Notes under the pieces: generated by a model
Database searches by the model: none
Told to the model about the DNA's origin: nothing
The model's input: the letters and a program-made list of their open reading frames with translations, nothing else
Source of the DNA: Azolla caroliniana
Taxonomy: Eukaryota; Plantae; Polypodiophyta
Direction: 5' to 3'
Length of the DNA: 64,000 nucleotides
Assembly (NCBI GenBank): GCA_043228905.1
Contig: JBHGNT010000008.1
Span: 16,616,001-16,680,000, forward strand
Shown here: positions 1 to 64,000 of the stretch, one piece after another
How the letters are laid out: every line of letters starts with the position of its first letter
Numbering within the stretch: position 1 is the stretch's first letter
Program-made: the position numbers and the translations under genes

Positions 1-285
1 CAAATCTTTGGAGAATAGAATTAATATAGTTTGATTGTGATAATGAGATAATATGATTTGTTCTATTTTGAGTTACTTTGATGCCTAGAAAATGTGTCAT
101 AGGGCCTAAATCGGTGATAGGAAAGACATATGCGAGTTCCTTCTTTGCAATAGGTAGATAAGATTTAGAATTAGAGATCAAGGGCAAATCATCAACATAG
201 ACACCTATGATAACAAAATTGGATTTGGTTTTTCTAACATTCATATTTGGCTCATTGTTTAGACGATGATATCCAACTTTTATAA
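1..285 (-). pseudogene. Ty1/Copia reverse transcriptase remnant
   Basis: Manual minus-strand translation gives ...FVIIGVYVDDLPLIS...ITDLGPMTHFLGIKV...SLSQSNYINSILQRF, i.e. the Copia RT YVDD and DLG motifs. Confidence 0.8.
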
Positions 286-363
286 GAAAAGAGTGTAGTT
301 TGTGATACCATATGTGTGGAGATTGCTTAAGGCCGTAAATAGATTTACGAATTCAACAAACAT

Positions 364-1036
364 GTGTTGGATGACTTGGATCTTCAAAAAATTGTGGTTA
401 TTGCAAAAAATTGTTGGATGACTTGGATGCAAGATATAGAAAAATGGTTTGGTAGATGGGATGCGAGACACTTGCTTCATGATACATCATTAGATTCCTC
501 TGTAAATGAGGCCTTTTTGCAACGCCAATGTATCATTACATGGGACAAATGTGGAGGCTCGCGCTTCACACATTATACTACACATGTTGCACCTAACTAC
601 AAAACCATATTCTTTGTGGAACGGGGAAATCATACACATCGATACATGTTAGAGCCCATACCGTTATCTGCCATTCGAACCATTGCTTCCATGCGACTTA
701 GCTCACATGCATTGCGATGTCAAATAGGGCGTTGGGGCACAAGTGATGAGAGTGGTCGGCTATGCACAATTTTCCCTAAACAAGTTCACGAGTCTGAGTA
801 TCACACTTTGATACAATGCTCTGCCTTTGATCATATTCAACCATGCTTTCCACATCTCTTCGACCGAGCCCAATCTTTGCATGAATTCCTCTCACAACCA
901 CAATGTGCACTCTCGATTGCAACATTCATTGGTAAAGTTCTTGAACATCAAGAGTCACTACTCACTTTGACACGTATCACGTGAAATGTAATATTTTTGG
1001 TCTCATAGGTCATATTTGACCTCCGAAGACGATAAT

Positions 1037-1089
<53 letters not shown>
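364..1089 (+). mobile_element. 3' end of a non-LTR retrotransposon (LINE, RTE/L2-like): C-terminal Cys/His domain, short 3' UTR, (CT)n tail
   Basis: ORF 364-984 contains MRLSSHALRCQIGRW...RLC...ESEYHTLIQC, typical of LINE ORF2 C-termini. It is followed by a small hairpin (1007-1022) and a (CT)n run (1041-1089). Confidence 0.7.
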
Positions 1090-1091
<2 letters not shown>

Positions 1092-3321
1092 TGTAAACCC
1101 CTTCGGAGGGGGGGTGGAGACATTCTAGGCTTCACCTCCCCCACCCATTAACACTCAGGTCCATCTTCAAGTTCGATCGGAGGTGGAGGTGGTGTGATAC
1201 GACCCGGGATAGTGCTATCCTGATAGGGTTCTAGAAGAGAACTATGAAATACCGGTTGCATCCATAGTTGCGGAGGTAGATCGAGACAAAAAGCAACATC
1301 ATTAATTTTTCCGATAATACGGAAAGGACCCAATCACCGATAATCCAATTTATCACATCGGCGAGTAGTTTTGATGTGACATCGTAATAGCCATACCCAA
1401 TCTCCAATGTTAAAACTAGATGGAAGTCGATGACGATCCGCATAATCCTTGTGTGTTTGTTGAGTTTGTTGTAAATGAGTAGATAAATCTGTGGGTATCA
1501 TGCGTAACCACTGCAAACGATCCTCTGCACAAGGATTTGTGGGTAACTTCGGAGTTTCGAATACACACCACCAGGGATGATAGCCCGTATAAGCATAAAA
1601 TGGTGTAACCTTAGTCGATGAGTGGACAGAGTTATTATACGCAAATTTGGCGAAGTGGAGAATATCTGCCCAGTCATTTTGGTGATAGCTTAGAAAACAC
1701 CAACGATATTGTTCCAGCGTTTGATATGTTAGTCCTGCTTGTCTGTTTGTTTGTGGGTGGTAGCCGAAGGAGAGGTTTAAAGTGACCTTGAGCATTTTGA
1801 AGAGTTGCTTCTAGAATTTCGAGACGAACTGGGGTCCACAATCACTGATGATACTATCGAGGAGGCCATGATCCTGACATACCTCACGCATGATAGTTTT
1901 GGCGGTTTCTTCACTAGTGATTTCCTTAGTGCATGGTAGGAAATGGGCCATCTTCGTATATCGATCTACTACTGTTAAGATCGCATCGAATCCCTTAGAA
2001 ACTGGAAGATCTTTGATGAAATCTAGAGCAATGGATTGTCGCGGCTTGCTTGGAATTGGTAATGGTTCTAATAAAGTATATGGATGATGTCCTGGCATCT
2101 TTGCTCGGCAACATGTATCACATGTCTGAACATAATCTTCGACAAATCATCGCATATGGGGCCACCAGAATGATCGTTGTAGTAAATCTAACGTTTTAGT
2201 ACTACCAAACTGCACAGCTATATATGTGTGATGACAATTTTGGACTGCACGAAGGTGACAAGAACCATTAGGAACATACAAGAGCTTCTTAAAGAATAAT
2301 AATCCATCATGACATTCGAATTGTCGATAATCTGTACCTAGTTGTTGTGACTGTAAACAAGATGCCCAAGACAAATCAATTTGTGCAAGAATGTCTTGAG
2401 CGAAAGCATCTGTCTTCAAGTCCTCACATATGGTATCGATAATGTGGGAATCCAATGGCATATCGAAAACCAGCGTTGCTTGCAGTTGTGTCGGTCCCAG
2501 GATTACTTGCTTTTGGTTATTGAATGTTGGCTCACTGGGACGCGGTGCTAGATACGAGCGCCGCGATAACACATCTACCTTCCCAAGACGATATGTAATT
2601 TTGAAGTCGAAACGAGTGAGGAATTGGGCCCACCGAGCTTAACGTCGATTTAATACACAAGCATTCTGGAAGTAGGCAAGATTTTTGTAACTTGATGAGA
2701 AGATCCCTCTAGAAAATGCCTCCATTGCATAAAAGAGTTCACTATTGCTAATAGCTCTATATCGTGAATTTCATAGGTGATTTCAGCAGCGTGAAACTTG
2801 CGTGAGTGGAAAGCCACAGGATGTAGCTTTTCATCATCGCCTTGTGAAAGAATGCTACCCAAGGCGAAATCCAACGCGTCTGCCTCAATGATGAAAGGTT
2901 TTGCTGGATCAACATGATCTAGAATAGGAGTTGATGTGAATGCCTTCTTAAGACTCTCAAAAGCCATGTCCGCTTCTTTAGACCAAACAAACGATTGCCC
3001 CTTCTTGGTAAGCTGGGTGAGAGGCAGAATAAGCTTTGAGTAATCCTATATAAACTTGCAGTAAAAATTGGCAAAGCCTAAAAAGCATTGCACATCTCAC
3101 AAAAAATGTGGAGTCTACCACTCTATCACAATTTTGACCTTAGTTGGATCCATAGAGATGCCTTCCGAAGAGATGACATAGCCCAGAAATTCCACCTAGT
3201 TGCACTTGAAAGTACATTTTTCTAGTTTTGTATAAAGACCATGTTCTCGAAGCCGTTTTAGTACTAACAGTACAGGAGAATCATGCTCCTCTTGGGTCTT
3301 CGAATAAACCAGTAGATCATC

Positions 3322-4530
3322 TATTTGTGAGTTCTAGACCGTGAGGTCAATACAAGGAGTGCGAACGGTATACAATCGGTGGGTGAATGTGAGATTAAGA
3401 GTGAGAATTATAGAGAGAGAGAGATGTACAAAGTTTAGAGAGAGAGAAATAGACTAAAAACTAATTCATATTAAGAAACTTAAAAAGTAATACAAAGAAA
3501 TGGTCGATGTGGCAAATTAGTTTCGCTCCTAAGGAGCTCATCAGTGCACATGACCATATAGAATTGGAGGGGTTTATATAGGGAACATAAGGGATGAGAG
3601 AGAGAGAGAGAGAGAGAGAGTGTGTGTGTGTGTGTGTGTGTGTGTTCAAATTTGATTATGGGGTTTGATATATTTGGTGTGGGATAGAAGATTTTATGGG
3701 CTTATTTGAAAAACATGTAGGGGAGTGTGAGAGAGAAAGAGAGAGGAAGGGTAGGAGAGAAGTGTGCGAGGTGGGAGTTAGGGATGGTGAAGCATGTTAG
3801 ATTGTATGGAGATCTTTGAAAAAAGGAGGGGGGTAGGAAGATAAATTGAGAAGAATTGGAGGGTAGATTGGAAATTAAAGTGGAGGAGGAAAGGGTAGAC
3901 TGAGATTAAGAAGAATGAAAGGGGGAGGGGTACGAGAAAATTACTAAAAGAGGGAGGGGTATGGATGTAATTCTAGAAAAAAGGAAAGGGGAAAGGGGAA
4001 AGGGGAAAGGGGAAAGGGGTAGATTGAAATTAGTGAACGAGATAGGGGTAGAGTAAATTGACAAAGTGGGAATGAAGTGAAAATATCACCAAGAACGATT
4101 CAAGTGCACCCAAATCGTTTCATATACTTGGCGTGAGTTAGGGAAGGGTAGGGGTAAAGTTAGAGTGGCAAGGAAAAAGTAAAGGGAGGGGTAGAAAATC
4201 AAATTAGGAAAAAATAGGGGGGAGGTGATGGTTAGAAGAAAAATTTGGAAACAATAAAAGGTGAGGGGAGGGATGTGATTAGAAAATAGGAAAAAAGAGA
4301 ATGAGGGGAAGATGCTAAAAATTAAGAGGTGAGGGGTAGAATTGGAAAATAGGAGAAACTGAATTAGGGGAGGATGCTAAAAGTTAAAATGTGAGGGGTA
4401 GAGTTAAAGATAAGGAAAAGTAAGGGGGAGGGTATAGTGAAAATATTGAAAAGTTAGGGAAGGGGTAAAGTTGAAAATAGGTAAGGGTATGATGAGAATT
4501 AGGTAAAAATAAAAGAGGGGTAAAGTTAAC
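3322..4530. repeat. Purine/G-tract-rich insertion inside the chromovirus RT, flanked by a ~90-bp direct duplication
   Basis: 3231-3321 recurs at 4531-4620 with a few mismatches. The insert is rich in GGGG/AGGG tracts and (GA)n/(GT)n runs. Confidence 0.6.
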
Positions 4531-6970
4531 ATAGAGACCATGTTCTCGAAGCCATTTTAGTACTAACAGTACATGAGAATCATGCTCTTCTTGGGTCTTC
4601 GAATAAACCAGTAGATCATCCAAATAGATGATCAAACAAACATCCAAGAGATCTCAGAATATATCATTTGCCATGTGTTGGAAGACTGCTAGTGCATTAG
4701 TGAGACAGAATGGCCTGATCGTACACTCGAAGTGCCCATATCTAGTGTGAAACGGGGTCTTCCATTCATCTCCTGGTCGGATCCGTACAAGGTTATATGC
4801 TCCTTGTAAGTCGATCTTTGTGAAGAACCTTGCACCATTGATCCATTCTAAAATACTTGAGATAAGGGGAAGTGCATACCTATTCCTGATGATGACCTTA
4901 TTCAAGCCATAGTAATCTACGACAAGACGAAGTGATCCATCCTTTTTCTTAACAAAGAAAATGGGTGCGCTGGCTGGAGATTTCGAATGTCGAATAAAAC
5001 CGTTTGCCAAATTCTCCTCTATATAGGCTCGAAGGACTTCTAGCTAGGTTGGTAACAAGTTGTGAATCGGACCCCAGGGTGGCTCTTTTCCCGGTTGTAA
5101 ATCAATGGGGAAATCATACGGTCGGTGGTGAGGAAGCGTATTGGTTTATACCTTATCAAACACATTGGCATAATGACAATACTTCTCTGGAAATTGAACT
5201 GTGGATTCCTCTTTAGTGGTGTCAGAAGGTTTTACTGATATTGCGAAGGCAAACATTGCTTCCTTGCGTCCTTCCTCACACAATTGACGTAGCGAAATGG
5301 TTGCAATCCTATGAGTAGATCCTCGGATTGCTCTTGTTCTCCAATCTATGTCTGGGTTATGTAATTGGAACCATGGTAACCCCAAGACAATTGGATGGTC
5401 TGGACTACTAATTATATTAAATGATACTACACACACCAAATTATCTAGGACAACCTGAATTGGCCCTGACTCCTCTACAATTTTTCTGGAAGCAATGGGA
5501 CGACCATCAATAACTACTACAGATGCTAGGCAACAAAGTTTTCTTAGGGATATCTGATGAGCTTGGGCAAAATTCCTAACCATAAAGCAAGAGTTGGCTC
5601 CGGAATCTAAGAGTGCTAAGACATGTACTAGAGGAATACTTTTAGTACTAACCATTACTTGAGCTAAGAACACATTGCTAACTTTCTTAGAGGAAATGGA
5701 ACCACTAATGGGCCGCACAAATCTAGGGATGTCCAACCAAACGGCTCCTATTTTGGTTGGGCTTAATCGTTTAACTCTTCTTCTAGTTGACTAAGGATTT
5801 CAAATTTGTTTGGAAGGCTTGCGCTATTAGTACCATTAGGACTATCAGATATTCCAACTGAAATAGACTCGGGTTTAGTACAGTTAGAACTAGCGACTAT
5901 TTGGTTTACCTGTCTTCTTGGCCATGTGGACAGTTCACCACAATATGCCCTAGTCTACCGCAATAGAGACATAGTCAATTTGCTTGGCATCGCTACTTTT
6001 CCTCTTCCGATAATGGTCCGTGACAACGTGTGGTGTCGATTTACATCGGAGTTAAAGTATTTGCTAGAGACACATTATATGACTCCCTTGGAAAAGCTTT
6101 CGCTACAAGTGAGGCATAGGTGAGCTCTGATCTTGTCCTTGGTATCTGGAACTGATGTTTCGAACATCGTTCGAAAAGGCAGTTATTGCATCGCACCACA
6201 CGACTAGTTGCTTTTATCAAAGACTTTGGCTCTTCGGGGAAAAGTAAGAGTAAATATTTGACATCATTACGTAGACCAAAACAAAATTGCTCCATTAATG
6301 CCTGGTCATCCCGGGGAATATTGGTGGCGACCAAATGGAAATCCACAGCATAAGCTGAGGCCGGGCGCTCACCTTGGCGCAATATTCAGATTTTGTTGAT
6401 TGTCGTCCTAACATTGTCAGTATCTCCAAAATAGGCTCTAAACTTGCTAATAAACTCTTCGAAATTATTTAACAAGGGAGAGTTTTTTCTAACAGGGGGT
6501 TGAACAATGCCAAGGCCGTGCTACTAAGTAGCATGCCTACTAGTCCACTCGGCATCAGTGGGATATCAAGAAGGATACATTTGAATCACTAAGCGTACTT
6601 GATTAAGAAAACCTCTGAACTGTGATCGGGTCCCATCAAATTTCATAGGAAGTACGATCTTGGGTTCTTTGTGAGTCCCTTGAACGCTTGATCCTTGTTG
6701 TTCTAGTGATACAATAGTCGCTTCAAGTTGTTGTACACGTAACGTCAGCTAACCGTGTTGTTGTTGTTTTTCTAAAGCTATTTGTTGAAGATCCCCCAAC
6801 AGACGGTGATTTACTTGTTCTAGTGCTACACACTTCTCTTTTAAGCACTGAACCTCCAAGAAAACATATTGGTATTCTTGAGCGTTAACAATTGTCATTT
6901 TACCATGGAGGATAAGAGGATTAGTATGAAAGGAAGGAGGGGTAAGAAGATGAGGGAAATCGGTTCAAAC

Positions 6971-7395
6971 TGTCGGGAACAGTACTAAGACAAAGAGGGA
7001 ATTAGTACTAAAAGATGCGAATTAGTACTAAGAGAGTGAAGAGGGTGTAAAACTCACGAGAGAGAGAGACAGAGACAGAGACAGAGAAAGAGAGAGAATG
7101 ATGATAACAAAAGATATATTATATTATTTGAAGAGTAAGTACAAGAATAGCTATGAGGCTTAAGACTGGCGTTGAACCAATATGGTTCAAAATAATACCT
7201 TGTGCCTACTTTTATAGTGTTTTCAGGAGTACTCCTGAAGTTTCTAGAATGTTCTAGAGAAATTTGGAAATATACATCAATTCTCTATAGCGAAATAATA
7301 AATGAAAATAATATTTTTTGTATTATAATATATAGTCTAATGGCAAGGGTTAGACCCATGTAACATAAGGTCATGGGTTCGAATCTTGTGTGACA
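6971..7395 (-). repeat. 5' LTR of the chromovirus (TGTC...GACA)
   Basis: TG...CA ends, TATA near 7211, similar to the LTRs at 26474-26920 and 37768-38209. Confidence 0.8.
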
Positions 7396-7644
7396 CACCC
7401 TGAAGTGTCGACCTATATTCACTAATACTCAACTTTTTGCAAATCACTTCTAATTTAAACTCGCATGACTTTGCGAATATTCTACCTCAGTCTAGGTCTA
7501 ATATGTGGATGGACTCTTACTATTTAATCCATATGTATCATTGCCTTTTAGGCATCCTAGGTTTGAAATTTTGAGCTTCTCTCAGGTATCTTTCATCACA
7601 ATCTTAGATAAAATAGGTCTTTCTCCGTGTAGAGCTACGTATCA

Positions 7645-7729
7645 GGGGTGATAGCGCAATTGGCTAGTGTGTAGGTCTCATAACTCTTGAGATGTCCTGA
7701 GGTCGAGAGTTGAAGCCTCTGTTACCCCA
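7645..7729 (+). tRNA. Elongator tRNA-Met(CAT) with intron, probably a pseudogene
   Basis: GGGGTGATAGCGCAATTGGCTAGTGTGTAGGTCTCATA-[~11-nt intron 7683-7693]-GTCCTGAGGTCGAGAGTTGAAGCCTCTGTTACCCCA follows the plant tRNA-Met(e) layout. The T-loop/B-box is mutated (GTTGAA) and there are several C>T/G>A changes. Confidence 0.8.
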
Positions 7730-8829
7730 TCCATCAAATCATGATCTCTCCAATCATTACTTTATATCATGTCAATTTCTGTTCTTCCCTAATTTTCTTC
7801 AATGTCATGGGAACACAACACATGCTACATGGAATTTTATCCACCCTATGAGTATATCTATATTCACTACCACAACTCCTATTGCAAACCATTCCAAATT
7901 TAAGCTCGCATGACAATGTGAATATTTGCAGTCGCAATATGACTATCATGAGGGTGGTCTTTTACTTAAGCAATGTATTGCTATCATTGGTGTAAAGGCA
8001 TTGTAAGTTTGAAATTTCAAGATGGTCTCACCTATTATCTATTATCATAAGTATAAGGTAAAATTAGGAGTATCCTAGATCTACACATTAGAGTTGATGA
8101 CGCAAGTTCCTTGCGCATAGTTCTTATAACCTTGATGTATCCTCACGTGGAGAATTCAAGCCCCTCTCAAACTAAATTATCAAAAATTTCAATTGAAAGG
8201 TCACCTTAAAATCCAATTCTATGAATTTACACTGAGTTATACTGGCTTAATCCCATAAAACCAAAATTTGTGATTGAAGTGACCAAAACTTAATCTTAAA
8301 ACCAAAACATTTGATCACACACCAAATTTTACCATTGGGATGCCATTTTGAAGCCAAAATCCATGGATTTGCGGATTCACAAACAATTTGCGGCCAAAAT
8401 GTCATTTTAAACGAAATCTCACATAATACTTTGCTATTAAAATGTTATCTTAAACCAAATTTCATGATTTTACATTAAATTTTGTTAGCAATATGCAATC
8501 ACAACTAAATCTCCTCAATCTCACCAAATTCAAAAATACTCAAACCAAAATTAATTATCGAAATGTAATAATTACATGTTAATTTTGATCCGTCTACAAA
8601 AAGTGTAATTCCAAAAATATCCACAAAATCAAATATATCTATCGACTCAACAAAATATCTAATAATGCACAAGGTAACCCCATATCCTAATGATGAAGAC
8701 GATTGATCAACCTAATGAACAAAAGAAAGACAACATTGTTAGGTACAAAGGACCCAAAGAATCGCTTAAGTAAAGAAATTTGTGTTTGAAGGGCATTCTG
8801 GTAAATAGGGCTTGTAGATTTGAGTGTAT

Positions 8830-8944
8830 AATTACTTTGTAAAGTGTATTTTTTTGGACATAGGGGTAGTTTGATCAATTTGGAACTTCCAGGGGCATTC
8901 TGGTAAATAGACGAACTTCCAGGGGTATCCTGGTACTTTTCCCT
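8830..8944 (-). mobile_element. Possible Mutator-like terminal inverted repeat (single end)
   Basis: Minus strand begins AGGGAAAAGTACCAGGATACCCC with subrepeats of TTTACCAGAATGCCC. No partner TIR found. Confidence 0.35.
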
Positions 8945-9607
8945 ATTCTAAAACCATATCATTTTTCATGTGTTAGTATTATAGCTTTTGTAGGTTTCAA
9001 AATATCCCAAGGAATGGAAATAATTTTTAGATTTTTTTCAACAGCGTGACACACGCTAAGGATTATACATCACCATCTTACATTTAGATTTTCACATGCA
9101 TATTAGGTATACAAAGGAACCATATACGTTATGTCTCGTTATCCATAGTTTATTGGGATTCTCTCTATTTTAAATGTTAATACAGAAAGAAAGGTTTGCA
9201 ACGTGTTGTATTATTTAACATTCAACGATAAAATTTATCTACTTAGGTCATGGTAGTCTTTTTTTTTTCCAAAAAAAAACTACTTCCATTAGTTAAGGCA
9301 ATGTACATATGATAATATACAACTCATATCTTACCGGCCAACTTACATGTCAAAAGGAAAACAATATGAGTCTTAGAAATTACTCTTGCATTGTGGACTC
9401 ATTCAAGTGTAACACCGTTGACAACTTTGTATCATTCTAAATGTTACATGAATAGAAGTAAATTGGTTGTCCTTGTTTATTGTTTCCCGAAAAATTATAA
9501 TAAGATTATTGATGTGCCATTGAAGGAATCAACAAGGCACACTTGCATGCAAGCAAAGCAACCAATGCTCTTTGAAAAGAAAGCACGCCTCACATTACAT
9601 TGTTTGA

Positions 9608-9972
9608 CCCTTTCTATGCAACACTATTCTTGAGAGTATTGAAACCAACTATCTCAGTAGACATCATCCCTACAAGGAAATGAATGTCCTATAAGAAAGA
9701 ATATGATGTTTTAAAATGCTTTACAAGAATTCACAAACATGTTGTCATCTCATTTAGAATGAAAATAATTTTGATTTATGTAAATGGCATCAATTATGTC
9801 TTTCAAACAAAGGAATTAATCACAAGAGATGCAATAACAATGTGCCTTCAAATGCCAAACATTGCAATGTACGAGATTACAACCCTTTCTATGCAACACT
9901 GCTCATGAGAGTATTGAAACCAACTATCTCAATAGACATTACCCGACAAGGAAATGAATATCCTATAAGAAA
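9608..9972. repeat. ~90-bp direct duplication
   Basis: CCCTTTCTATGCAACACT...GAGAGTATTGAAACCAACTATCTCA...CAAGGAAATGAAT..CCTATAAGAAA occurs at ~9608-9698 and ~9882-9972. Confidence 0.7.
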
Positions 9973-10876
9973 AATATGCATTTTAGCAATCATCATGAGA
10001 GGGACACCTTCACTTCTCTCTATTCTTGGGTTAGCATAGTGTATTCTTTCTTGCGATCTGGTCCCATGGCATGGAACTATTTTTGCCAAATCAACCAAAA
10101 GGAACCAAACTTTAAAGCACGCTTCCATCATGTCAAGATGATAAATCATTTGACTATTTCTCCACGAAGAGTAAGGAACTTTTCACTTCGTTATTTTCAC
10201 AACGTACACCTCACAAGACTTATCCACATCTTGCGCATCAATGGTTTACAACTTCATTTATATTAGGTTAACAATAAAAGACATCTTCAAAATACGACAA
10301 ATTCAAATTGAGATTAATTTGTCATTTATATGCAAAATCCTACAATGCATTACATCTGGTTGGAAGATCAATTAGAAGCTATTATGAGTATTTTCGAGCT
10401 TGGAAAACTATTAGTATGCCTCAAAATGCACAGAAAAATTTGGATTTTGAAAGAGACTTTCTAAAACTGTAATGTTGATGAAGCGCTTAGAGTATTAGTC
10501 GAACATTCTACTGCAAATGTTACTAAATGTTCATTTACCGCAAGGTCTCCCATTGATGAAAAATACTTCAGGTAAAGCATTGAAAAGTGTTTGGCACTAA
10601 ACACAAGGGTCATGTTAGATAACATGTCAAAACAAACCTTCATTTCACAATTACTTCTTGCGTAGAAGATTTGAGGCACCAATTAATTTACGAATAATGT
10701 ACAACGCAGAAATATCCATTTGTCTGGAATATGATTGTATCAATAAAAACACCGATTCAAAGAGAGATGTTGCTATATACAAAGAATAATACAAATTTTC
10801 GGATTTCAATCCATAAGCAATCCTTAAAAGGAAACACCCCTGAAATCTCAGAGCCCATCCAATAGATTCCGCTTCA

Positions 10877-13800
10877 TCATGTTGTTGCGTCATTCTTAAG
10901 TTCTACTCCGAAATAAATAAGTAAAGATGGGCTTTAGCAGTCATATCATCAGAACAACAAACGTTTCACATTTTCAAAGAATTCACTTTTACCTCCGGGA
11001 GGAACAAGAACTACGGGACAAGGGCAATGGTGTGAGCAATATTCACCCACACTTCCATGAAGGACACTACAAACATCATTGAGAATTGTTATTTCAAAAC
11101 ATATGCAGTTTTAAGAAAACAGGAAAGATAGATTGTGGGTTCAATCAAACCTTTGGCCCAGCCATGAAATTGCCACAAATGGCAAAATACAAACCATCTA
11201 TTTTTCTTTATTTCCTTAATGGCCTATGTTCTTGTTATTTCCCAAAATGCCCTTGATCCTTTGAGGGCACTATGGTGTTAGTCAAACAATTATATGGTTG
11301 ATCATCCTCTTTATTGCTGTTTGGGGGTTGACCAAAAGCATTTAGGGAAATATTGGAAAGATGCTTCGAGGGAAATAAAGAAAAAGTCAGGGGAGGGATA
11401 TTTTCAGGAAAAACAAATCCCCGAAAAAATGTATATCTAAAGTCATTTGCCCAGTAGAATAAAATAGATGATCAATAATAGGTAAGTAGATCAATTTCTT
11501 TTTAAACATACATACACAACTACCTTTTCACGATGCCACGTGCCGGTCTGCCCATTACTACGGCAATCGGATTGATCCGTTTCGCTTCATCCACAATCGC
11601 CTTGCCAACTTCCTCTGCACTTATAATCTGGACCTCAGTCTGGACCTAATTCCAATAGAAAACAACTTCCAAAGACATTCAAAATTTTGAAACCCTTAAG
11701 CCTTTTGACATACCCTACCACCTATTTTTGCTTCATCACTACATAAGAGAGATGATATAATCATATGTGAGGAACAAAAAGAGAAAACAATCGAATCAAA
11801 TGATTCAAAACAAAAGACATTTATTACATTTACAAAACCTGAATTTGGTAACACACTTTACAAAAATTGGAATCTGACAATGTTAAACTCAAAAGAAGAT
11901 TTACATTTCACAAAAGTCACACTTCAATAACATAAACTTTAAAAAAAACATACCATTCCAGCTTCATAAGCTTCTACAGCTAGCTTTTCCATCAGGGCTG
12001 AAGTAGACTCGAACAATGCTCCAGCTGCATTGCTCTGAGATTCTGCTTGACAAAAAAAAGAATTATTTCGTAGCAAAAATAATAATTCTCAGGAGATTTA
12101 AATCAGTTAAAAACAACCTATTGAATATATAAATCTTTCTTAGAGAACATATTTACTTTATTAATGCTCACTTTGAAGTTTACAGATCATTTTGTGCACC
12201 TCTTATAACTAAAAGATTGCTCTAGTTCTTGCTTTTCCTTAATTAAAAAATTGCTCTAAGTTACTTTTCTAATGTTTTCTCAGTTTTAGCTTTTAGCTGA
12301 TCATTATCTAGCTCTACATGGTTTCAAGTTTCAATTATAACTGTATGGAATATTTGAGGAGTCGCTTTTATAAGGATGAGATACATGTCATGATCATGAT
12401 GGAATGAATTGAAAGATTGGTTTCTTTATATGCAATTTTGATCTCTTTTTCAAGAGCTTAATATAACATGACCTTTCATTCTTTCTCTTGCAAGGAATAG
12501 GGAAAATATGACTAAATAAGTAAGAAATCATATACAAAACCTTTCAGCTACAAGAGATCATTACAAAACAACAATAAAAAAGTTAACGAGTTCCTCACGA
12601 GCATTCCAAAGGTTATTCATATAATAACCAAGGATCTATAACATTCCTGAGCAGAAACCCCCCCCTACCCACATGCCTCACACCCACTTGAATCCACCTT
12701 TTTTACAGCTACAAGTTGTAAAGGTGAGAAATGCCATTGATCAGAAATGATTGTAAAGGTTCAAGATCGTGATGGATTGGTGAATGCGTACTTTATCTAT
12801 GTCCATGGCACCTCAGTCCCACTTCTTGCAAACATTTTTAATAGAACCATATATGAGTGTTTCCCCACTAGCTGGATAGGACATATCATTGTGCCAATCT
12901 TCGAGAGTGGAGATCCCATGATATCTAACAGCTACTTGTCCAATTTATAAGGCTCAATCATAGCATCAGAATTGAGTGCTTGGGCAGAGAGAAATGACTG
13001 CAGCTTTCCAGACCAGCAATTTCTGGTCATGGCTAGCATGCTTGGAGTGAAACAAGGATGCCCACTATCACCCACTCTCTTTGGTCTTTACATAGATACA
13101 GTATCTAATAGCATAGAGAGATTGGGTGGTTCAGAGGCAAGCATAGCAGAGATAGTCATACCAATACAATTAAATGCTAGTGATATTGCAATGATCTCCA
13201 ACCCTCAGGATGAACTTCAAAGACATCTAGGTGCTTTTAAGTCATTTTGTACAGACAGACTTGTTGAAGATCCTTAATAAAACTAAAGTGATGGTGTTCG
13301 ACACAACTCAAGCATGGTACCGATATCAGAAACAAGAATTCTTCTCAGGAGAGGAAATCGTGACAGATACACTCTTTTACACATACCTGGGAGAAACATT
13401 CACCAGGCCTCGGTTCTCCTTGTCAGAAGCTGACAACGCTCAATTTTCTCCCAGATATGCACCCCTTGGTTCCCTTGAAAGACGATGTGCACATATATAT
13501 TTCCAAGAACCATAAACTAACTTGTGGTTTGATATACTTATAGCACAAAATCTTCTCTACAAAGAAGAAACTTCAGGACTGATCCTTCTTAGTGCACATA
13601 ACTGGGCAGAGACCATGGCAACATTCTAATCAATGACCAGTATCCAATTACGCAAGTTAATGGAATACAAATACTGTTCTTCTTAGAACTGGAGACATAG
13701 AGAGACGTTGTTGATAAACAACATTAAAAATACAACAGCTCATTAATCAAGAATCATCCTAACTTTCTTTAGTTCCATCACTCATACTAAAGGTCAATCA

Positions 13801-15858
13801 AGGGCTACACAAGTAGGGTCTTGACCACAACATTTGAAAGCGGTTACAAGATTGGGCAATAGCAATTTGTCATGCATATAGGCCACATCCATCTAAACCA
13901 CAACCCCATCACACTTGTCATCCACAAATAAAGGCCATTATCACTCAACCCCAAAGGTGTTTCTCTCGGCTCATCTTGGATCAGCCGATGTTGGAGGTCT
14001 TTTGATGGCAAAAGTTTCAGTCCATCTAAGTTCAGAATGTTAAATGTTTAGTTAACGAGATTCTCTGGTATATGACAGAGCTTTACTAGTTTAGTTATAT
14101 TTATTTTGGTTTGTTTGTTATCAAAGATGAGACAAAGTTTTAAGATGTATTCTCTTGTTTGGTCTCATATGCCATTTTGGCCTCTTAATAGGCGTTAACC
14201 TCTTTTTCTAAACCCATTCTAATATACCTTGGGTTATCCATACCTAAGCATGATTAAAGTGGAAAAGAATAGGGTGACCCGAGCTGATATCATTAAATTG
14301 AAAAATGACTCAGCACCACCACATCTCTTGGTAGAAAGATGGCCCACTACAAGGCACTCTTTTTACACGTGTCTTATGATGGATCTATTATCAATCCTTC
14401 TTATATGGATACACATCTATCTCAATAGCTTAGGAGTGTGATAGGATAGGTCAGGACCTCTTCACATTGGTGAAAATTTGTGCTAGGCCAACAGATCTGC
14501 ATGCAAACCTACAAAAGAATGGATATTCCAGCTGTGTCATCAGGGGGGTAGAATCATAGGAACACTATGTCTGCCACTGTGGTGTTTTCTACAAAATAAG
14601 AGGGAGATACCACAGCCTGTTCAAACAAGGCTTTGGAACATAAAGACCAACAAATGTGTGGGATTGTTTTATTAGAATTCAAGAGACATAGAGAGAAGTT
14701 GTTGATGGACAACAATACAACCACAACAGGTCATCAACAGGGACAATCATAACTTCTTTTAGCCACATCAGTCCTTATGCTACAAGTCAATCATGGACTA
14801 TACATGTGGATTCTTGACCAAGACGCTCAAAAGGGGTTACAATAGATCAGGCAATAGAAACGTGTTGTGCATGCAGGCCATGACCATTTTGACCACAACC
14901 TCATCACCCTTGTCACCAACAAATAAAGGCCATTATCATCCAGCAACATAGGTGCTTCCCTCATTTCAGATATCTCTCCATTTTGCAGTGGCCCAAGATG
15001 GAGATTTTTCAAAAAAATTAAGTTTAGTATCATAAGTTCTAGACATATAGATTCTTTATGGCCATATGTTTAGTATTTATTTTGGTTTGTTGTTCTCGAA
15101 GATGAGAAAACATTGTAAGATATAACCCTTTGTTTGGTCTTATAGGCGATTTTGACCTCTTCAAAGATGTTAATCTCTCTCTCGCTCTCGTTTCATAAAA
15201 AAAGTGTCATATATGGTTAATTACATGCCAAACAAGAATGCATCCAATGTGGTGAGTCACACAAGAAACAAATCAGCATCTCTTGCAATCTTTCATCTCA
15301 ACCTTCATAACTGCGAGCTATCTCCCATCACGAGACTCTTACAAACCCCACAAAAAATCCTTGTCATCTTTTCTTTCACGTTTGGTTTCAAAGTCCATAT
15401 TTAGCCTCCAAGGATGCTAATAGATCCATCTATTATCTGTCTGTATATTTATCTAAAAAGAACAGCATATTTACATGAAAAACTAATAGATTACACCCAT
15501 GAATCCATCTATCTATCAAAAGAACAGACCAATTTCATCAAATTTAATTTAATATATCTCAAATGAAGGGTGTCGTTACTTGGAAAGTCTATCATACATA
15601 TATCTATACAATGTCCAGCTATATATGTATGCATCTCAAAATATCAGGGCATTTATTCAGCAAGACTAACAGATTACACGTATACAACTCTGTAAGACTA
15701 ATGAATACATACATACATACATACATACATACATACATACATAGACATACATACATACATAGACATACATATATACATACACACATAATTACATACATAT
15801 ATATACATACATACATAATTATATACATATACATAGATACACAATTACATACATATAT

Positions 15859-15931
<73 letters not shown>

Positions 15932-16339
15932 CATACACACATAATTACATACATATATATACATACATACATACATACATACATAATTATATACATATAC
16001 ATAGATACACAATGACATACATATATGTACACACACACATACATAAATACATACATACATACATACATACATACATACATACATACATACATACATACAT
16101 GCATCTCTCTCAAAGAAAGATCATCACACACACGTGCGCTTACTCGGCAAGATGTGGACGAGGTGGAGGGTATCCCGGCTGCGGCACAAGTGGGATAGAG
16201 ACCAATCAAAAGCATGCTTGCTAGTAGCAGAGTGATCAACAGCTACAATGATAGAACGCCCATGTGGGTGATGATGATGATGATGATGATGATCATGAGC
16301 CTGGCTATGCTCTTCTTCTCTAATACCCTCCATACTCAT
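10877..16339 (-). CDS. Universal stress protein A-like protein, RD2 (responsive to desiccation 2) homolog; exons 16339-16144, 12042-11954, 11645-11524, 11066-10993, 10902-10877
   Basis: All GT-AG junctions keep the frame: MSMEGIREEEHSQAHDHHHHHHHHPHGRSIIVAVDHSATSKHAFDWSLSHLCRSRDTLHLVHILP-KSQSNAAGALFESTSALMEKLAVEAYEAGM-VQTEVQIISAEEVGKAIVDEAKRINPIAVVMGRPARGIVKS-VLHGSVGEYCSHHCPCPVVLVPPG-ELKNDATT*. USP motifs IVAVD and GSV are present. The last micro-exon is less certain. Confidence 0.9.
11200..11386. mobile_element. Degenerate inverted-repeat (MITE-like) element in USP intron 3
   Basis: TTTTTCTTTATTTCC pairs with GGGAAATAAAGAAAAA, and TATTTCCCAAAATGC pairs with GCATTTAGGGAAATA, as nested inverted repeats. 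Confidence 0.45.
12600..15190 (+). mobile_element. LINE (RTE/L2-like) remnants in USP intron 1, with two tandem 3' ends
   Basis: RT fragments GVKQGCPLSPTLFGLYID and KTKVMVF...YTYLG. The 3' UTR block recurs at ~13680-14210 and ~14670-15190; the second copy ends in (CT)n. Confidence 0.75.
15705..16100. repeat. Compound (TACA)n/(CA)n microsatellite in USP intron 1
   Basis: Directly visible. It explains the spurious YIHT/MYVC ORFs. Confidence 0.95.
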
Positions 16340-18889
16340 GTGTGTTTCTGTATAGAGAAGCAAAATCTGCCATGAATGATGGATGGTTGATGGTGATGAT
16401 GATGATGATGATGATGATGGTGATGGTGATCACTCACAACAACCTCTGTTATTATGTGGAGCTTTTCCCAAGCTACTTTGGGGGGGTTTTTTTTTTTTTT
16501 TGGGGGGGGGGGGGGGGGGAGGCAAGGAGGGGCATTCAATGGGAAATAATGAAAACTTGGAAACACTCTGCCGGAACTAAAGGAATACAGAGGCAAGCAG
16601 GCAGGAGAGGAGCATCTTTAGATTCTCCGGCCATTTATATTGCCCCTCGTGTGTTTCCGATTGTATCGGAATTTCTCTTCAAAACCAGACATTGGACAGC
16701 TCGAGAGGTTTAGCCCATTCCATTCGCCTCCTAGGATTTTTTTTCCTCCTCACCCCGACGTAGGTTTTCTAGTGCACTTCCCAACCAACATATACAGTAG
16801 TTTTTTTTTTACCCTGTTGATGAGACCATGTCAACATATCGTTCATTTTCGTATCGATTAGTTTTATGTTGTTTACGAGACCTTGTCAAACATGTCTATT
16901 CAGCATGTGATTATTGTATATCCATAAAGCAGACCATTTTTGTCGTCATCCCAAGATTTTACAACGCAATATAAGTCGCGTTCCTAAAAAAAAGAACTCT
17001 CCAACAACGTCGGATATAAACTCTAACAATTGTCTCCTTGAAAAGCATGAGTAACCAAAATTATTGGTCACGTGTATGATCATAAATAAATAACACATGT
17101 TTGTCAGACCAAATCAGGGCATGAATATCGAAAGATATACATATAAACTTATAAAGTTGCCCATCATAAGATACATAAAGTGCGTAAAAGTCAAAATTGG
17201 GCATCACGCAATTGCGTTTCATCGTTCATCTTGTGCAAACTTTGTCAATGTTGTCATGAAAGTTATTTCTCACACATGCCTCTACTTTGTATGGTTAGTT
17301 TTTCATAGTGAAACCCCAAAATTTCTATTCTCTATATAAATGCGCATGTTAGTCTTTTTTCAATCATTTGTCAATTTATTTTTTCTCCTCTTTTAAGGGA
17401 TCTTCTAAGTTCTTGCTTTCATATTGTACCCACTTGTGCCCTCATCTTAGGAAGGCAACTTCACATTTCTTTCTCAAAGGGCTGATATTTGTTAAGATTT
17501 GCAGGAAGTGGGACGAAACATAACCTCCCATCTCTATTTATACAAAGCTTAAAGTGCTCACACTTCACTAAAGGACAAACTATGTTTGAATTTTGTTGTT
17601 GCTTATAAGGACGGCTATGTACAACTACAAGAGATAACGTTGACCTTATGTTACACGTTGCCAACAATAAATAGTTGTTATAGATGTATAAGTGTCACCA
17701 AAAAACATTGAATTTTTTTTGATATTTTTGTGTGGGTTAATTTGTGTTTTTACCATTTGAATATCATAGTTCTATAACTTAAAACCTGGTAATAATTTGA
17801 GAACATTGTAAAGCCTTAAAGTTAATGCATGTCTGCATTTTATTTAGAAAATGTAATTGTGCAATGATATTGTTTGGGTGGCTGACAAATATGAGCCCCA
17901 TATTGTAATTAGTGTAAGAGCCACAGGTAAACCTGTTAGCAAATTTTGGCAACCATGTTGATATGGACCAAGCATAGAGTTGTCTCACCTTGTAAGGGAT
18001 TTGACCTCTCTAGGTAATATGATAGGGCTACCAAAAGCGATCATCTACTAGTCAAGCATCGTACTAGGTGACAAAAATATGGCTTCTTTGATGCTTCAAT
18101 CTGAATTAGACGTAGATGTGCACTTAGGGATGACTTAACTTAATTAGCTCAAGGTTGATGAACTTGATGATGATTATTCTAACCCATAGGGATAACAAAT
18201 TAACACTAAATATCAAGGGAGATGGAGAGTTGCCACAGAATATCCTTGCTCAAATAGTTTATATTATTAGTAATCATGAGTTACAATAGAGGGCAACACA
18301 TCTTCTCTATATCCTTTCAAATTATAAGTTTCTACTATGTTATTATATCTACTCTCTTTCTATATTATCTTGACGATTGCCCTTGCTTTACCAGGGGGTA
18401 GGTAATGGATCATTATCATGGTTCCATCACCCTATTTATCTTATTGTACTTCATTGAACTTTATTTGGCTCTTTATCTAATCAACCTATTTGATATCTAG
18501 CAAAATATATTCTACATTATGAGGTCAACTACGACCTTTGTCTTATTCAATGTATTAAATCAAAATAAGCCCATGTATTTCAAGGTGGTCATTTACATAC
18601 TTGGCTATTGTAACAATGTCCCACCAAATGAGCAACAATGGCGTACAAATGTTTAAAGTACCTATATGTGGTTCTATAAATATTGATATTATTCATGTAT
18701 TTTATTTTTAAATGTTTTTTGTAATACATGATAAAAAACCATGCACAATCAAATAAATATTATTTATTTACAATCTCTCTGCATTTTTTTTTATTGTAAT
18801 TTGCTTACTTGATGGCAAGTTCATACTAGTGAATGTAGGAGTTGAGCCCATGACCTTTTGGTCTCAAATAAGCTACCTTCTCTCTCTCC

Positions 18890-21405
18890 TTTTTTTCATA
18901 AATAATGGCTTTCATTACGAAAGAAAAAAACACCACCATGTCTAACTTACTACAGAGTATAGAAACCTTCAATCTAGGGATCTAAAGTCTACTACGACGC
19001 CAAACTCAATGCCACCCTACACACCTATTCAAATGTTGAATATGCTTAATATATGTGACCTTGCAAACGTCTCTCTCTTCATGGTTGAGATTTCGTGACT
19101 TCTTTAGCACTGTCAATTGCCACAAAATAAGTCCCTTTAACTTTAGAACATATTTTCTCACCCCAACTTGCGAATCAAAAGTGAAGGCATTCCGCATATT
19201 CCATTTGAACCATAACCCCCACCCTAATAAGTCAAGAATTCAAAAATAATTTGGAAATGAGACAGTGGTTCATTGTTCTCCATATGTGCAAAAACCCAAC
19301 TAAAGGAAGATAGGCTTACTCCAAACCATCCACACTGAACTGATACACCTCCAAACCATCATTGCCATCGGGCATGAAAGAAATCTATGCCAACTATGTT
19401 CCAATTCCAGTAAACAAAAGAAACACAATCCTTTAGTAAATTTTCTTTTTTTTAATGCATCCCCCAATGGTAAAGCTCCAACCATAACTCTTCAAATAAA
19501 TACTTTAGCCCGTAGCATCAATCGATGCCTACTATGTTCCAATTCCACTAACCAAAAGAAACACGATCCTTTAGTAAATTTTCTTTTTTTTAATGCATCC
19601 CCCAATGGTAAAGCTCCAACCATAACTCTCCAAATAAATACTTTAGCCCGTAGCATCAATCGAGAACACCAACCCGCTTTGATAACTCGAAACCACCAAG
19701 TAATGGTCTTACGAAAACCCCATATCTTGTAACTCTTTCTTCCAACCACTTATGTTTGTCAATCAACTTGTGATAAGCAACATTTGTTGAGATTATAGTC
19801 AATATCTTATTTCGAACAAACCTCCAATCAAGCTCTTAAGATCCCCCATACAAATCAAGAGTTGACTCATACGAAGATAGTATTTCTTGCAACCTATCGA
19901 TATAACCTTTTGGAATACGAAATGTTGATCTTGTTGTTCGAATGGCCCTTAATCTTCTTTGTGGCACCAACATAGCATCCTTGACTTTTACCAAACCCAA
20001 TCTAGCCATCCAATTAAATTGAAGGTTAAGAATTTGTTTACCTTCCCACCTCAACAACCTTGACGTTGCTAAAACCTCCATTTGTAATGAATTGGCACAT
20101 TCCCTTTCTTGTGGAGGATGCCACTACACAAAATCCAACATACTTTGCCAAGATGCCAACAAAGGATTAACTATTAGAGACCCTGCACATTTGACATCCC
20201 TTTTAGAATTAATTACATTCCACCAATTAGCTTAATTCCGTTCTTCTCTATAAAGTATGCCACCATTTTTGTCCAAGGTTGTACACCTTCAAACATAAAT
20301 CCAATAAAAGTAAATCGACGAGCTACCATATGCTCATATAGATTCAATATTGATGCCCCACCAAGTCACTTCAGAGTACAAACATGATCCCATGCCAACC
20401 ACGACAATGCCCTTTTCCCTTTTCTTTTCCATAACAACATTCGCACTGAGTGTGACAACATTTCAAGAGCTTTCTTCGACCATGGGAGCAAAGGAAGATA
20501 ATCAGACACCATAGATACCATATCGATTGGACCACCTTAAGTCATACATGAAAAGGCTAGAATTGAGGCCTCTAATACATAAACTTATCCTCTAGCCTTT
20601 TGGATACCCTCAATAAGTTTCACATGAGAAATTTCCACCCTAATTGGATATTAGGTGATGACAAATCATACCATGGTGTACTATCCTTCCTGACCACCCC
20701 AACCCTAACACATGTTGTTTTGTACATGAAATGAGGACAAATTTATGCATATTAATTCTCAACCCTACAACATTTGAAAACAATTCCCACACATCTCTTG
20801 TCTTACTAATATTTTCCTGATTAGGTGCCAAAAACATAATATGGTCATCTGCAAGAGCTTGAACAATACACAACCTTAGTCCAATCAATTCTTCCTCCAT
20901 ATCCATATTGTGTAACTTAAAAAGAATAGGATGTGTCACAATAGTGAATAGTAAAGGACTTACCGGGCATCGTTGTCTAACTGATCTCCGAATAGAAATA
21001 GGTTGTGTTATTCCCCCATTAAACATCACATATGAAACCGAACCCTCCCCTAATGTGTATATCCACTTAGACATACGATCACCAAAACCCATATGAGACA
21101 TCAACTTATTTATAAATGACCAATCCACATTATCATAGGCTTTCTCGATATCCAATTGTAGCAACATTAATTCTTGTTTAGACTCCTTTGCATAGTCAAT
21201 TGCCATTTTAACATTTAAAATATTATGTCAAATGTCTCTTTTTAGTAAGAACCCATATTCAACATTATGAATAATAGAAGGTAAAACCTCATGCAATGTA
21301 TTGGGGCATCACTTTTGCAAAAGTTTTGTACATTCCCCCCATCAATGAAATAGGCCTCCACTGAGCAAAGGATGATGGAGAAGGCACCTTCGGCAAAAGC
21401 TTTAT
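18890..21405 (-). mobile_element. Degenerate L1-type LINE (RT plus zf-RVT), 5'-truncated
   Basis: LQLDIEKAYDNVDW, SVRQRCPVSPLLF and ADD motifs (20640-21206); zf-RVT-like KVFIWR...ALP...C..C....E...H.F..C (19300-19749); A-rich 3' end near 18890; internal ~140-bp tandem duplication at 19380-19660. Confidence 0.85.
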
Positions 21406-21719
21406 CCAAAACATTGGGTCATTTGAAACAGTAATATGTCACATTTTAAGAAGTGTACATCCAAAAAAGGAATAAAATACGTCATTTTACAAAAATGGGT
21501 GCCACATGTGTAAAGGGTATTTAAAAAATGGCCAAAATTTTATTGATTTTTAGCAATGGCAACAAATTCTAGGCTTTCAAAAAATGCCTAAATAATAGAC
21601 ACGCCAAACTTACAAAAGGATGTTGAAAATTTACAAATGGACTTAGCCATCATTTATAGATATTCGTAAATCAACATTTTGAAGTAAGATACAATATGTA
21701 TAGTTCATGTCTCCGAACA

Positions 21720-22634
21720 TTTACTTCCCAAAGATATGCCATCATTCTCAAACTCATCTGATGAGGTAGAAGAGCTTTGTCAGGTCTCATCCTCTTCATC
21801 AGTTGCAACCAATGCATTGTCTTCATCCAATTGCAATCCAACCTCGCCATGATTATGACACATACTCCTTGTTCATCTTATTGTCGTCTCCGGACTCACA
21901 TTTGGAACCTTCTCTTTTAATATCTTAATTGTAGTTTGCCTAAGATGGCTTGTCTTGGTCAACAAGAAGTCATACACTAGTATGTCAATGTTATCCAATG
22001 TGAGAGTAAACATGCTCAGTAGATTCTTTCTTCTTCGCTTTCTACTCGTGCTTCTAACATCCTTCACCATCTCTAAAGAGTACTTTCCAATCAATGCATC
22101 CGGGGGAGAGGTGTGATACCAATGAACTACAATAGACTTATATTGATTGCCTTCTTCATCCTTCATTATTTCTAGAATTTTAGCAATCCAAAAAGGATGG
22201 TCCAACTCATCATTGTCAGCCAATGTTGCAACCAACATTCCAACTTGTAGCTCATGCAAACTACCTTGCAAGTTGCCATCTTGCCTCTACAGTACACTAT
22301 ATTCTTGCTCTCACGTAAATATCTCTCTATCGGGGGTGAGCTAGATTATTGAGTTCAGTATTATCTAGTGAGTGATGATAAGTCCTTAACACCATTGATG
22401 GGGCACCAATGTTCCATTGAAACAAATATTGGAGGGGCCAATGTCTAACCATGTAGTTAGGCAAAATAATATGATGGTGGTTGAAAAAGGCATCCCACCA
22501 TTCAACATTTTGATCACCAGCATACTTCTAGGTGCGCTCAATAGATTCTTATAATTCTTTATTTCTTCATCAATTCTACCACTCTTCGCCATGCTCTTTA
22601 GACTTGCACAGACTGAACAAACTATCACAAACAC
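21720..22634 (-). pseudogene. Putative DNA-transposon protein remnant
   Basis: Fragments CSVCASLK... and HPFWIAKILEI...VVHWY followed by an acidic tail. Not retroelement-like; superfamily uncertain. Confidence 0.35.
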
Positions 22635-22702
22635 ACCAAGCGCGGACTAGGACGGAGCACAGATGATGGGGCTATGAGCGACGGATGAACTTGGAGTTAG
22701 AT

Positions 22703-23123
22703 GTCACGAGGCTAGAAACTCTAGATGTTGTGAGCAACATGAGGGCATGAAGACAGAAATAAAGATCAAGGAGACAAAGATGAGGCGAAACGAGAATAAT
22801 AGATTGATGTGTCAATGACTAGTGTTGAATCCCTTGAAAGGGACCAAGAAGGTTACAAGTATTTATAGTCTAAGTTGAAGTACATGGATTAGAATATTTT
22901 GAAGAATATTCTAGAACCTTCTAGAACATTGGAACTTTCTAGATGTCTAGAGAGTATACCTAGATCACGTACATATTATACAATGATATGTAGATCAAAT
23001 ATATCTTATACAATGCTCATATGAAGATGGTTGGGCATGATGTATTGTTGATGCAAGGTTGTGAGTTCAATCCTCACCAACTATATATTTTGTGTCATTG
23101 TATCGTGACATTATCCTCCCCTT
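22703..23123 (-). mobile_element. 3' LTR (22703-23110) plus PPT of a minus-strand LTR element remnant
   Basis: Inverted termini TGTCACGA...TCGTGACA, adjacent PPT AAGGGGAGGATAA on the minus strand, and TTCTAGAA motifs as in the chromovirus LTRs. Confidence 0.7.
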
Positions 23124-23156
23124 TACAACCGCCTTTTCAAAAATGTAGTGTAGGGG

Positions 23157-23790
23157 TGAGCGGAGACTGGAACACCAACGAGCATGAGCAACCATGTGCG
23201 GTTCTCACCGGACACTGGAATACCAATGGACATGAGTGACCATGTGCGTTTCTTACCGGAGACTAGAACACCAATGGATGTGAGTGACCATGTGCGGTCC
23301 TCATCGGGAAGTGGAACACCAACGGATGAGAGCGACCATGTGCGGTCCTCACCGGAGACAAGAACACCAACGGATGTGAGCAACCACGTATGGTTCTCAC
23401 CGGGAACTAGAACACCAACGGGCGTGAGCGACCATGTGCGGTCCTCACCGGGAACTAGAACACCAACGGATGTGAGCGACCATGTGCGGTCCTCACGGGG
23501 AACTAGAACAACAACGGGCGTGAGCGACCATGTGCGGTCCTCACCGGGAACCTGGAACACCAATGGGCATGAGCGACCATGTGCGGTCCTCATCGGGAAT
23601 TGGAACACCAACGGGCGTGAGCGACCATTGCGGTCCTCATCGGGCACTGGAACACCAACGGACATGAGCTACCCTGTACGGTCCTCGTCGAAGACACGAA
23701 CACCAACGAACGTGAGCGACCATGTGCGGTCCTCACCAGAGACAGGAACATCAACGGGCGTGATTGACCATGTGTGGTCCTCACCAAGAA
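23157..23790. repeat. 48-bp tandem repeat array, about 13 copies, next to the PPT
   Basis: Unit GAGCGACCATGTGCGGTCCTCACCGGGAACTAGAACACCAACGGGCGT; 16-aa periodicity in the ORF track. Confidence 0.9.
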
Positions 23791-25418
23791 TTCGAACACT
23801 TGACGTTGATGAAGTCTAGGAAAAGTAGGGTTGATGACATCACCAAGAGGTGTTGAAGATGATGGTGTGGAAGACGAAGCAATGAAGGCAATGATGTTGA
23901 GGAAGTGTCTGTGGAAGCAATGACTGTTACTATGGAAATGTTGGAAATAGAGACATAGATAAAGAGGAGAAGAAACACAGAGTTCGAGACGTTAAGGATA
24001 AAAAGAAACACAAAGACATAGATATAGAGGATGATAGAAAACATAGAGACAGGGATGAAGATCATAAGAAACACATAGATAGGGATGATGTTGATAAGAA
24101 GTACATAGATAGAGATGAAACTGGTAGGAAACACAGGGAGAAGGATGACAATGACAAAAAACGCAGAGATAGGGATGATGATGATAAGAAACACGGAAAT
24201 AGATATGTGAGGGATGAGAAGAAACAAAAAAATAGAGACGACGATGAGGGGAAAGTAAAAGCCAGAGACAACGATGAGAAGGAACTAGGAGATAGAGATG
24301 GTAAGGAAGATAGGAAACAAAGAGATGTTGATGAAGGTAACTTTGGAAGCAAGGACGACGACGAGTGGATCCACATGTGGAGATTAAATCAAAATAACGT
24401 TGTTGTGGTGTACTTTGTACACTACGTAAAATATGTGCGGAGTACCCAATTGGGTAAGTATAAAGAAATAGGAGAAATTCTACAATAATTATATTACATG
24501 CATAGGGCAGGATTTGAACCCTCTACCTCCATGTTAATGATTTTAAGCCTTATCACTATACTAGTATATTATGAGTTTTTAAAGTTATACTAAACTTTAT
24601 CCCATGTAAATATTCTAGATAAACATGATAGAAAAAGTTATTCATGCATACACACTCGAGTTAAAAGAAAAGATGTGATAGAAATCTAATCATGCACATG
24701 TAGTGTGCATGAAAACTAAAGTTAGGAAAAACATGATTTTTACATGTGATAAACTTAGACTCTTCCATCACTAAAAGAAAAAGCCATGCAACTAAAAATA
24801 GATGCAACTAAAATTAAAAGTCATTCAACTAAAAATAGATGCAAGTAAAAGAAAAAGCTATGCAACTAAAAGTAGAGGCCATGCAACAAAAAGTGGACAT
24901 GCAAATGATCAAGGGAGAACTCCATATAAAATTCCATTTTTTTTCCTACACTGATGCTCTCTCCATATTATTTTTTCTTTTCCTTCTCAGCTCCCTTATC
25001 TTATGGAAGCCATAACTGTCATAAACCCTATTTTCCCTACGGAAGCTATAACACTAAAAAGCCCTAATTTTCCCTACGGAAGCCATAACACTCATAAACC
25101 ATAATTTTCCATACGGAAGCCATATCTCTCATAAACCCTAATTTCCTTACGGAAGCCAAAAGCCCTAATTTTCCCTACGGAAGCCATATCTCTCAAACCC
25201 CTAATTTTTCTTTTCTATAAATCTCTATAAGCTAAAACTTTGAATCCCAATATTGGGACATATTGTAATTTCTTTTCCTTTGTTAATGAAAATTATTAAA
25301 TTTCTCATTTTCGTTAATTGTTAAAAATATAAAAGCACGAATGTGATGTCCTCCGGTCGAAGGCCCCGGGGTCCTGCCTCAAAGTTCACGTATCCTCGTC
25401 GTATTTCCGCGACATCTT

Positions 25419-25436
25419 TGGTGAACCCGACGTGAA
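25419..25436 (+). promoter_or_regulatory. Primer binding site complementary to tRNA-Trp
   Basis: TGGTGAACCCGACGTGAA is the complement of the plant tRNA-Trp 3' end. The same site occurs on the minus strand at 48180-48197. Confidence 0.85.
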
Positions 25437-25479
25437 GGCGGTAGGAAGGATTCAAGTGCTTGAAATAGAAGAATAGAAG

Positions 25480-26436
25480 ATGGCTTCTTTGACAAACACC
25501 CAACTTGACGAAGTGGTGAAGTTGGTAGCTATTGTCGAGCATATGATGAGAGCTCGTGATAACGATGCAAGATTAAATAAGGCCATCGACCGGATCATTG
25601 ATATAGCAGGCCAATTTGGTGGAAGAAATATTACAGATTTTATCATTATATACAAGACAGAGATGCTACAACGAGATGTCATCGAAGAGAAACAAATATC
25701 AAGCTTCAAGCGTGTCGTGGGAAATGGGTTACAAGGCCGTATAAGGGAGATTCAAGCCACACAAACAACATGGGTGGGATTCGAAAGGGCCCTTTTGGCC
25801 GAATATATGCTTGAAGACACATTGAGGATGACTCGACACACGTTGATGAAGTGGATCGAGAAGAAGAGGAAGAACATGAATGCATTGGGGGTGTACAACG
25901 AATTCGACCAAATGTACAATCGTCTCCCAAGCACTAACCAGATGTTTCTCGAAGAAGATAAGGTTCTATACTTCTTAAAGGCGGTGGATGTGAAAGATAG
26001 ACGAGAACTAGGTTGTCTATTAGAGGATGAAGCACAACCCAATGGTCTCATAACGGATTGGGTTGAGGTAAGGAGAGCATGTGACCGGTTCGACAAGCAT
26101 CGTCGATGGGTAGATGGTTCCGACATGGTGGAGTCGATAGTTCGAAGATGGAAGGTTCCACTAGTATGTGAGATGTCAAAGCAAAGTGGGCCAACCAAAA
26201 GAACAATGAACGAGGACAACAAGTGTGCCGAGACTTCTTCCCCACTAAGAACAATGGTGCATGACAATGGCCAAGCGAGCCAAGTGAAGTCTAAGCGTGT
26301 TTCGCGAGATATGATCCCATGCTCCATCTCAAAAGGGGATTCTAGTGTGAAGATCAAACAAACGATGGTCAACTGTCACACGAGAACATACCATGAAAAA
26401 GGTGGATGTGGGAAACATGAAATGTGGTCATCCTAG
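25480..26436 (+). CDS. Gag-like protein of the Trp-primed element
   Basis: 318-aa ORF just after the PBS; aligns by eye with the gag at 47324-48184 (IAGQFGGRNITDF vs TIGRFGGKDAMSY; FLKAVDVKDR vs FVKSVDARDR). Confidence 0.75.
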   Translation: MASLTNTQLDEVVKLVAIVEHMMRARDNDARLNKAIDRIIDIAGQFGGRNITDFIIIYKTEMLQRDVIEEKQISSFKRVVGNGLQGRIREIQATQTTWVGFERALLAEYMLEDTLRMTRHTLMKWIEKKRKNMNALGVYNEFDQMYNRLPSTNQMFLEEDKVLYFLKAVDVKDRRELGCLLEDEAQPNGLITDWVEVRRACDRFDKHRRWVDGSDMVESIVRRWKVPLVCEMSKQSGPTKRTMNEDNKCAETSSPLRTMVHDNGQASQVKSKRVSRDMIPCSISKGDSSVKIKQTMVNCHTRTYHEKGGCGKHEMWSS

Positions 26437-29400
26437 ATTTTGAATGTGAGTGTGGGCTTGAAGCATGGGCTACTGTCATGATATGGCAAGACTCGAACCC
26501 ATGACCTTATGGTATATGGGTCGAGCTCTTAACCATCACACCATCTATTGTAATTCATAGGATATTATTTTCATTTATGCTTTATTATAAGAAAATAATG
26601 TATATTCCAGATTTCACGGGAACATTCTAGAAGTTTCAGGATTACTCCTGAGAACACTATAAAAGAAGGCACTAGGCATTATGTTGAACCAAATTGGTTC
26701 AACGCTAGTCTTAAGCCTCTTAGCCATTTTGTACTTATCCTTCACATAATATATTGGTTGTTATCATCATGTCTCTCTCTCTCTCATCCTCGTTATCTCT
26801 CTTTTCTCTTCTCTCTTTCTCTCTCTCTCGGGAGTCTTACGCAGTCCCGTCCTCTTAGTACTAATAGTACTACTCTTCTTTAGTACTAATTCCATCTTTG
26901 CTTTAGTACTATTCCTGACAGTTTGAACCAATTTGGTCTCAAGCCTAGTTGTCATTCTCCCTCATCCTCCTACCCTTTTTCCTATACAATGGCTACTATT
27001 AGCGCCCAAGAATATCAATCCGTTTTCTCCGAGCTACAGTGCCTAAAAGAAAAATTTGTTGCCTTGGAACAAGAAAACCAACGACTGATAGGGAATCTGC
27101 AACAAATCGCTCTAGAAAAACAACAAACGCAGCAACAACATGGGGAGTTAGCGTTACGGGTGCAACAACTCGAATCAGCATTGCAACAACAAGGATCAAG
27201 TCCCCAAGGATTTCATAAAGAGCCGAAGATTGGACTTCCTGTGAAATTTGATGGAATGTGATCGCAATTCAGGGGATTCCTTAATAAGGTACGATTAGTC
27301 CTCCAAATGCATCCTTCCCGATACCCCACTGATGCATCCCGAGTCGGCTTAATAGGCACGTTGCTTAGCGGCTCAGCCTTAGCATGGTTCACTTCGCTTC
27401 TAGAAAAACAATCGACCTTGCTTAATAACTTTGAAGATTTTATTAGTGAGTTTAAAGCCCGCTTTGGAGACACCGACAACATCAGGACGGCGATCAACAA
27501 GATCTGACGATTGCGTCAAGGAGATCGTCCAGCCTCTGCCTATGTGGCGGATTTCCGCCTAATCGCTTCAAATATCCCCTGGGATCATCAGGCACTAATG
27601 GAGCAGTTTCGCTATGGCCTGCGAAACGATGTTAAAGATCTACTTCTAACTTTCCCCGAAGAACCAAAGTCTCTTACAGAGGCAATCAGTTGAGCGGTCC
27701 GATGTGACAACCGCCTTTTCGAATGGCGTTCGGAATGTCAATTACAGATACCACGCTCTAGGCCGGAGCCCACTTACGTCTTAGTCGCGGCTAAACCGTT
27801 TGCACGAGACATACCTCAAGCAAATACTTCGACACCGATGGAGATTGATACCATGCGTCGACACGGCCCGTTATCGGAAGAAGAAAAGCAATGACAACGT
27901 GCAAATCGATTATGTCTTTATTGTGGTGGACCAGGGCATATTGCAATCAATTGTCCCCATAGGCCAAGAAGATAGGTAAATCAAATTGTAGCCTGTACTA
28001 AACCCGAGTCAATTCTTCCCTTAGGAGTGGCTGATAGTATTAATAGTACTAATAGAGTGTTTGATAGTATTAATAGTACTAATAGCCCAAGTATCTCAAA
28101 CAAATTTGAAATCCTCAGTCAATTAGATGAAGAGTTAAACGATTGAGTCCAGCCAAAATAGGAGTCGTTTGGTTGGACAGCCCTAGATCTGTACAGCCCA
28201 TTAGTGGTTCCATTCCCTCCAAGCAAGTTAGCAATGTGTTCCTAGCCCAAGTCATGGTTAATACTAAAAGTACTCCCCCAGTACATGTCCTAGCACTTCT
28301 AGATTCCAGAGCTAATTCTTGTTTTATGGATTGAAATTTTGCCCAAGCTTCTCAGATACCCTTAAGAAAACTTCCTTGCCCCGGATCTATAGTAGTCATT
28401 AATGGTCGTCCCATTGCTTCCGGGAATATTGTAGAAGAGTCAGAACCCATTCAAGTTATCCTAGGTAGTTTTGTGTGTAGTAGCATTTAATATAATTAGT
28501 AGTCCGGAGCATCCCATTGTCCTGGGATTACCTTGGTTTGAATTACATAATCCAAACATAGATTGGAGAATAAGAGAAGTCCGACATCGACAACCCCAAG
28601 AATCTACTCATCGAGTTTCGACCATTTCACTACGTCAATTACGCGAAGAAGGACACAAGGAGGCAATGTTCCTATTTGCAATATCAGTACATCCTTCCAG
28701 CACTATTAAGGAGGAATCCTTAGTACAACTTCTGGCGAAATATCGTCCTTATGCCGATGTATTTGACAAGGTAAAAGCCGGTACTCTTCCTCATCATCAT
28801 CCCTATGATTGTCCCATCGATCTACAACCAGGAGTAGAGCCACCATGGGGACCCATTTACAACTTGTCCCCCACCGAGTTAGAAGTCCTTCGAGCCTACA
28901 TAGAGGAGAACTTGGCAAGCGGGTTTATTCATCATTCGAAATCTCCGGCCGGTGCACCCATCTTCTTTGTCAAGAAGAAAGATGGCTCACTTCGTCTCGT
29001 TGTTGATTACTGCGGCTTAAATAAAGTCACCATCCGTAATAGGTATGCACTTCCTCTTATATCAAGTCTTTTAGAGCGAGTTAATGGTGCCAAGTTTTTT
29101 TACAAAGATTGATCTCCGAGGAGTGTATAACCTCGTGCGGATCCAACCGGGAGATGAATGGAAGACCGCCTTTCGCACGCGGTATGGGCATTTCGAATAT
29201 ACTGTTATGCCATTCGGTCTAACCAATGCACCCGCAGTGGATACAAATCCTATTCTAGCTCATGTGGATACAAAGAAACCATTCATCATGGAGGCCGACG
29301 CATCGGATTTCGCCCTCGGTAGCATCCTTTCTCAACAAGGAGATAAAGAAGAGTTACATCCTGTGGCTTTCCATTCGCGCAAATTCGATGCTGCGGAAAT

Positions 29401-29993
29401 CAACTACGAAATACATGACAAGGAGTTACTAGCCATCGTGGATTCCTTTGTGCAATGGCGGCATTTCTTAGAGGGCTCTCCACATTAGGTCATCGTCTTT
29501 AGTGATCACAAAAACCTTGCTTATTTCCAAAACGCTCGGGTGCTAAATCGACAGCAAGCTCGGTGGGTTCAATTCCTCACGCGTTTCGACTTCAAAATCA
29601 CATATCGACCGAGGAAGCAGCAAGGAAAAGCAGATGCACTATCACGATGTTCATATCTTGCACCTCGCCCTGGTGATCCAACGTTCGATAATCAAAATCA
29701 AGTAATCTTGGGACCAACACGATTGCACACAACGCGGATTTTTCACACCCCAATGGATTCCCAGATTATAGACACCATGCGTATGAGTTTGAAGACAGAC
29801 AATTTTGCTCAAGACATTCTGGCGCACATTGATACCTCTCAGGCATCCTGTTCCCAGTCTCAGCAACCAGGTATGGACTACCGACAATTTGAATATCATG
29901 ATGGTTTGTTATTCTTTAAAAAGCTTGTATATGTCCCCAATTGCTCATGTCGCCTTCAAATCGTCCAAAGGTGTCACGACACCCATATGGCGG

Positions 29994-30130
29994 TGTCGGG
30001 GTAGTTGTGGTTCGTGCGGCGAAGTCGCGGGGACTAAGGTTAAGGGGAGTTGAAGAAACTTAACTTATAATAATGCTTGTATGGTGATGATAGAATGGTT
30101 AAGGATAGTAAGAAGAAGAGTTACGAGTAA

Positions 30131-30163
<33 letters not shown>

Positions 30164-30931
30164 CGAGCATAGATAAAATATAGAGACAATGTATGATTCT
30201 AGAAAGAAGATTGAGACAAAGTATGATTCTAGAAAGAAGATTGAGACAAAGTATGATTCAAGGAACAAGAATAGTATATTAAAAGTATAATATTTTACCA
30301 ACTTTACAATCCTTGATCGCAAACTGAACACATTCTCTATCGACCCTTGATTTGAACCCACGACCTCAACTTCAAAACGAGAGGTTCTCCACCCAATGAG
30401 CTAGTCTTCTTTACTTGATTGTATTATTTTCTCACTCTTTCTTGATCATCCCTTGTTTTCCTTGCCCCTCTTTATATAAGTGTTGCCATGCATATGGTAC
30501 TGTATGGGAGCATGGCATGCATGCAATGCATGAGTTACATGTAATGCATGATCGCCATTTGGCGCACATGTATTGCACGTGATGCATTGTAGCCATCATG
30601 CTCACTTGAGCTCCCATGTATGAAAATAGATATGGGATAAGTATAATGATGAAAATGTATTCTAAAATAACTAACCTAGCTTAATGGTGTATACTTTGTG
30701 TTTGGCATACAAGGTTGAGAGTTCAAGTCTCTCAATTTTACTTAATACAATATATAGCTTCATTCTTATATCATCAAGCACATTTATTATATACTTTTAC
30801 AAATAAATAGCCTAGCCTAGTGGTATGTACATTGTACTTCGTATATAAGGATGTGGGTTTAAGTCTCTCAAATATTATTAAATACAACATTTAAGCTCAT
30901 TTTTATATCGTGAAGCACATTCTTCACGACA
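29994..30931 (-). mobile_element. Solo LTR nested in the chromovirus integrase, 4-bp TSD GCGG
   Basis: TGTCG...CGACA termini. Removing the insert and one GCGG restores ATG GCG GGA CAT (M-A-G-H of the HHCC domain). Confidence 0.8.
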
Positions 30932-31403
30932 GCGGGACATTTCAGTGTCACTAAGACATTGGATCTAGTTCAACAATTCTTTTGGTGGCCTCACATGCGA
31001 CGTTTTGTCGACGACTACATTCGGACCTGTGATGGTTGCTGCCGAGCAAAGATGCCACAACACCATCCATATGGCTTGTTGGAACCCTTACCGATTCCAA
31101 GTAAGCCGTGGCAGTCTATTTGTCATGATTTTATCACAGATCTGCCGGTCTTCAAGGGGTTCGATGCTATCTTAACCATCGTCGATCGATATACGAAGAT
31201 GGCACATTTTGTGCCGTGTACTAAGGCCATCATTAGCGAGGAAACCGCCGCCCTTGTCATGCGTGAGGTATTTCGGCATCATGGCCTCCCAGACAGTAGC
31301 ATCAGTGACCAAGGACCGCAATTTGTCTCCAAATTTTGGCAACATCTCTTCAAGATGCTCAAGGTCTCTTGCAACCTCTCCTTCGGCTACCATCCTCAAA
31401 CCG

Positions 31404-34400
31404 TGACAGGAACTACACCCTCCCTTTGAGCAACGCTCGGCCACAACCGAGCCTAGAATAAAACACAGAAAACAGGGAATGGAACACAACACGATAGAGA
31501 GAAGAGTACACAGGATGTTTACGTGGAAAACCCAAACTCGAGAAAAAACCACGACAGCCCGCAGCCCGCAAACTATCACTATGTCAGAATGTACAATAAG
31601 AAAGCACCGAGACCACAACCTCGGGCTTGCTATCTTCACCACAGGCGGCGGTTACAATCAGAGGCAACGTCCTCTTCCTCTCTCTCTCACTCTCTCTGTA
31701 CACAGTTGCGTGCTCTAATCTTGCGCCAACAAGAATGACAACAACTCTCATCATAAGTTTGCCCTAAGTCATATTTATACTAGTATGACTTTTCGGCTAT
31801 TTACAAATATAGCCACAATGGACTCTCAGAAACATATTTACAAATATGTCTCTTCATCCGGTTCTCACCGAGCTTGCATCATCCGACACTTGCTGGGTAC
31901 TCGTCATCCGGTTCTCACCGGGTCTACACCATCCGGATCTCCATAGCCGGGTACTCGTCATCCGGTTCTCACCGGGTCTGCACCATCCGTCTCTCCGTAG
32001 CCGGGTACTCGTCATCCGGTTCTCACTGGGTCTGCACCATCTGGCTCTCTGTAGCCGGGTACTCGTCATCCAGTTCTCACCGGGTCTGTTCTTCTCACTT
32101 GCCATCCGGAGGGACCTATTTCCTAACAAACTCCCCCTTCACTCCGGCATGGGATGTCTTACTAGTCCGACCCGCTTCCGGCATGCATCCAACTTGTCGA
32201 GTATCAGTACTTTGGTCAGCATATCTGACCCGTTCTCGGCCATGTGGATCTTCGTCAGCGCGAACTCCTGGTCATCTACTCTTTCCCGGATCCAGTGATA
32301 CCTTCGTTGGATATGCTTCATCCGGGAATGGTAGGCCGCATTCTTAGCAAGGTGGATGGCACTTTGACTGTCGCAATAGAGCCGATATTCATCTTGCCGG
32401 ATACCAAGCTCTCCGATGAAGTCCTTCATCCATAATATTTCCTTGCCGGCTTCCACAGTCGCCATGTACTCCGCCTGCGTAGTTGACAACGCAACCGTCT
32501 TCTGCAGCCTCGACTGCCACGAAACAGCTCCCCCTGCATATGTCATTACATACCCGGATGTAGACCGGCTGGTATCCACATCAACCGACATGTCCGAATC
32601 GGTAAAACCATCAAGTTGAGGTTTTCCAGAGCCGAATATTCAAAGTTCCCTTCAAGTACCGGAGTATCCATTTGACCGCGTTTCAGTGCTCCTTGCCGGG
32701 ATTGCTCATAAACCGGCTCACCACTCCGACTACGTAGCCTATATTCGATCGGGTACACACCATTACGTACATCAAGCTCCTGACGGTAGAGGCATATGGG
32801 ACCTTCATCATATCAGCCTTCTCTGCTTTCGTCTTCGGGCTTTGCTTACCGGATTATCTGCAGTTTGCCGGGAGTGTCGATCCGACCAGTTTCGCATCTG
32901 TCATGTTGAACCGGTGAAGTACCTTTGTCACATACTTCTCCTGTGACAGCCACAATTGCTTCACTGACCGGTTCCAGATAATATGCATCCCCATCATCTG
33001 TCTTGCTGGACCCAAGTCTTTCTTTGAGAAGGTCCGGTTGAGAGCCTTCTTCAGCATCCGTATTTTGGCTTGGTCCCGTCCGACGATCAACATGTCGTCC
33101 ACGTACAGAAGGAGTATCAGGAAGTCGCCTCCTTCGAACTTCTTCACAAACACGCAGTGATCGGCCTGCGTCTTGTGGTACCCTTGATCGGTCATGAAGG
33201 AGTTGAACTTCCGGTACCATTGCCGGGGGGCCTGCTTCAACCCATAGAGGCTCTTCTTCAACCGGCAAACCAGGTGCTCCTTCCCTTTCTCCACGAATCC
33301 TTCTAGTTGTTGCATGTAGATCTCCTCTTCTAGGTCGCCGTGAAGGAATGTCGTCTTCACGTCCAGCTACTCTACCTCGAGGTCCATGCTTGCCGCTATA
33401 CTCAGCACCGTCCGGATGGAGGTCGTCTTTACTACTGGGGAAAATATCTCGTTGAAGTCCACGCCCTTCTTCTACTGGAACCCCTTCACCACGATCCTAG
33501 CTTTGTATCTCAGGGGGTTGCCGACATCTCCCGGTTTCAACTTGTACACCCACTTATTTCAGAGTGCCCGCTTTCCTTTCGGCAACTCCACCAATTCATA
33601 CATATGGTTCTCATGCAGGGAATCCATCTCATCCTGTATGGCACTTAGCCATTTGCGGTTGTGGGTGTCATCCTTCACCTCTACGAAGCTTTCTAGCTCC
33701 CCCTCATCGGTTAGTAGCACATGCTTTGCATCCGGAAATCTCCGGGGGGCCCATCTCTCTCTGAGAGGATATTTCCGTCTTTGGGCTTCGGTAACCGGCT
33801 CCTCCATTTGCTCTTCATCCGAATCCCATTCAGGGTCTTGGCCGGTTCTGGTTTCGGCTTCCTCTACTTCTTCTTCTACCGGTTCGGTATCCTCACCGTA
33901 ACCGGCTAGTTCCTCGAGTGCTAACCGGTCTCTTCCCGGTTGGGTCTGTTCATCATAGAATTGATCCTTACCGATCGACTTAGAGTTCATTATCTTCTTC
34001 TCCGACTCCCAGTCGGCGAGCGTCTTGTCCTCCATGAAGATAATATCTCGACTCCGGAATACCTTCTTGTCGACCAGGTCCCACACTCGGTAGCCGAACT
34101 CATCGTCGCCGTAACCGAGGAATATGCATGGTCGGGTCTTTGGATCTAACTTTTCTCTCCGGTCCTTAGCTACATGCATGTACACGAGACACCCGAATAC
34201 CTTCAGATGCCGGTAGGACACTTCCTTACCGGTCCAGACTCTCTGTGGCGTGTCTCCGTCCAAGGGTACTAAGGGTGATCTATTTATCACATATGTCGCC
34301 GTCGACAATGCCTCAACCCAAAACTTCTTGGGTAGTTTTGCATGCACTAGCATACTCCGGACCCTCTCCATTATGGTCTGGTTCATCCTCTCGGCCAACC

Positions 34401-36983
34401 CGTTTAGTTCCGGCATCTTCGGCACGGTAAATTTGAGCCGGATTCTCTTCGAGCGACAGTACTCCTCGAACTGCCCCTGGTATTCACCCCTGTTATCTGC
34501 TCGAACCGCCTTCAGCTTCCAGCTGGTTTCTCTTTCCACTCTCGCGTGGAGTTCTTTGAAGACGGATAACACCTGATCCTTCGTCTTCAACGGTGTGGCT
34601 CACAGCTTCCGGTTGTGGTCATCTATGAACTTCACGAAGTACTGCAATCCGGCATGTGACTTCGTATCCACTTGACATACATCAGTATGCACCAAATCCA
34701 GTGGTGCATTACGTCTCATCGGTGGCCTCGATCGGAAGGAGGTCCGGTTTTGTTTACCGGCTAGACAATCAGTGCACTTCTCCAAGTGCACGTTCTTCAT
34801 TGGAATGAGGTTGTCGTCTACAAGCCTCTTCATCCCCTTCTCGCTCATGTGGCACAATCTCTTGTGCCACAGCTCACCGGCAGTGTCGGATGCCACGTTC
34901 ACTTCTTCCGGGCATAATCGGGCATTCATCAGGTACAACGTGTTGACCTTCCGGGCCCGAGCCACAATCAGGCTCCCTTTGCTGAACTTCATAACACCGT
35001 TCCGGATGCTACCCGTGTAGCCTTCATCATCTAGCCGACCGGTTGATATTAGGTTCAGATGAACCTCCGAAACGTGTCGGACATCCTTCAACAACAGCTT
35101 GCATCCGGTTGGTGTTGTCAGCCACACGTCTCCTATGCCGACAATTCGGCATGTACCTTCATTCCCCATCCGGACACAGTCGTTATCACCGACTGAGTAG
35201 GATGAGAAGCACTTCCGGTCCGGGGTAAGGTGGAACGACGCTCCGGAGTCGACCACCCAGGTCATCTCGTCGCCAGCAAGGTTTATCTCACTCTCCTCGG
35301 TGATGAGCATAAACTCTTCTTCACTTGCCGCCATTGCCGTTGTTCCCTTCCGGTCCGGTCCCCTCTGGTCTTTACCGTTCCAGTCCGGTGTCCGCTTCGA
35401 ATGGGTGTCACCGGTTTCCTTGTCTTTACGGAAATGCCGACAATTCTTCTGGAAGTGTCCCGGCTTGCCGCAATAGAAGCAAGTAGGCCTCCCCCTTGAC
35501 TTTGACCGTGTCCCCGACTTTTCCCGGTTCTGGGGGCTACGGTTCCTTTGTCTTCCGCGTTCCGATTCAGTAAGGAGCACTTTGGAGTCGGAGCTCATAT
35601 CCTTATCTTTCCGACGCGCCTCCTCATCTAGCAAGCTCGACTTCACTCTTGCTAGGGATAACCGTTTCCCTTCCGGCCCAGCATTGCCCAAAGTGACAAC
35701 TAACGTCTCCCAGCTATTCGGGAGGGAACCGAGTAGGAGTAGTGCTAGTACCTCATCGGTGAGAGGTACTTCCAATGATGTTGCCTGGTGTATCAGCCCC
35801 TGGAAGGAATTCATGTGCTCAACCATGCTGGAGCCATCTTGGTACCAGAATCTTACCAGCTTCCGGAATAGTGAAACCTGGTTAACAACATTTTTGTTTT
35901 GAAACATAATGTCGATTTTCTCCCAGAGCTCATGAGCCTTGCTCTCTTCATTGAAGTTGTTGTATAGGCTCATGTCGATGAAGCACCGTATGTAAGCCGT
36001 TGTCTTCATGTGCATCACCTCCCATATCGTGGCGTCGATTTTGTCCGGTCTCTTGTCCCCAAATTGAACCGGCAACCAAAGATCTTTAACCACAAGCATG
36101 TCCCTCATCTTCGACTTCCACGCCAAATAGTTGGAGCCGGTGAGTTTGAACATGCCTCCCAACGAGTCGTCCATTTTCTGTGTCGTTTCGCTCTGATACC
36201 ACTTTGACAGGAACTACACGCTCCCTTCGAACAACGCTCGGCCACCACCGAGCCTAGAATAAAACACAGAAAACAGGGAATGGAACACAACACGATAGAG
36301 AGAAGAGTACATAGGATGTTTACGTGGAAAACCCAAACTCGGGAAAAAACCACAGCAGCCCATAGGCCGCAAACTATCACTATGTCAGAATGTACAATAA
36401 GAAAGCACTAAGGCCACGACCTCGAGCTTGCTATCTTCACCACAGGCGGAGGTTACAATCAGAGGCAACGACCTCTTCCTCTCTCTCTCACTCTCTCTGT
36501 ACACAGTTGCGTGCTCTAATCTTGCGCCAACAAGAATGACAACAACTCTCATCATAAGTTCGCCCTAAGTCATATTTATACTAGTATGACTTTTCGGCTA
36601 TTTACAAATATAGCCACGATGGACTCTCAAAAACATATTTACAAATATGTCTCTTCATTCGATTCTCACCGAGCCTGCATCATCCGGCACTTGTTGGGTA
36701 CTCGTCATCCGGTTCTCACCGGGTCTTCACCATCCGGATCTCTGTAGCCGGGTACTCGTCATCCGGTTCTCACCGGGTCTGCACCATCCGTCTCTCCGTA
36801 GCCGGGTACTCATCATCCGGTTCTCACCGGGTCTGCACCATCCGGCTCTCCGTAGCCGGGTACTTGTCATCCGGTTCTCACCGGGTCTTCACCATCCGGA
36901 TCTCCGTAGCCGGGTACTCGTCATCCAGTACTCACCGGGTCTGTTCTTCTCACTTCCCATTCGGAGGGACCTATTTCCTAACA
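31404..36983 (-). mobile_element. Full-length degenerate Ty1/Copia element (LTRs 31404-32128 and 36205-36983) nested in the chromovirus integrase
   Basis: PBS-iMet TGGTATCAGAGC (36190-36201), gag CCHC, PR DSGA, INT, RT YVDD, RNase H and PPT next to 32129. Several frameshifts and stops. The LTRs contain 54-bp tandem repeats. Confidence 0.95.
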
Positions 36984-38899
36984 GACCAATGGGCAGGCGG
37001 AACAAACAAACCAAACGCTGGAGCAATATCTCCGATGTTTCCTGAGTTATCAACAGGACGATTGGGCCGAGATTCTCCACTTTGCGGAGTTTGCGTATAA
37101 TAATGTTGTTCACTCCTCGACTCGAGTCTCCCCATTCTACGTTTATACCGGTTCTCAACCTCGTTGGTCGGTGATCGACACCTCGGAGCTACCTACCAAT
37201 CCTCATGTCGGGGATCATTTGGAGAGACTATGCAAGATCTAGACGGATCTCTCGACTCATCTTCGTCATGCTCAACAGACACAAAAGACTTACGCGGATC
37301 ATCATCGACTTCCCTCCTCTTTTGCCATCGGAGATCGAGTATGTGGCTCTTATGTCGTCACATCAAGACTACTCGACCGTGCGACAAGTTGTATTACCGG
37401 TAAGGTTAATGATGTCACGTTTCGCCTTGATCTTCCTTTGCATCTTCGGATACATCCAATCTTCCATAGTTCTCTTCTGGAACCTTATAAAGCAAACACT
37501 ACTCCCGATCGTGTTACACCACCGCCGCCCCTGCTTGAGTTTGACGCTGGCTCGGAGAATGAAGTTGCTGCCATCCTCGACTCCAAATTTGTTCGCAACA
37601 AACTTTACTATTTGGTCGATTGGCCTGAGCGAACGTACTTGGGAGCCTGTCAAGTATGTCGCCAATGCTCAGGATCTTCTTGTTGATTTTCACCGATAGT
37701 ATCCCAATAAACCCGGTCCTCAATCAACATCAACTTGTTCCACTAGTCGTCTTAAGGGGGGGGATAGTGACATGATATGGCAAGACTCGACCCATGACCT
37801 TATGGTATATGGGTCGAGCTCTTAACCATCACACCATCTATTGTAATTAATAGGATATTATTTTCATTTATGCTTTATTATAAGAAAGTAATGTATATTC
37901 CAGATTTCACTGGAACATTCTAGAAGTTTCAGGATTACTCCTGAGAACACTATAAAAGAAGGCACTAGGCATTATGTTGAACCAAATTGGTTCAACGCCA
38001 TTCTTAAGCCTCTTAGCCATTTTGTACTTATCCTTCACATAATATATTGGTTGTTATCATCATCTCTCTCTCTCATCCTCGTTATCTCTCTTTTCTCTTC
38101 TCTCTTTCTCTCTCTCTCGGGAGTCTTACACAGTCCCGTCCTCTTAGTACTAATAGTACTGCTCTTCTTTAGTACTAAATCCATCTCTGCTTTAGTACTA
38201 TTCCTGACAGCTACAAGGAGTAGTCAAAGTCGATATTCAAGTGAGGTCTAGTGAAGACAAACCTAGATTGATGAAAGAAGGAAGACTAAAGTGCGTTAAC
38301 CATGGCGATGGTCGAAATGAAGGTAGCACATGTATGATGCATGAAGGGTTATGCTTCGGGAAGGCAGAAGAGGACATGAAAACCAAATATGGCAGTGCAA
38401 GGCTCAAACGAAGGATTTGGTGGTTTGGATGGTCTCCATGGTTATGGTGGAAAGAATGGTCATGGTGGCATTGGAAGAAGAGAGATAAGGAGCCAACGAC
38501 TTGGTTCAAGGTAGATCTTTATCATAGATAGTTAGCTTATGAAGGAAAGAAAATATTAGGACAAGGATTAAAGATTTCAACTAGAAGGATGCAACTGAAT
38601 AACACAATTGGCACATACCGGTGGATGTGCATGTTTAGTGGGGGTGAATGTCGTGTAAATCTTCTAACACTATGTAATAATAATAATAATAATAAAATAA
38701 GTACTTTATATTAGCTTAATGGCATGTTATAAAAGATAAATGTTTCAGAAGATAGGGAAAATAGAATTATGATTTATCCCACATATATAGGAAACTTAAG
38801 GCTCTAGCTATATAAGCACCTTGAGATCCCTCATTTTTCATTTGTGCTAAGAACACTTTGGCCACTTTGTCTTGGTGGATGATGGTGGTTAAGTTCCCA

Positions 38900-39230
38900 A
38901 AAACCGGAAACCGGCCGGTAAGTAAAATCAGAAACTAGGCCGGTAAGCAAAACCGGAAATTGGTTGATAAGCAAAAACCGGAAATCGGCCGGTAAACAAA
39001 ACCGAAACCGGCAGGTAAGCAAAACTGGAAACTGGGCCGGTAAGCAAAACTGGAATTGGGCTGGTAAGTAAAATCGGAAACTAGGCCGGTAAGCAAAACC
39101 GGAAACCGGTCGGTAAGCAAAATCGAAACCCGCCAATAAGCAAAACCGGAACCGGTCGGTAAGCAAAATCGGAAACCGATCGGTAAGCAAAACCGAAACC
39201 GGCCGGTAAGCAAACCGGAACCGGCAACGA
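38900..39230. repeat. ~23-bp tandem array (CCGGTAAGCAAAACCGGAAA-type) inside the 3' LTR
   Basis: About 14 visible units. Confidence 0.85.
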
Positions 39231-39735
39231 AGCCGGTGAGGCAGTGGCAATCGGCGACCGGATGGAACCGGCGATCAAACAAGGCTGGACAAAAACCGAA
39301 CGAATGATAGGATCATGTGGCTAATTAAAGTCAAGTGAAGAAAACTAAAGTAAAGGTCATGTGGACAATCGCATGCAACTAAAAGAAAAAGCCATGCAAC
39401 TAAAAGTAAAAGCCATGCAACTAAAAATAGATGCAACTAAAAGAAAAAGTTATGCAACTAAAAGTAGAGGCCATGCAACAAAAAGTGGACATGCAAATGA
39501 TCAAGGGAGAACTCCATATAAAATTCCATTTTTTTTCCTACACTCATGCTCTCTCCATATTATTTTTTCTTTTCCTTCTCAGCTCCCTTATCTTATGGAA
39601 GCCATAACACTAAAAAGCCCTAATTTTCCCTACGGAAGCCATAAGCCCTAATTTTCCCTACAGAAGCCATATCTCTCAAACCCCTAATTTTTCTTTTCTA
39701 TAAATCTCTATAAGCTAAAACTTTTGAATCCCAAT

Positions 39736-40352
39736 CTTGTGTGCCGCATTAGGTGTTCTGTCGTTACCTCTGTCGACATAGCTCCAGTAACCATGCCCAA
39801 GTAGGTACTGGCACATCTTGTATGACGAAGATGCGTAGTTGGATCTGTCGAGCTTCTCCACCGGGAGTGAGCTAGCCATTCCTCTATCCATTTGTTTTTT
39901 TTTGTTCTTTACAAAGGTTAGGTTTTCTTCTTGCAAAAGTGAATGTTGGCTGTAGAGGTTCTCAACCCTTGCGCTCTTATACCATGTAGAAACAAGTAGC
40001 GTGCGGAAGCAATAGAAAACAGAAAACAGAAAACAGGTTTAATGGAGAGCTTAACAGTACGCGGGAGAGACACAGAGAGAGCACACAGAAACTCAATTAA
40101 AAAAATACTACTCAGTCTGTACATCGTATGTGTTCAACGAACACTTTTATACAAGTCCATACGGACTGACAGAAGTACGGTATACTTCAATGCTCACACG
40201 AGAGTCTGACACTAACTACGAGATATTAACTCCCTAGTAGACTAGCTGCTACTTGGCTTCCGGTTACTGCTTGATCCAGCTAACCGGCTCCCCAGCTCAC
40301 CGGTCATCCTTCTGGATGCCGATCCGGATCCGGTTGAGCTTGCCGCTCAACA
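39736..40352 (-). mobile_element. Truncated Copia: 5' LTR (39985-40352), PBS-iMet and gag N-terminus
   Basis: TG...CA LTR, PBS TGGTATAAGAGC (39973-39984), and MASSLPVEKLDRSNYAS.SYKM.QYLLGHGYWSYV. Confidence 0.8.
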
Positions 40353-41060
40353 ATAGCTAACTAGCTATTGCGAGTAGCTAGTTAGCTATTAAGAGTAGCT
40401 AATTAGCTATCTTAATAGCTAATTAGCTCTTGACCTAGCTAATTAGCTACTATGAGTAGCTAATTAGCTACTAAGGTAGCTAACTAGCTATTGACAGTTG
40501 CTAATTAGCTACCTTAATAGCTAATTAGCTCTTGACATAGCTAATTAGCTATTGCGAGTAGCTAATTAGCTAGTGTCAATATCTAATTAGCTACTCTAAA
40601 TAGCTAATTAGCTCCTCACATAGCTAACTAGCTATTGCCAGTAGCTAATTAGGTACCTTAATAGCTAATTAGCTCTTGACATAGCTAACTAGCTATTGCG
40701 AGTAGCTAATTAGCTACTATCAATAACTAATTAGCTAATGTGGTAGCTAGTTAGCTAATAATAGCTAACTAGCTATTGGTAACTAGCTAGTTAGCTATGG
40801 CCATCTTCTGAGGTAGCTAATTAGCTATTGCAGTAGCGAATTAGCTATTAATAGCTAAGTTTAGTATTGGCAATAGCGATTTAGCTATTACTAGTAGGTA
40901 GTTAGCTATGCTCATATTCTGAGATAGCTAATTAGCTATTGCAGTAGCTAATTAGTTGATAATATCTAAGTTAGCTATTGTCAATCGCTATTTAGCTATT
41001 ACCAATAGCTAGTGAGCTATGATCATATTTTGAGGTAGCTAATTAGCTAACTAACTAAGT
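40353..41060. repeat. Array of palindromic TAGCTAATTAGCTA units with short variable spacers
   Basis: About 30 or more units with a 20-21-bp period. Confidence 0.95.
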
Positions 41061-41156
41061 TTAAAAATGAAAACAAAAGTTGAGATAAATGTAAATACCT
41101 GAGGTACATCAAAAAGATGAATGGGATGCTCCTCTTATTGACTCCTTCCAACACGT

Positions 41157-44100
41157 TGTCGCGTTGTTACGCGCGTGCGTGGGGAACGAGGCGGGACCAC
41201 CGGGGTCTCGGACCGAGAAATAGCTGAGAAGGAGGAGAGCGGAAAGGCAACGGATGCACTTGCACACGCACTGACACGGGAGCACACAGGAATCACAGTC
41301 GAACAACACAGCAAAACGAGACGACTGGAAGTCCGAGTATATGAACACACATGTATATTTATATATATATCAAGGCGGTTACAACTAACAGGCTGGCAAG
41401 GCGAACACCGACGCCTGTTCACTCACACACACACACAGAAGAGCGAGATGGAGATCTTGCCGGAAGCACACGGGTGTTCCACGGAGCAGAGTCAGCCTCC
41501 CGAAAACCTGCGCAAAATAAAAGCTATGGAGAGAGACAGAGGAGAAGGGCTCGGTCCCAGTCCGGCAACACTTTGTCCTCTCTAACGCGCGATCCCTTTT
41601 TCATTCCTCTCCCTCTCTTTTATAGCCCAAGGAGGGAGGCCGTTATCACCCGTTACATCATATTAATTCTCTGTCCTTCGGACAGAGATACAATTCGATT
41701 CTCTCCCTATTGAATGTGTGCTACCTAGGATTTCACCTCAGCCGACTTGCACCTACCTACTTACTATACAACGAAAAGTGCGCTTGCGTGTAAGGGCCGG
41801 TTTACACATGCTAAACTCAGTTTCTGCCTAGGGACGGTTTTCTTCACAACATCCGTCCCCACCTAACCGCGCATCCACCGGTATGCGCCATAATTGGGCT
41901 CTTGCTGGAGAAAACCGATCCATGCTTTACTCCTCGTCTTCCGGTTCGTCATCCGCCTCGGACCGCCCGTCGTCGCCGTCCATGCTTTCCAGATCCGGCT
42001 CGCACTCGTGTCATTTCTTGAATGCTTTGACCCTCTTCCCTGCTACCGGTATTGCCATCCTCGTATCGTCGAGCTCCGCAAGATGTTAGGTCATGTTGTC
42101 GTTGGCGCCTGTCACCACGTAAGGCCCGAACCACCTCCTTGCAAACTTCCGCGTGGCCCTGTGCTGGTTGTCGAGACTGCTGTCATACACCAGGACCCAG
42201 TCGCCTTCATCGATTTTCTTCGGTCACAGTCGGTGAGTCCGGTCAAACCTCCCTTTGTTCTTCAACCTTGCCAACCGAAGCTTCTCCGCGGCTCGTTCCA
42301 CGTCCTCCGGCCTTCGCTCGAGTTGTCGAATCCGTGCCGCTAGCAGCTCCTCCCGGCTCATCTCATCTCTCCAATCCACTATGGCCCATGAGGAGATGGT
42401 TCGCTCCGTTGGCATGATCGGCCTCTGCCCGTACATAAGCTCTGCCGGCATGAACCCGGTTACCGAACTGTGCGTAGTTCGGTCCGCCCATAATGCGTAA
42501 GGAAGGAGCCGTGGCCAATTCTCGACCTGCCCTCCGCATGCACGCACAAAAGCCTTTACGATCGGCCCATGCCCACGCTTTACTTTCCTGTTCGCCTCCG
42601 GATTGTACGCCATAGTGAGGGAGAGTTTGACCCCTAGCCGGTCGAACAACTCAACTTCCCGTGCATCCAACTCTCCCCGGTCCGCCACGATCCTCCCGAC
42701 GCACCTGTATCGACACACTACCTCTTCGATTAGGAACCGGCATACCGCCACGGTTGTCTTGTTCTGCAGTGCATGCCCTTCAACCTGGTTCGTCAAGTCT
42801 TCCCGCGCAAGCACCAGGTAACGCATATGTCCTACCCCCATCGGCATCGAAACCAAATCCACCATCCATTTGAAGTGGACGGTCGGAGGGTAGGTCGGGT
42901 GAAGCTCGTCCCGATGTCGGACTATGGAGTGCATCTGGTAGCTTTCGCAAGTTGTCACGAACCGATGCACGTCCCGGTACAGTCCGGACCACCAGTATTT
43001 CCCCTTCAACTTCTCTAACGTGGCCCACGTTCCGTGGTGTCCAGCCCAGGGACTCTCGTGGTAGGCCTCCAGCAACTCCTCCTGTTACTCCTTCTTCGCC
43101 ACCACTCGGAGCGGGATGTCATCCCTCTTCTTTGGGTGCTTCCATATGCACCCGTCCCAAAGGAAGAATCGGTACGCTTTCTTCCGGATCTGGTTGGTCT
43201 CTTCCTTTGTCCACGCCGCGTCCGGTGTCATTGTTTTCAGGAGCTCGCCGATCTGGACCCACTCCCCATCGTACTTGCTCTCGTCGAATTCGTTAAGCGC
43301 CGGAGTGCTCCCCTCTCTGGTCGTCACGTATGCCGCCTCGAAGAAATCTACGCCGATTTCCTCGTCCTCCGAAACCATGCCGTCCTCCTTTTCGAACCTC
43401 GCCCTTGAGAGCATGTCGGCCATGGCATTGTCCTTCCCGGAAATGTGTCGTATCTCCGGATTCAAGGACTTGATGTACGCTATCCACCTGAGCATCGCGC
43501 ATCCGGAAACCATGCCGAGAATCGATAGGCAGTCCGTCTCGATTATTACCTCTGTCCCGATCAGATAGTCTTTTTATCGGCCTTCACCGCCGAAACGACA
43601 CCCCAGAGTTCGCGTTTACCCTGGGCGTATCCTCGCTGTCGCTCATTGAGGACCTTCGCGCCGAACCGGATGGGGAACCTCGTGCCAACGTCATCCTCTT
43701 GGTTGATCACCCATCCGATCCCGGTCGGACTCGTGTCTATGGTTACGTAAATCGGAGTGTCTTTGCCGTAGACAGCCTTTCAGAGCGCCGGTGTCGTGGC
43801 AAGTGCTTCCTTCATCTTCCGGACTGACTCCGCATGCTCGTCTCCCCACTCGAATTTACGCCCTTTCTTCAGCAACCCATACAGCGGCTCCATGACGTGG
43901 GCGTAATGCGGGATCCAGATATGGTAGAACGCGCATGCTCCCAAGAATCTCCGAACCTCCGTAACCGAATTGTAGTCATGCTTCATCGCGGAGATGGCTT
44001 CCACCTTGGCCGGAGACGGTTTCCGTCCATATGGTCCGCATAGGTGCACGACGACCATGATCTCTTATTGCCCGAAGGCCTATTTTTCCCCAGAGAAGGT

Positions 44101-47100
44101 GAGCCTCGCGCCCTCTAGTCTCTGCAACACCTTCTCACAGTCATCAATGTGCATCGCCACGAAATTCTGACATCCGTCCGGTCCGATTGTCTCGTCCTTT
44201 TCCTCCACCGGGCATCCCCTGATCGGGATGTCGTCTAAGAATGGCATGGTGATGTCCGGGATGCAGTCCCTCAGCACTTTTTTCATTGCGTTCACCATAT
44301 GCGCCACAGAGTTCATCCCGCCTTGCGGTAGGGTACACATCCGTACTAGGCCGAGAGGGGTTCACATCGTCGTGATATCCCTGCTCTCCACGGCTAGCTG
44401 GAACTAGTCGTACCCCAAGTATAAGTCACCGACCGAATAGATTGACCTCCCAGCGAAGGCCTCCGCAACGCCTGTTGACGGTTTGCAGGTCCTGAATGAA
44501 GCCCAGTGTGTCATTCTTCTTCGGCACCGTAAACCACTGATTCGAATACAGGGCACTCGACGGTTCAAGGATGCCCATCTCCACCCTTTGCTTCAGAAGC
44601 TCCATCAACTTCGGGATGTGAGCTCTCGGCACCAGAATTGGTTTGAGATTCCACGGTACATGCGGTACTGTAAGATCACCATCGGTTCGACGATCGTCGG
44701 GTCCACGCACCTGATCTCCTCCGGCGAGAACGCGAATGCTTTCCCATGCCTTCCGAGCATTCTCCAAAACCTGTTCTCCTCCGCCGGCAGTAGAAAGCCA
44801 CCCCCACCAACCTTGTATTAGGAAACAGGTCCCTCCAGATGGGAAGTGAGAAGAAACCGGATGACGAGTACCCAGCTACCGAGGACCCGGTGAGAACCAG
44901 ATGACGAGCACCCGGCAACGGAAGACCCGGTGAGAACCGGATGTGGAGTACCCGGAAACAGAAGACCCGGTGAGAACCGGATGATGTGTGCCCAGCAAGC
45001 GCCGGATGATGCAGGCCCGGTGAGGAGTGCTCACCGGATGAAGGGACATATTCGTAAATATGTTTCTGAGAGTCCATCGGGGCTATATTTGTAAATAGTC
45101 GAAAAGTCATATTAGTATAAATATGACTTAGGGCAAACTTAGTTGTTGTTATCATTCTTGTTGGCGCAAGATTAGAGCGCAACTGTGTATAGAGAGAGAG
45201 AGAGAGAGAAAGAGACGAAGAGTTCGTATCTCTGTTGTAACCGCCGCCTGTGGCGAAGATAGTGAACAAGAGGTCGTTGCCTCTGTGTTCATCTATTGTA
45301 TTTTTGTTACATAGTGATAGTTAGCAATCAGTGGACTGCCGTGGTTTTTCCCGTGTTTGGGTTTTCCACGTAAACATCCTATGTACTCTTCTCTCCATTG
45401 TGTCGTGCATTCATTCCCGTTTTCTGTGTTTGATCCTAAGCTTGGTTGTGGCCGAGCGTTGTTCATCGGGAGCGTGTAGTTCCTGTCACCTTCAACTCTC
45501 GTAGCGTTATGTCGGTGAACCAGTGCCCTACGCCAACCGGATTCCGTAAACTCAGGTTCGACGCGACCCCTTTTTTCCGCTCCTCGCTGCCCTCCGGCAA
45601 GGGTGCCGCGACTGGCCTCACCTTCCGGTCCACAGTCTTGTACTTTGTATCCACGCGGGCCGTCCGATCCGACCCCATCCTTTCTCCGAAGTTCGCGATG
45701 ACTTCGTACATTCCCATCGATCCTACCGGAACGGTCCGGTCTTCTCTAAGGTCTTCACCGATCACCTTTCGCAACTCGCCCAAGGTGTCGTCAAAAGAGA
45801 CGCCTCCACGGCTCCACTGATCTCTTCGTCGGGGGAGAGGACTCCGCATCTCCTGAGCTGCTCCTCCGCTCGCTTCTTTTCCCGGCCGTTGACATCGGCC
45901 ATAGTACAACCTCAGTTGTCGGAGAACCAAAATTTCCTACCTATGGTACAGGTCTTCTTCTGTACTATACATTTGTGGGGTTTTTCTGGGGTGTCCGGAC
46001 TATCGCGGCCCCACGCCTTGATAGCCCTCTCTAAAAATCCCCTCGGGTTTCGCCACCGAGGGTTTCACGGTTATGCTCATGGTTTGGTCGCACCGTCAGG
46101 AACTGGACCGAGTGACGCCCGTCCTGGCTCTTGACTCTCGCGTAGGCCAAACCGTTGTCCAGCACCTTGGTTTCCATCCGTGCCGCCGTGATGTATGGTT
46201 CTCCTAGTATAACCGGATGCGAGGACGTCTCCTGCACGAAGAAGTGTTGGTCGATCTCGACATCATCGATCTTCACCCGTACATTCGGGCATGCTCCATG
46301 TAGTTCTTCCGTGGCCCGCGTCGTTGCCCGTATTTTCCAGCCGTGTTTGGTGTTGATCGGTCATTTCCCCTTTTTGTAGAAGTCCATGGACATCAAGTTG
46401 ATTTCTGAACCGTGGTCCACCAACGCCATCACCGGCTCATGGACATCCTCGACCTTAACAGGGGTCTCCGTGATCACTCTGGCCCAGTGCGGCCTCGAAT
46501 AGTGGCTCTCCGCCAACTCGTCTTCTAGCGCCATGTCCTCTATGTGCGTCGTTCACACTTCCACCGGCTTCTCCGGCTCTGGCTTTGTCGACAGCCTCTT
46601 CCTCTTTACCAAGTCTACGATGGAGTCGTGGAACTCCTTCTTGGCGATCCCGAGCACTTCCCTTAGCGACAGCTCCACTTTGCTGTCGAGGATACGTTCC
46701 TCTAGGACCTTTCGCAGGTCCGTGGTCCTTTCGATTTCCGTGCTCAACCGGTACCCGGCCTTCTTCGCTTTATCTGGTGTGCCGGTCACACCGGCCTCAT
46801 TCTGTCTTTGACTGAATCGAGTCTCGTACCGTTGCGAGGGCCCAGCCCCTCCGGTTTTACCTACTCTCTTGTCTTCCACCAGATCCTCGTAGTTCTGGCA
46901 TGCGGCCTCGACGAAGCCCGTCTTCTCTTCGATCGGGTCACTCCACCCAGTTACCTCCCGGACCCGTTTCTCCGCGCAGTCTGCTTCTTCTTTCCTTAGC
47001 TGTGTGCCGGCGAGGCCTTCTAGCATCAACGGCCAGAATCCGGCTTCGTTCTTCTTCTGGGCCTCACCACCTCTGACCCGGATCCCAGCCGACGCCGAGT

Positions 47101-48632
47101 AGTGGACGGTCTCCGCGTGGCGAGCCGCCGCCTCTTCCATCAACTGTTTCATACCCCCTCGTCCAACATTCAGGTCCAGGGCCCTTCGGGTCTCGCTAGC
47201 GTGCACCCGACCGTTCCATAGGTACACCACGTTAGCTCTCATTGCCTCGGCGAAGTCCCCGCAATCCTTCCGGACGTAGCCGAGCGAGTCGCACCACAAA
47301 CATCGGTTTCCAGCTAGAGGCCTTCAGTCCCGGGCCTGTTCGCCGCCTTCCCTCCGTGCATGCGCAATCTGGAGGTCCTTTACCATCCTAGTCAGCTCCT
47401 CTAGAGCTGCTCCTCCGGACAAACCTTTGACCATGCCGGTCGAAGTCGATCTGGTCTCGAGCCACTCTCGGGTCTCTTCCCTTTGTGCTAGTGGGGTCGG
47501 TTCGAGTTTCCTTACTACTACAGAGCCCGCCCCTGTTGATCCTTTATCAACCCACTCTCGTCGTTTGTCGAAACGGCCACAGACCCTCTTCACCACGGCC
47601 CAGTCGGCCTTCAACCCATCATCAGTCTCCAGCAGGAGACCCACTTGCTCCCGATCCCTCGCATCTACCGACTTAACGAACAGCAGGACGCGACTCGTGT
47701 CTAGTACGGTCCGGTCGAGCGTCAAAAGCCGCGCGAAGCATTCTTAAAACTCCCGAAGGAGCACCGACGCGTTTCTCCCCTTTTCAGGGGTCTCTACCCA
47801 TTCCATGAAGTCCCATTTCGAGAATCGAAGCGCGTCATCAAGCCCGTATTTTTCGAGGAGCCGACCTTCAAACTCTTCCCAGGACCGACTCTCAGCCCGT
47901 ACCTCAAGCACCTCTGCATGGATGCCCGGCATCGCCACCTGAGGGAATCCAGTCAGTCGCCTTTCTTCCGGAATGTCTCTCATTACCATCTCAGCCCGAT
48001 AGGCCTCCAAATAGCTCATGGCGTCCTTCCCACCGAACCGGCCTATCGTGCCAACGACTGCTTCAATAGCCCTATCGAGGGCGCCCGCGCCTTCGCGCGC
48101 ACTCACTATCTGATCCACAGCCGAAGCCATGGCATCCGCGAGATCCAACTCCCTCATCTTTCTATTCCTCGGCCACCTGTTCACGTCGGGTTCACCAAAT
48201 ATGTCGCGTTGTTACGTGCGTGCGTGGGGAACAAGGCGGGACCACCGGGGTCTCGGACCGAGAAATAGCTGAGAAGGAGGAGAGCGGAAAGGCAACGGAC
48301 GCACTTGCACATGCACTGACACGGGAGCACACAAGAATCACAGTCCAACAACACAGCAAAACGAGACAACTGGAAGTCCGAGTATATGAACACACATGTA
48401 TATTTATATATATATCGAGACGGTTACAACTGTTACATCATATTAATTCTCTGTTCTTTCGGACAGAGATACAATTCGATTCTCTCCCTATTGAATGCGT
48501 GCTACCTAGGATTTCACCTTAGCCGACTTGCAACAACCTACTTACTAGACAACGAAAAGTGCGCTCGCGTGTAAGGGCCAGTTTACACATGCTAAACTCG
48601 GTTTCCGCCTACGGACGGTTTTCTTCACAACA
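41157..48632 (-). mobile_element. tRNA-Trp-primed Ty3/Gypsy element, degenerate (LTRs 41157-41851 and 48202-48632), 4-bp TSD ACGT/ACAT
   Basis: PBS-Trp 48180-48197, gag with CWCD...H-like knuckle, PR VDHGSEINLM, RT LPQGGMNSVAH/FLDD, RNase H, integrase and PPT GGTGGGGACGGA. Confidence 0.9.
44816..45488 (+). mobile_element. Solo Copia LTR related to the 31404-36983 family
   Basis: Reverse-complement similarity to 31404-32128. TSD CCTTG/CCTTC; removal restores ELKVGGG in the host pol. Confidence 0.85.
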
Positions 48633-49361
48633 ACATTTCCTGAATAAATCCTTCTTATTGGATGAAACCCTACTCTCATTAATCCAAAATATGGTGATTA
48701 TATCTTTGATTTTTGATGTTATGTGTGCCATTGGCTTACATCTTGTTGTTAGCTTTACCGGACTAGTTCCTTGACCACTTGAAATTATCCGGTTCATTGT
48801 ATTGTACACATTTTTTCTACTAACACCAATTATATTAGATAGCGCACTTATGTTAAGATTGTCAACATCACTATTAAGTAACATCATTAGACTAGACCTT
48901 TTTAAGACAAGATCATCAGATTCTGACCTACTCATGGATACGAAACTATTACGGAGATTATTTACTAGTACAAATGTTATGTTTGCATTAAGACCATCAA
49001 AATCAACTAATTCCTTTATCGATGGATCATTTAATATTCCATAAAGTACTACCTTCTTGTCTTCAAGGCTGATGTGCTTGGTTTGATCATTGAAATAGTC
49101 TATAACCTTTCTCTCTATGATAGTAGTCTCCTTACTTCCATTCTCAATGGTATTTGGACCTATATCGCAACCAATGCTATCATCACCTTTAGTGAATGTG
49201 ACTTTTGTATCCTTCAACAATTGACGATGTTTCCTTTTTTTTTCTGCCCAATACTTTCGTATCGCTTGTTGTGTCCTGATAGCGTCATCTCTATCCTGAT
49301 CATCCATGAGGGGTATTGGTAAACACCCTCCTTCCCCTTCCATTTGGCTTAACATATTCAT
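48633..49361 (-). pseudogene. Putative DNA-transposon ORF split by the Gypsy insertion; continues at 41156-41099
   Basis: ...FWINESRVSSNKKDLFRK | RVGRSQ*EEHPIHLFDVPQ, then a GT donor at 41098. Removing a 4-bp TSD restores the frame. An HTH-like segment (ISALSNIIGVSRKNVY) is present. Confidence 0.55.
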
Positions 49362-49751
49362 TATTAAATTTCCACAAAAAAGACACGTAACTAATTACTA
49401 ACCACATGCAAACTGGTTATTCATAGGAGCGATTCCACCATTGGTAAGTTTATGTTTGTTGCAGCGGAGTGAAAGCTATTGAACCACCATCGGGAACAAG
49501 CTAAGATCACTATGGGCAACAACAAGACACAAAATTATTCCGCAATACACAAGATAATCAACAGACATGATAGTTATTGCAATCCAGGACCGGACAGTGG
49601 TAGTAACTAAGTGTAGAATGACAGCAATGGAGGAGTGAACTTTGTCGGATCGAACATTTATTGCAAATCCAGGACCGAACTGTGGAGGCAACTAAGTGTG
49701 GAATGGTAGCAATGGTGGAGTGAACTCCATCATATCAAACTGTGGGAGATG

Positions 49752-52700
49752 TGTTGCGAATCAACGCTCCGATTCGCCTTCACCGCTCGGCCACAACCGA
49801 GAAATCGCGAATCAATGCAGCAGAAAATAGGAAACACAGAGAAAGACACGATAACACAGGAATTAACGTGGAAAACCCTATACGGGAAAAACCACGGGAG
49901 TCCTCAAACTCCAACTATCACTATGAACAGAGATGTACAATGGTGAAGCTTCAAGGCAACAACCTTGAGCTCACTGTCTTCGCCACAGGCGGCGGTAATA
50001 CACAGAGGCAACGACCTCTTCGTCTCTCTCTCTCTCTCTCTCTCTCGGCTGCTCTCTTCACTCTCTCTGAGTGGAAAAACAGAAAATGAGCAACAACTTA
50101 CAGCCATAATAAACAGTTTGCCCTAAGTCATATTTATACACATATGACTTTCGGGCTATTTACAAATATAGCCTCAAGGGCCCTTGGCAAACATATTCAC
50201 AAATATGTCCCCTGCATCCGGATCTCTCTCTCCGGGTACATTCGTCATCCAGCTCCGTAGCCGGGGTCTTCATCATCCGGCTCTGTAGCCGGGGTCTTCA
50301 TCATCCGGCTCCGTAGCCGGGGTCTTCATCATCCGTCTCCGTAGCCGGGGTCTTCATCATCCGGCTCCGTAGCCGAAACCGGGCTTGCCGTCATTCATCT
50401 CCGGACATCCCATCCGGAGGGACCGTAAATCCCAACAAACTCCCCCTTCACTTCGGCATGGGATGTCTCTCCAATCCGATCCTCTTCCGGCATGCTTCCA
50501 GCTTGTCGGGTGTAAGTACCTTGGTCAGCATATCCGACCCGTTCTCGTCCGTGTGGATCTTCGTCAGCACGAACTCCTTGTCTTCTATCCTTTCCCGGAT
50601 CCAGTGGTATCTACGCTGGATGTGCTTCGTCCGGGAGTGATAGGCCGCATTCTTCGCAAGGTGGATGGCACTCTGACTGTCGCAGTAGAGTCAGTACTCC
50701 TCCTGCTGGATTCCGAGCTCTCTAATGAAGTCCTTCATCCATATTATTTCCTTGCCGGCTTCAACAGCCGCCATGTACTCCGCCTCCGTGGTTGACAACG
50801 CAACCGTCTTCTGCAGCCTCGACTGCCACGAAACAGCTCCACCTGCATACGTCATCACATACCCTGATGTGGACCGGCTGGTATCTGCATCAGCCGACAT
50901 ATCCGAATCGGTAAAGCCGTCGAGTTCGGGCTTACCGGAGCCGAATCGGAGGCATACTTTTGTCGTGCCCTTCAGGTATCGGAGTATCCACTTGGCCGCG
51001 TTCCAGTGCTCTTTGCCGGGATTGCTCATGTACCGGCTCACCACTCCGACTGCGTATCCTATGTCCGGTCTTGTACACACCATTGCGTACATCAAACTTC
51101 CGACGGCAGAGGCATATGGTACTTTCATCATGTCCTCCTTCTCAGCCTTTGTCTTAGGGCTTTGCTTGCTGGACAACTTGCAGTTTGCCGGGAGGGTCGA
51201 TCCGACCGGTCTTGCTTCCGACATGTTGAACCGTTGAAGCACCTTTGTCACGTACTTCTCCTGTGACAGCCACAACTGCTTCTTCCTCCGGTCCCGGATG
51301 ATGTGCATCCCTAGTATTTGCCTCGCCGGACCCAAGTCCTTCATTGAGAAGGTTCGGTGAAGAGCCTTCTTCAGCATCCGTATCTTGACCTGGTCCCGTC
51401 CGACGATCAACATGTCGTCCACGTACAGGAGGAGTATTAGAAAGTCTCCTCCCTCGAACTTCTTCACAAACACGCAGTGATCGGACTGCGTTTTGTGGTA
51501 CCCTTCGTCGGTCATGAAAGAGTCGAACTTCCGGTACCATTGCCGGGGAGCCTGCTTCAGTCCGTAAAGGCTCTTCTTCAACCGGCATACCAGGTGCTCC
51601 TTCCCTTTCTTCTCGAATCCTTCCGGTTGCTGCATGTAGATCTCTTCTTCGAGGTCACCGTGAAGGAATGCCGTCTTCATGTCCATCTGTTCTACCTCGA
51701 GGTCCATGCTTGCCGCTATGCTCAGCACCGTCCGGATGGAGGTCATCTTCACTACCGGGGCAAATATCTCGTCGAAGTCGACGCCCTTCTTCTGCTGGAA
51801 CCCCTTCACCACGATCCTGGCTTTGTATCTCGGGGGGTTTCCGGCATCTCCCGGTTTCAGCTTGAACACCCACTTGTTTCGAAGTGCCCGTTTTCCTTTC
51901 GGCAACTCCACAAGTTCATATGTGTGGTTCTCATGCAGGGAATCCATCGCCTCCTGCATGGCACTTAACCACCTGCGGCTATGGGTGTCAAGCTTCGCTT
52001 CTTCAAAACTCTCCGGCTCCCCCTCGTCGGTTAGCAGCACGTGCTCTGGTTCCGGAAATCTCCGGGGGGCCCTTCTCTCTCTTAGAGGATATCTCCGTTC
52101 CGGAGCTTCGATAACCGGCTCCTCCGTTTCCTCTTCATCCGAATCCATTTCGGGATCGGGGCCGGTTCCGGTATCAGTTTCATCTTCTTCGGCCGGTTCT
52201 GTTTCTTCACCGTCTTCGGCCGGGTCTTCGAGTGTTAACCGGTCCCTTGCCGGTCGGGACTGCTCCTCGTAGAGTTTATACTCACCGGTCGACTTGGAGC
52301 TCTTCATCTTCTTCTCCGACTCCCAGTCGGCGAGTGTCTTGTTCTCCATGAAGATGATATCACGACTCCGGAATATCTTCTTGTCGACCGGGTCCCATAC
52401 TCGGTAGCCGAACTCGTCATCGCCGTAACCGAGGAATATGCATGGCCGGGTCTTTGGATCTAGCTTTCCTCTCCGGTCCTTTGCTACATGCACATATGCG
52501 AGACACCCGAACACCTTCAGATGCCGATAGGATACTTCCCTACCGGTCCACACTCTTTGCGGCGTGTCTCCGTCCAAACGTACTGAGGGTGATCTGTTTA
52601 TCACGTATGTCGCCGTCGACATTGCCTCAGCCCAAAACCCCTTGGGTAATTTCGCATGCGCCAGCATACTCCGGACCCTCTCCATTATGGTCCGGTTCAT

Positions 52701-54793
52701 CCTCTCGGCCAGCCCGTTCAGTTCCGGCGTCTTCGGCACGGTAAACTCGAGCCGGATTCCCATCGAACGGCAATACTCCTCAAATTGCCCTCGGTATTCT
52801 CCTCCGTTATCCGCTCGTATCGCTTTCAGCTTCTTGCCAGATTCCCTTTCCACTCTCGCGTGGAGTTCTTTGAAGACGCACAACACTTGGTCCTTTGTCT
52901 TCAACGGTGCCGTCCACAGCTTCCGGCTGTGGTCATCTATAAATGTTACGAAGTACTGGGCTCCGCCATGTGACTTCGTTTCTACCTGACACACGTCAGT
53001 GTGCACCAACTCCAATGGTGCGCTACGTCTCGTCGGTGGCCTTGAGTGGAAGGAGGTCCGGTTTTGCTTACTGGCCAGACAGTCGGTACACTTCCCCAAG
53101 TGTACGTGCTTTACCGGTATCAGGTTGTCTTCGGCAAGCCTCTTCATCCCCTTCTCGCTCATGTGGCACAGTCTCTTGTGCCACAGCTCACCGGCAGTGT
53201 CGGCTGCCACGTTCAACTTTTCCGGACACAACCGGGCATTCATAAGGTACAGTGTGTTGATCTTCCGGGCCCGAGCTACTATCAGGCTCCCTTTGCTGAA
53301 CTTCATGACACCGTTCCGGATGCTACCCGTGTAGCCTTCATCGTCTAGCCTCCCGGCCGAAATCAGGTTCAATCGAACCTCCGGAACGTGTCGTACATCT
53401 TTCAACAGCATCTTGCATCCGGTCGAGGTTGTCAACCACACGTCTCCTATGCCGGCAATCCGGCACGTACCTTCGTTTCCCATCCGGACATAGCCAAGCT
53501 CACCGGCTGTGTAGGATGAGAAGTATCTTCTCTCCGGGGTCAGGTGGAACGATGCTCCGGAATCGACCACCCAGGTCGTCTCACCGCCGGCAATGTTTAG
53601 TTCACCTTCTTCGGTGATGAGCATGATTTCTTCCTCACTTGCCGCGAGTGCCGTCGTTCCTTTCCGGTCCTGCCCTCGCCGATCCGGACCTCTCCGGCCC
53701 GTGGCTCCCTGGTATGCACCGTTTCTCTCCGGTGACTTCTTCGAATCGGTGTCGTCGGCTCCGTTGTCCTTTCGGTAATGCCGACAATTCTTCCGGAAGT
53801 GCCCCGGCTTCCCACAGTGGAAGCATGTGGGTCTTCCTCTTGACTGCGACCGGGTCCCCGACTTCTCCCGTCTTTGCGGACTCCGGTTCCATTGTCTTCC
53901 CCGTTCCGATTCGGTAAGCAGCGCCTTCGAGTCGGAGGCCGGTTCTTTATCTCTCCGACGCGCTTCTTCATTCAAAATACTTGTCTTTACCGTTTGTAGG
54001 GACAAGTTATCTTCCGTGCAGGAGGTGCTGAGAGTCACCACCAAGTTCTCCCAGCTTTCCGGCAATGTACACATCAAGATGATGGCTTGCATTGCATCCT
54101 CCAACGGGAACTTGATCGCCGCAAGCTGGTTCACGAATCCCATGAACGTGCTTACGTGTTCCACCATACTCTCGCCGTCCCGGTACTTGAGGTTCACTAT
54201 CTTCCTCATCAGGGAGGTCCGGTTCAACGCATTCTTCCTCTCGTAGAGGCCCGACAGCTTCCGCCACATCTCGTATGCGTTGGTGTCGTTCGCCACATGC
54301 TGTAGAACGCTCACGTCGACGTATTGCCGAATGGTTGCAACGGCTTTCCGGTTCAGAAGCCTCCATTCCGACTCAAGTACCCCCTTCGGTATTTCCGACC
54401 TGTCAATCGGTTCGTACAGGTCCCGAACAATCAGAAGATCCTCCATCTTGATCTTCCAGTCGGCGTAGTTCTGCGCATTCAGCACCATCATCCCCGGCTG
54501 CCCGCTGCTGCCGCCTTCCATTTTCTGCACTGCCGTCGCTTTGATACCACTTTGTTGCGAATCAACGCTCCGATTCGCCTTCACCGCTCGGCCACAACCG
54601 AGAAATCGCGAATCAATGCAGCAGAAAATAGGAAACACAGAGAAAGACACGATAACACAGGAATTAACGTGGAAAACCCTATACGGGAAAAACCACGGGA
54701 GTCCTCAAACTCCAACTATCACTATGAACAGAGATGTACAATGGTGAAGCTTCAAGGCAACAACCTTGAGCTCACTGTCTTCGCCACAGGCGG
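49752..54793 (-). mobile_element. Near-intact Ty1/Copia element (3' LTR 49752-50437; 5' LTR from 54553, interrupted at 54793)
   Basis: PBS-iMet ~54538-54549, PPT 50438-50448, 28-bp repeats in the LTR. The shared LTR portion appears identical. Confidence 0.95.
50448..54521 (-). CDS. Copia gag-pol polyprotein with one premature stop at 50691-50693
   Basis: MEGGSSG...; CFHCGKPGHFRKNC, VVDSGAS, integrase, LYVDDML. After the TGA the frame continues LYCDSQSAIHLAKN...HPMPK*. Confidence 0.9.
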
Positions 54794-55294
54794 TGTTAAT
54801 CGGCTAATTACTAACTATTACCGATACAGAAGAGTGAACATCGCTACTCAACGTTCTAACAAGGAATTGTGTTTTACGAACGGAATTATGCTATATTAAT
54901 CGGTAATTACCGTGATCGTTACTTAGTTATAAATTAGGAAGCTTGCACTTAAGATCATAGACAACAGAGAAACACAGAATCCGTACAAGATATTCCTAAC
55001 TTAAACTTATATTACTAAATAAAACGACCTTTCTTACAATGCCTTTGGTTCCCTTTTATAGGTATACCGAAGGTCTTTTCTCATCAAGAACTATTCCTAC
55101 TCCCTAACAAGATTTACAAAATTATCTAACTAACTTAGTTCCCTTCGTTTTACTGCTGAGTCATTGATCCGAACAGTCGATCCGAACCGACTCTGTTTTC
55201 GACGCTTTCCCACCTGTTCGGTAAAACTGACTGTCCGGGTCCGGGTAACACTTGGCACGACCGTGGGCCAGGACCTTGTCCGGCGAACCCACGC

Positions 55295-57943
55295 CTATTC
55301 CTGTAGCTCTTCATCCGAATCGTTTAGAATATCAAAAATCGAAGGCTCATCTGGCCTTGGATGTATTCCACCTATATCTTCCTCTTCATCTTCGTCTGTG
55401 TCACAGTCCTCCTTCGGAGCAGGTTGTGATTCGGTTGGCTGCTCTGGTTCACTTCTTCCGGAAACTTGAATACCAGGAGTCTTGCTGGTTCTTTCGGCTT
55501 CGATTTTATCCAACTGGACGGAAGTGCCTATATCATTTTTGTCGAATTCTTGCATAATACGTTGAATTTCTTCTCTGTAAAATGCCGCAATTTCATCCAT
55601 ATCTTTCATGATATCCTCTTGGATATTGTCAATATCCTTTTGTGCCATTTTAAAAAAACCTGCACCTTGTACCTGACGGTTATTTTTGTCGGCACGCAAT
55701 ATCTGTAATTCCGCCGCTTGTGCTGTCCATAACTTCCATCCTTGCGCAAGGGATTCATCGATCAGTTTCTTTGCTAGGTTTCGATGTTTACCTATGATGT
55801 GCTGCACTTTGTCCCTAGTGATGCTTGCGACGTATTGGGCGGTTTGCAACTCTTTCTGTAAATCCGTAATAGTGGTTCGGTTTTCACTTTCAGCTCGCAT
55901 TAATTTGGATTCGACTACATATATATCCAGCCGTCTTTGTTCCGCTATCTTCCGAATTTCGTCCAGTTGTTGTTCGAATGCCGATTTCTCTCTACTCCAT
56001 TCCTCCTGCTGTTCCGTCATTCTTCTGTTGACTTCTTCAAGACTCTGCTGTTTTTCTGTCAATTGACTTTCCTGTGACACTATATACCTTTCGAATTCTT
56101 CAATTTGTTCGGTATATGTATGATTGGCCGTCTTAGCTTCTTCTAGATTTTTCTGTAATTCGTTTATTACTTGATTTTTTTCTTCGAGAGCTTTGTATTG
56201 ACCATTCTGAATGGTTTCTATTTGTTTCTCTAATTCTGTAGTTCTAAATACTGCATTGTTGGCCCTTGTTGTTTCTGCTTGTCGTGCTTTCTCAGCATCC
56301 TCTAATTTCTGTTGCCATTCTGACTCTGACACCATAAGCCGTGCCTGTGTTTCCCATTTGTTTAGACTTTCCTTTAGTTCTTTATTTTCCGCTTGTATGT
56401 TACGAAACTGATGCTTCAGCACCTCCGCCGATGCTGATACACTTTTGTATCTTTCAGCCATATCACTGGCTGCTTTGCGTGCCGTTTCATATTCTTTATG
56501 AATTTCGACCAGTGCTTCATGTAATGGTGGCATTTCAATAGCCTCCCCTCTATGCTGTGCACTTCTTTTCCGGCCTATTTTCTCTATCTCTGCTTTTTCT
56601 TGAGGTTCCAACACTCCTCGTAAGGCTTTCTGTATCATTATTCGGTCATTATGTTCTTGAGCCAGCCGTTCTGATACTTCTGTCAGTCTTTTAGCCAACC
56701 ATTCAACCAGTTCGTATGAAGTTCCGAACTGCAAAATGGCAGCTAATTCATGTGCTGCTGGTGGGATATCCAAGTATCCATGTGCTTCCCGAATGGCTAC
56801 TTTTGAAGATTGTCCTTGGTGAGGTTGTGTCGAAATGCTCTCATCCCCTGGTTTTAGTACTTCTGTTACCACAGGCGTATTCGACTTTTCATTTGTGCGT
56901 TGCCTTTTCGGTGCTGATCCCTCACTGTTTTCTGGTTGGAATTGCCGATTAGCCTTTTGTTTAATCCTTGTTCGTTGTGTCCTCTTCTCTGCTTGTTGTC
57001 GATTTTCTGTCAGCTGTTGCTTGTTTCTCAAATTGTCAACTGTTTCTGGTTGTCTGTTTTCGGAATTCTCTGGTCTAGGTGGTTCCGACTGAGACATATT
57101 TGTTTGTATATTATCGGCATGTGCCGATTCTTCTTCTATCCATTCTTCATGTACTAGCTGTCGGTGTCTTCGTGGTGCTTGTATTATCGGTGGTCTTCTT
57201 GACTGGACAGGAGTTTCCGATTCTTGAATCGGAAACAATACTGATAACCAACGACCAAAAATTTGCTTCATCGGTTTTCCTGTTTTTACCCCTTGTAGCT
57301 GCTCTCTCAGAGCTTCCCCCGACAATAGTGGCCAGTTGAAATCCTCTTTTTCATATGCGGCTATAATAAACCCAGCCCTTTTTTTCGGCATACAATAAAA
57401 ACGAGGACTGACAAATCCCACCTCTAGTAAAAACCTCGCCACTTCATGAAAAAACTCATCCCGACCTCCATAAGTCTGATATGCTTTTGCCGAGGGTGAG
57501 TATTCCCCGAAATACGATTGGAGTGCTTCTGATGAAGGTTTTTTAACTGCCTCAAAACCTCCTCTTGGCATCTGTAATGCATTTCGTATTTTCTTTGTGG
57601 TGATTTTGGTGATGTCTATTTGTTGTACCAATTCTTCCGCCTGCGGATGAGGTTCCGCTTCTGCTACTTTGATGAAACCTTGTAAGTTTCTCTCATGAAG
57701 CCACAATCGCAGTTCTTCAGATACAGGAATCGGCATGACTTCTGTGTTTCCTTGTTCTGAATCACTTGTCGATGATAGTTGCAGATCTGCACAGTTTCTG
57801 TAGCGATGAAAATCAAAAAAACAGAGTTTGGGCGAACTAGGGCACGAAGGAGGCTCAGACTGTTTCGATATCTGCACTCGTTTCTGTTGTTTTGGCGATA
57901 CAGACGATACAGAAATATGCTTTAAAGATATTAATTTATGCAT
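55295..57943 (-). CDS. Extra ORF of the Gypsy element: unknown N-terminal domain, disordered linker, long coiled coil and acidic tail
   Basis: 882-aa open ORF between pol and the 3' LTR with an E/K/Q-rich C-terminal half. No obvious signal peptide or TM helix. Alternative ATG at 57736. Confidence 0.85.
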   Translation of the reverse strand: MHKLISLKHISVSSVSPKQQKRVQISKQSEPPSCPSSPKLCFFDFHRYRNCADLQLSSTSDSEQGNTEVMPIPVSEELRLWLHERNLQGFIKVAEAEPHPQAEELVQQIDITKITTKKIRNALQMPRGGFEAVKKPSSEALQSYFGEYSPSAKAYQTYGGRDEFFHEVARFLLEVGFVSPRFYCMPKKRAGFIIAAYEKEDFNWPLLSGEALREQLQGVKTGKPMKQIFGRWLSVLFPIQESETPVQSRRPPIIQAPRRHRQLVHEEWIEEESAHADNIQTNMSQSEPPRPENSENRQPETVDNLRNKQQLTENRQQAEKRTQRTRIKQKANRQFQPENSEGSAPKRQRTNEKSNTPVVTEVLKPGDESISTQPHQGQSSKVAIREAHGYLDIPPAAHELAAILQFGTSYELVEWLAKRLTEVSERLAQEHNDRIMIQKALRGVLEPQEKAEIEKIGRKRSAQHRGEAIEMPPLHEALVEIHKEYETARKAASDMAERYKSVSASAEVLKHQFRNIQAENKELKESLNKWETQARLMVSESEWQQKLEDAEKARQAETTRANNAVFRTTELEKQIETIQNGQYKALEEKNQVINELQKNLEEAKTANHTYTEQIEEFERYIVSQESQLTEKQQSLEEVNRRMTEQQEEWSREKSAFEQQLDEIRKIAEQRRLDIYVVESKLMRAESENRTTITDLQKELQTAQYVASITRDKVQHIIGKHRNLAKKLIDESLAQGWKLWTAQAAELQILRADKNNRQVQGAGFFKMAQKDIDNIQEDIMKDMDEIAAFYREEIQRIMQEFDKNDIGTSVQLDKIEAERTSKTPGIQVSGRSEPEQPTESQPAPKEDCDTDEDEEEDIGGIHPRPDEPSIFDILNDSDEELQE

Positions 57944-58143
57944 GATGACTTAAAGAATAGTAATTGCTATTAATGTAGGAATTAATTAGTATTCACTCTA
58001 CGTGTAGTGGTTGTACTTGTTACTAATAATCATGCAATTCCTCTTTCTATTTATAGTCGATTCATACTGTTATGGCAAGATTGTATTTCTGCATTTGACA
58101 AGAACTATTGAGCGAGTTAGTTAGTTTTTTTTTTTTTTTTTTT

Positions 58144-61100
58144 TTACTCTTCCGTTTGAATAAACGGATTTACCGGCATATCTCCCAAATACGGTTTAAG
58201 CCGAAATCCATTTACCCATTTTGGTAAAACCTCTCCGGTTAATGATCCCAGTTGGTACGTACCATTTTTACTATTAATTATCCATACTGGACCTGTCCAT
58301 CTATACCGGAGTTTCCCAGGCATAAGTCCCATTCTCGTCTGGAATACCAATACCGGTTTCCCAATTTCGAATTGCTCTTCCGATTTCCTTCGATGTCGAT
58401 TTACGAATGCCTTGATTTGTCTCTGCTTGTGTTCTAGTGCTGACATTGATTGAATCCGTTCTTCTTCTAATACTAATAAAGCCTCTTTGCGTATCTGCTC
58501 CGATTCTATTTCATTTAACTTATTCGTTGCTTGAATACGAAGTGTCGGAATTTGAAATTCGATTGGCATAACGGCTTCGAGTCCGAATGCCATTCGGAAA
58601 GGTGTTGATTTAATGGATGTTTTGTACGAAGTACGATATGCCCATAATGCACTATTTAACTTTTGATCCCAATCAGTACGATTTTCATTCACTATCTTCT
58701 TTAAAATTGTTTGAATTGTTTTATTTGTCGATTCTGCCAATCCATTAGCTTGGGGATAGTAAGGCGTACTTTTCTTATGAACTACGGCATAGTAATTGGT
58801 TAATTCGTTAATTAACTTGTTAATAAAATGAGTGCCTTGATCGCTTACCAATTCTATTGGGCAACCGAATCGACACCATATATACTCATACAGGAATTTT
58901 GCTGTGGATGCTGCCGTATTGTCCCTGAGAGCTTTTGCTTCAACCCATTTTGTGCAATAGTCAGTCGCAATTATGATATATCGATTACCGGTTCTTGCAG
59001 CTGCTGGTTTGAATGGGCCAACAAAATCTAAGCCCCATTTCTGAAATGGCTCAAGAGGTAAAACCGGTTGAAAAGGCATTCGATCCTTTTCGGTTGGTTG
59101 CCCCATTCTTTGACACAAATCGCATTTCTTACAGTATTCGTTAGCATCTTTCATCACCGTAGGCCACCATAACCCGCTATTCCATATTTTTCTGGCTGTT
59201 GCTTCTCCTGCGTAATGACCGCCAGCAATTCCACAATGTGACTCTGTTAATATGGCTGATTTTTCAAATTTTCGTACTGCCCTTCGCCATATTCCATCCG
59301 CTCCTTTATGATACAACATGTCATTAAATAAACAAAAATTCCGACTTCGTACTGCAATTCTTTTTCTTTCATCTGTCGACATGTGTTCGGCCGGAATTCC
59401 TGTTGATAGAAATATCGTCATTTCGGAAATCCATTCGTCCTCTTTTTCCTCATTCACTTCATGTGCTTTTACTGCCTCCACCCGAAATAACTGAGTATCT
59501 GGAAAATCATCTTTAACCCCAACCGCTTCTTCTCCAGACTCAAGCCGACTGAGATAGTCAGCAATCGCGTGCTGTGCTCCTGGTCGATGTATAATGTCAA
59601 ATTCAAACTCTTGAAGCAATAACGTCCATCGGGCTAACTTGCCTGTCAATTCTTGTTTGGAAACTAGATACAGTAAAGCCGAATGATCCACATGAAATGT
59701 AAATTTCTTACCCAAAAGGTAATGTCGAAATTTGTTCACACTATATATCATTCCCAAAGCTTCTCTTTCGGTTGTTGAATAGTTTCTTTCGGCCGACGAA
59801 AGTTTCCTACTGGCATAGTATACCGGCCTATACCAGTTTGGTTCGGATAATTGCATTAAAGCACTGCCTATGGCAATGTCCGACGCATCGACGAAAACAT
59901 GAAATGGTTTGTTCCAGTCCGGTGGTTGAACTACCGGAACCTTCGTCAGCATCTTCTTGAGACATTCGTACGCATCTTGTTCTATACTTGTCCATATAAA
60001 AGGAACTTTGTGTACTGCTGTGTGTAACGGAATAGCAATGTCTGCTAGATATCTCATCATTCTACTGTGCCACCGAATTTGACCCAAAAATCTACTTAGA
60101 GCTTTAGCATTTGTTGGTGGTGTTGCCTCAATGATTGCTTTAACTGTATCTGGGTCCACTGCAATCCCTTCTTGACTGACAATATGCCCAAGTAATGTAC
60201 CACTCATTACTCCGAATGCGCATTTGGCTGGATTTAAACTCAGACGCCCTTTTCGACATTTTTCTAAACATAGCCGTAAATGCTCAAAATGATCAGCTTT
60301 CCGACTATATACTGCAAAATCATCTAAAAACACCTGCATGAAAGCTGGAATATATTCCCCGAATATTTCCTGTATTACCCGCTGAAATGTAGCTGGAGCT
60401 GTTTTTAAACCGAACATCATGACTACTGCCACAAAGACACCCCATTCTGTGACGAAAGCTGTCTTTTCCTGATCTTCCGGATTCATCCGTACTTGATTGT
60501 ACCCACTGAACCCATCCAAGAAACTATAAATTTCATGTCCCGCTACTGCATCTAATATCCCATCTGTGAATGGCAACGGAAACGCATCCGTAATTGTCGC
60601 TGCATTCAATTTTCTGTAATCCACACATACACGAATTTTCCCATTCTTTTTCGGGACTACTACTATCGGACTCAGCCATGTTGATTTTTTGACGGGTCGA
60701 ATAAATCCTACTTTTAAGAGTTTATCGATTTCTTCTTTTACTTTGATAGCATAATTCGGATTCAACCTGTACCTGCGTTGTTGTACTGGCTTTGCATCTT
60801 TATGCAAATTGATTTGATGTTGACAAAAAGCGGGATCCAGACCTTTCATATCGTCAAAGGACCATGCAAAAACATCTTTATATTGTAATAGTAATGTTGT
60901 TAATGTCCGTTTGTCATTTACCGTCAAATCTCTAGCAATCAAGATTGTTTTTCTTTCAGCATCCTCTACTCCTGCCAAATCAATCTCCTCCAATGCTGCG
61001 GCTTGCACTCTCTGAGATACCTGCAATTCCTTATCTGTAGCTTCTTGTTGCATTCGTATTTCTTTTATTGTTTGCTCATCGATTGGCACTTCTTCGTGTG

Positions 61101-63636
61101 AGTCTACATATGGTGTTAATGCTTGCAAAATATCTACCTCAAATAGAGGGATGATTTTTTGATTATCATCAAAATACTGACTTTCTTCTTCCTCGTCCAA
61201 TCCTTCCATCATATTAACTGCTTCTGCATATACAGGTAAACTCTGTTTGCTTGTTGTCACTTTGTTGTGCGTCGGAATCCTGACCTTGTTTTTTCCTTTT
61301 CTAAATGTTAGCACATTTTGTTTCCAATTTTGTTTAATATTAGCTGTCTTTAACCATGGTCTCCCCAATAACAAGGGGTATGCTCCCTGTGTTTCTAACT
61401 GCAAAATTACTGCTGAAATCTGAAAACTGTGTCCCCCGATTATTACATCCAGTTGTCGAAGCAAACCAATCGGTCGTACCGTACTTGTATCTGCCATTCG
61501 TAACCAAAACGGACATGCTTCCCATTCCGTGATTCCCAGTTTTTCACATGTAGTTTTGTTAATCACATTAACACCCGAGCCTCCATCTATAATCACATTT
61601 CCGATTTCTTGCCCGTAAAGTATTACCTTAATAGACGGATTCTGTTCATCCATGATCGAAGGGTTATTACTTGGCTGATTGTAGTGTACTGCTATTTGTT
61701 CGGAACCTTTATGTGCAATTAATGCTGCCACTTTTTCTGTAAACCTTGGTACTAACTTAAGTAAGCCCTTAAGTGGTAATGACACTTGACAATCAGCCAA
61801 CAGTTTCCAAGTTTCTTCCTGTTCCTTATTCTCCAATGATTGTTGTACAGCGATGTCCTGGTCAATGTTATTGTCTTGTAACATTCGATTCACATTACTT
61901 TGATTTGCTTCATCCACCCATTCCTTTGCTGCCTTCCGAACTTCTTCCTGAATTTCCCACTCTGATTGTTTGCTTTTGCTGCGTGTCGTTACTTGCTGAA
62001 CTTCCGGTATTACCATATTAACTGCTGGACCCTTTCCTTTAACCGGACATTGATTAGCATAATGGCCTAGTTGTCGACAAATGTAACAAGTGGGCACAAA
62101 TGTTGCACTGGTCTCTCCATGTGCAAATTGCCCGTTATTAAATTGCTGCTCTTCATTACCATTCGGGTTTTGTTGGTATTGACGTGTAGCTTTTGGTTTG
62201 TAAAATCTCTTGTTTTTATACCTATTCGGCCTAAATTGTTCAGTATTATCATTTGGTTGTGCTATATTGTGTGGTATCCCGAACTCCTGATTTGGCGGAA
62301 AATTACTCTGTTGAAACATTTGATTATTTTGTGGAACAGTTTGAGTATTATGTTGAAAAGTCATATTACCCGGTTGAAATGCCGGATTTGGTTGAAATGT
62401 AGAATTCGGTTGCACATTCGGACAGTTCTGTTGAAACCCTTGAAATGGTGGATTACCTTGTTGGAAACTTTGATTATTTTGTTGAAAATATTGATTCGGA
62501 TTCTGTACGAATGGTGGGTTGGATTGAGCAAAACCTGGTTGAAATGCTTGAGTCACTTGAGTGGGTTGCATATTTTGTTGTGAAAAGATCTGATTTGGCT
62601 GTAGAACCGGGTTCTGTTGTACATTTTGCTGATTTTGTGAAAAATTATTATTTTGATAACCATTGAACAGATTAGTGTTATTTTGGTAACCATTGTCAGC
62701 AAAAATTTGTCGTACTGACGCCGTAGTCTTATTAAGCAGATTATATTCACATTGTTCTACGGAATGTAATTTTGAATGACATATTGTACAATGTGTTCTT
62801 AACGTACAGTCAATTGCCGAATGCCCCGTATTTAAACAAGTGGTGCATTGAACTGCTTGTCGAAATTGTAACTCCTCCATTGTTGGTAATGTACGGTGTA
62901 ATGCCGACATGTCCATACTCTGAACATTGACCGGTGGTCGACCCATTTCTATTGCTTTATCAATGACTTGTTCGATAGTCTGATTTCTAAAATCGAACAC
63001 TTTCAATGTCGTCCTTAATGGTTCTTTTACAGCTTCTAGAAAGACTTCTTTTAATTCCTTATCCGGAATCGGTCTTGAAATCTGAAGCTGTAAGTTCTGA
63101 AATCGTATCACAAACTGAGATACTGTTTCATTTTTTTCTTGATATAACGCATAAAATTGCGCAATCAAATCCTTCTGCGGAATTTGTTGATGAAATAATT
63201 GTAAAAATTTACTAGTTAATACTTCGAAGGATGGAAATCCTTGAAGACCGTTCTGCGCAAACCAATTAGCGGAATATCCGTCTAATGATAAGACAAACTC
63301 AGCGATGTTTGACTTATCTTTGGCATCTGCCGACAATCGCTGAGCTCCATGGTTAATCTCCCATGTCGTTAAGAAATCCCTAACATGTGCTTCCGCATCT
63401 GTTCCTTCCCGGAACTTAGAATAAGTATAAGGCATATCGTCCCAAATGTCGTAAAACGATACCTCTTCCGTCTGTTTTTCGTCTGAAGGTAATTGATCGG
63501 ATAAGTCAGGAAGTTTCGACCACTTTGTGCTTGATTCCGGCTGTTCTTGCGTAATGAACGCTTGCTGCACTACCTTCGTAACTGACCTTGTACGAGGGCG
63601 CTTACAACTGACCGGTGCCTCCTCTTCATACGACAT
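58144..63636 (-). CDS. Gypsy gag-pol polyprotein (Gag, 3 zinc knuckles, PR, RT, RNase H, integrase)
   Basis: 1830-aa ORF with CTTCLNTGHSAIDC, CTICHSKLHSVEQC, CYICRQLGHYANQC, IIDGGS, FLDDF, VDASD, HCGIAGGH..CDLC and DDE motifs. Confidence 0.97.
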   Translation of the reverse strand: MSYEEEAPVSCKRPRTRSVTKVVQQAFITQEQPESSTKWSKLPDLSDQLPSDEKQTEEVSFYDIWDDMPYTYSKFREGTDAEAHVRDFLTTWEINHGAQRLSADAKDKSNIAEFVLSLDGYSANWFAQNGLQGFPSFEVLTSKFLQLFHQQIPQKDLIAQFYALYQEKNETVSQFVIRFQNLQLQISRPIPDKELKEVFLEAVKEPLRTTLKVFDFRNQTIEQVIDKAIEMGRPPVNVQSMDMSALHRTLPTMEELQFRQAVQCTTCLNTGHSAIDCTLRTHCTICHSKLHSVEQCEYNLLNKTTASVRQIFADNGYQNNTNLFNGYQNNNFSQNQQNVQQNPVLQPNQIFSQQNMQPTQVTQAFQPGFAQSNPPFVQNPNQYFQQNNQSFQQGNPPFQGFQQNCPNVQPNSTFQPNPAFQPGNMTFQHNTQTVPQNNQMFQQSNFPPNQEFGIPHNIAQPNDNTEQFRPNRYKNKRFYKPKATRQYQQNPNGNEEQQFNNGQFAHGETSATFVPTCYICRQLGHYANQCPVKGKGPAVNMVIPEVQQVTTRSKSKQSEWEIQEEVRKAAKEWVDEANQSNVNRMLQDNNIDQDIAVQQSLENKEQEETWKLLADCQVSLPLKGLLKLVPRFTEKVAALIAHKGSEQIAVHYNQPSNNPSIMDEQNPSIKVILYGQEIGNVIIDGGSGVNVINKTTCEKLGITEWEACPFWLRMADTSTVRPIGLLRQLDVIIGGHSFQISAVILQLETQGAYPLLLGRPWLKTANIKQNWKQNVLTFRKGKNKVRIPTHNKVTTSKQSLPVYAEAVNMMEGLDEEEESQYFDDNQKIIPLFEVDILQALTPYVDSHEEVPIDEQTIKEIRMQQEATDKELQVSQRVQAAALEEIDLAGVEDAERKTILIARDLTVNDKRTLTTLLLQYKDVFAWSFDDMKGLDPAFCQHQINLHKDAKPVQQRRYRLNPNYAIKVKEEIDKLLKVGFIRPVKKSTWLSPIVVVPKKNGKIRVCVDYRKLNAATITDAFPLPFTDGILDAVAGHEIYSFLDGFSGYNQVRMNPEDQEKTAFVTEWGVFVAVVMMFGLKTAPATFQRVIQEIFGEYIPAFMQVFLDDFAVYSRKADHFEHLRLCLEKCRKGRLSLNPAKCAFGVMSGTLLGHIVSQEGIAVDPDTVKAIIEATPPTNAKALSRFLGQIRWHSRMMRYLADIAIPLHTAVHKVPFIWTSIEQDAYECLKKMLTKVPVVQPPDWNKPFHVFVDASDIAIGSALMQLSEPNWYRPVYYASRKLSSAERNYSTTEREALGMIYSVNKFRHYLLGKKFTFHVDHSALLYLVSKQELTGKLARWTLLLQEFEFDIIHRPGAQHAIADYLSRLESGEEAVGVKDDFPDTQLFRVEAVKAHEVNEEKEDEWISEMTIFLSTGIPAEHMSTDERKRIAVRSRNFCLFNDMLYHKGADGIWRRAVRKFEKSAILTESHCGIAGGHYAGEATARKIWNSGLWWPTVMKDANEYCKKCDLCQRMGQPTEKDRMPFQPVLPLEPFQKWGLDFVGPFKPAAARTGNRYIIIATDYCTKWVEAKALRDNTAASTAKFLYEYIWCRFGCPIELVSDQGTHFINKLINELTNYYAVVHKKSTPYYPQANGLAESTNKTIQTILKKIVNENRTDWDQKLNSALWAYRTSYKTSIKSTPFRMAFGLEAVMPIEFQIPTLRIQATNKLNEIESEQIRKEALLVLEEERIQSMSALEHKQRQIKAFVNRHRRKSEEQFEIGKPVLVFQTRMGLMPGKLRYRWTGPVWIINSKNGTYQLGSLTGEVLPKWVNGFRLKPYLGDMPVNPFIQTEE

Positions 63637-64000
63637 CCATTCGAATTGTTCTCTGCTTAATTGCAGATGTAACCGGGCGTGCCAAAATTCTTCTGTGTTA
63701 ATCGGCTAATTACTAACTATTACCGATACAGAAGAGTGAACGTCGCTACTCAACGTTCTAACAAGGAATTGTGTTTTACGAACGGAATTATGCTATATTA
63801 ATCGGTAATTACCGTGATCGTTACTTAGTTATAAATTAGGAAGCTTGCACTTAAGATCATAGACAATAGAGAAACACAGAATCCGTACAAGATATTCCTA
63901 ACTTAAACTTATATTACTAAATAAAACGACCTTTCTTACAATGCCTTCGGTTCCCTTTTATAGGTATACCGAAGGTCTTTTCTCATCAAGAACTATTCCT

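What the first reader, a model, noticed from the sequence alone, without database searches (positions are those of the whole stretch)
7330..37840. Dissimilar LTRs each carry a tRNA-like Pol III (A-box/B-box) cassette, mostly antisense near the 5' tip
Seen at six places. 7333-7387: TAGTCTAATGG...GGTTCGAATC. 26482-26545 and 37776-37836: reverse complement TGGTGTGATGG...GGTTCGAGTC (one base deleted in the second copy). 23030-23078: T-arm GTGAG-TTCAATC-CTCAC. 24505-24565: reverse complement TAGTATAGTGA...GGTTCAAATCC. The solo LTR 29994-30931 has several copies. Where LTR polarity can be read, the cassette points outward and lies within roughly 10-250 bp of the 5' end. Known: TFIIIC-bound tRNA genes act as chromatin barriers, and Cassandra TRIMs carry 5S Pol III promoters in their LTRs. 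Inference: these LTRs may use built-in tDNA mimics as insulators or anti-silencing modules, or to make antisense/tRF-like RNAs.
Basis: partly seen in the sequence, partly recalled or inferred. Interest (0 to 1): 0.8.

Follow-up and report, generated by a model that had tools for sequence, protein, structure and literature searches.

The report
Backward tRNA promoter at retrotransposon tips
A whole branch of protein-coding jumping genes in a non-seed plant, likely a moss, keeps the two promoter boxes of a tRNA gene, but not the tRNA's shape, pointing outward at the tip of each end repeat, where they likely bind the host's tRNA-gene machinery and may shield the element's own promoter from silencing, a barrier role not yet described in plants.

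Summary
The cassettes are real. Five A-box/B-box pairs with at most 1 mismatch and tRNA spacing (32-33 nt) lie in the window, against 1 in 8 shuffled windows. The six sites are not six independent LTRs: 7333, 26489 and 37783 belong to one Tcn1 chromovirus lineage. In LTRs fetched through the integrase protein, blind to the cassette, 45 of 50 from one clade carry it antisense, 10-117 nt from the 5' tip. None of the 50 carries it in sense, and 0 of 17 outside the clade carry it. The boxes are better conserved than neighbouring DNA, while the acceptor and anticodon stems pair at chance. So promoter DNA is kept, not a tRNA. Two Phygy-type LTRs carry cassettes too, and one subfamily has a second copy inside pol. 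No SINE hallmarks were found. Closest known: Helenus/Cassandra TRIMs, which are tiny and non-coding; these elements encode gag-pol. Function is untested; the best guess is a TFIIIC/Pol III barrier guarding the LTR promoter. The scan noted Helenus-type LTRs and antisense tRNA-like units in fungal Gypsy elements elsewhere, but not this arrangement.

The parts
26474..26920 (+). 5' LTR of Tcn1-type chromovirus element G1 (TG...CA; HSE-like motif at LTR position 147, TATA at 185, self-priming segment at 216-229)
   Evidence: many contigs in 3 of 4 runs diverge just before 26474
26489..26543 (-). antisense A-box/B-box cassette, LTR position 16-70, 1 mismatch, spacer 33
26921..37767 (+). G1 internal region: no tRNA PBS, 14-nt self-priming complement, decayed gag-pol with integrase and chromodomain, PPT; interrupted by the solo LTR and a copia element
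37768..38209 (+). 3' LTR of G1 (96.7% to the 5' LTR; 5-bp TSD GCTAC around the element)
37783..37836 (-). antisense cassette in the 3' LTR, one base missing at the B box
6971..7395 (-). 5' LTR of sister Tcn1 element A (76.8% to the G1 LTRs; internal region runs to about 1140)
7333..7386 (+). antisense (outward) cassette, LTR position 10-63, 0 mismatches, spacer 32
22614..23110 (-). LTR X, Tcn1-like by PPT junction and TTCTAGAA repeats, next to 48-bp and 30-bp tandem repeats with no Pfam match; left end approximate
23020..23074 (+). outward cassette, LTR position 37-91, 4 mismatches (3 in the A box), intact 5-bp T-stem
24401..25414 (+). LTR Y, Phygy-type (followed by a tRNA PBS and a gag-like ORF 25477-26436); 5' tip at 24401 or 24434
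24510..24563 (-). antisense cassette in LTR Y, 1 mismatch, spacer 32
29994..30931 (-). solo LTR Z inserted in the G1 integrase, 4-bp TSD GCGG (NCGN, Phygy-like); polarity read from TATA and termini
30813..30866 (+). outward cassette Z2, LTR position 66-119
30677..30730 (+). outward cassette Z1, LTR position 202-255; tandem duplicate of Z2
30348..30403 (-). sense cassette Z3, LTR position 529-584, downstream of the TATA box

Best explanation
An ancestor of one Tcn1 chromovirus clade likely captured a tRNA- or SINE-derived type-2 Pol III promoter backwards at the outer tip of U3; its descendants keep the A box, B box and tRNA spacing while the tRNA fold is lost, and the module likely works as DNA, binding TFIIIC/Pol III to form a nucleosome-poor barrier between the flanking heterochromatin and the LTR's own Pol II promoter. 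Shown: position, orientation, clade-wide presence, box-specific conservation, loss of cloverleaf pairing, an AT-rich stretch upstream of the A box. Inferred: TFIIIC binding; TFIIIB loading on the AT-rich stretch that faces the enhancer and TATA box about 60-200 nt further in; barrier or anti-silencing effect. Because U3 is copied into both LTRs at each transposition, every new copy would carry the shield between its promoter and the insertion site, useful for a chromodomain element that likely lands in heterochromatin. The outward direction would keep Pol III from running into the Pol II promoter (inferred). Phygy-type LTRs and one pol linker show further copies, by separate capture or by LTR exchange (not resolved).
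For: Presence: 45 of 50 clade LTR tips have 3 or fewer mismatches antisense, 0 of 50 in sense, 0 of 250 shuffles, 0 of 17 LTRs outside the clade. Tree of integrase/chromodomain C-termini: one branch (100/100) holds 36 positive and 4 negative rows, and 13 of 13 rows outside are negative. Spacers are only 32 (19) or 33 (26). In 27 representatives under 85% identical, pairwise identity is 0.62 (A box), 0.72 (B box), 0.67 (9 nt before B, 5 nt after A), against 0.42 (mid spacer) and 0.44-0.45 (upstream); T54, T55 and A58 are 27 of 27 while position 59 is free, the B-box pattern. Acceptor stem 60 of 161 and anticodon stem 50 of 120 pairs, chance 0.41; the 15:48 tertiary pair holds in 13 of 24. Upstream DNA is 83.5% AT, matching the AT-rich TFIIIB site described in PMC13578239 (passages). 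High-coverage contigs have fewer mismatches than low-coverage single copies (1.67 vs 2.25, p = 0.03, weak, near-copies included). tDNA barriers need intact A box and TATA in fission yeast (PMC2040200, passages). RLG1 of P. patens has a chromodomain and sits in heterochromatic islands yet is transcribed (PMC7466625, passages; identity with G1 not tested).
Against: No binding, chromatin or expression data. [quoted passage not shown] Barrier activity in fission yeast is independent of orientation (PMC2040200), so a barrier alone does not explain the outward direction; among possibly separate origins the count is only 4 antisense to 1 sense. The A box is imperfect: position 10 is G in only 6 of 27 and T in 14 of 27. 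The most conserved block (positions 44-58) extends beyond the minimal B box, which RNA pairing could also explain. Related Tcn1 elements do without it (0 of 17; also SM-Tcn1 of Selaginella, read by eye). The copy inside pol is not at a boundary. All positive loci come from one series of assemblies, so host breadth is unknown.
Confidence: 0.45

Rival explanations
1. The cassette is an active Pol III gene whose antisense RNA is the product: short RNAs or read-through into the PPT and integrase end would tune the element's own silencing or copy number.
For: Complete promoter geometry and AT-rich upstream DNA. From the 3' LTR a T4 stop comes within about 64-105 nt in 15 of 23 representatives. Retroviral LTRs are known to hold Pol III small-RNA cassettes (foamy viruses; search listing and abstract starts only). 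Other scan notes report antisense tRNA-like plus hairpin units in fungal Gypsy elements (unchecked).
Against: No conserved product: the B box lies 9-62 nt from the tip, T4 inside the LTR in only 11 of 24, and predicted 3' LTR transcripts run 319-1090 nt in 8 of 23. No cloverleaf for RNase P/Z processing; no tRNA call at the tips in 47 loci by ARAGORN or 12 loci by Rfam.
Confidence: 0.2
2. The selected thing is RNA pairing: on the element's genomic RNA, 3' U3 is complementary to the D arm and the variable loop/T arm of a host tRNA, which would bind there to aid packaging, dimerisation or strand transfer (as recalled for HIV-1 U3-R and Ty3).
For: It explains the antisense direction and the U3 position directly. 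The best conserved block is a contiguous 15 nt (positions 44-58), longer than the B box. Other notes on this genome report tRNA copies at PPT sites (unchecked).
Against: These elements appear to self-prime (14-nt complement, no tRNA PBS; 83% of Tcn1 self-prime), so no tRNA primer needs docking. Positions 12, 13, 57 and 59 vary as in a promoter consensus, no T-to-C wobble change is seen at 54 or 55, and the 3' T-stem and acceptor side are not kept. The HIV precedent is recalled; my search for it returned 0 papers.
Confidence: 0.15
3. It is a neutral relic of one old SINE or tRNA insertion in an ancestral LTR, carried along by descent, or kept for an unrelated DNA role such as a Pol II factor site.
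For: One origin plus a few losses explains the Tcn1 pattern. Alignment around the best conserved block can inflate contrast. Kojima 2024 notes that 'not a few' Repbase LTRs hold tRNA-like pieces.
Against: Both boxes and their spacing survive while spacer and flanks fall to near background across families only 60-94% identical in protein. C56 is kept in 23 of 27 although often in a CpG. Further copies occur in Phygy-type LTRs, as a tandem duplicate, and in-frame inside pol.
Confidence: 0.12
4. The cassette is a homing signal: the integrase is guided by TFIIIB/TFIIIC as in Ty3, so elements insert next to tRNA genes and next to each other.
For: Element A's tip lies 250 nt from a tRNA-Met-like relic. 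One locus (L014) holds a tRNA-Asp.
Against: Only 1 of 47 loci has a tRNA gene, in a rearranged contig 2.2 kb from the match. Nested insertions in the window do not fall beside cassettes. The integrase has a chromodomain, linked to heterochromatin targeting.
Confidence: 0.08

Closest known systems
Helenus (TRIMp3), Kojima 2024, PMC10886601; abstract, Methods, Results and Discussion read (parts 1-4 of 6) plus a term search; supplements not read
   Same: tRNA-derived sequence in both LTRs, conserved around boxes A and B, not a functional tRNA; probably born by SINE insertion into an LTR.
   Different: Helenus elements are non-coding and 311-1263 bp, and the cassette is proposed as their own promoter. 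Here the elements are about 5.5-kb gag-pol chromoviruses with a Pol II TATA box, and the cassette points away from the element, so it cannot transcribe it. The paper's main text has no hit for 'antisense' or 'moss'; its only plant case is Selaginella.
Cassandra TRIMs (5S rRNA-derived Pol III promoter in the LTRs; as described in PMC10886601 and PMC12786077, passages)
   Same: Pol III promoter built into plant LTRs and copied with U3/R.
   Different: 5S type-1 promoter that transcribes a non-autonomous element; here a type-2 tRNA promoter, outward, in coding elements.
Tcn1 clade chromoviruses and Phygy non-chromoviruses (Neumann et al. 2019, PMC6317226, passages and supplementary file 5; Novikova et al. 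2010, PMC2864245, passages and supplementary file 3)
   Same: G1 and A: chromodomain integrase, 5-bp TSD, self-priming. Y and Z: NCGN 4-bp TSD (Z), tRNA PBS and gag shared with the window's 41157-48632 element (Y).
   Different: The passages read mention no tRNA-like promoter in the LTRs; the SM-Tcn1 LTR has tandem repeats there instead. Two large supplements of Neumann et al. could not be read.
tDNA/TFIIIC chromatin barriers of yeasts (Scott et al. 2007, PMC2040200, passages)
   Same: A box, B box and upstream AT-rich element at the edge of a region to be kept active.
   Different: Those are host tRNA genes shown by experiment; this is a transposon-borne mimic with no experimental support, in a kingdom where the function is not described (PMC13578239).
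Foamy virus LTR Pol III microRNA cassettes (search listing only)
   Same: Pol III unit inside the LTR of a coding retroelement.
   Different: They make defined hairpin RNAs; no conserved hairpin or terminator follows the cassette here.

Membership tests
Helenus / TRIMp3 | tRNA-derived sequence with conserved A and B boxes in both LTRs | tested here: met
Helenus / TRIMp3 | short non-coding element (TRIM, under about 1.3 kb) | tested here: not met
   gag, RT, RNase H, integrase and chromodomain between the LTRs
Helenus / TRIMp3 | Pol III promoter placed to transcribe the element itself | tested here: not met
   antisense in 45 of 50, sense in 0 of 50; one sense copy in solo LTR Z
Tcn1 chromovirus (elements G1, A) | Gypsy domain order with C-terminal chromodomain | tested here: met
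   (PF00385 on the closest homologues, 89% identical)
Tcn1 chromovirus (elements G1, A) | 5-bp TSD and self-priming instead of a tRNA PBS | tested here: met
   G1: TSD GCTAC, 14-nt complement; reference values
Tcn1 chromovirus (elements G1, A) | phylogenetic placement with reference Tcn1 RT-RH-INT | not tested
   the tree holds no named reference; the REXdb FASTA was too large to read
Phygy (LTRs Y, Z) | 4-bp NCGN TSD | tested here: met
   Z: GCGG on both sides. Y: ACGT before one candidate tip only, other flank absent
Phygy (LTRs Y, Z) | tRNA-Trp PBS and non-chromovirus polyprotein | tested here: inconclusive
   Y shares its PBS and gag (31%, E 2e-28) with the 41157-48632 element; the tRNA-Trp assignment is recalled; Y has no pol here and Z is a solo LTR
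tRNA-derived SINE insertion | own target-site duplication and A-rich tail | tested here: not met
   7 of 8 cassettes have no repeat of 8 nt or more; one 9-mer belongs to the tandem duplication in Z; no A6 run within 200 nt
functional tRNA gene | cloverleaf pairing | tested here: not met
   acceptor 60 of 161, anticodon 50 of 120, chance 0.41; ARAGORN 0 in the window
tDNA/TFIIIC chromatin barrier | TFIIIC/Pol III occupancy and block of heterochromatin spread | not testable with these tools
   needs ChIP and mutant reporters

The most novel reading that the evidence does not exclude
Plant retrotransposons carry their own portable tRNA-gene chromatin barrier: a TFIIIC/Pol III site at the LTR edge, captured more than once (Tcn1 LTR, Phygy-type LTRs, a pol linker), lets heterochromatin-targeting elements stay transcribed and scatters thousands of Pol III factor sites over the genome.
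Probability: 0.35. Interest if true: 0.88.

Novelty: new variant of a known kind. Interest (0 to 1): 0.7.

Why it matters
[quoted passage not shown] This finding gives a 55-bp element with defined box positions whose mutation tests both questions at once. It also extends tRNA-derived LTRs from tiny non-coding TRIMs to coding elements, where the cassette cannot be the element's promoter. If bound in vivo, a very abundant LTR family would be a major source of TFIIIC sites in its genome, with consequences for factor titration, genome folding and false tRNA annotation.

Tried and rejected
No whole genome is held for this window, so genome-wide orientation and insertion-site tests could not be run. 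Viral contigs gave no relatives. No RNA holder was listed among the sequencing runs, so expression was not examined; both read-laying runs used DNA contigs, whose depth is not a copy number. Host lineage: a search with exon 1 of the neighbouring gene found no homologue; the host is inferred as a non-seed plant from Tcn1 and Phygy-type content only. Common or separate origin of the Y, Z and Tcn1 cassettes: mid-spacer identity is saturated (0.21-0.40 to Tcn1, 0.43 within Tcn1), so undecided. Rejected: functional tRNA; recent SINE insertions; chance; a general LTR feature. The self-priming segment also looks like part of a B box but is explained by its complement after the 5' LTR. Rows dropped: of 80 loci, 9 had no detectable LTR start and 6 had under 125 nt of LTR; 3 of 27 representatives with more than 4 mismatches were left out of the stem and terminator counts but kept in the conservation table. 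The metagenome scan kept the best 80 of 281 relatives (76 loci), so it leans to close families. I first split the loci into two sets by contig series; the tree recovered the same split afterwards. Literature searches that found no description of this arrangement: (0 papers); the library lacks most subscription papers and Repbase reports.
Full report
Setting. The window is a nest of LTR retrotransposons beside a host gene with large introns. No whole genome is held. The content (Tcn1-type chromoviruses, Phygy-type elements) points to a non-seed plant, likely a moss, by the distributions in Neumann et al. 2019 (PMC6317226, passages); the host was not identified.

Observation. A scan with recalled A-box and B-box consensus motifs and any spacer of 28-65 nt finds five pairs with at most one mismatch, all with spacers of 32-33 nt, the geometry of a class I tRNA gene; eight shuffled windows gave one such pair in total. 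The remaining named sites are there with more damage: 30348-30403 (2 mismatches), 37783-37836 (one base missing), 23020-23074 (4 mismatches). A profile trained on relatives returns seven LTR cassettes and one tRNA-Met-like relic in 64 kb, and 1, 0, 0 hits in shuffles. ARAGORN calls no tRNA in the window; Rfam gives 29.6 bits to the relic at 7645-7729 and 24.7 bits (below threshold) to 23027-23085.

Which LTRs. Element G1 runs 26474-38209 on the plus strand with 96.7% identical LTRs, a 5-bp TSD, a PPT, a chromodomain integrase and a 14-nt self-priming complement in place of a tRNA PBS, the Tcn1 profile. Element A (5' LTR 6971-7395, minus strand) is a sister family at 76.8%. So three of the six sites are one lineage. 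LTR X (to 23110, minus) has a Tcn1-like PPT junction and TTCTAGAA repeats. LTR Y (to 25414) is followed by a tRNA PBS and a gag 31% identical to that of the non-chromovirus element at 41157-48632; solo LTR Z has a 4-bp NCGN target duplication, the Phygy signature. Y and Z show no BLAST similarity to the G1 LTRs. Z has two outward cassettes from a tandem duplication and one in sense. Copia LTRs and the other Gypsy LTRs in the window lack the cassette.

Fixed part of the LTR, not an insertion in a few copies. Contigs of four DNA runs from four coded organisms pile on the G1 LTR at summed depths two to three orders above the flank, and 67-81 contigs in three of the runs diverge just before 26474 with low agreement, as expected for many insertion sites abutting the tip. 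The bin holding the B box is the deepest of the LTR in two of the four runs. In LTR Y the cassette bins are as deep as the rest of the LTR in two runs and deeper than the rest in the two more distant organisms; contigs of other organisms span the X cassette up to 23110. Seven of eight cassettes have no flanking direct repeat of 8 nt or more and none has an A-tail.

Relatives chosen blind to the cassette. An alignment of six integrase/chromodomain C-termini retrieved 76 metagenome loci (best 80 of 281 relatives) and 4 loci from genome bins. After dropping 9 without a detectable LTR start and 6 with under 125 nt, 48 loci plus 2 window LTRs formed one set and 17 loci another. In the first, 45 of 50 have an antisense pair at 3 mismatches or fewer, 0 of 50 in sense, 0 of 250 shuffles; in the second 0 of 17 on either strand, also over 600 nt. 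The B box ends 10-63 nt from the tip and spacers are only 32 or 33 nt. A tree of 55 rows puts 36 positive and 4 negative rows on one branch (100/100) and 13 negative rows plus 2 outgroups outside. By eye, the four negatives are decayed, deleted or disrupted versions. Both LTRs of full-length relatives carry it (L007). SM-Tcn1 of Selaginella shows none by eye. All positives come from one series of assemblies, many are near-copies, and the uniform direction is one inherited event.

What is conserved. Among 27 representatives under 85% identical, pairwise identity is 0.62 in the A box, 0.72 in the B box, 0.67 in the 9 nt before B and the 5 nt after A, but 0.42 in the mid spacer and 0.44-0.45 upstream. 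T47, T54, T55 and A58 are invariant; positions 12, 13 and 59 are free. Against this, the 5' half of the A box is weak (G10 in 6 of 27). Acceptor and anticodon stems pair at chance (0.37 and 0.42 against 0.41); the outer T stem is at 0.53 and the D stem, which overlaps the A box, at 0.64. Upstream DNA is 83.5% AT, 12 of 20 long enough LTRs have TTCTAGAA heat-shock-like motifs further in, and a TATA box follows. A T4 terminator lies inside the LTR in 11 of 24. Thus promoter motifs are kept and tRNA structure and product are not.

A second capture. In one subfamily (L007, L008, L010-L013) a different antisense cassette, with 0-3 mismatches, sits in-frame in the protease-RT linker of pol. The other linkers scanned have 4 or more mismatches. 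With Y and Z this suggests repeated gain, but saturated spacers cannot separate independent capture from LTR exchange.

Mechanism. The cassette faces outward, so it cannot be the element's promoter as proposed for Helenus. Its place between the flank and the Pol II promoter, its reduction to factor-binding motifs and the lack of a conserved product fit a DNA-level role best: TFIIIC and probably Pol III occupying the LTR edge and limiting the spread of heterochromatin (0.45). Fission-yeast tDNA barriers need the A box and TATA but not a given direction (PMC2040200, passages), so the direction needs a further reason, such as avoiding collision with Pol II, or is historical. Rivals are an antisense Pol III RNA (0.2), pairing of the genomic RNA's U3 with a host tRNA (0.15; precedent recalled, search blank), a neutral relic (0.12) and insertion homing (0.08; 1 of 47 loci has a tRNA). 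No step beyond sequence was tested.

Comparison and novelty. Helenus (PMC10886601, parts 1-4 of 6 read) is the nearest class and fails two membership features: these elements code for gag-pol and the promoter points away. That paper notes that other Repbase LTRs hold tRNA-like pieces without describing them, so such matches may have been seen before. Searches listed no paper describing an antisense type-2 promoter at Tcn1 or Phygy LTR tips; two large supplements of PMC6317226 and the supplements of PMC10886601 were not read and may bear on this. A 2026 review says tDNA barriers have not been described in plants (PMC13578239, passages). Earlier scan notes cover Helenus-type TRIMs and antisense tRNA-like units inside fungal Gypsy elements; look-ups by sequence, place and words found no note on this arrangement. 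Verdict: a real, selected feature; a new variant of tRNA-derived LTR modules; function open but directly testable. Interest 0.7.

Noticed in passing
window 7645-7729 (+), with a diverged repeat at 7858-8165: tRNA-Met-like relic with an intron-sized insertion (Rfam 29.6 bits), 250 nt from the tip of element A; the region 7413-7720 is repeated at 67%, suggesting an old tandem unit. The isotype is my recalled reading.
   Followed up: partly
L007:2953-3005 (-); also L008, L010-L013: A second antisense A/B cassette in-frame inside the protease-RT linker of pol in one Tcn1 subfamily; perfect boxes in L007.
   Followed up: yes
window about 55230-55295: The intact Gypsy element 54793-64000 (1853-aa and 884-aa ORFs) appears to have a tRNA 3'-arm-like sequence where the PPT should be, matching other notes on this genome.
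   Followed up: no
window 23111-24400: Segment next to LTR X with 48-bp and 30-bp tandem repeats and no Pfam match; multi-copy in four runs. Possibly a non-autonomous Tcn1 derivative.
   Followed up: partly
window 38650-39760 versus LTR Y: Two LTRs about 90% identical in their 3' parts but with unrelated U3 regions; only Y has the cassette, the other has a lone A-box-like motif. Suggests U3 exchange between families.
   Followed up: partly
window 18831-18865 (-): Lone B-box-like fragment 86% like a Tcn1 cassette piece (L040), outside any recognised LTR.
   Followed up: no
window about 10930-16333 (-): Host gene in four exons that looks like a universal stress protein with a poly-His N-terminus (family recalled); the first intron is about 4 kb.
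   Followed up: partly
window 40350-41050: Palindromic TAGCTA-rich tandem array with many inverted repeats, inside the 38650 element.
   Followed up: no
L014:128-201 (+): A tRNA-Asp gene next to rearranged Tcn1 RNase H fragments, possibly an assembly chimera.
   Followed up: partly
L077-L080: Tcn1-like eukaryotic retrotransposon contigs sit inside bacterial genome bins, likely contamination.
   Followed up: no

Follow-up and report, generated by a model that had tools for sequence, protein, structure and literature searches.

A tRNA-Arg-like site in place of the polypurine tract in a Ty3/Gypsy retrotransposon of Azolla caroliniana and in closely related elements

Introduction

Plus-strand priming from a polypurine tract (PPT) is treated as general for retroviruses and LTR retrotransposons in the reviews consulted (PMC7879559, PMC5371799, PMC12789967, PMC13191261). 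The window analysed here, a stretch of 64,000 nucleotides from Azolla caroliniana (assembly GCA_043228905.1, contig JBHGNT010000008.1, positions 16,616,001 to 16,680,000), holds a Ty3/Gypsy element for which an earlier note, made from the letters alone, reported no such tract. An inverted tRNA-Arg-like sequence was described in its place, and tRNA priming of both strands was suggested. Is the PPT really replaced in this element, and what would then start the plus strand?

A young and intact Ty3/Gypsy element

The element that carries the motif is a Ty3/Gypsy retrotransposon on the minus strand, extending from beyond position 64000 down to 54794. It is young and intact. Its main features are:

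54790..54793, no strand: one side of the target site, GCGG, within the 5' LTR of an older Copia element
54794..55250, minus strand: 3' LTR, 457 bp, TGTTA...TAACA, with TG...CA ends
55295..57943, minus strand: ORF2, 882 aa, an extra 3' ORF on the element's sense strand
58144..63636, minus strand: ORF1, with Gag (zinc knuckle), RT, RNase H and integrase in Ty3/Gypsy order (Pfam)
63696..64000, minus strand: 5' LTR, cut by the window end, 305 bp inside

The LTR pair is 99.0% identical, with 3 mismatches across the comparable 305 of 457 bp, and both ORFs are open (1830 aa for ORF1), in agreement with the intactness claimed in the earlier note. The protease within ORF1 was placed by eye. No chromodomain family was matched by the element's proteins in Pfam. 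On the sense strand, 21 A residues at 58125-58145 overlap the stop codon of pol. L002 is rich in A near the corresponding point, and no A run follows pol in L005 or L024.

ORF2 contains a long low-complexity stretch that is probably coiled-coil. Its single Pfam match falls under the cut-off of that family. Since no hydrophobic membrane-type stretch was found in ORF2, its assignment as an env was dropped. The ORF is nevertheless kept across the clade, with 24-37% identity (about 30%) to ORF2 of the related loci L005, L006 and L024. In Atlas, its N-terminal part weakly resembles clusters of DUF1985 and of plant mobile domains (0.80-0.81, below 0.9), resemblances that we regard as leads only.

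The visible side of the target site fits the pattern NCGN; the second side lies beyond the window. The Copia element that hosts the insertion has LTRs that are 99% alike over 248 bp. Because the Gypsy element sits inside the Copia 5' LTR, it is younger than the Copia insertion.

A tRNA-Arg-like motif occupies the PPT position

The 44 nt ahead of the 3' LTR (55251-55294) contain no purine tract. The sequence is as quoted in the earlier note. Its last 20 nt ahead of the 3' LTR contain no purine run longer than 3, a maximum shared by all four families in which we found the motif. The nearest sense-strand run of at least 10 purines starts at 55387, within ORF2. The segment between the 3' LTR and ORF2, whose stop lies 2 nt upstream of the motif, is organized as follows:

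55251..55252, minus strand: gap of 2 nt separating the CCA end of the tRNA copy from the LTR, the same in all four families
55253..55262, minus strand: tRNA copy part 3, acceptor 3' strand and CCA (tRNA 67-76), 9/10 matches to a bacterial stand-in tRNA-Arg
55263..55269, minus strand: tRNA copy part 2, T stem 3' strand (tRNA 59-65), 6/7 matches to the stand-in
55270..55282, minus strand: insert of 13 nt with a 4-bp stem and a 3-nt loop, between tRNA positions 58 and 59
55283..55292, minus strand: tRNA copy part 1, T stem 5' strand and T loop (tRNA 49-58), 9/10 matches to the stand-in

The motif is thus a sense copy of the last 28 nt of tRNA-Arg, with a 13-nt hairpin inserted after A58 and tRNA position 66 missing. 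Resemblance to other families stops at about 55291-55293.

A bacterial stand-in was chosen because neither the window nor 45 of the 73 related loci described below gave a tRNA in ARAGORN. The stand-in is the tRNA-Arg(UCU) of a bacterial genome (L085), not the tRNA of the host, and was picked for its UCU anticodon and its match to the PBS of the window. It comes from a tRNA pattern search with 32 genome and 3 viral matches; 12 of these were given to ARAGORN, which called 5 tRNA-Arg, 2 of them UCU. The window motif matches the stand-in at 24 of 27 positions, L005 at 26, L024 at 25 and L007 at 23 (its 1-nt insertion left ungapped), figures that are partly circular, since the motif and a PBS had served to build the pattern that retrieved the stand-in. 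The comparison shows that parts 1 to 3 read like a genuine tRNA-Arg end, as had been proposed for a tRNA 3' half with an inserted hairpin; the identity of the host tRNA is a separate matter.

As a chance control, a three-part tRNA pattern of 27 positions, with at most 6 mismatches and with inserts of 8-19 nt allowed, was run over both strands of the 64 kb. It matched one place only, the motif itself, with 3 mismatches. A tRNA gene or a tRNA-derived SINE or TRIM was rejected, as there is no whole cloverleaf and no covariance-model match: ARAGORN called 0 tRNA genes in the window, and no tRNA family was among 5 Rfam matches at E<=10. Elsewhere in our collection, three viral contigs (L106-L108, positions 301-328) carry a tRNA-type 3' end with CCA that ARAGORN does not call a tRNA.

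The motif is shared by close relatives with unrelated LTRs

A metagenome scan, covering about a ninth of the collection, yielded 73 loci. Searching these and the window (600,785 bases, both strands) with the motif pattern gave four matches: the window, L005, L007 and L024. The proteins of the three relatives are 75% (L005), 78% (L007) and 72% (L024) identical to those of the window element. In each of the three close relatives that reach the junction, the motif lies 2 nt from TGTT and there is no PPT; in the other close loci, mostly short contigs, no junction was located. The arrangement of LTR, 2 nt and tRNA-like site noted earlier therefore holds in 4/4 families. Decay of a former PPT is rejected, in line with the note, which had argued this from the open ORFs and the LTR identity. 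A purine or G tract is present at the junction in all six of the more distant loci in which it was located, weakest in L071. These junctions were found through direct repeats (L031, L065, L071) or by eye (L025, L027, L030).

The LTRs of the four carriers have no mutual blastn similarity at E<0.01, and the pol DNA of the relatives is 69-72% identical to that of the window. A TATA-like box in the 3' LTR of the window, 191 nt from the LTR 5' end, is in sense orientation. Such sense boxes occur in 3 of the 4 carrier LTRs and are compatible with an ordinary sense genomic RNA; an antisense match is also found in 3 of 4. L005, L007 and L024 are short-read contigs with one LTR between the ORF2 end and the PBS, so the link between 3' site and PBS could be an assembly join.

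Contigs from sequencing runs were aligned to both element ends and came from 4 of 22 listed runs, with four organism labels and with depths that do not equal copy number. Many contigs from the four runs match 55240-55293 and then diverge on both sides, indicating that the motif also occurs in families that differ in LTR and internal sequence. The viral contigs gave no relatives and no motif match, and the prokaryote genomes no motif match.

A branch of its own among non-chromovirus elements

Judged by its proteins, the element is a non-chromovirus Ty3/Gypsy element that is atypical in the PPT cis element. A search with RT-RH-INT found relatives at 99, 88, 75, 60, 57 and 56% identity, followed by proteins of liverworts (42-48%) and Athila-like proteins of angiosperms (near 40%); the best named matches include elements of both these kinds. 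In a quick IQ-TREE search on 62 of 122 proteins, the element fell into a supported group apart from the angiosperm rows, which makes a non-seed plant the likely host. In a FastTree analysis of 42 rows, three of them under half filled, a branch supported at 100 has all four motif carriers on one side. The element branch is separate from the angiosperm Athila-like rows in both trees, these rows being labelled by host name and PBS type, without a reference set.

The element has two LTRs (the 5' one partial), Gag followed by RT-RNase H-integrase, and a tRNA PBS, all marks of the Metaviridae, and lacks the tract of about ten A/G residues that forms the PPT ahead of the 3' LTR. With canonical Metaviridae and retroviruses it shares LTRs, PBS, RT/RNase H, integrase and a primer end adjoining U3. 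The plus-strand site of those elements consists of about ten A/G residues, whereas here it is a tRNA copy.

Athila, Tat/Ogre/Retand, Phygy and Selgy likewise combine Gag-RT-RH-INT with no chromodomain match and a non-Met tRNA PBS. PMC6317226 gives PBS types of Trp for Phygy, Ala for Selgy and Asp/Asn for Athila, and lists the NCGN target pattern for Phygy and no extra ORF for Phygy or Selgy. Compared with these lineages, the element differs in having no PPT, an Arg-type PBS and a well-supported branch of its own apart from the angiosperm Athila-like rows; from Phygy and Selgy it also differs in its sense 3' extra ORF. Athila (OTA) was rejected for the separate tree branch and for the Arg-type PBS in place of tRNA-Asp/Asn, and Phygy for the Arg-type PBS in place of tRNA-Trp and for the 882-aa ORF2. 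Tat/Ogre/Retand was rejected because the RNase H of the element matches only RT-type families, on one stretch, and Pfam found no additional archaeal-type RNase H domain, the mark of that group, in the element.

Sequence is nearly fixed in the tRNA part, structure in the insert

In the alignment of the four families, all 44 cells of an 11-pair hairpin are paired, compared with 30-46% in slid-alignment controls. Three of its pairs are changed on both sides: pairs 14-22 and 15-21 of the insert and the pair at tRNA 58/60. The families whose insert stem is changed on both sides are L024 and L007. The covariation score was reached by 4 of 500 shuffles, although the sample is small at four sequences and relatedness by itself can outscore shuffles. 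By contrast with the insert, the four outer-stem pairs, which are tRNA sequence, are invariant in the four families. The equivalents of T54 and C56 are also fixed in 4/4; they are unpaired in the hairpin of the motif and paired in the tRNA-bound fold. An insert that is free in sequence and fixed in structure, next to tRNA positions that are fixed in sequence, is the pattern predicted by pairing in trans to an unchanging tRNA. The check for conservation and covariation proposed in the earlier note gave nearly fixed tRNA positions and compensatory changes in the insert hairpin.

Among the variants listed for the sequencing-run copies, those within the motif fall at 55258, 55260, 55269, 55275 and 55282. 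The third loop base of the insert, 55275, is variant at 18-69% of depth, and a T allele at 55260 reaches 8-49%. The change at 55282, a CpG site, is found at 9-40% of depth; it keeps a G-U pair in the sense RNA and breaks the pair in the minus-strand DNA. Two of the three tail substitutions at tRNA 68-69 (L024 and the 55260 T allele) would form G-T wobbles with the tRNA on the minus strand. L007 has CTA where the others have CCA. The window allele is the weakest, with only 7 contiguous 3' pairs and a mismatch at tRNA 69, and its paired 58/60 change keeps its own stem and loses the tRNA pair.

It could be argued that an inverted tRNA or PBS copy was acquired once by a copying accident and carried passively since. 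On its left the resemblance ends where the T stem begins, as might be expected if the primer had been copied by read-through. However, the motif has been kept while the LTRs ceased to align and ORF2 fell to about 30% identity, and it shows compensatory changes in elements that are still amplifying. Passive carriage is barely credible on these grounds; an accident may explain the origin of the motif, not its upkeep. We conclude that the replacement of the PPT by a tRNA-like site is real, selected and lineage-wide.

A host tRNA is the probable plus-strand primer

Of the models considered, the best-fitting one, which we judge probable, is that a host tRNA-Arg would anneal to the complement of the site on minus-strand cDNA and prime the plus strand. 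In predicted cofolds of the minus-strand site with the 3' 28 nt of the tRNA, the two form a three-way junction with the insert extruded in all four families. The net energy is -22 to -35 kcal/mol, compared with about -7.6 +/- 3 for shuffles, none of which (0/300) is as low; RNA:RNA parameters were used for the RNA:DNA hybrid. Against the whole folded tRNA, binding still amounts to -14 to -27 kcal/mol, with RNA:RNA parameters as a proxy.

The proposed sequence of events begins as usual, with tRNA-Arg priming the minus strand at the 13-nt PBS. After strand transfer, RT would copy U3 and the motif, and RNase H would strip the RNA. Nucleocapsid would then open the acceptor and T arms of a second, packaged tRNA, allowing tRNA 59-76 to pair with one side of the DNA hairpin and 49-57 with the other, around a three-way junction at position 58. 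m1A blocks normal base pairing, and its presence at 58 would prevent pairing there anyway. That position carries m1A in retroviral primer tRNAs (PMC13191261). RT would extend the CCA end across the 2-nt gap into U3, and RNase H would finally remove the tRNA, leaving the 2-nt end for integrase.

The element RNA might instead supply the primer in cis: the sense strand would fold a T-arm-like hairpin with a 10-nt CCA tail, survive RNase H, be cut after CCA and prime the plus strand. The motif sits exactly where a PPT would, and the 11-pair hairpin, with its three covarying pairs, is possible in 4/4 families. The 58/60 change of the window favours its own stem over tRNA pairing, and the frequent 55282 change keeps its G-U pair only on the sense strand. 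Yet an RNA that remains on its own cDNA needs no tRNA sequence, whereas the outer stem and the T54 and C56 equivalents are invariant and the inner stem is free. The folding predictions point the same way. The motif does not fold better than shuffles (z -1.4 to +0.9, 16 folds), nor does its 111-nt context (z +1.34, not significant). Under RNA parameters, the minimum-energy fold of the sense strand lacks the 4-bp stem with its 3-nt loop in all four families, whereas under DNA parameters this stem and loop form on the minus strand in 3/4. We consider a cis primer unlikely, though it is the main rival and the weak window allele, the 58/60 change, the 55282 variant and the CTA of L007 keep it alive.

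In a different explanation, the true primer is a displaced or internal purine tract upstream of the motif, which itself has another role. In some families, the sense strand of the loose contig ends past 55293 looks rich in purines (agreement only 0.5-0.7), and the window has its A run after the pol stop. A displaced PPT fails in L005, where the sequence ahead of the motif is T-rich; that locus and L024 also have no A run after pol, and purines elsewhere can be explained by the acidic end of ORF2. Moreover, about 45 extra cDNA bases would have to be trimmed, whereas the 2-nt gap is constant. We find this explanation very improbable.

Returning to tRNA priming in trans, its wider form is that a whole clade of plant Ty3/Gypsy elements does without PPT priming, with host tRNAs starting both strands, the second through a DNA three-way junction around the modified A58, and with L007 using two different tRNAs. 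On balance, we lean towards this reading.

The primer-binding site and the 5' end

The region downstream of the 5' LTR contains the following features:

63652..63667, minus strand: small hairpin directly 3' of the PBS, a predicted fold
63672..63684, minus strand: PBS, 13 contiguous pairs to the 3' end of the bacterial stand-in tRNA-Arg(UCU)
63685..63695, minus strand: spacer of 11 nt between 5' LTR and PBS, with letters that vary among copies

The PBS shows only 1-4% transitions among the sequencing-run copies, and no insertion or deletion is among the variants listed for the spacer. The earlier note had called the 11-nt distance unusual. This did not hold up: the gaps measure 11, 5, 4 and 7 nt in the four carriers and 3-11 nt in PPT-bearing, Athila-like relatives, so the distance is ordinary and no part of the anomaly. 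The spacers of the window, L005, L007, L024, L025, L027, L030, L031 and L071 all end in T residues.

Hairpins of other sequence are predicted at about the same place in L005 (5534-5549) and L024 (about 4219-4234), and L007 has only a weak fold. The hairpin 3' of the PBS could possibly serve as a packaging or dimer signal. In L007, a single LTR connects a PBS of another tRNA type (about 925-934) with a 3' site of the Arg(UCU) type. If this contig is faithful, two tRNAs are used within one family.

The sense-strand tail of the motif could also pair with the PBS, and thereby prime the minus strand with no need of a host tRNA, circularise the RNA to allow strand transfer or shield the PBS. Tail-PBS duplexes are predicted in the window (-19.6 kcal/mol), L005 (-26.5 kcal/mol, with 11 perfect pairs) and L024 (-20.9 kcal/mol), and pairing or circularisation, as suggested earlier, is possible in these three. 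As the essential role of the motif it is weakened on two counts. L007, a contig that could join two subfamilies at the LTR, keeps the motif while its PBS suits a different tRNA and the predicted duplex amounts to only -8.0 kcal/mol; and nothing near the PBS can pair with part 1, the T-arm half. The two common alleles at 55260 are each mismatched to the PBS, and the plus strand would be left without a primer. Such pairing is very unlikely to be what maintains the site.

Relation to known systems

The closest parallels differ in strand or position. According to PMC5371799, the bipartite PBS of Ty1 and Ty3 pairs the acceptor and T arms of the tRNA with split sites, the Ty3 part lying at the genome 3' end. 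These sites are complementary to the tRNA on the genomic RNA and serve minus-strand priming. The 3' site described here, unlike those of Ty1 and Ty3, is identical to the tRNA on the RNA and therefore complementary to it only on minus-strand DNA. In Helenus TRIMs, a tRNA-like sequence inside the LTR is likely a promoter, and PBS and PPT are kept (PMC10886601). The tRNA-like site of the present element is outside the LTR, in the place of the PPT, and belongs to an autonomous element.

Two nematode Bel/Pao elements may also be comparable, in another element family and host kingdom than the Gypsy element. In Tas, the position ahead of the 3' LTR reportedly holds a sequence related to tRNA-Arg and no purine tract, and Cer7 is reported to encode a tRNA-like primer. 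If these descriptions are right, they could be a partial precedent and lower the novelty of the arrangement. The ICTV profile of the Belpaoviridae gives a PPT for the family and names no exception (PMC8742986). A literature search by title and start of abstract, with thin coverage of subscription and older papers, found no PPT-less element with an inverted tRNA site, and word searches in PMC554778, PMC6911290 and PMC3118150 gave nothing on such elements.

A successful, still-amplifying clade without a PPT shows that plus-strand priming is open to rewiring. Should the primer prove to be a tRNA bound to DNA, the clade would offer a natural system for studying how RT and RNase H choose and remove primers, and a second target for control by tRNA fragments. 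Since each end of these elements resembles an LTR followed by a PBS, annotation pipelines that expect a PPT, or use it for orientation, could miss or flip them.

Other elements and repeats in the window

Broken and more distant Gypsy-type pol remnants lie at 1301-5106, 29126-31399 and 42020-44478, with 22-42% identity to ORF1; a pattern search found no tRNA-like motif in these three. Copia-type elements at 49752-54800 and 31404-36504 are related to each other and 76-85% alike in stretches. The Gypsy element is inserted in the 5' LTR of the former, whose LTR also contains a GA microsatellite. At 40334-40764, palindromic units of 20-21 nt are arrayed as direct and inverted repeats.
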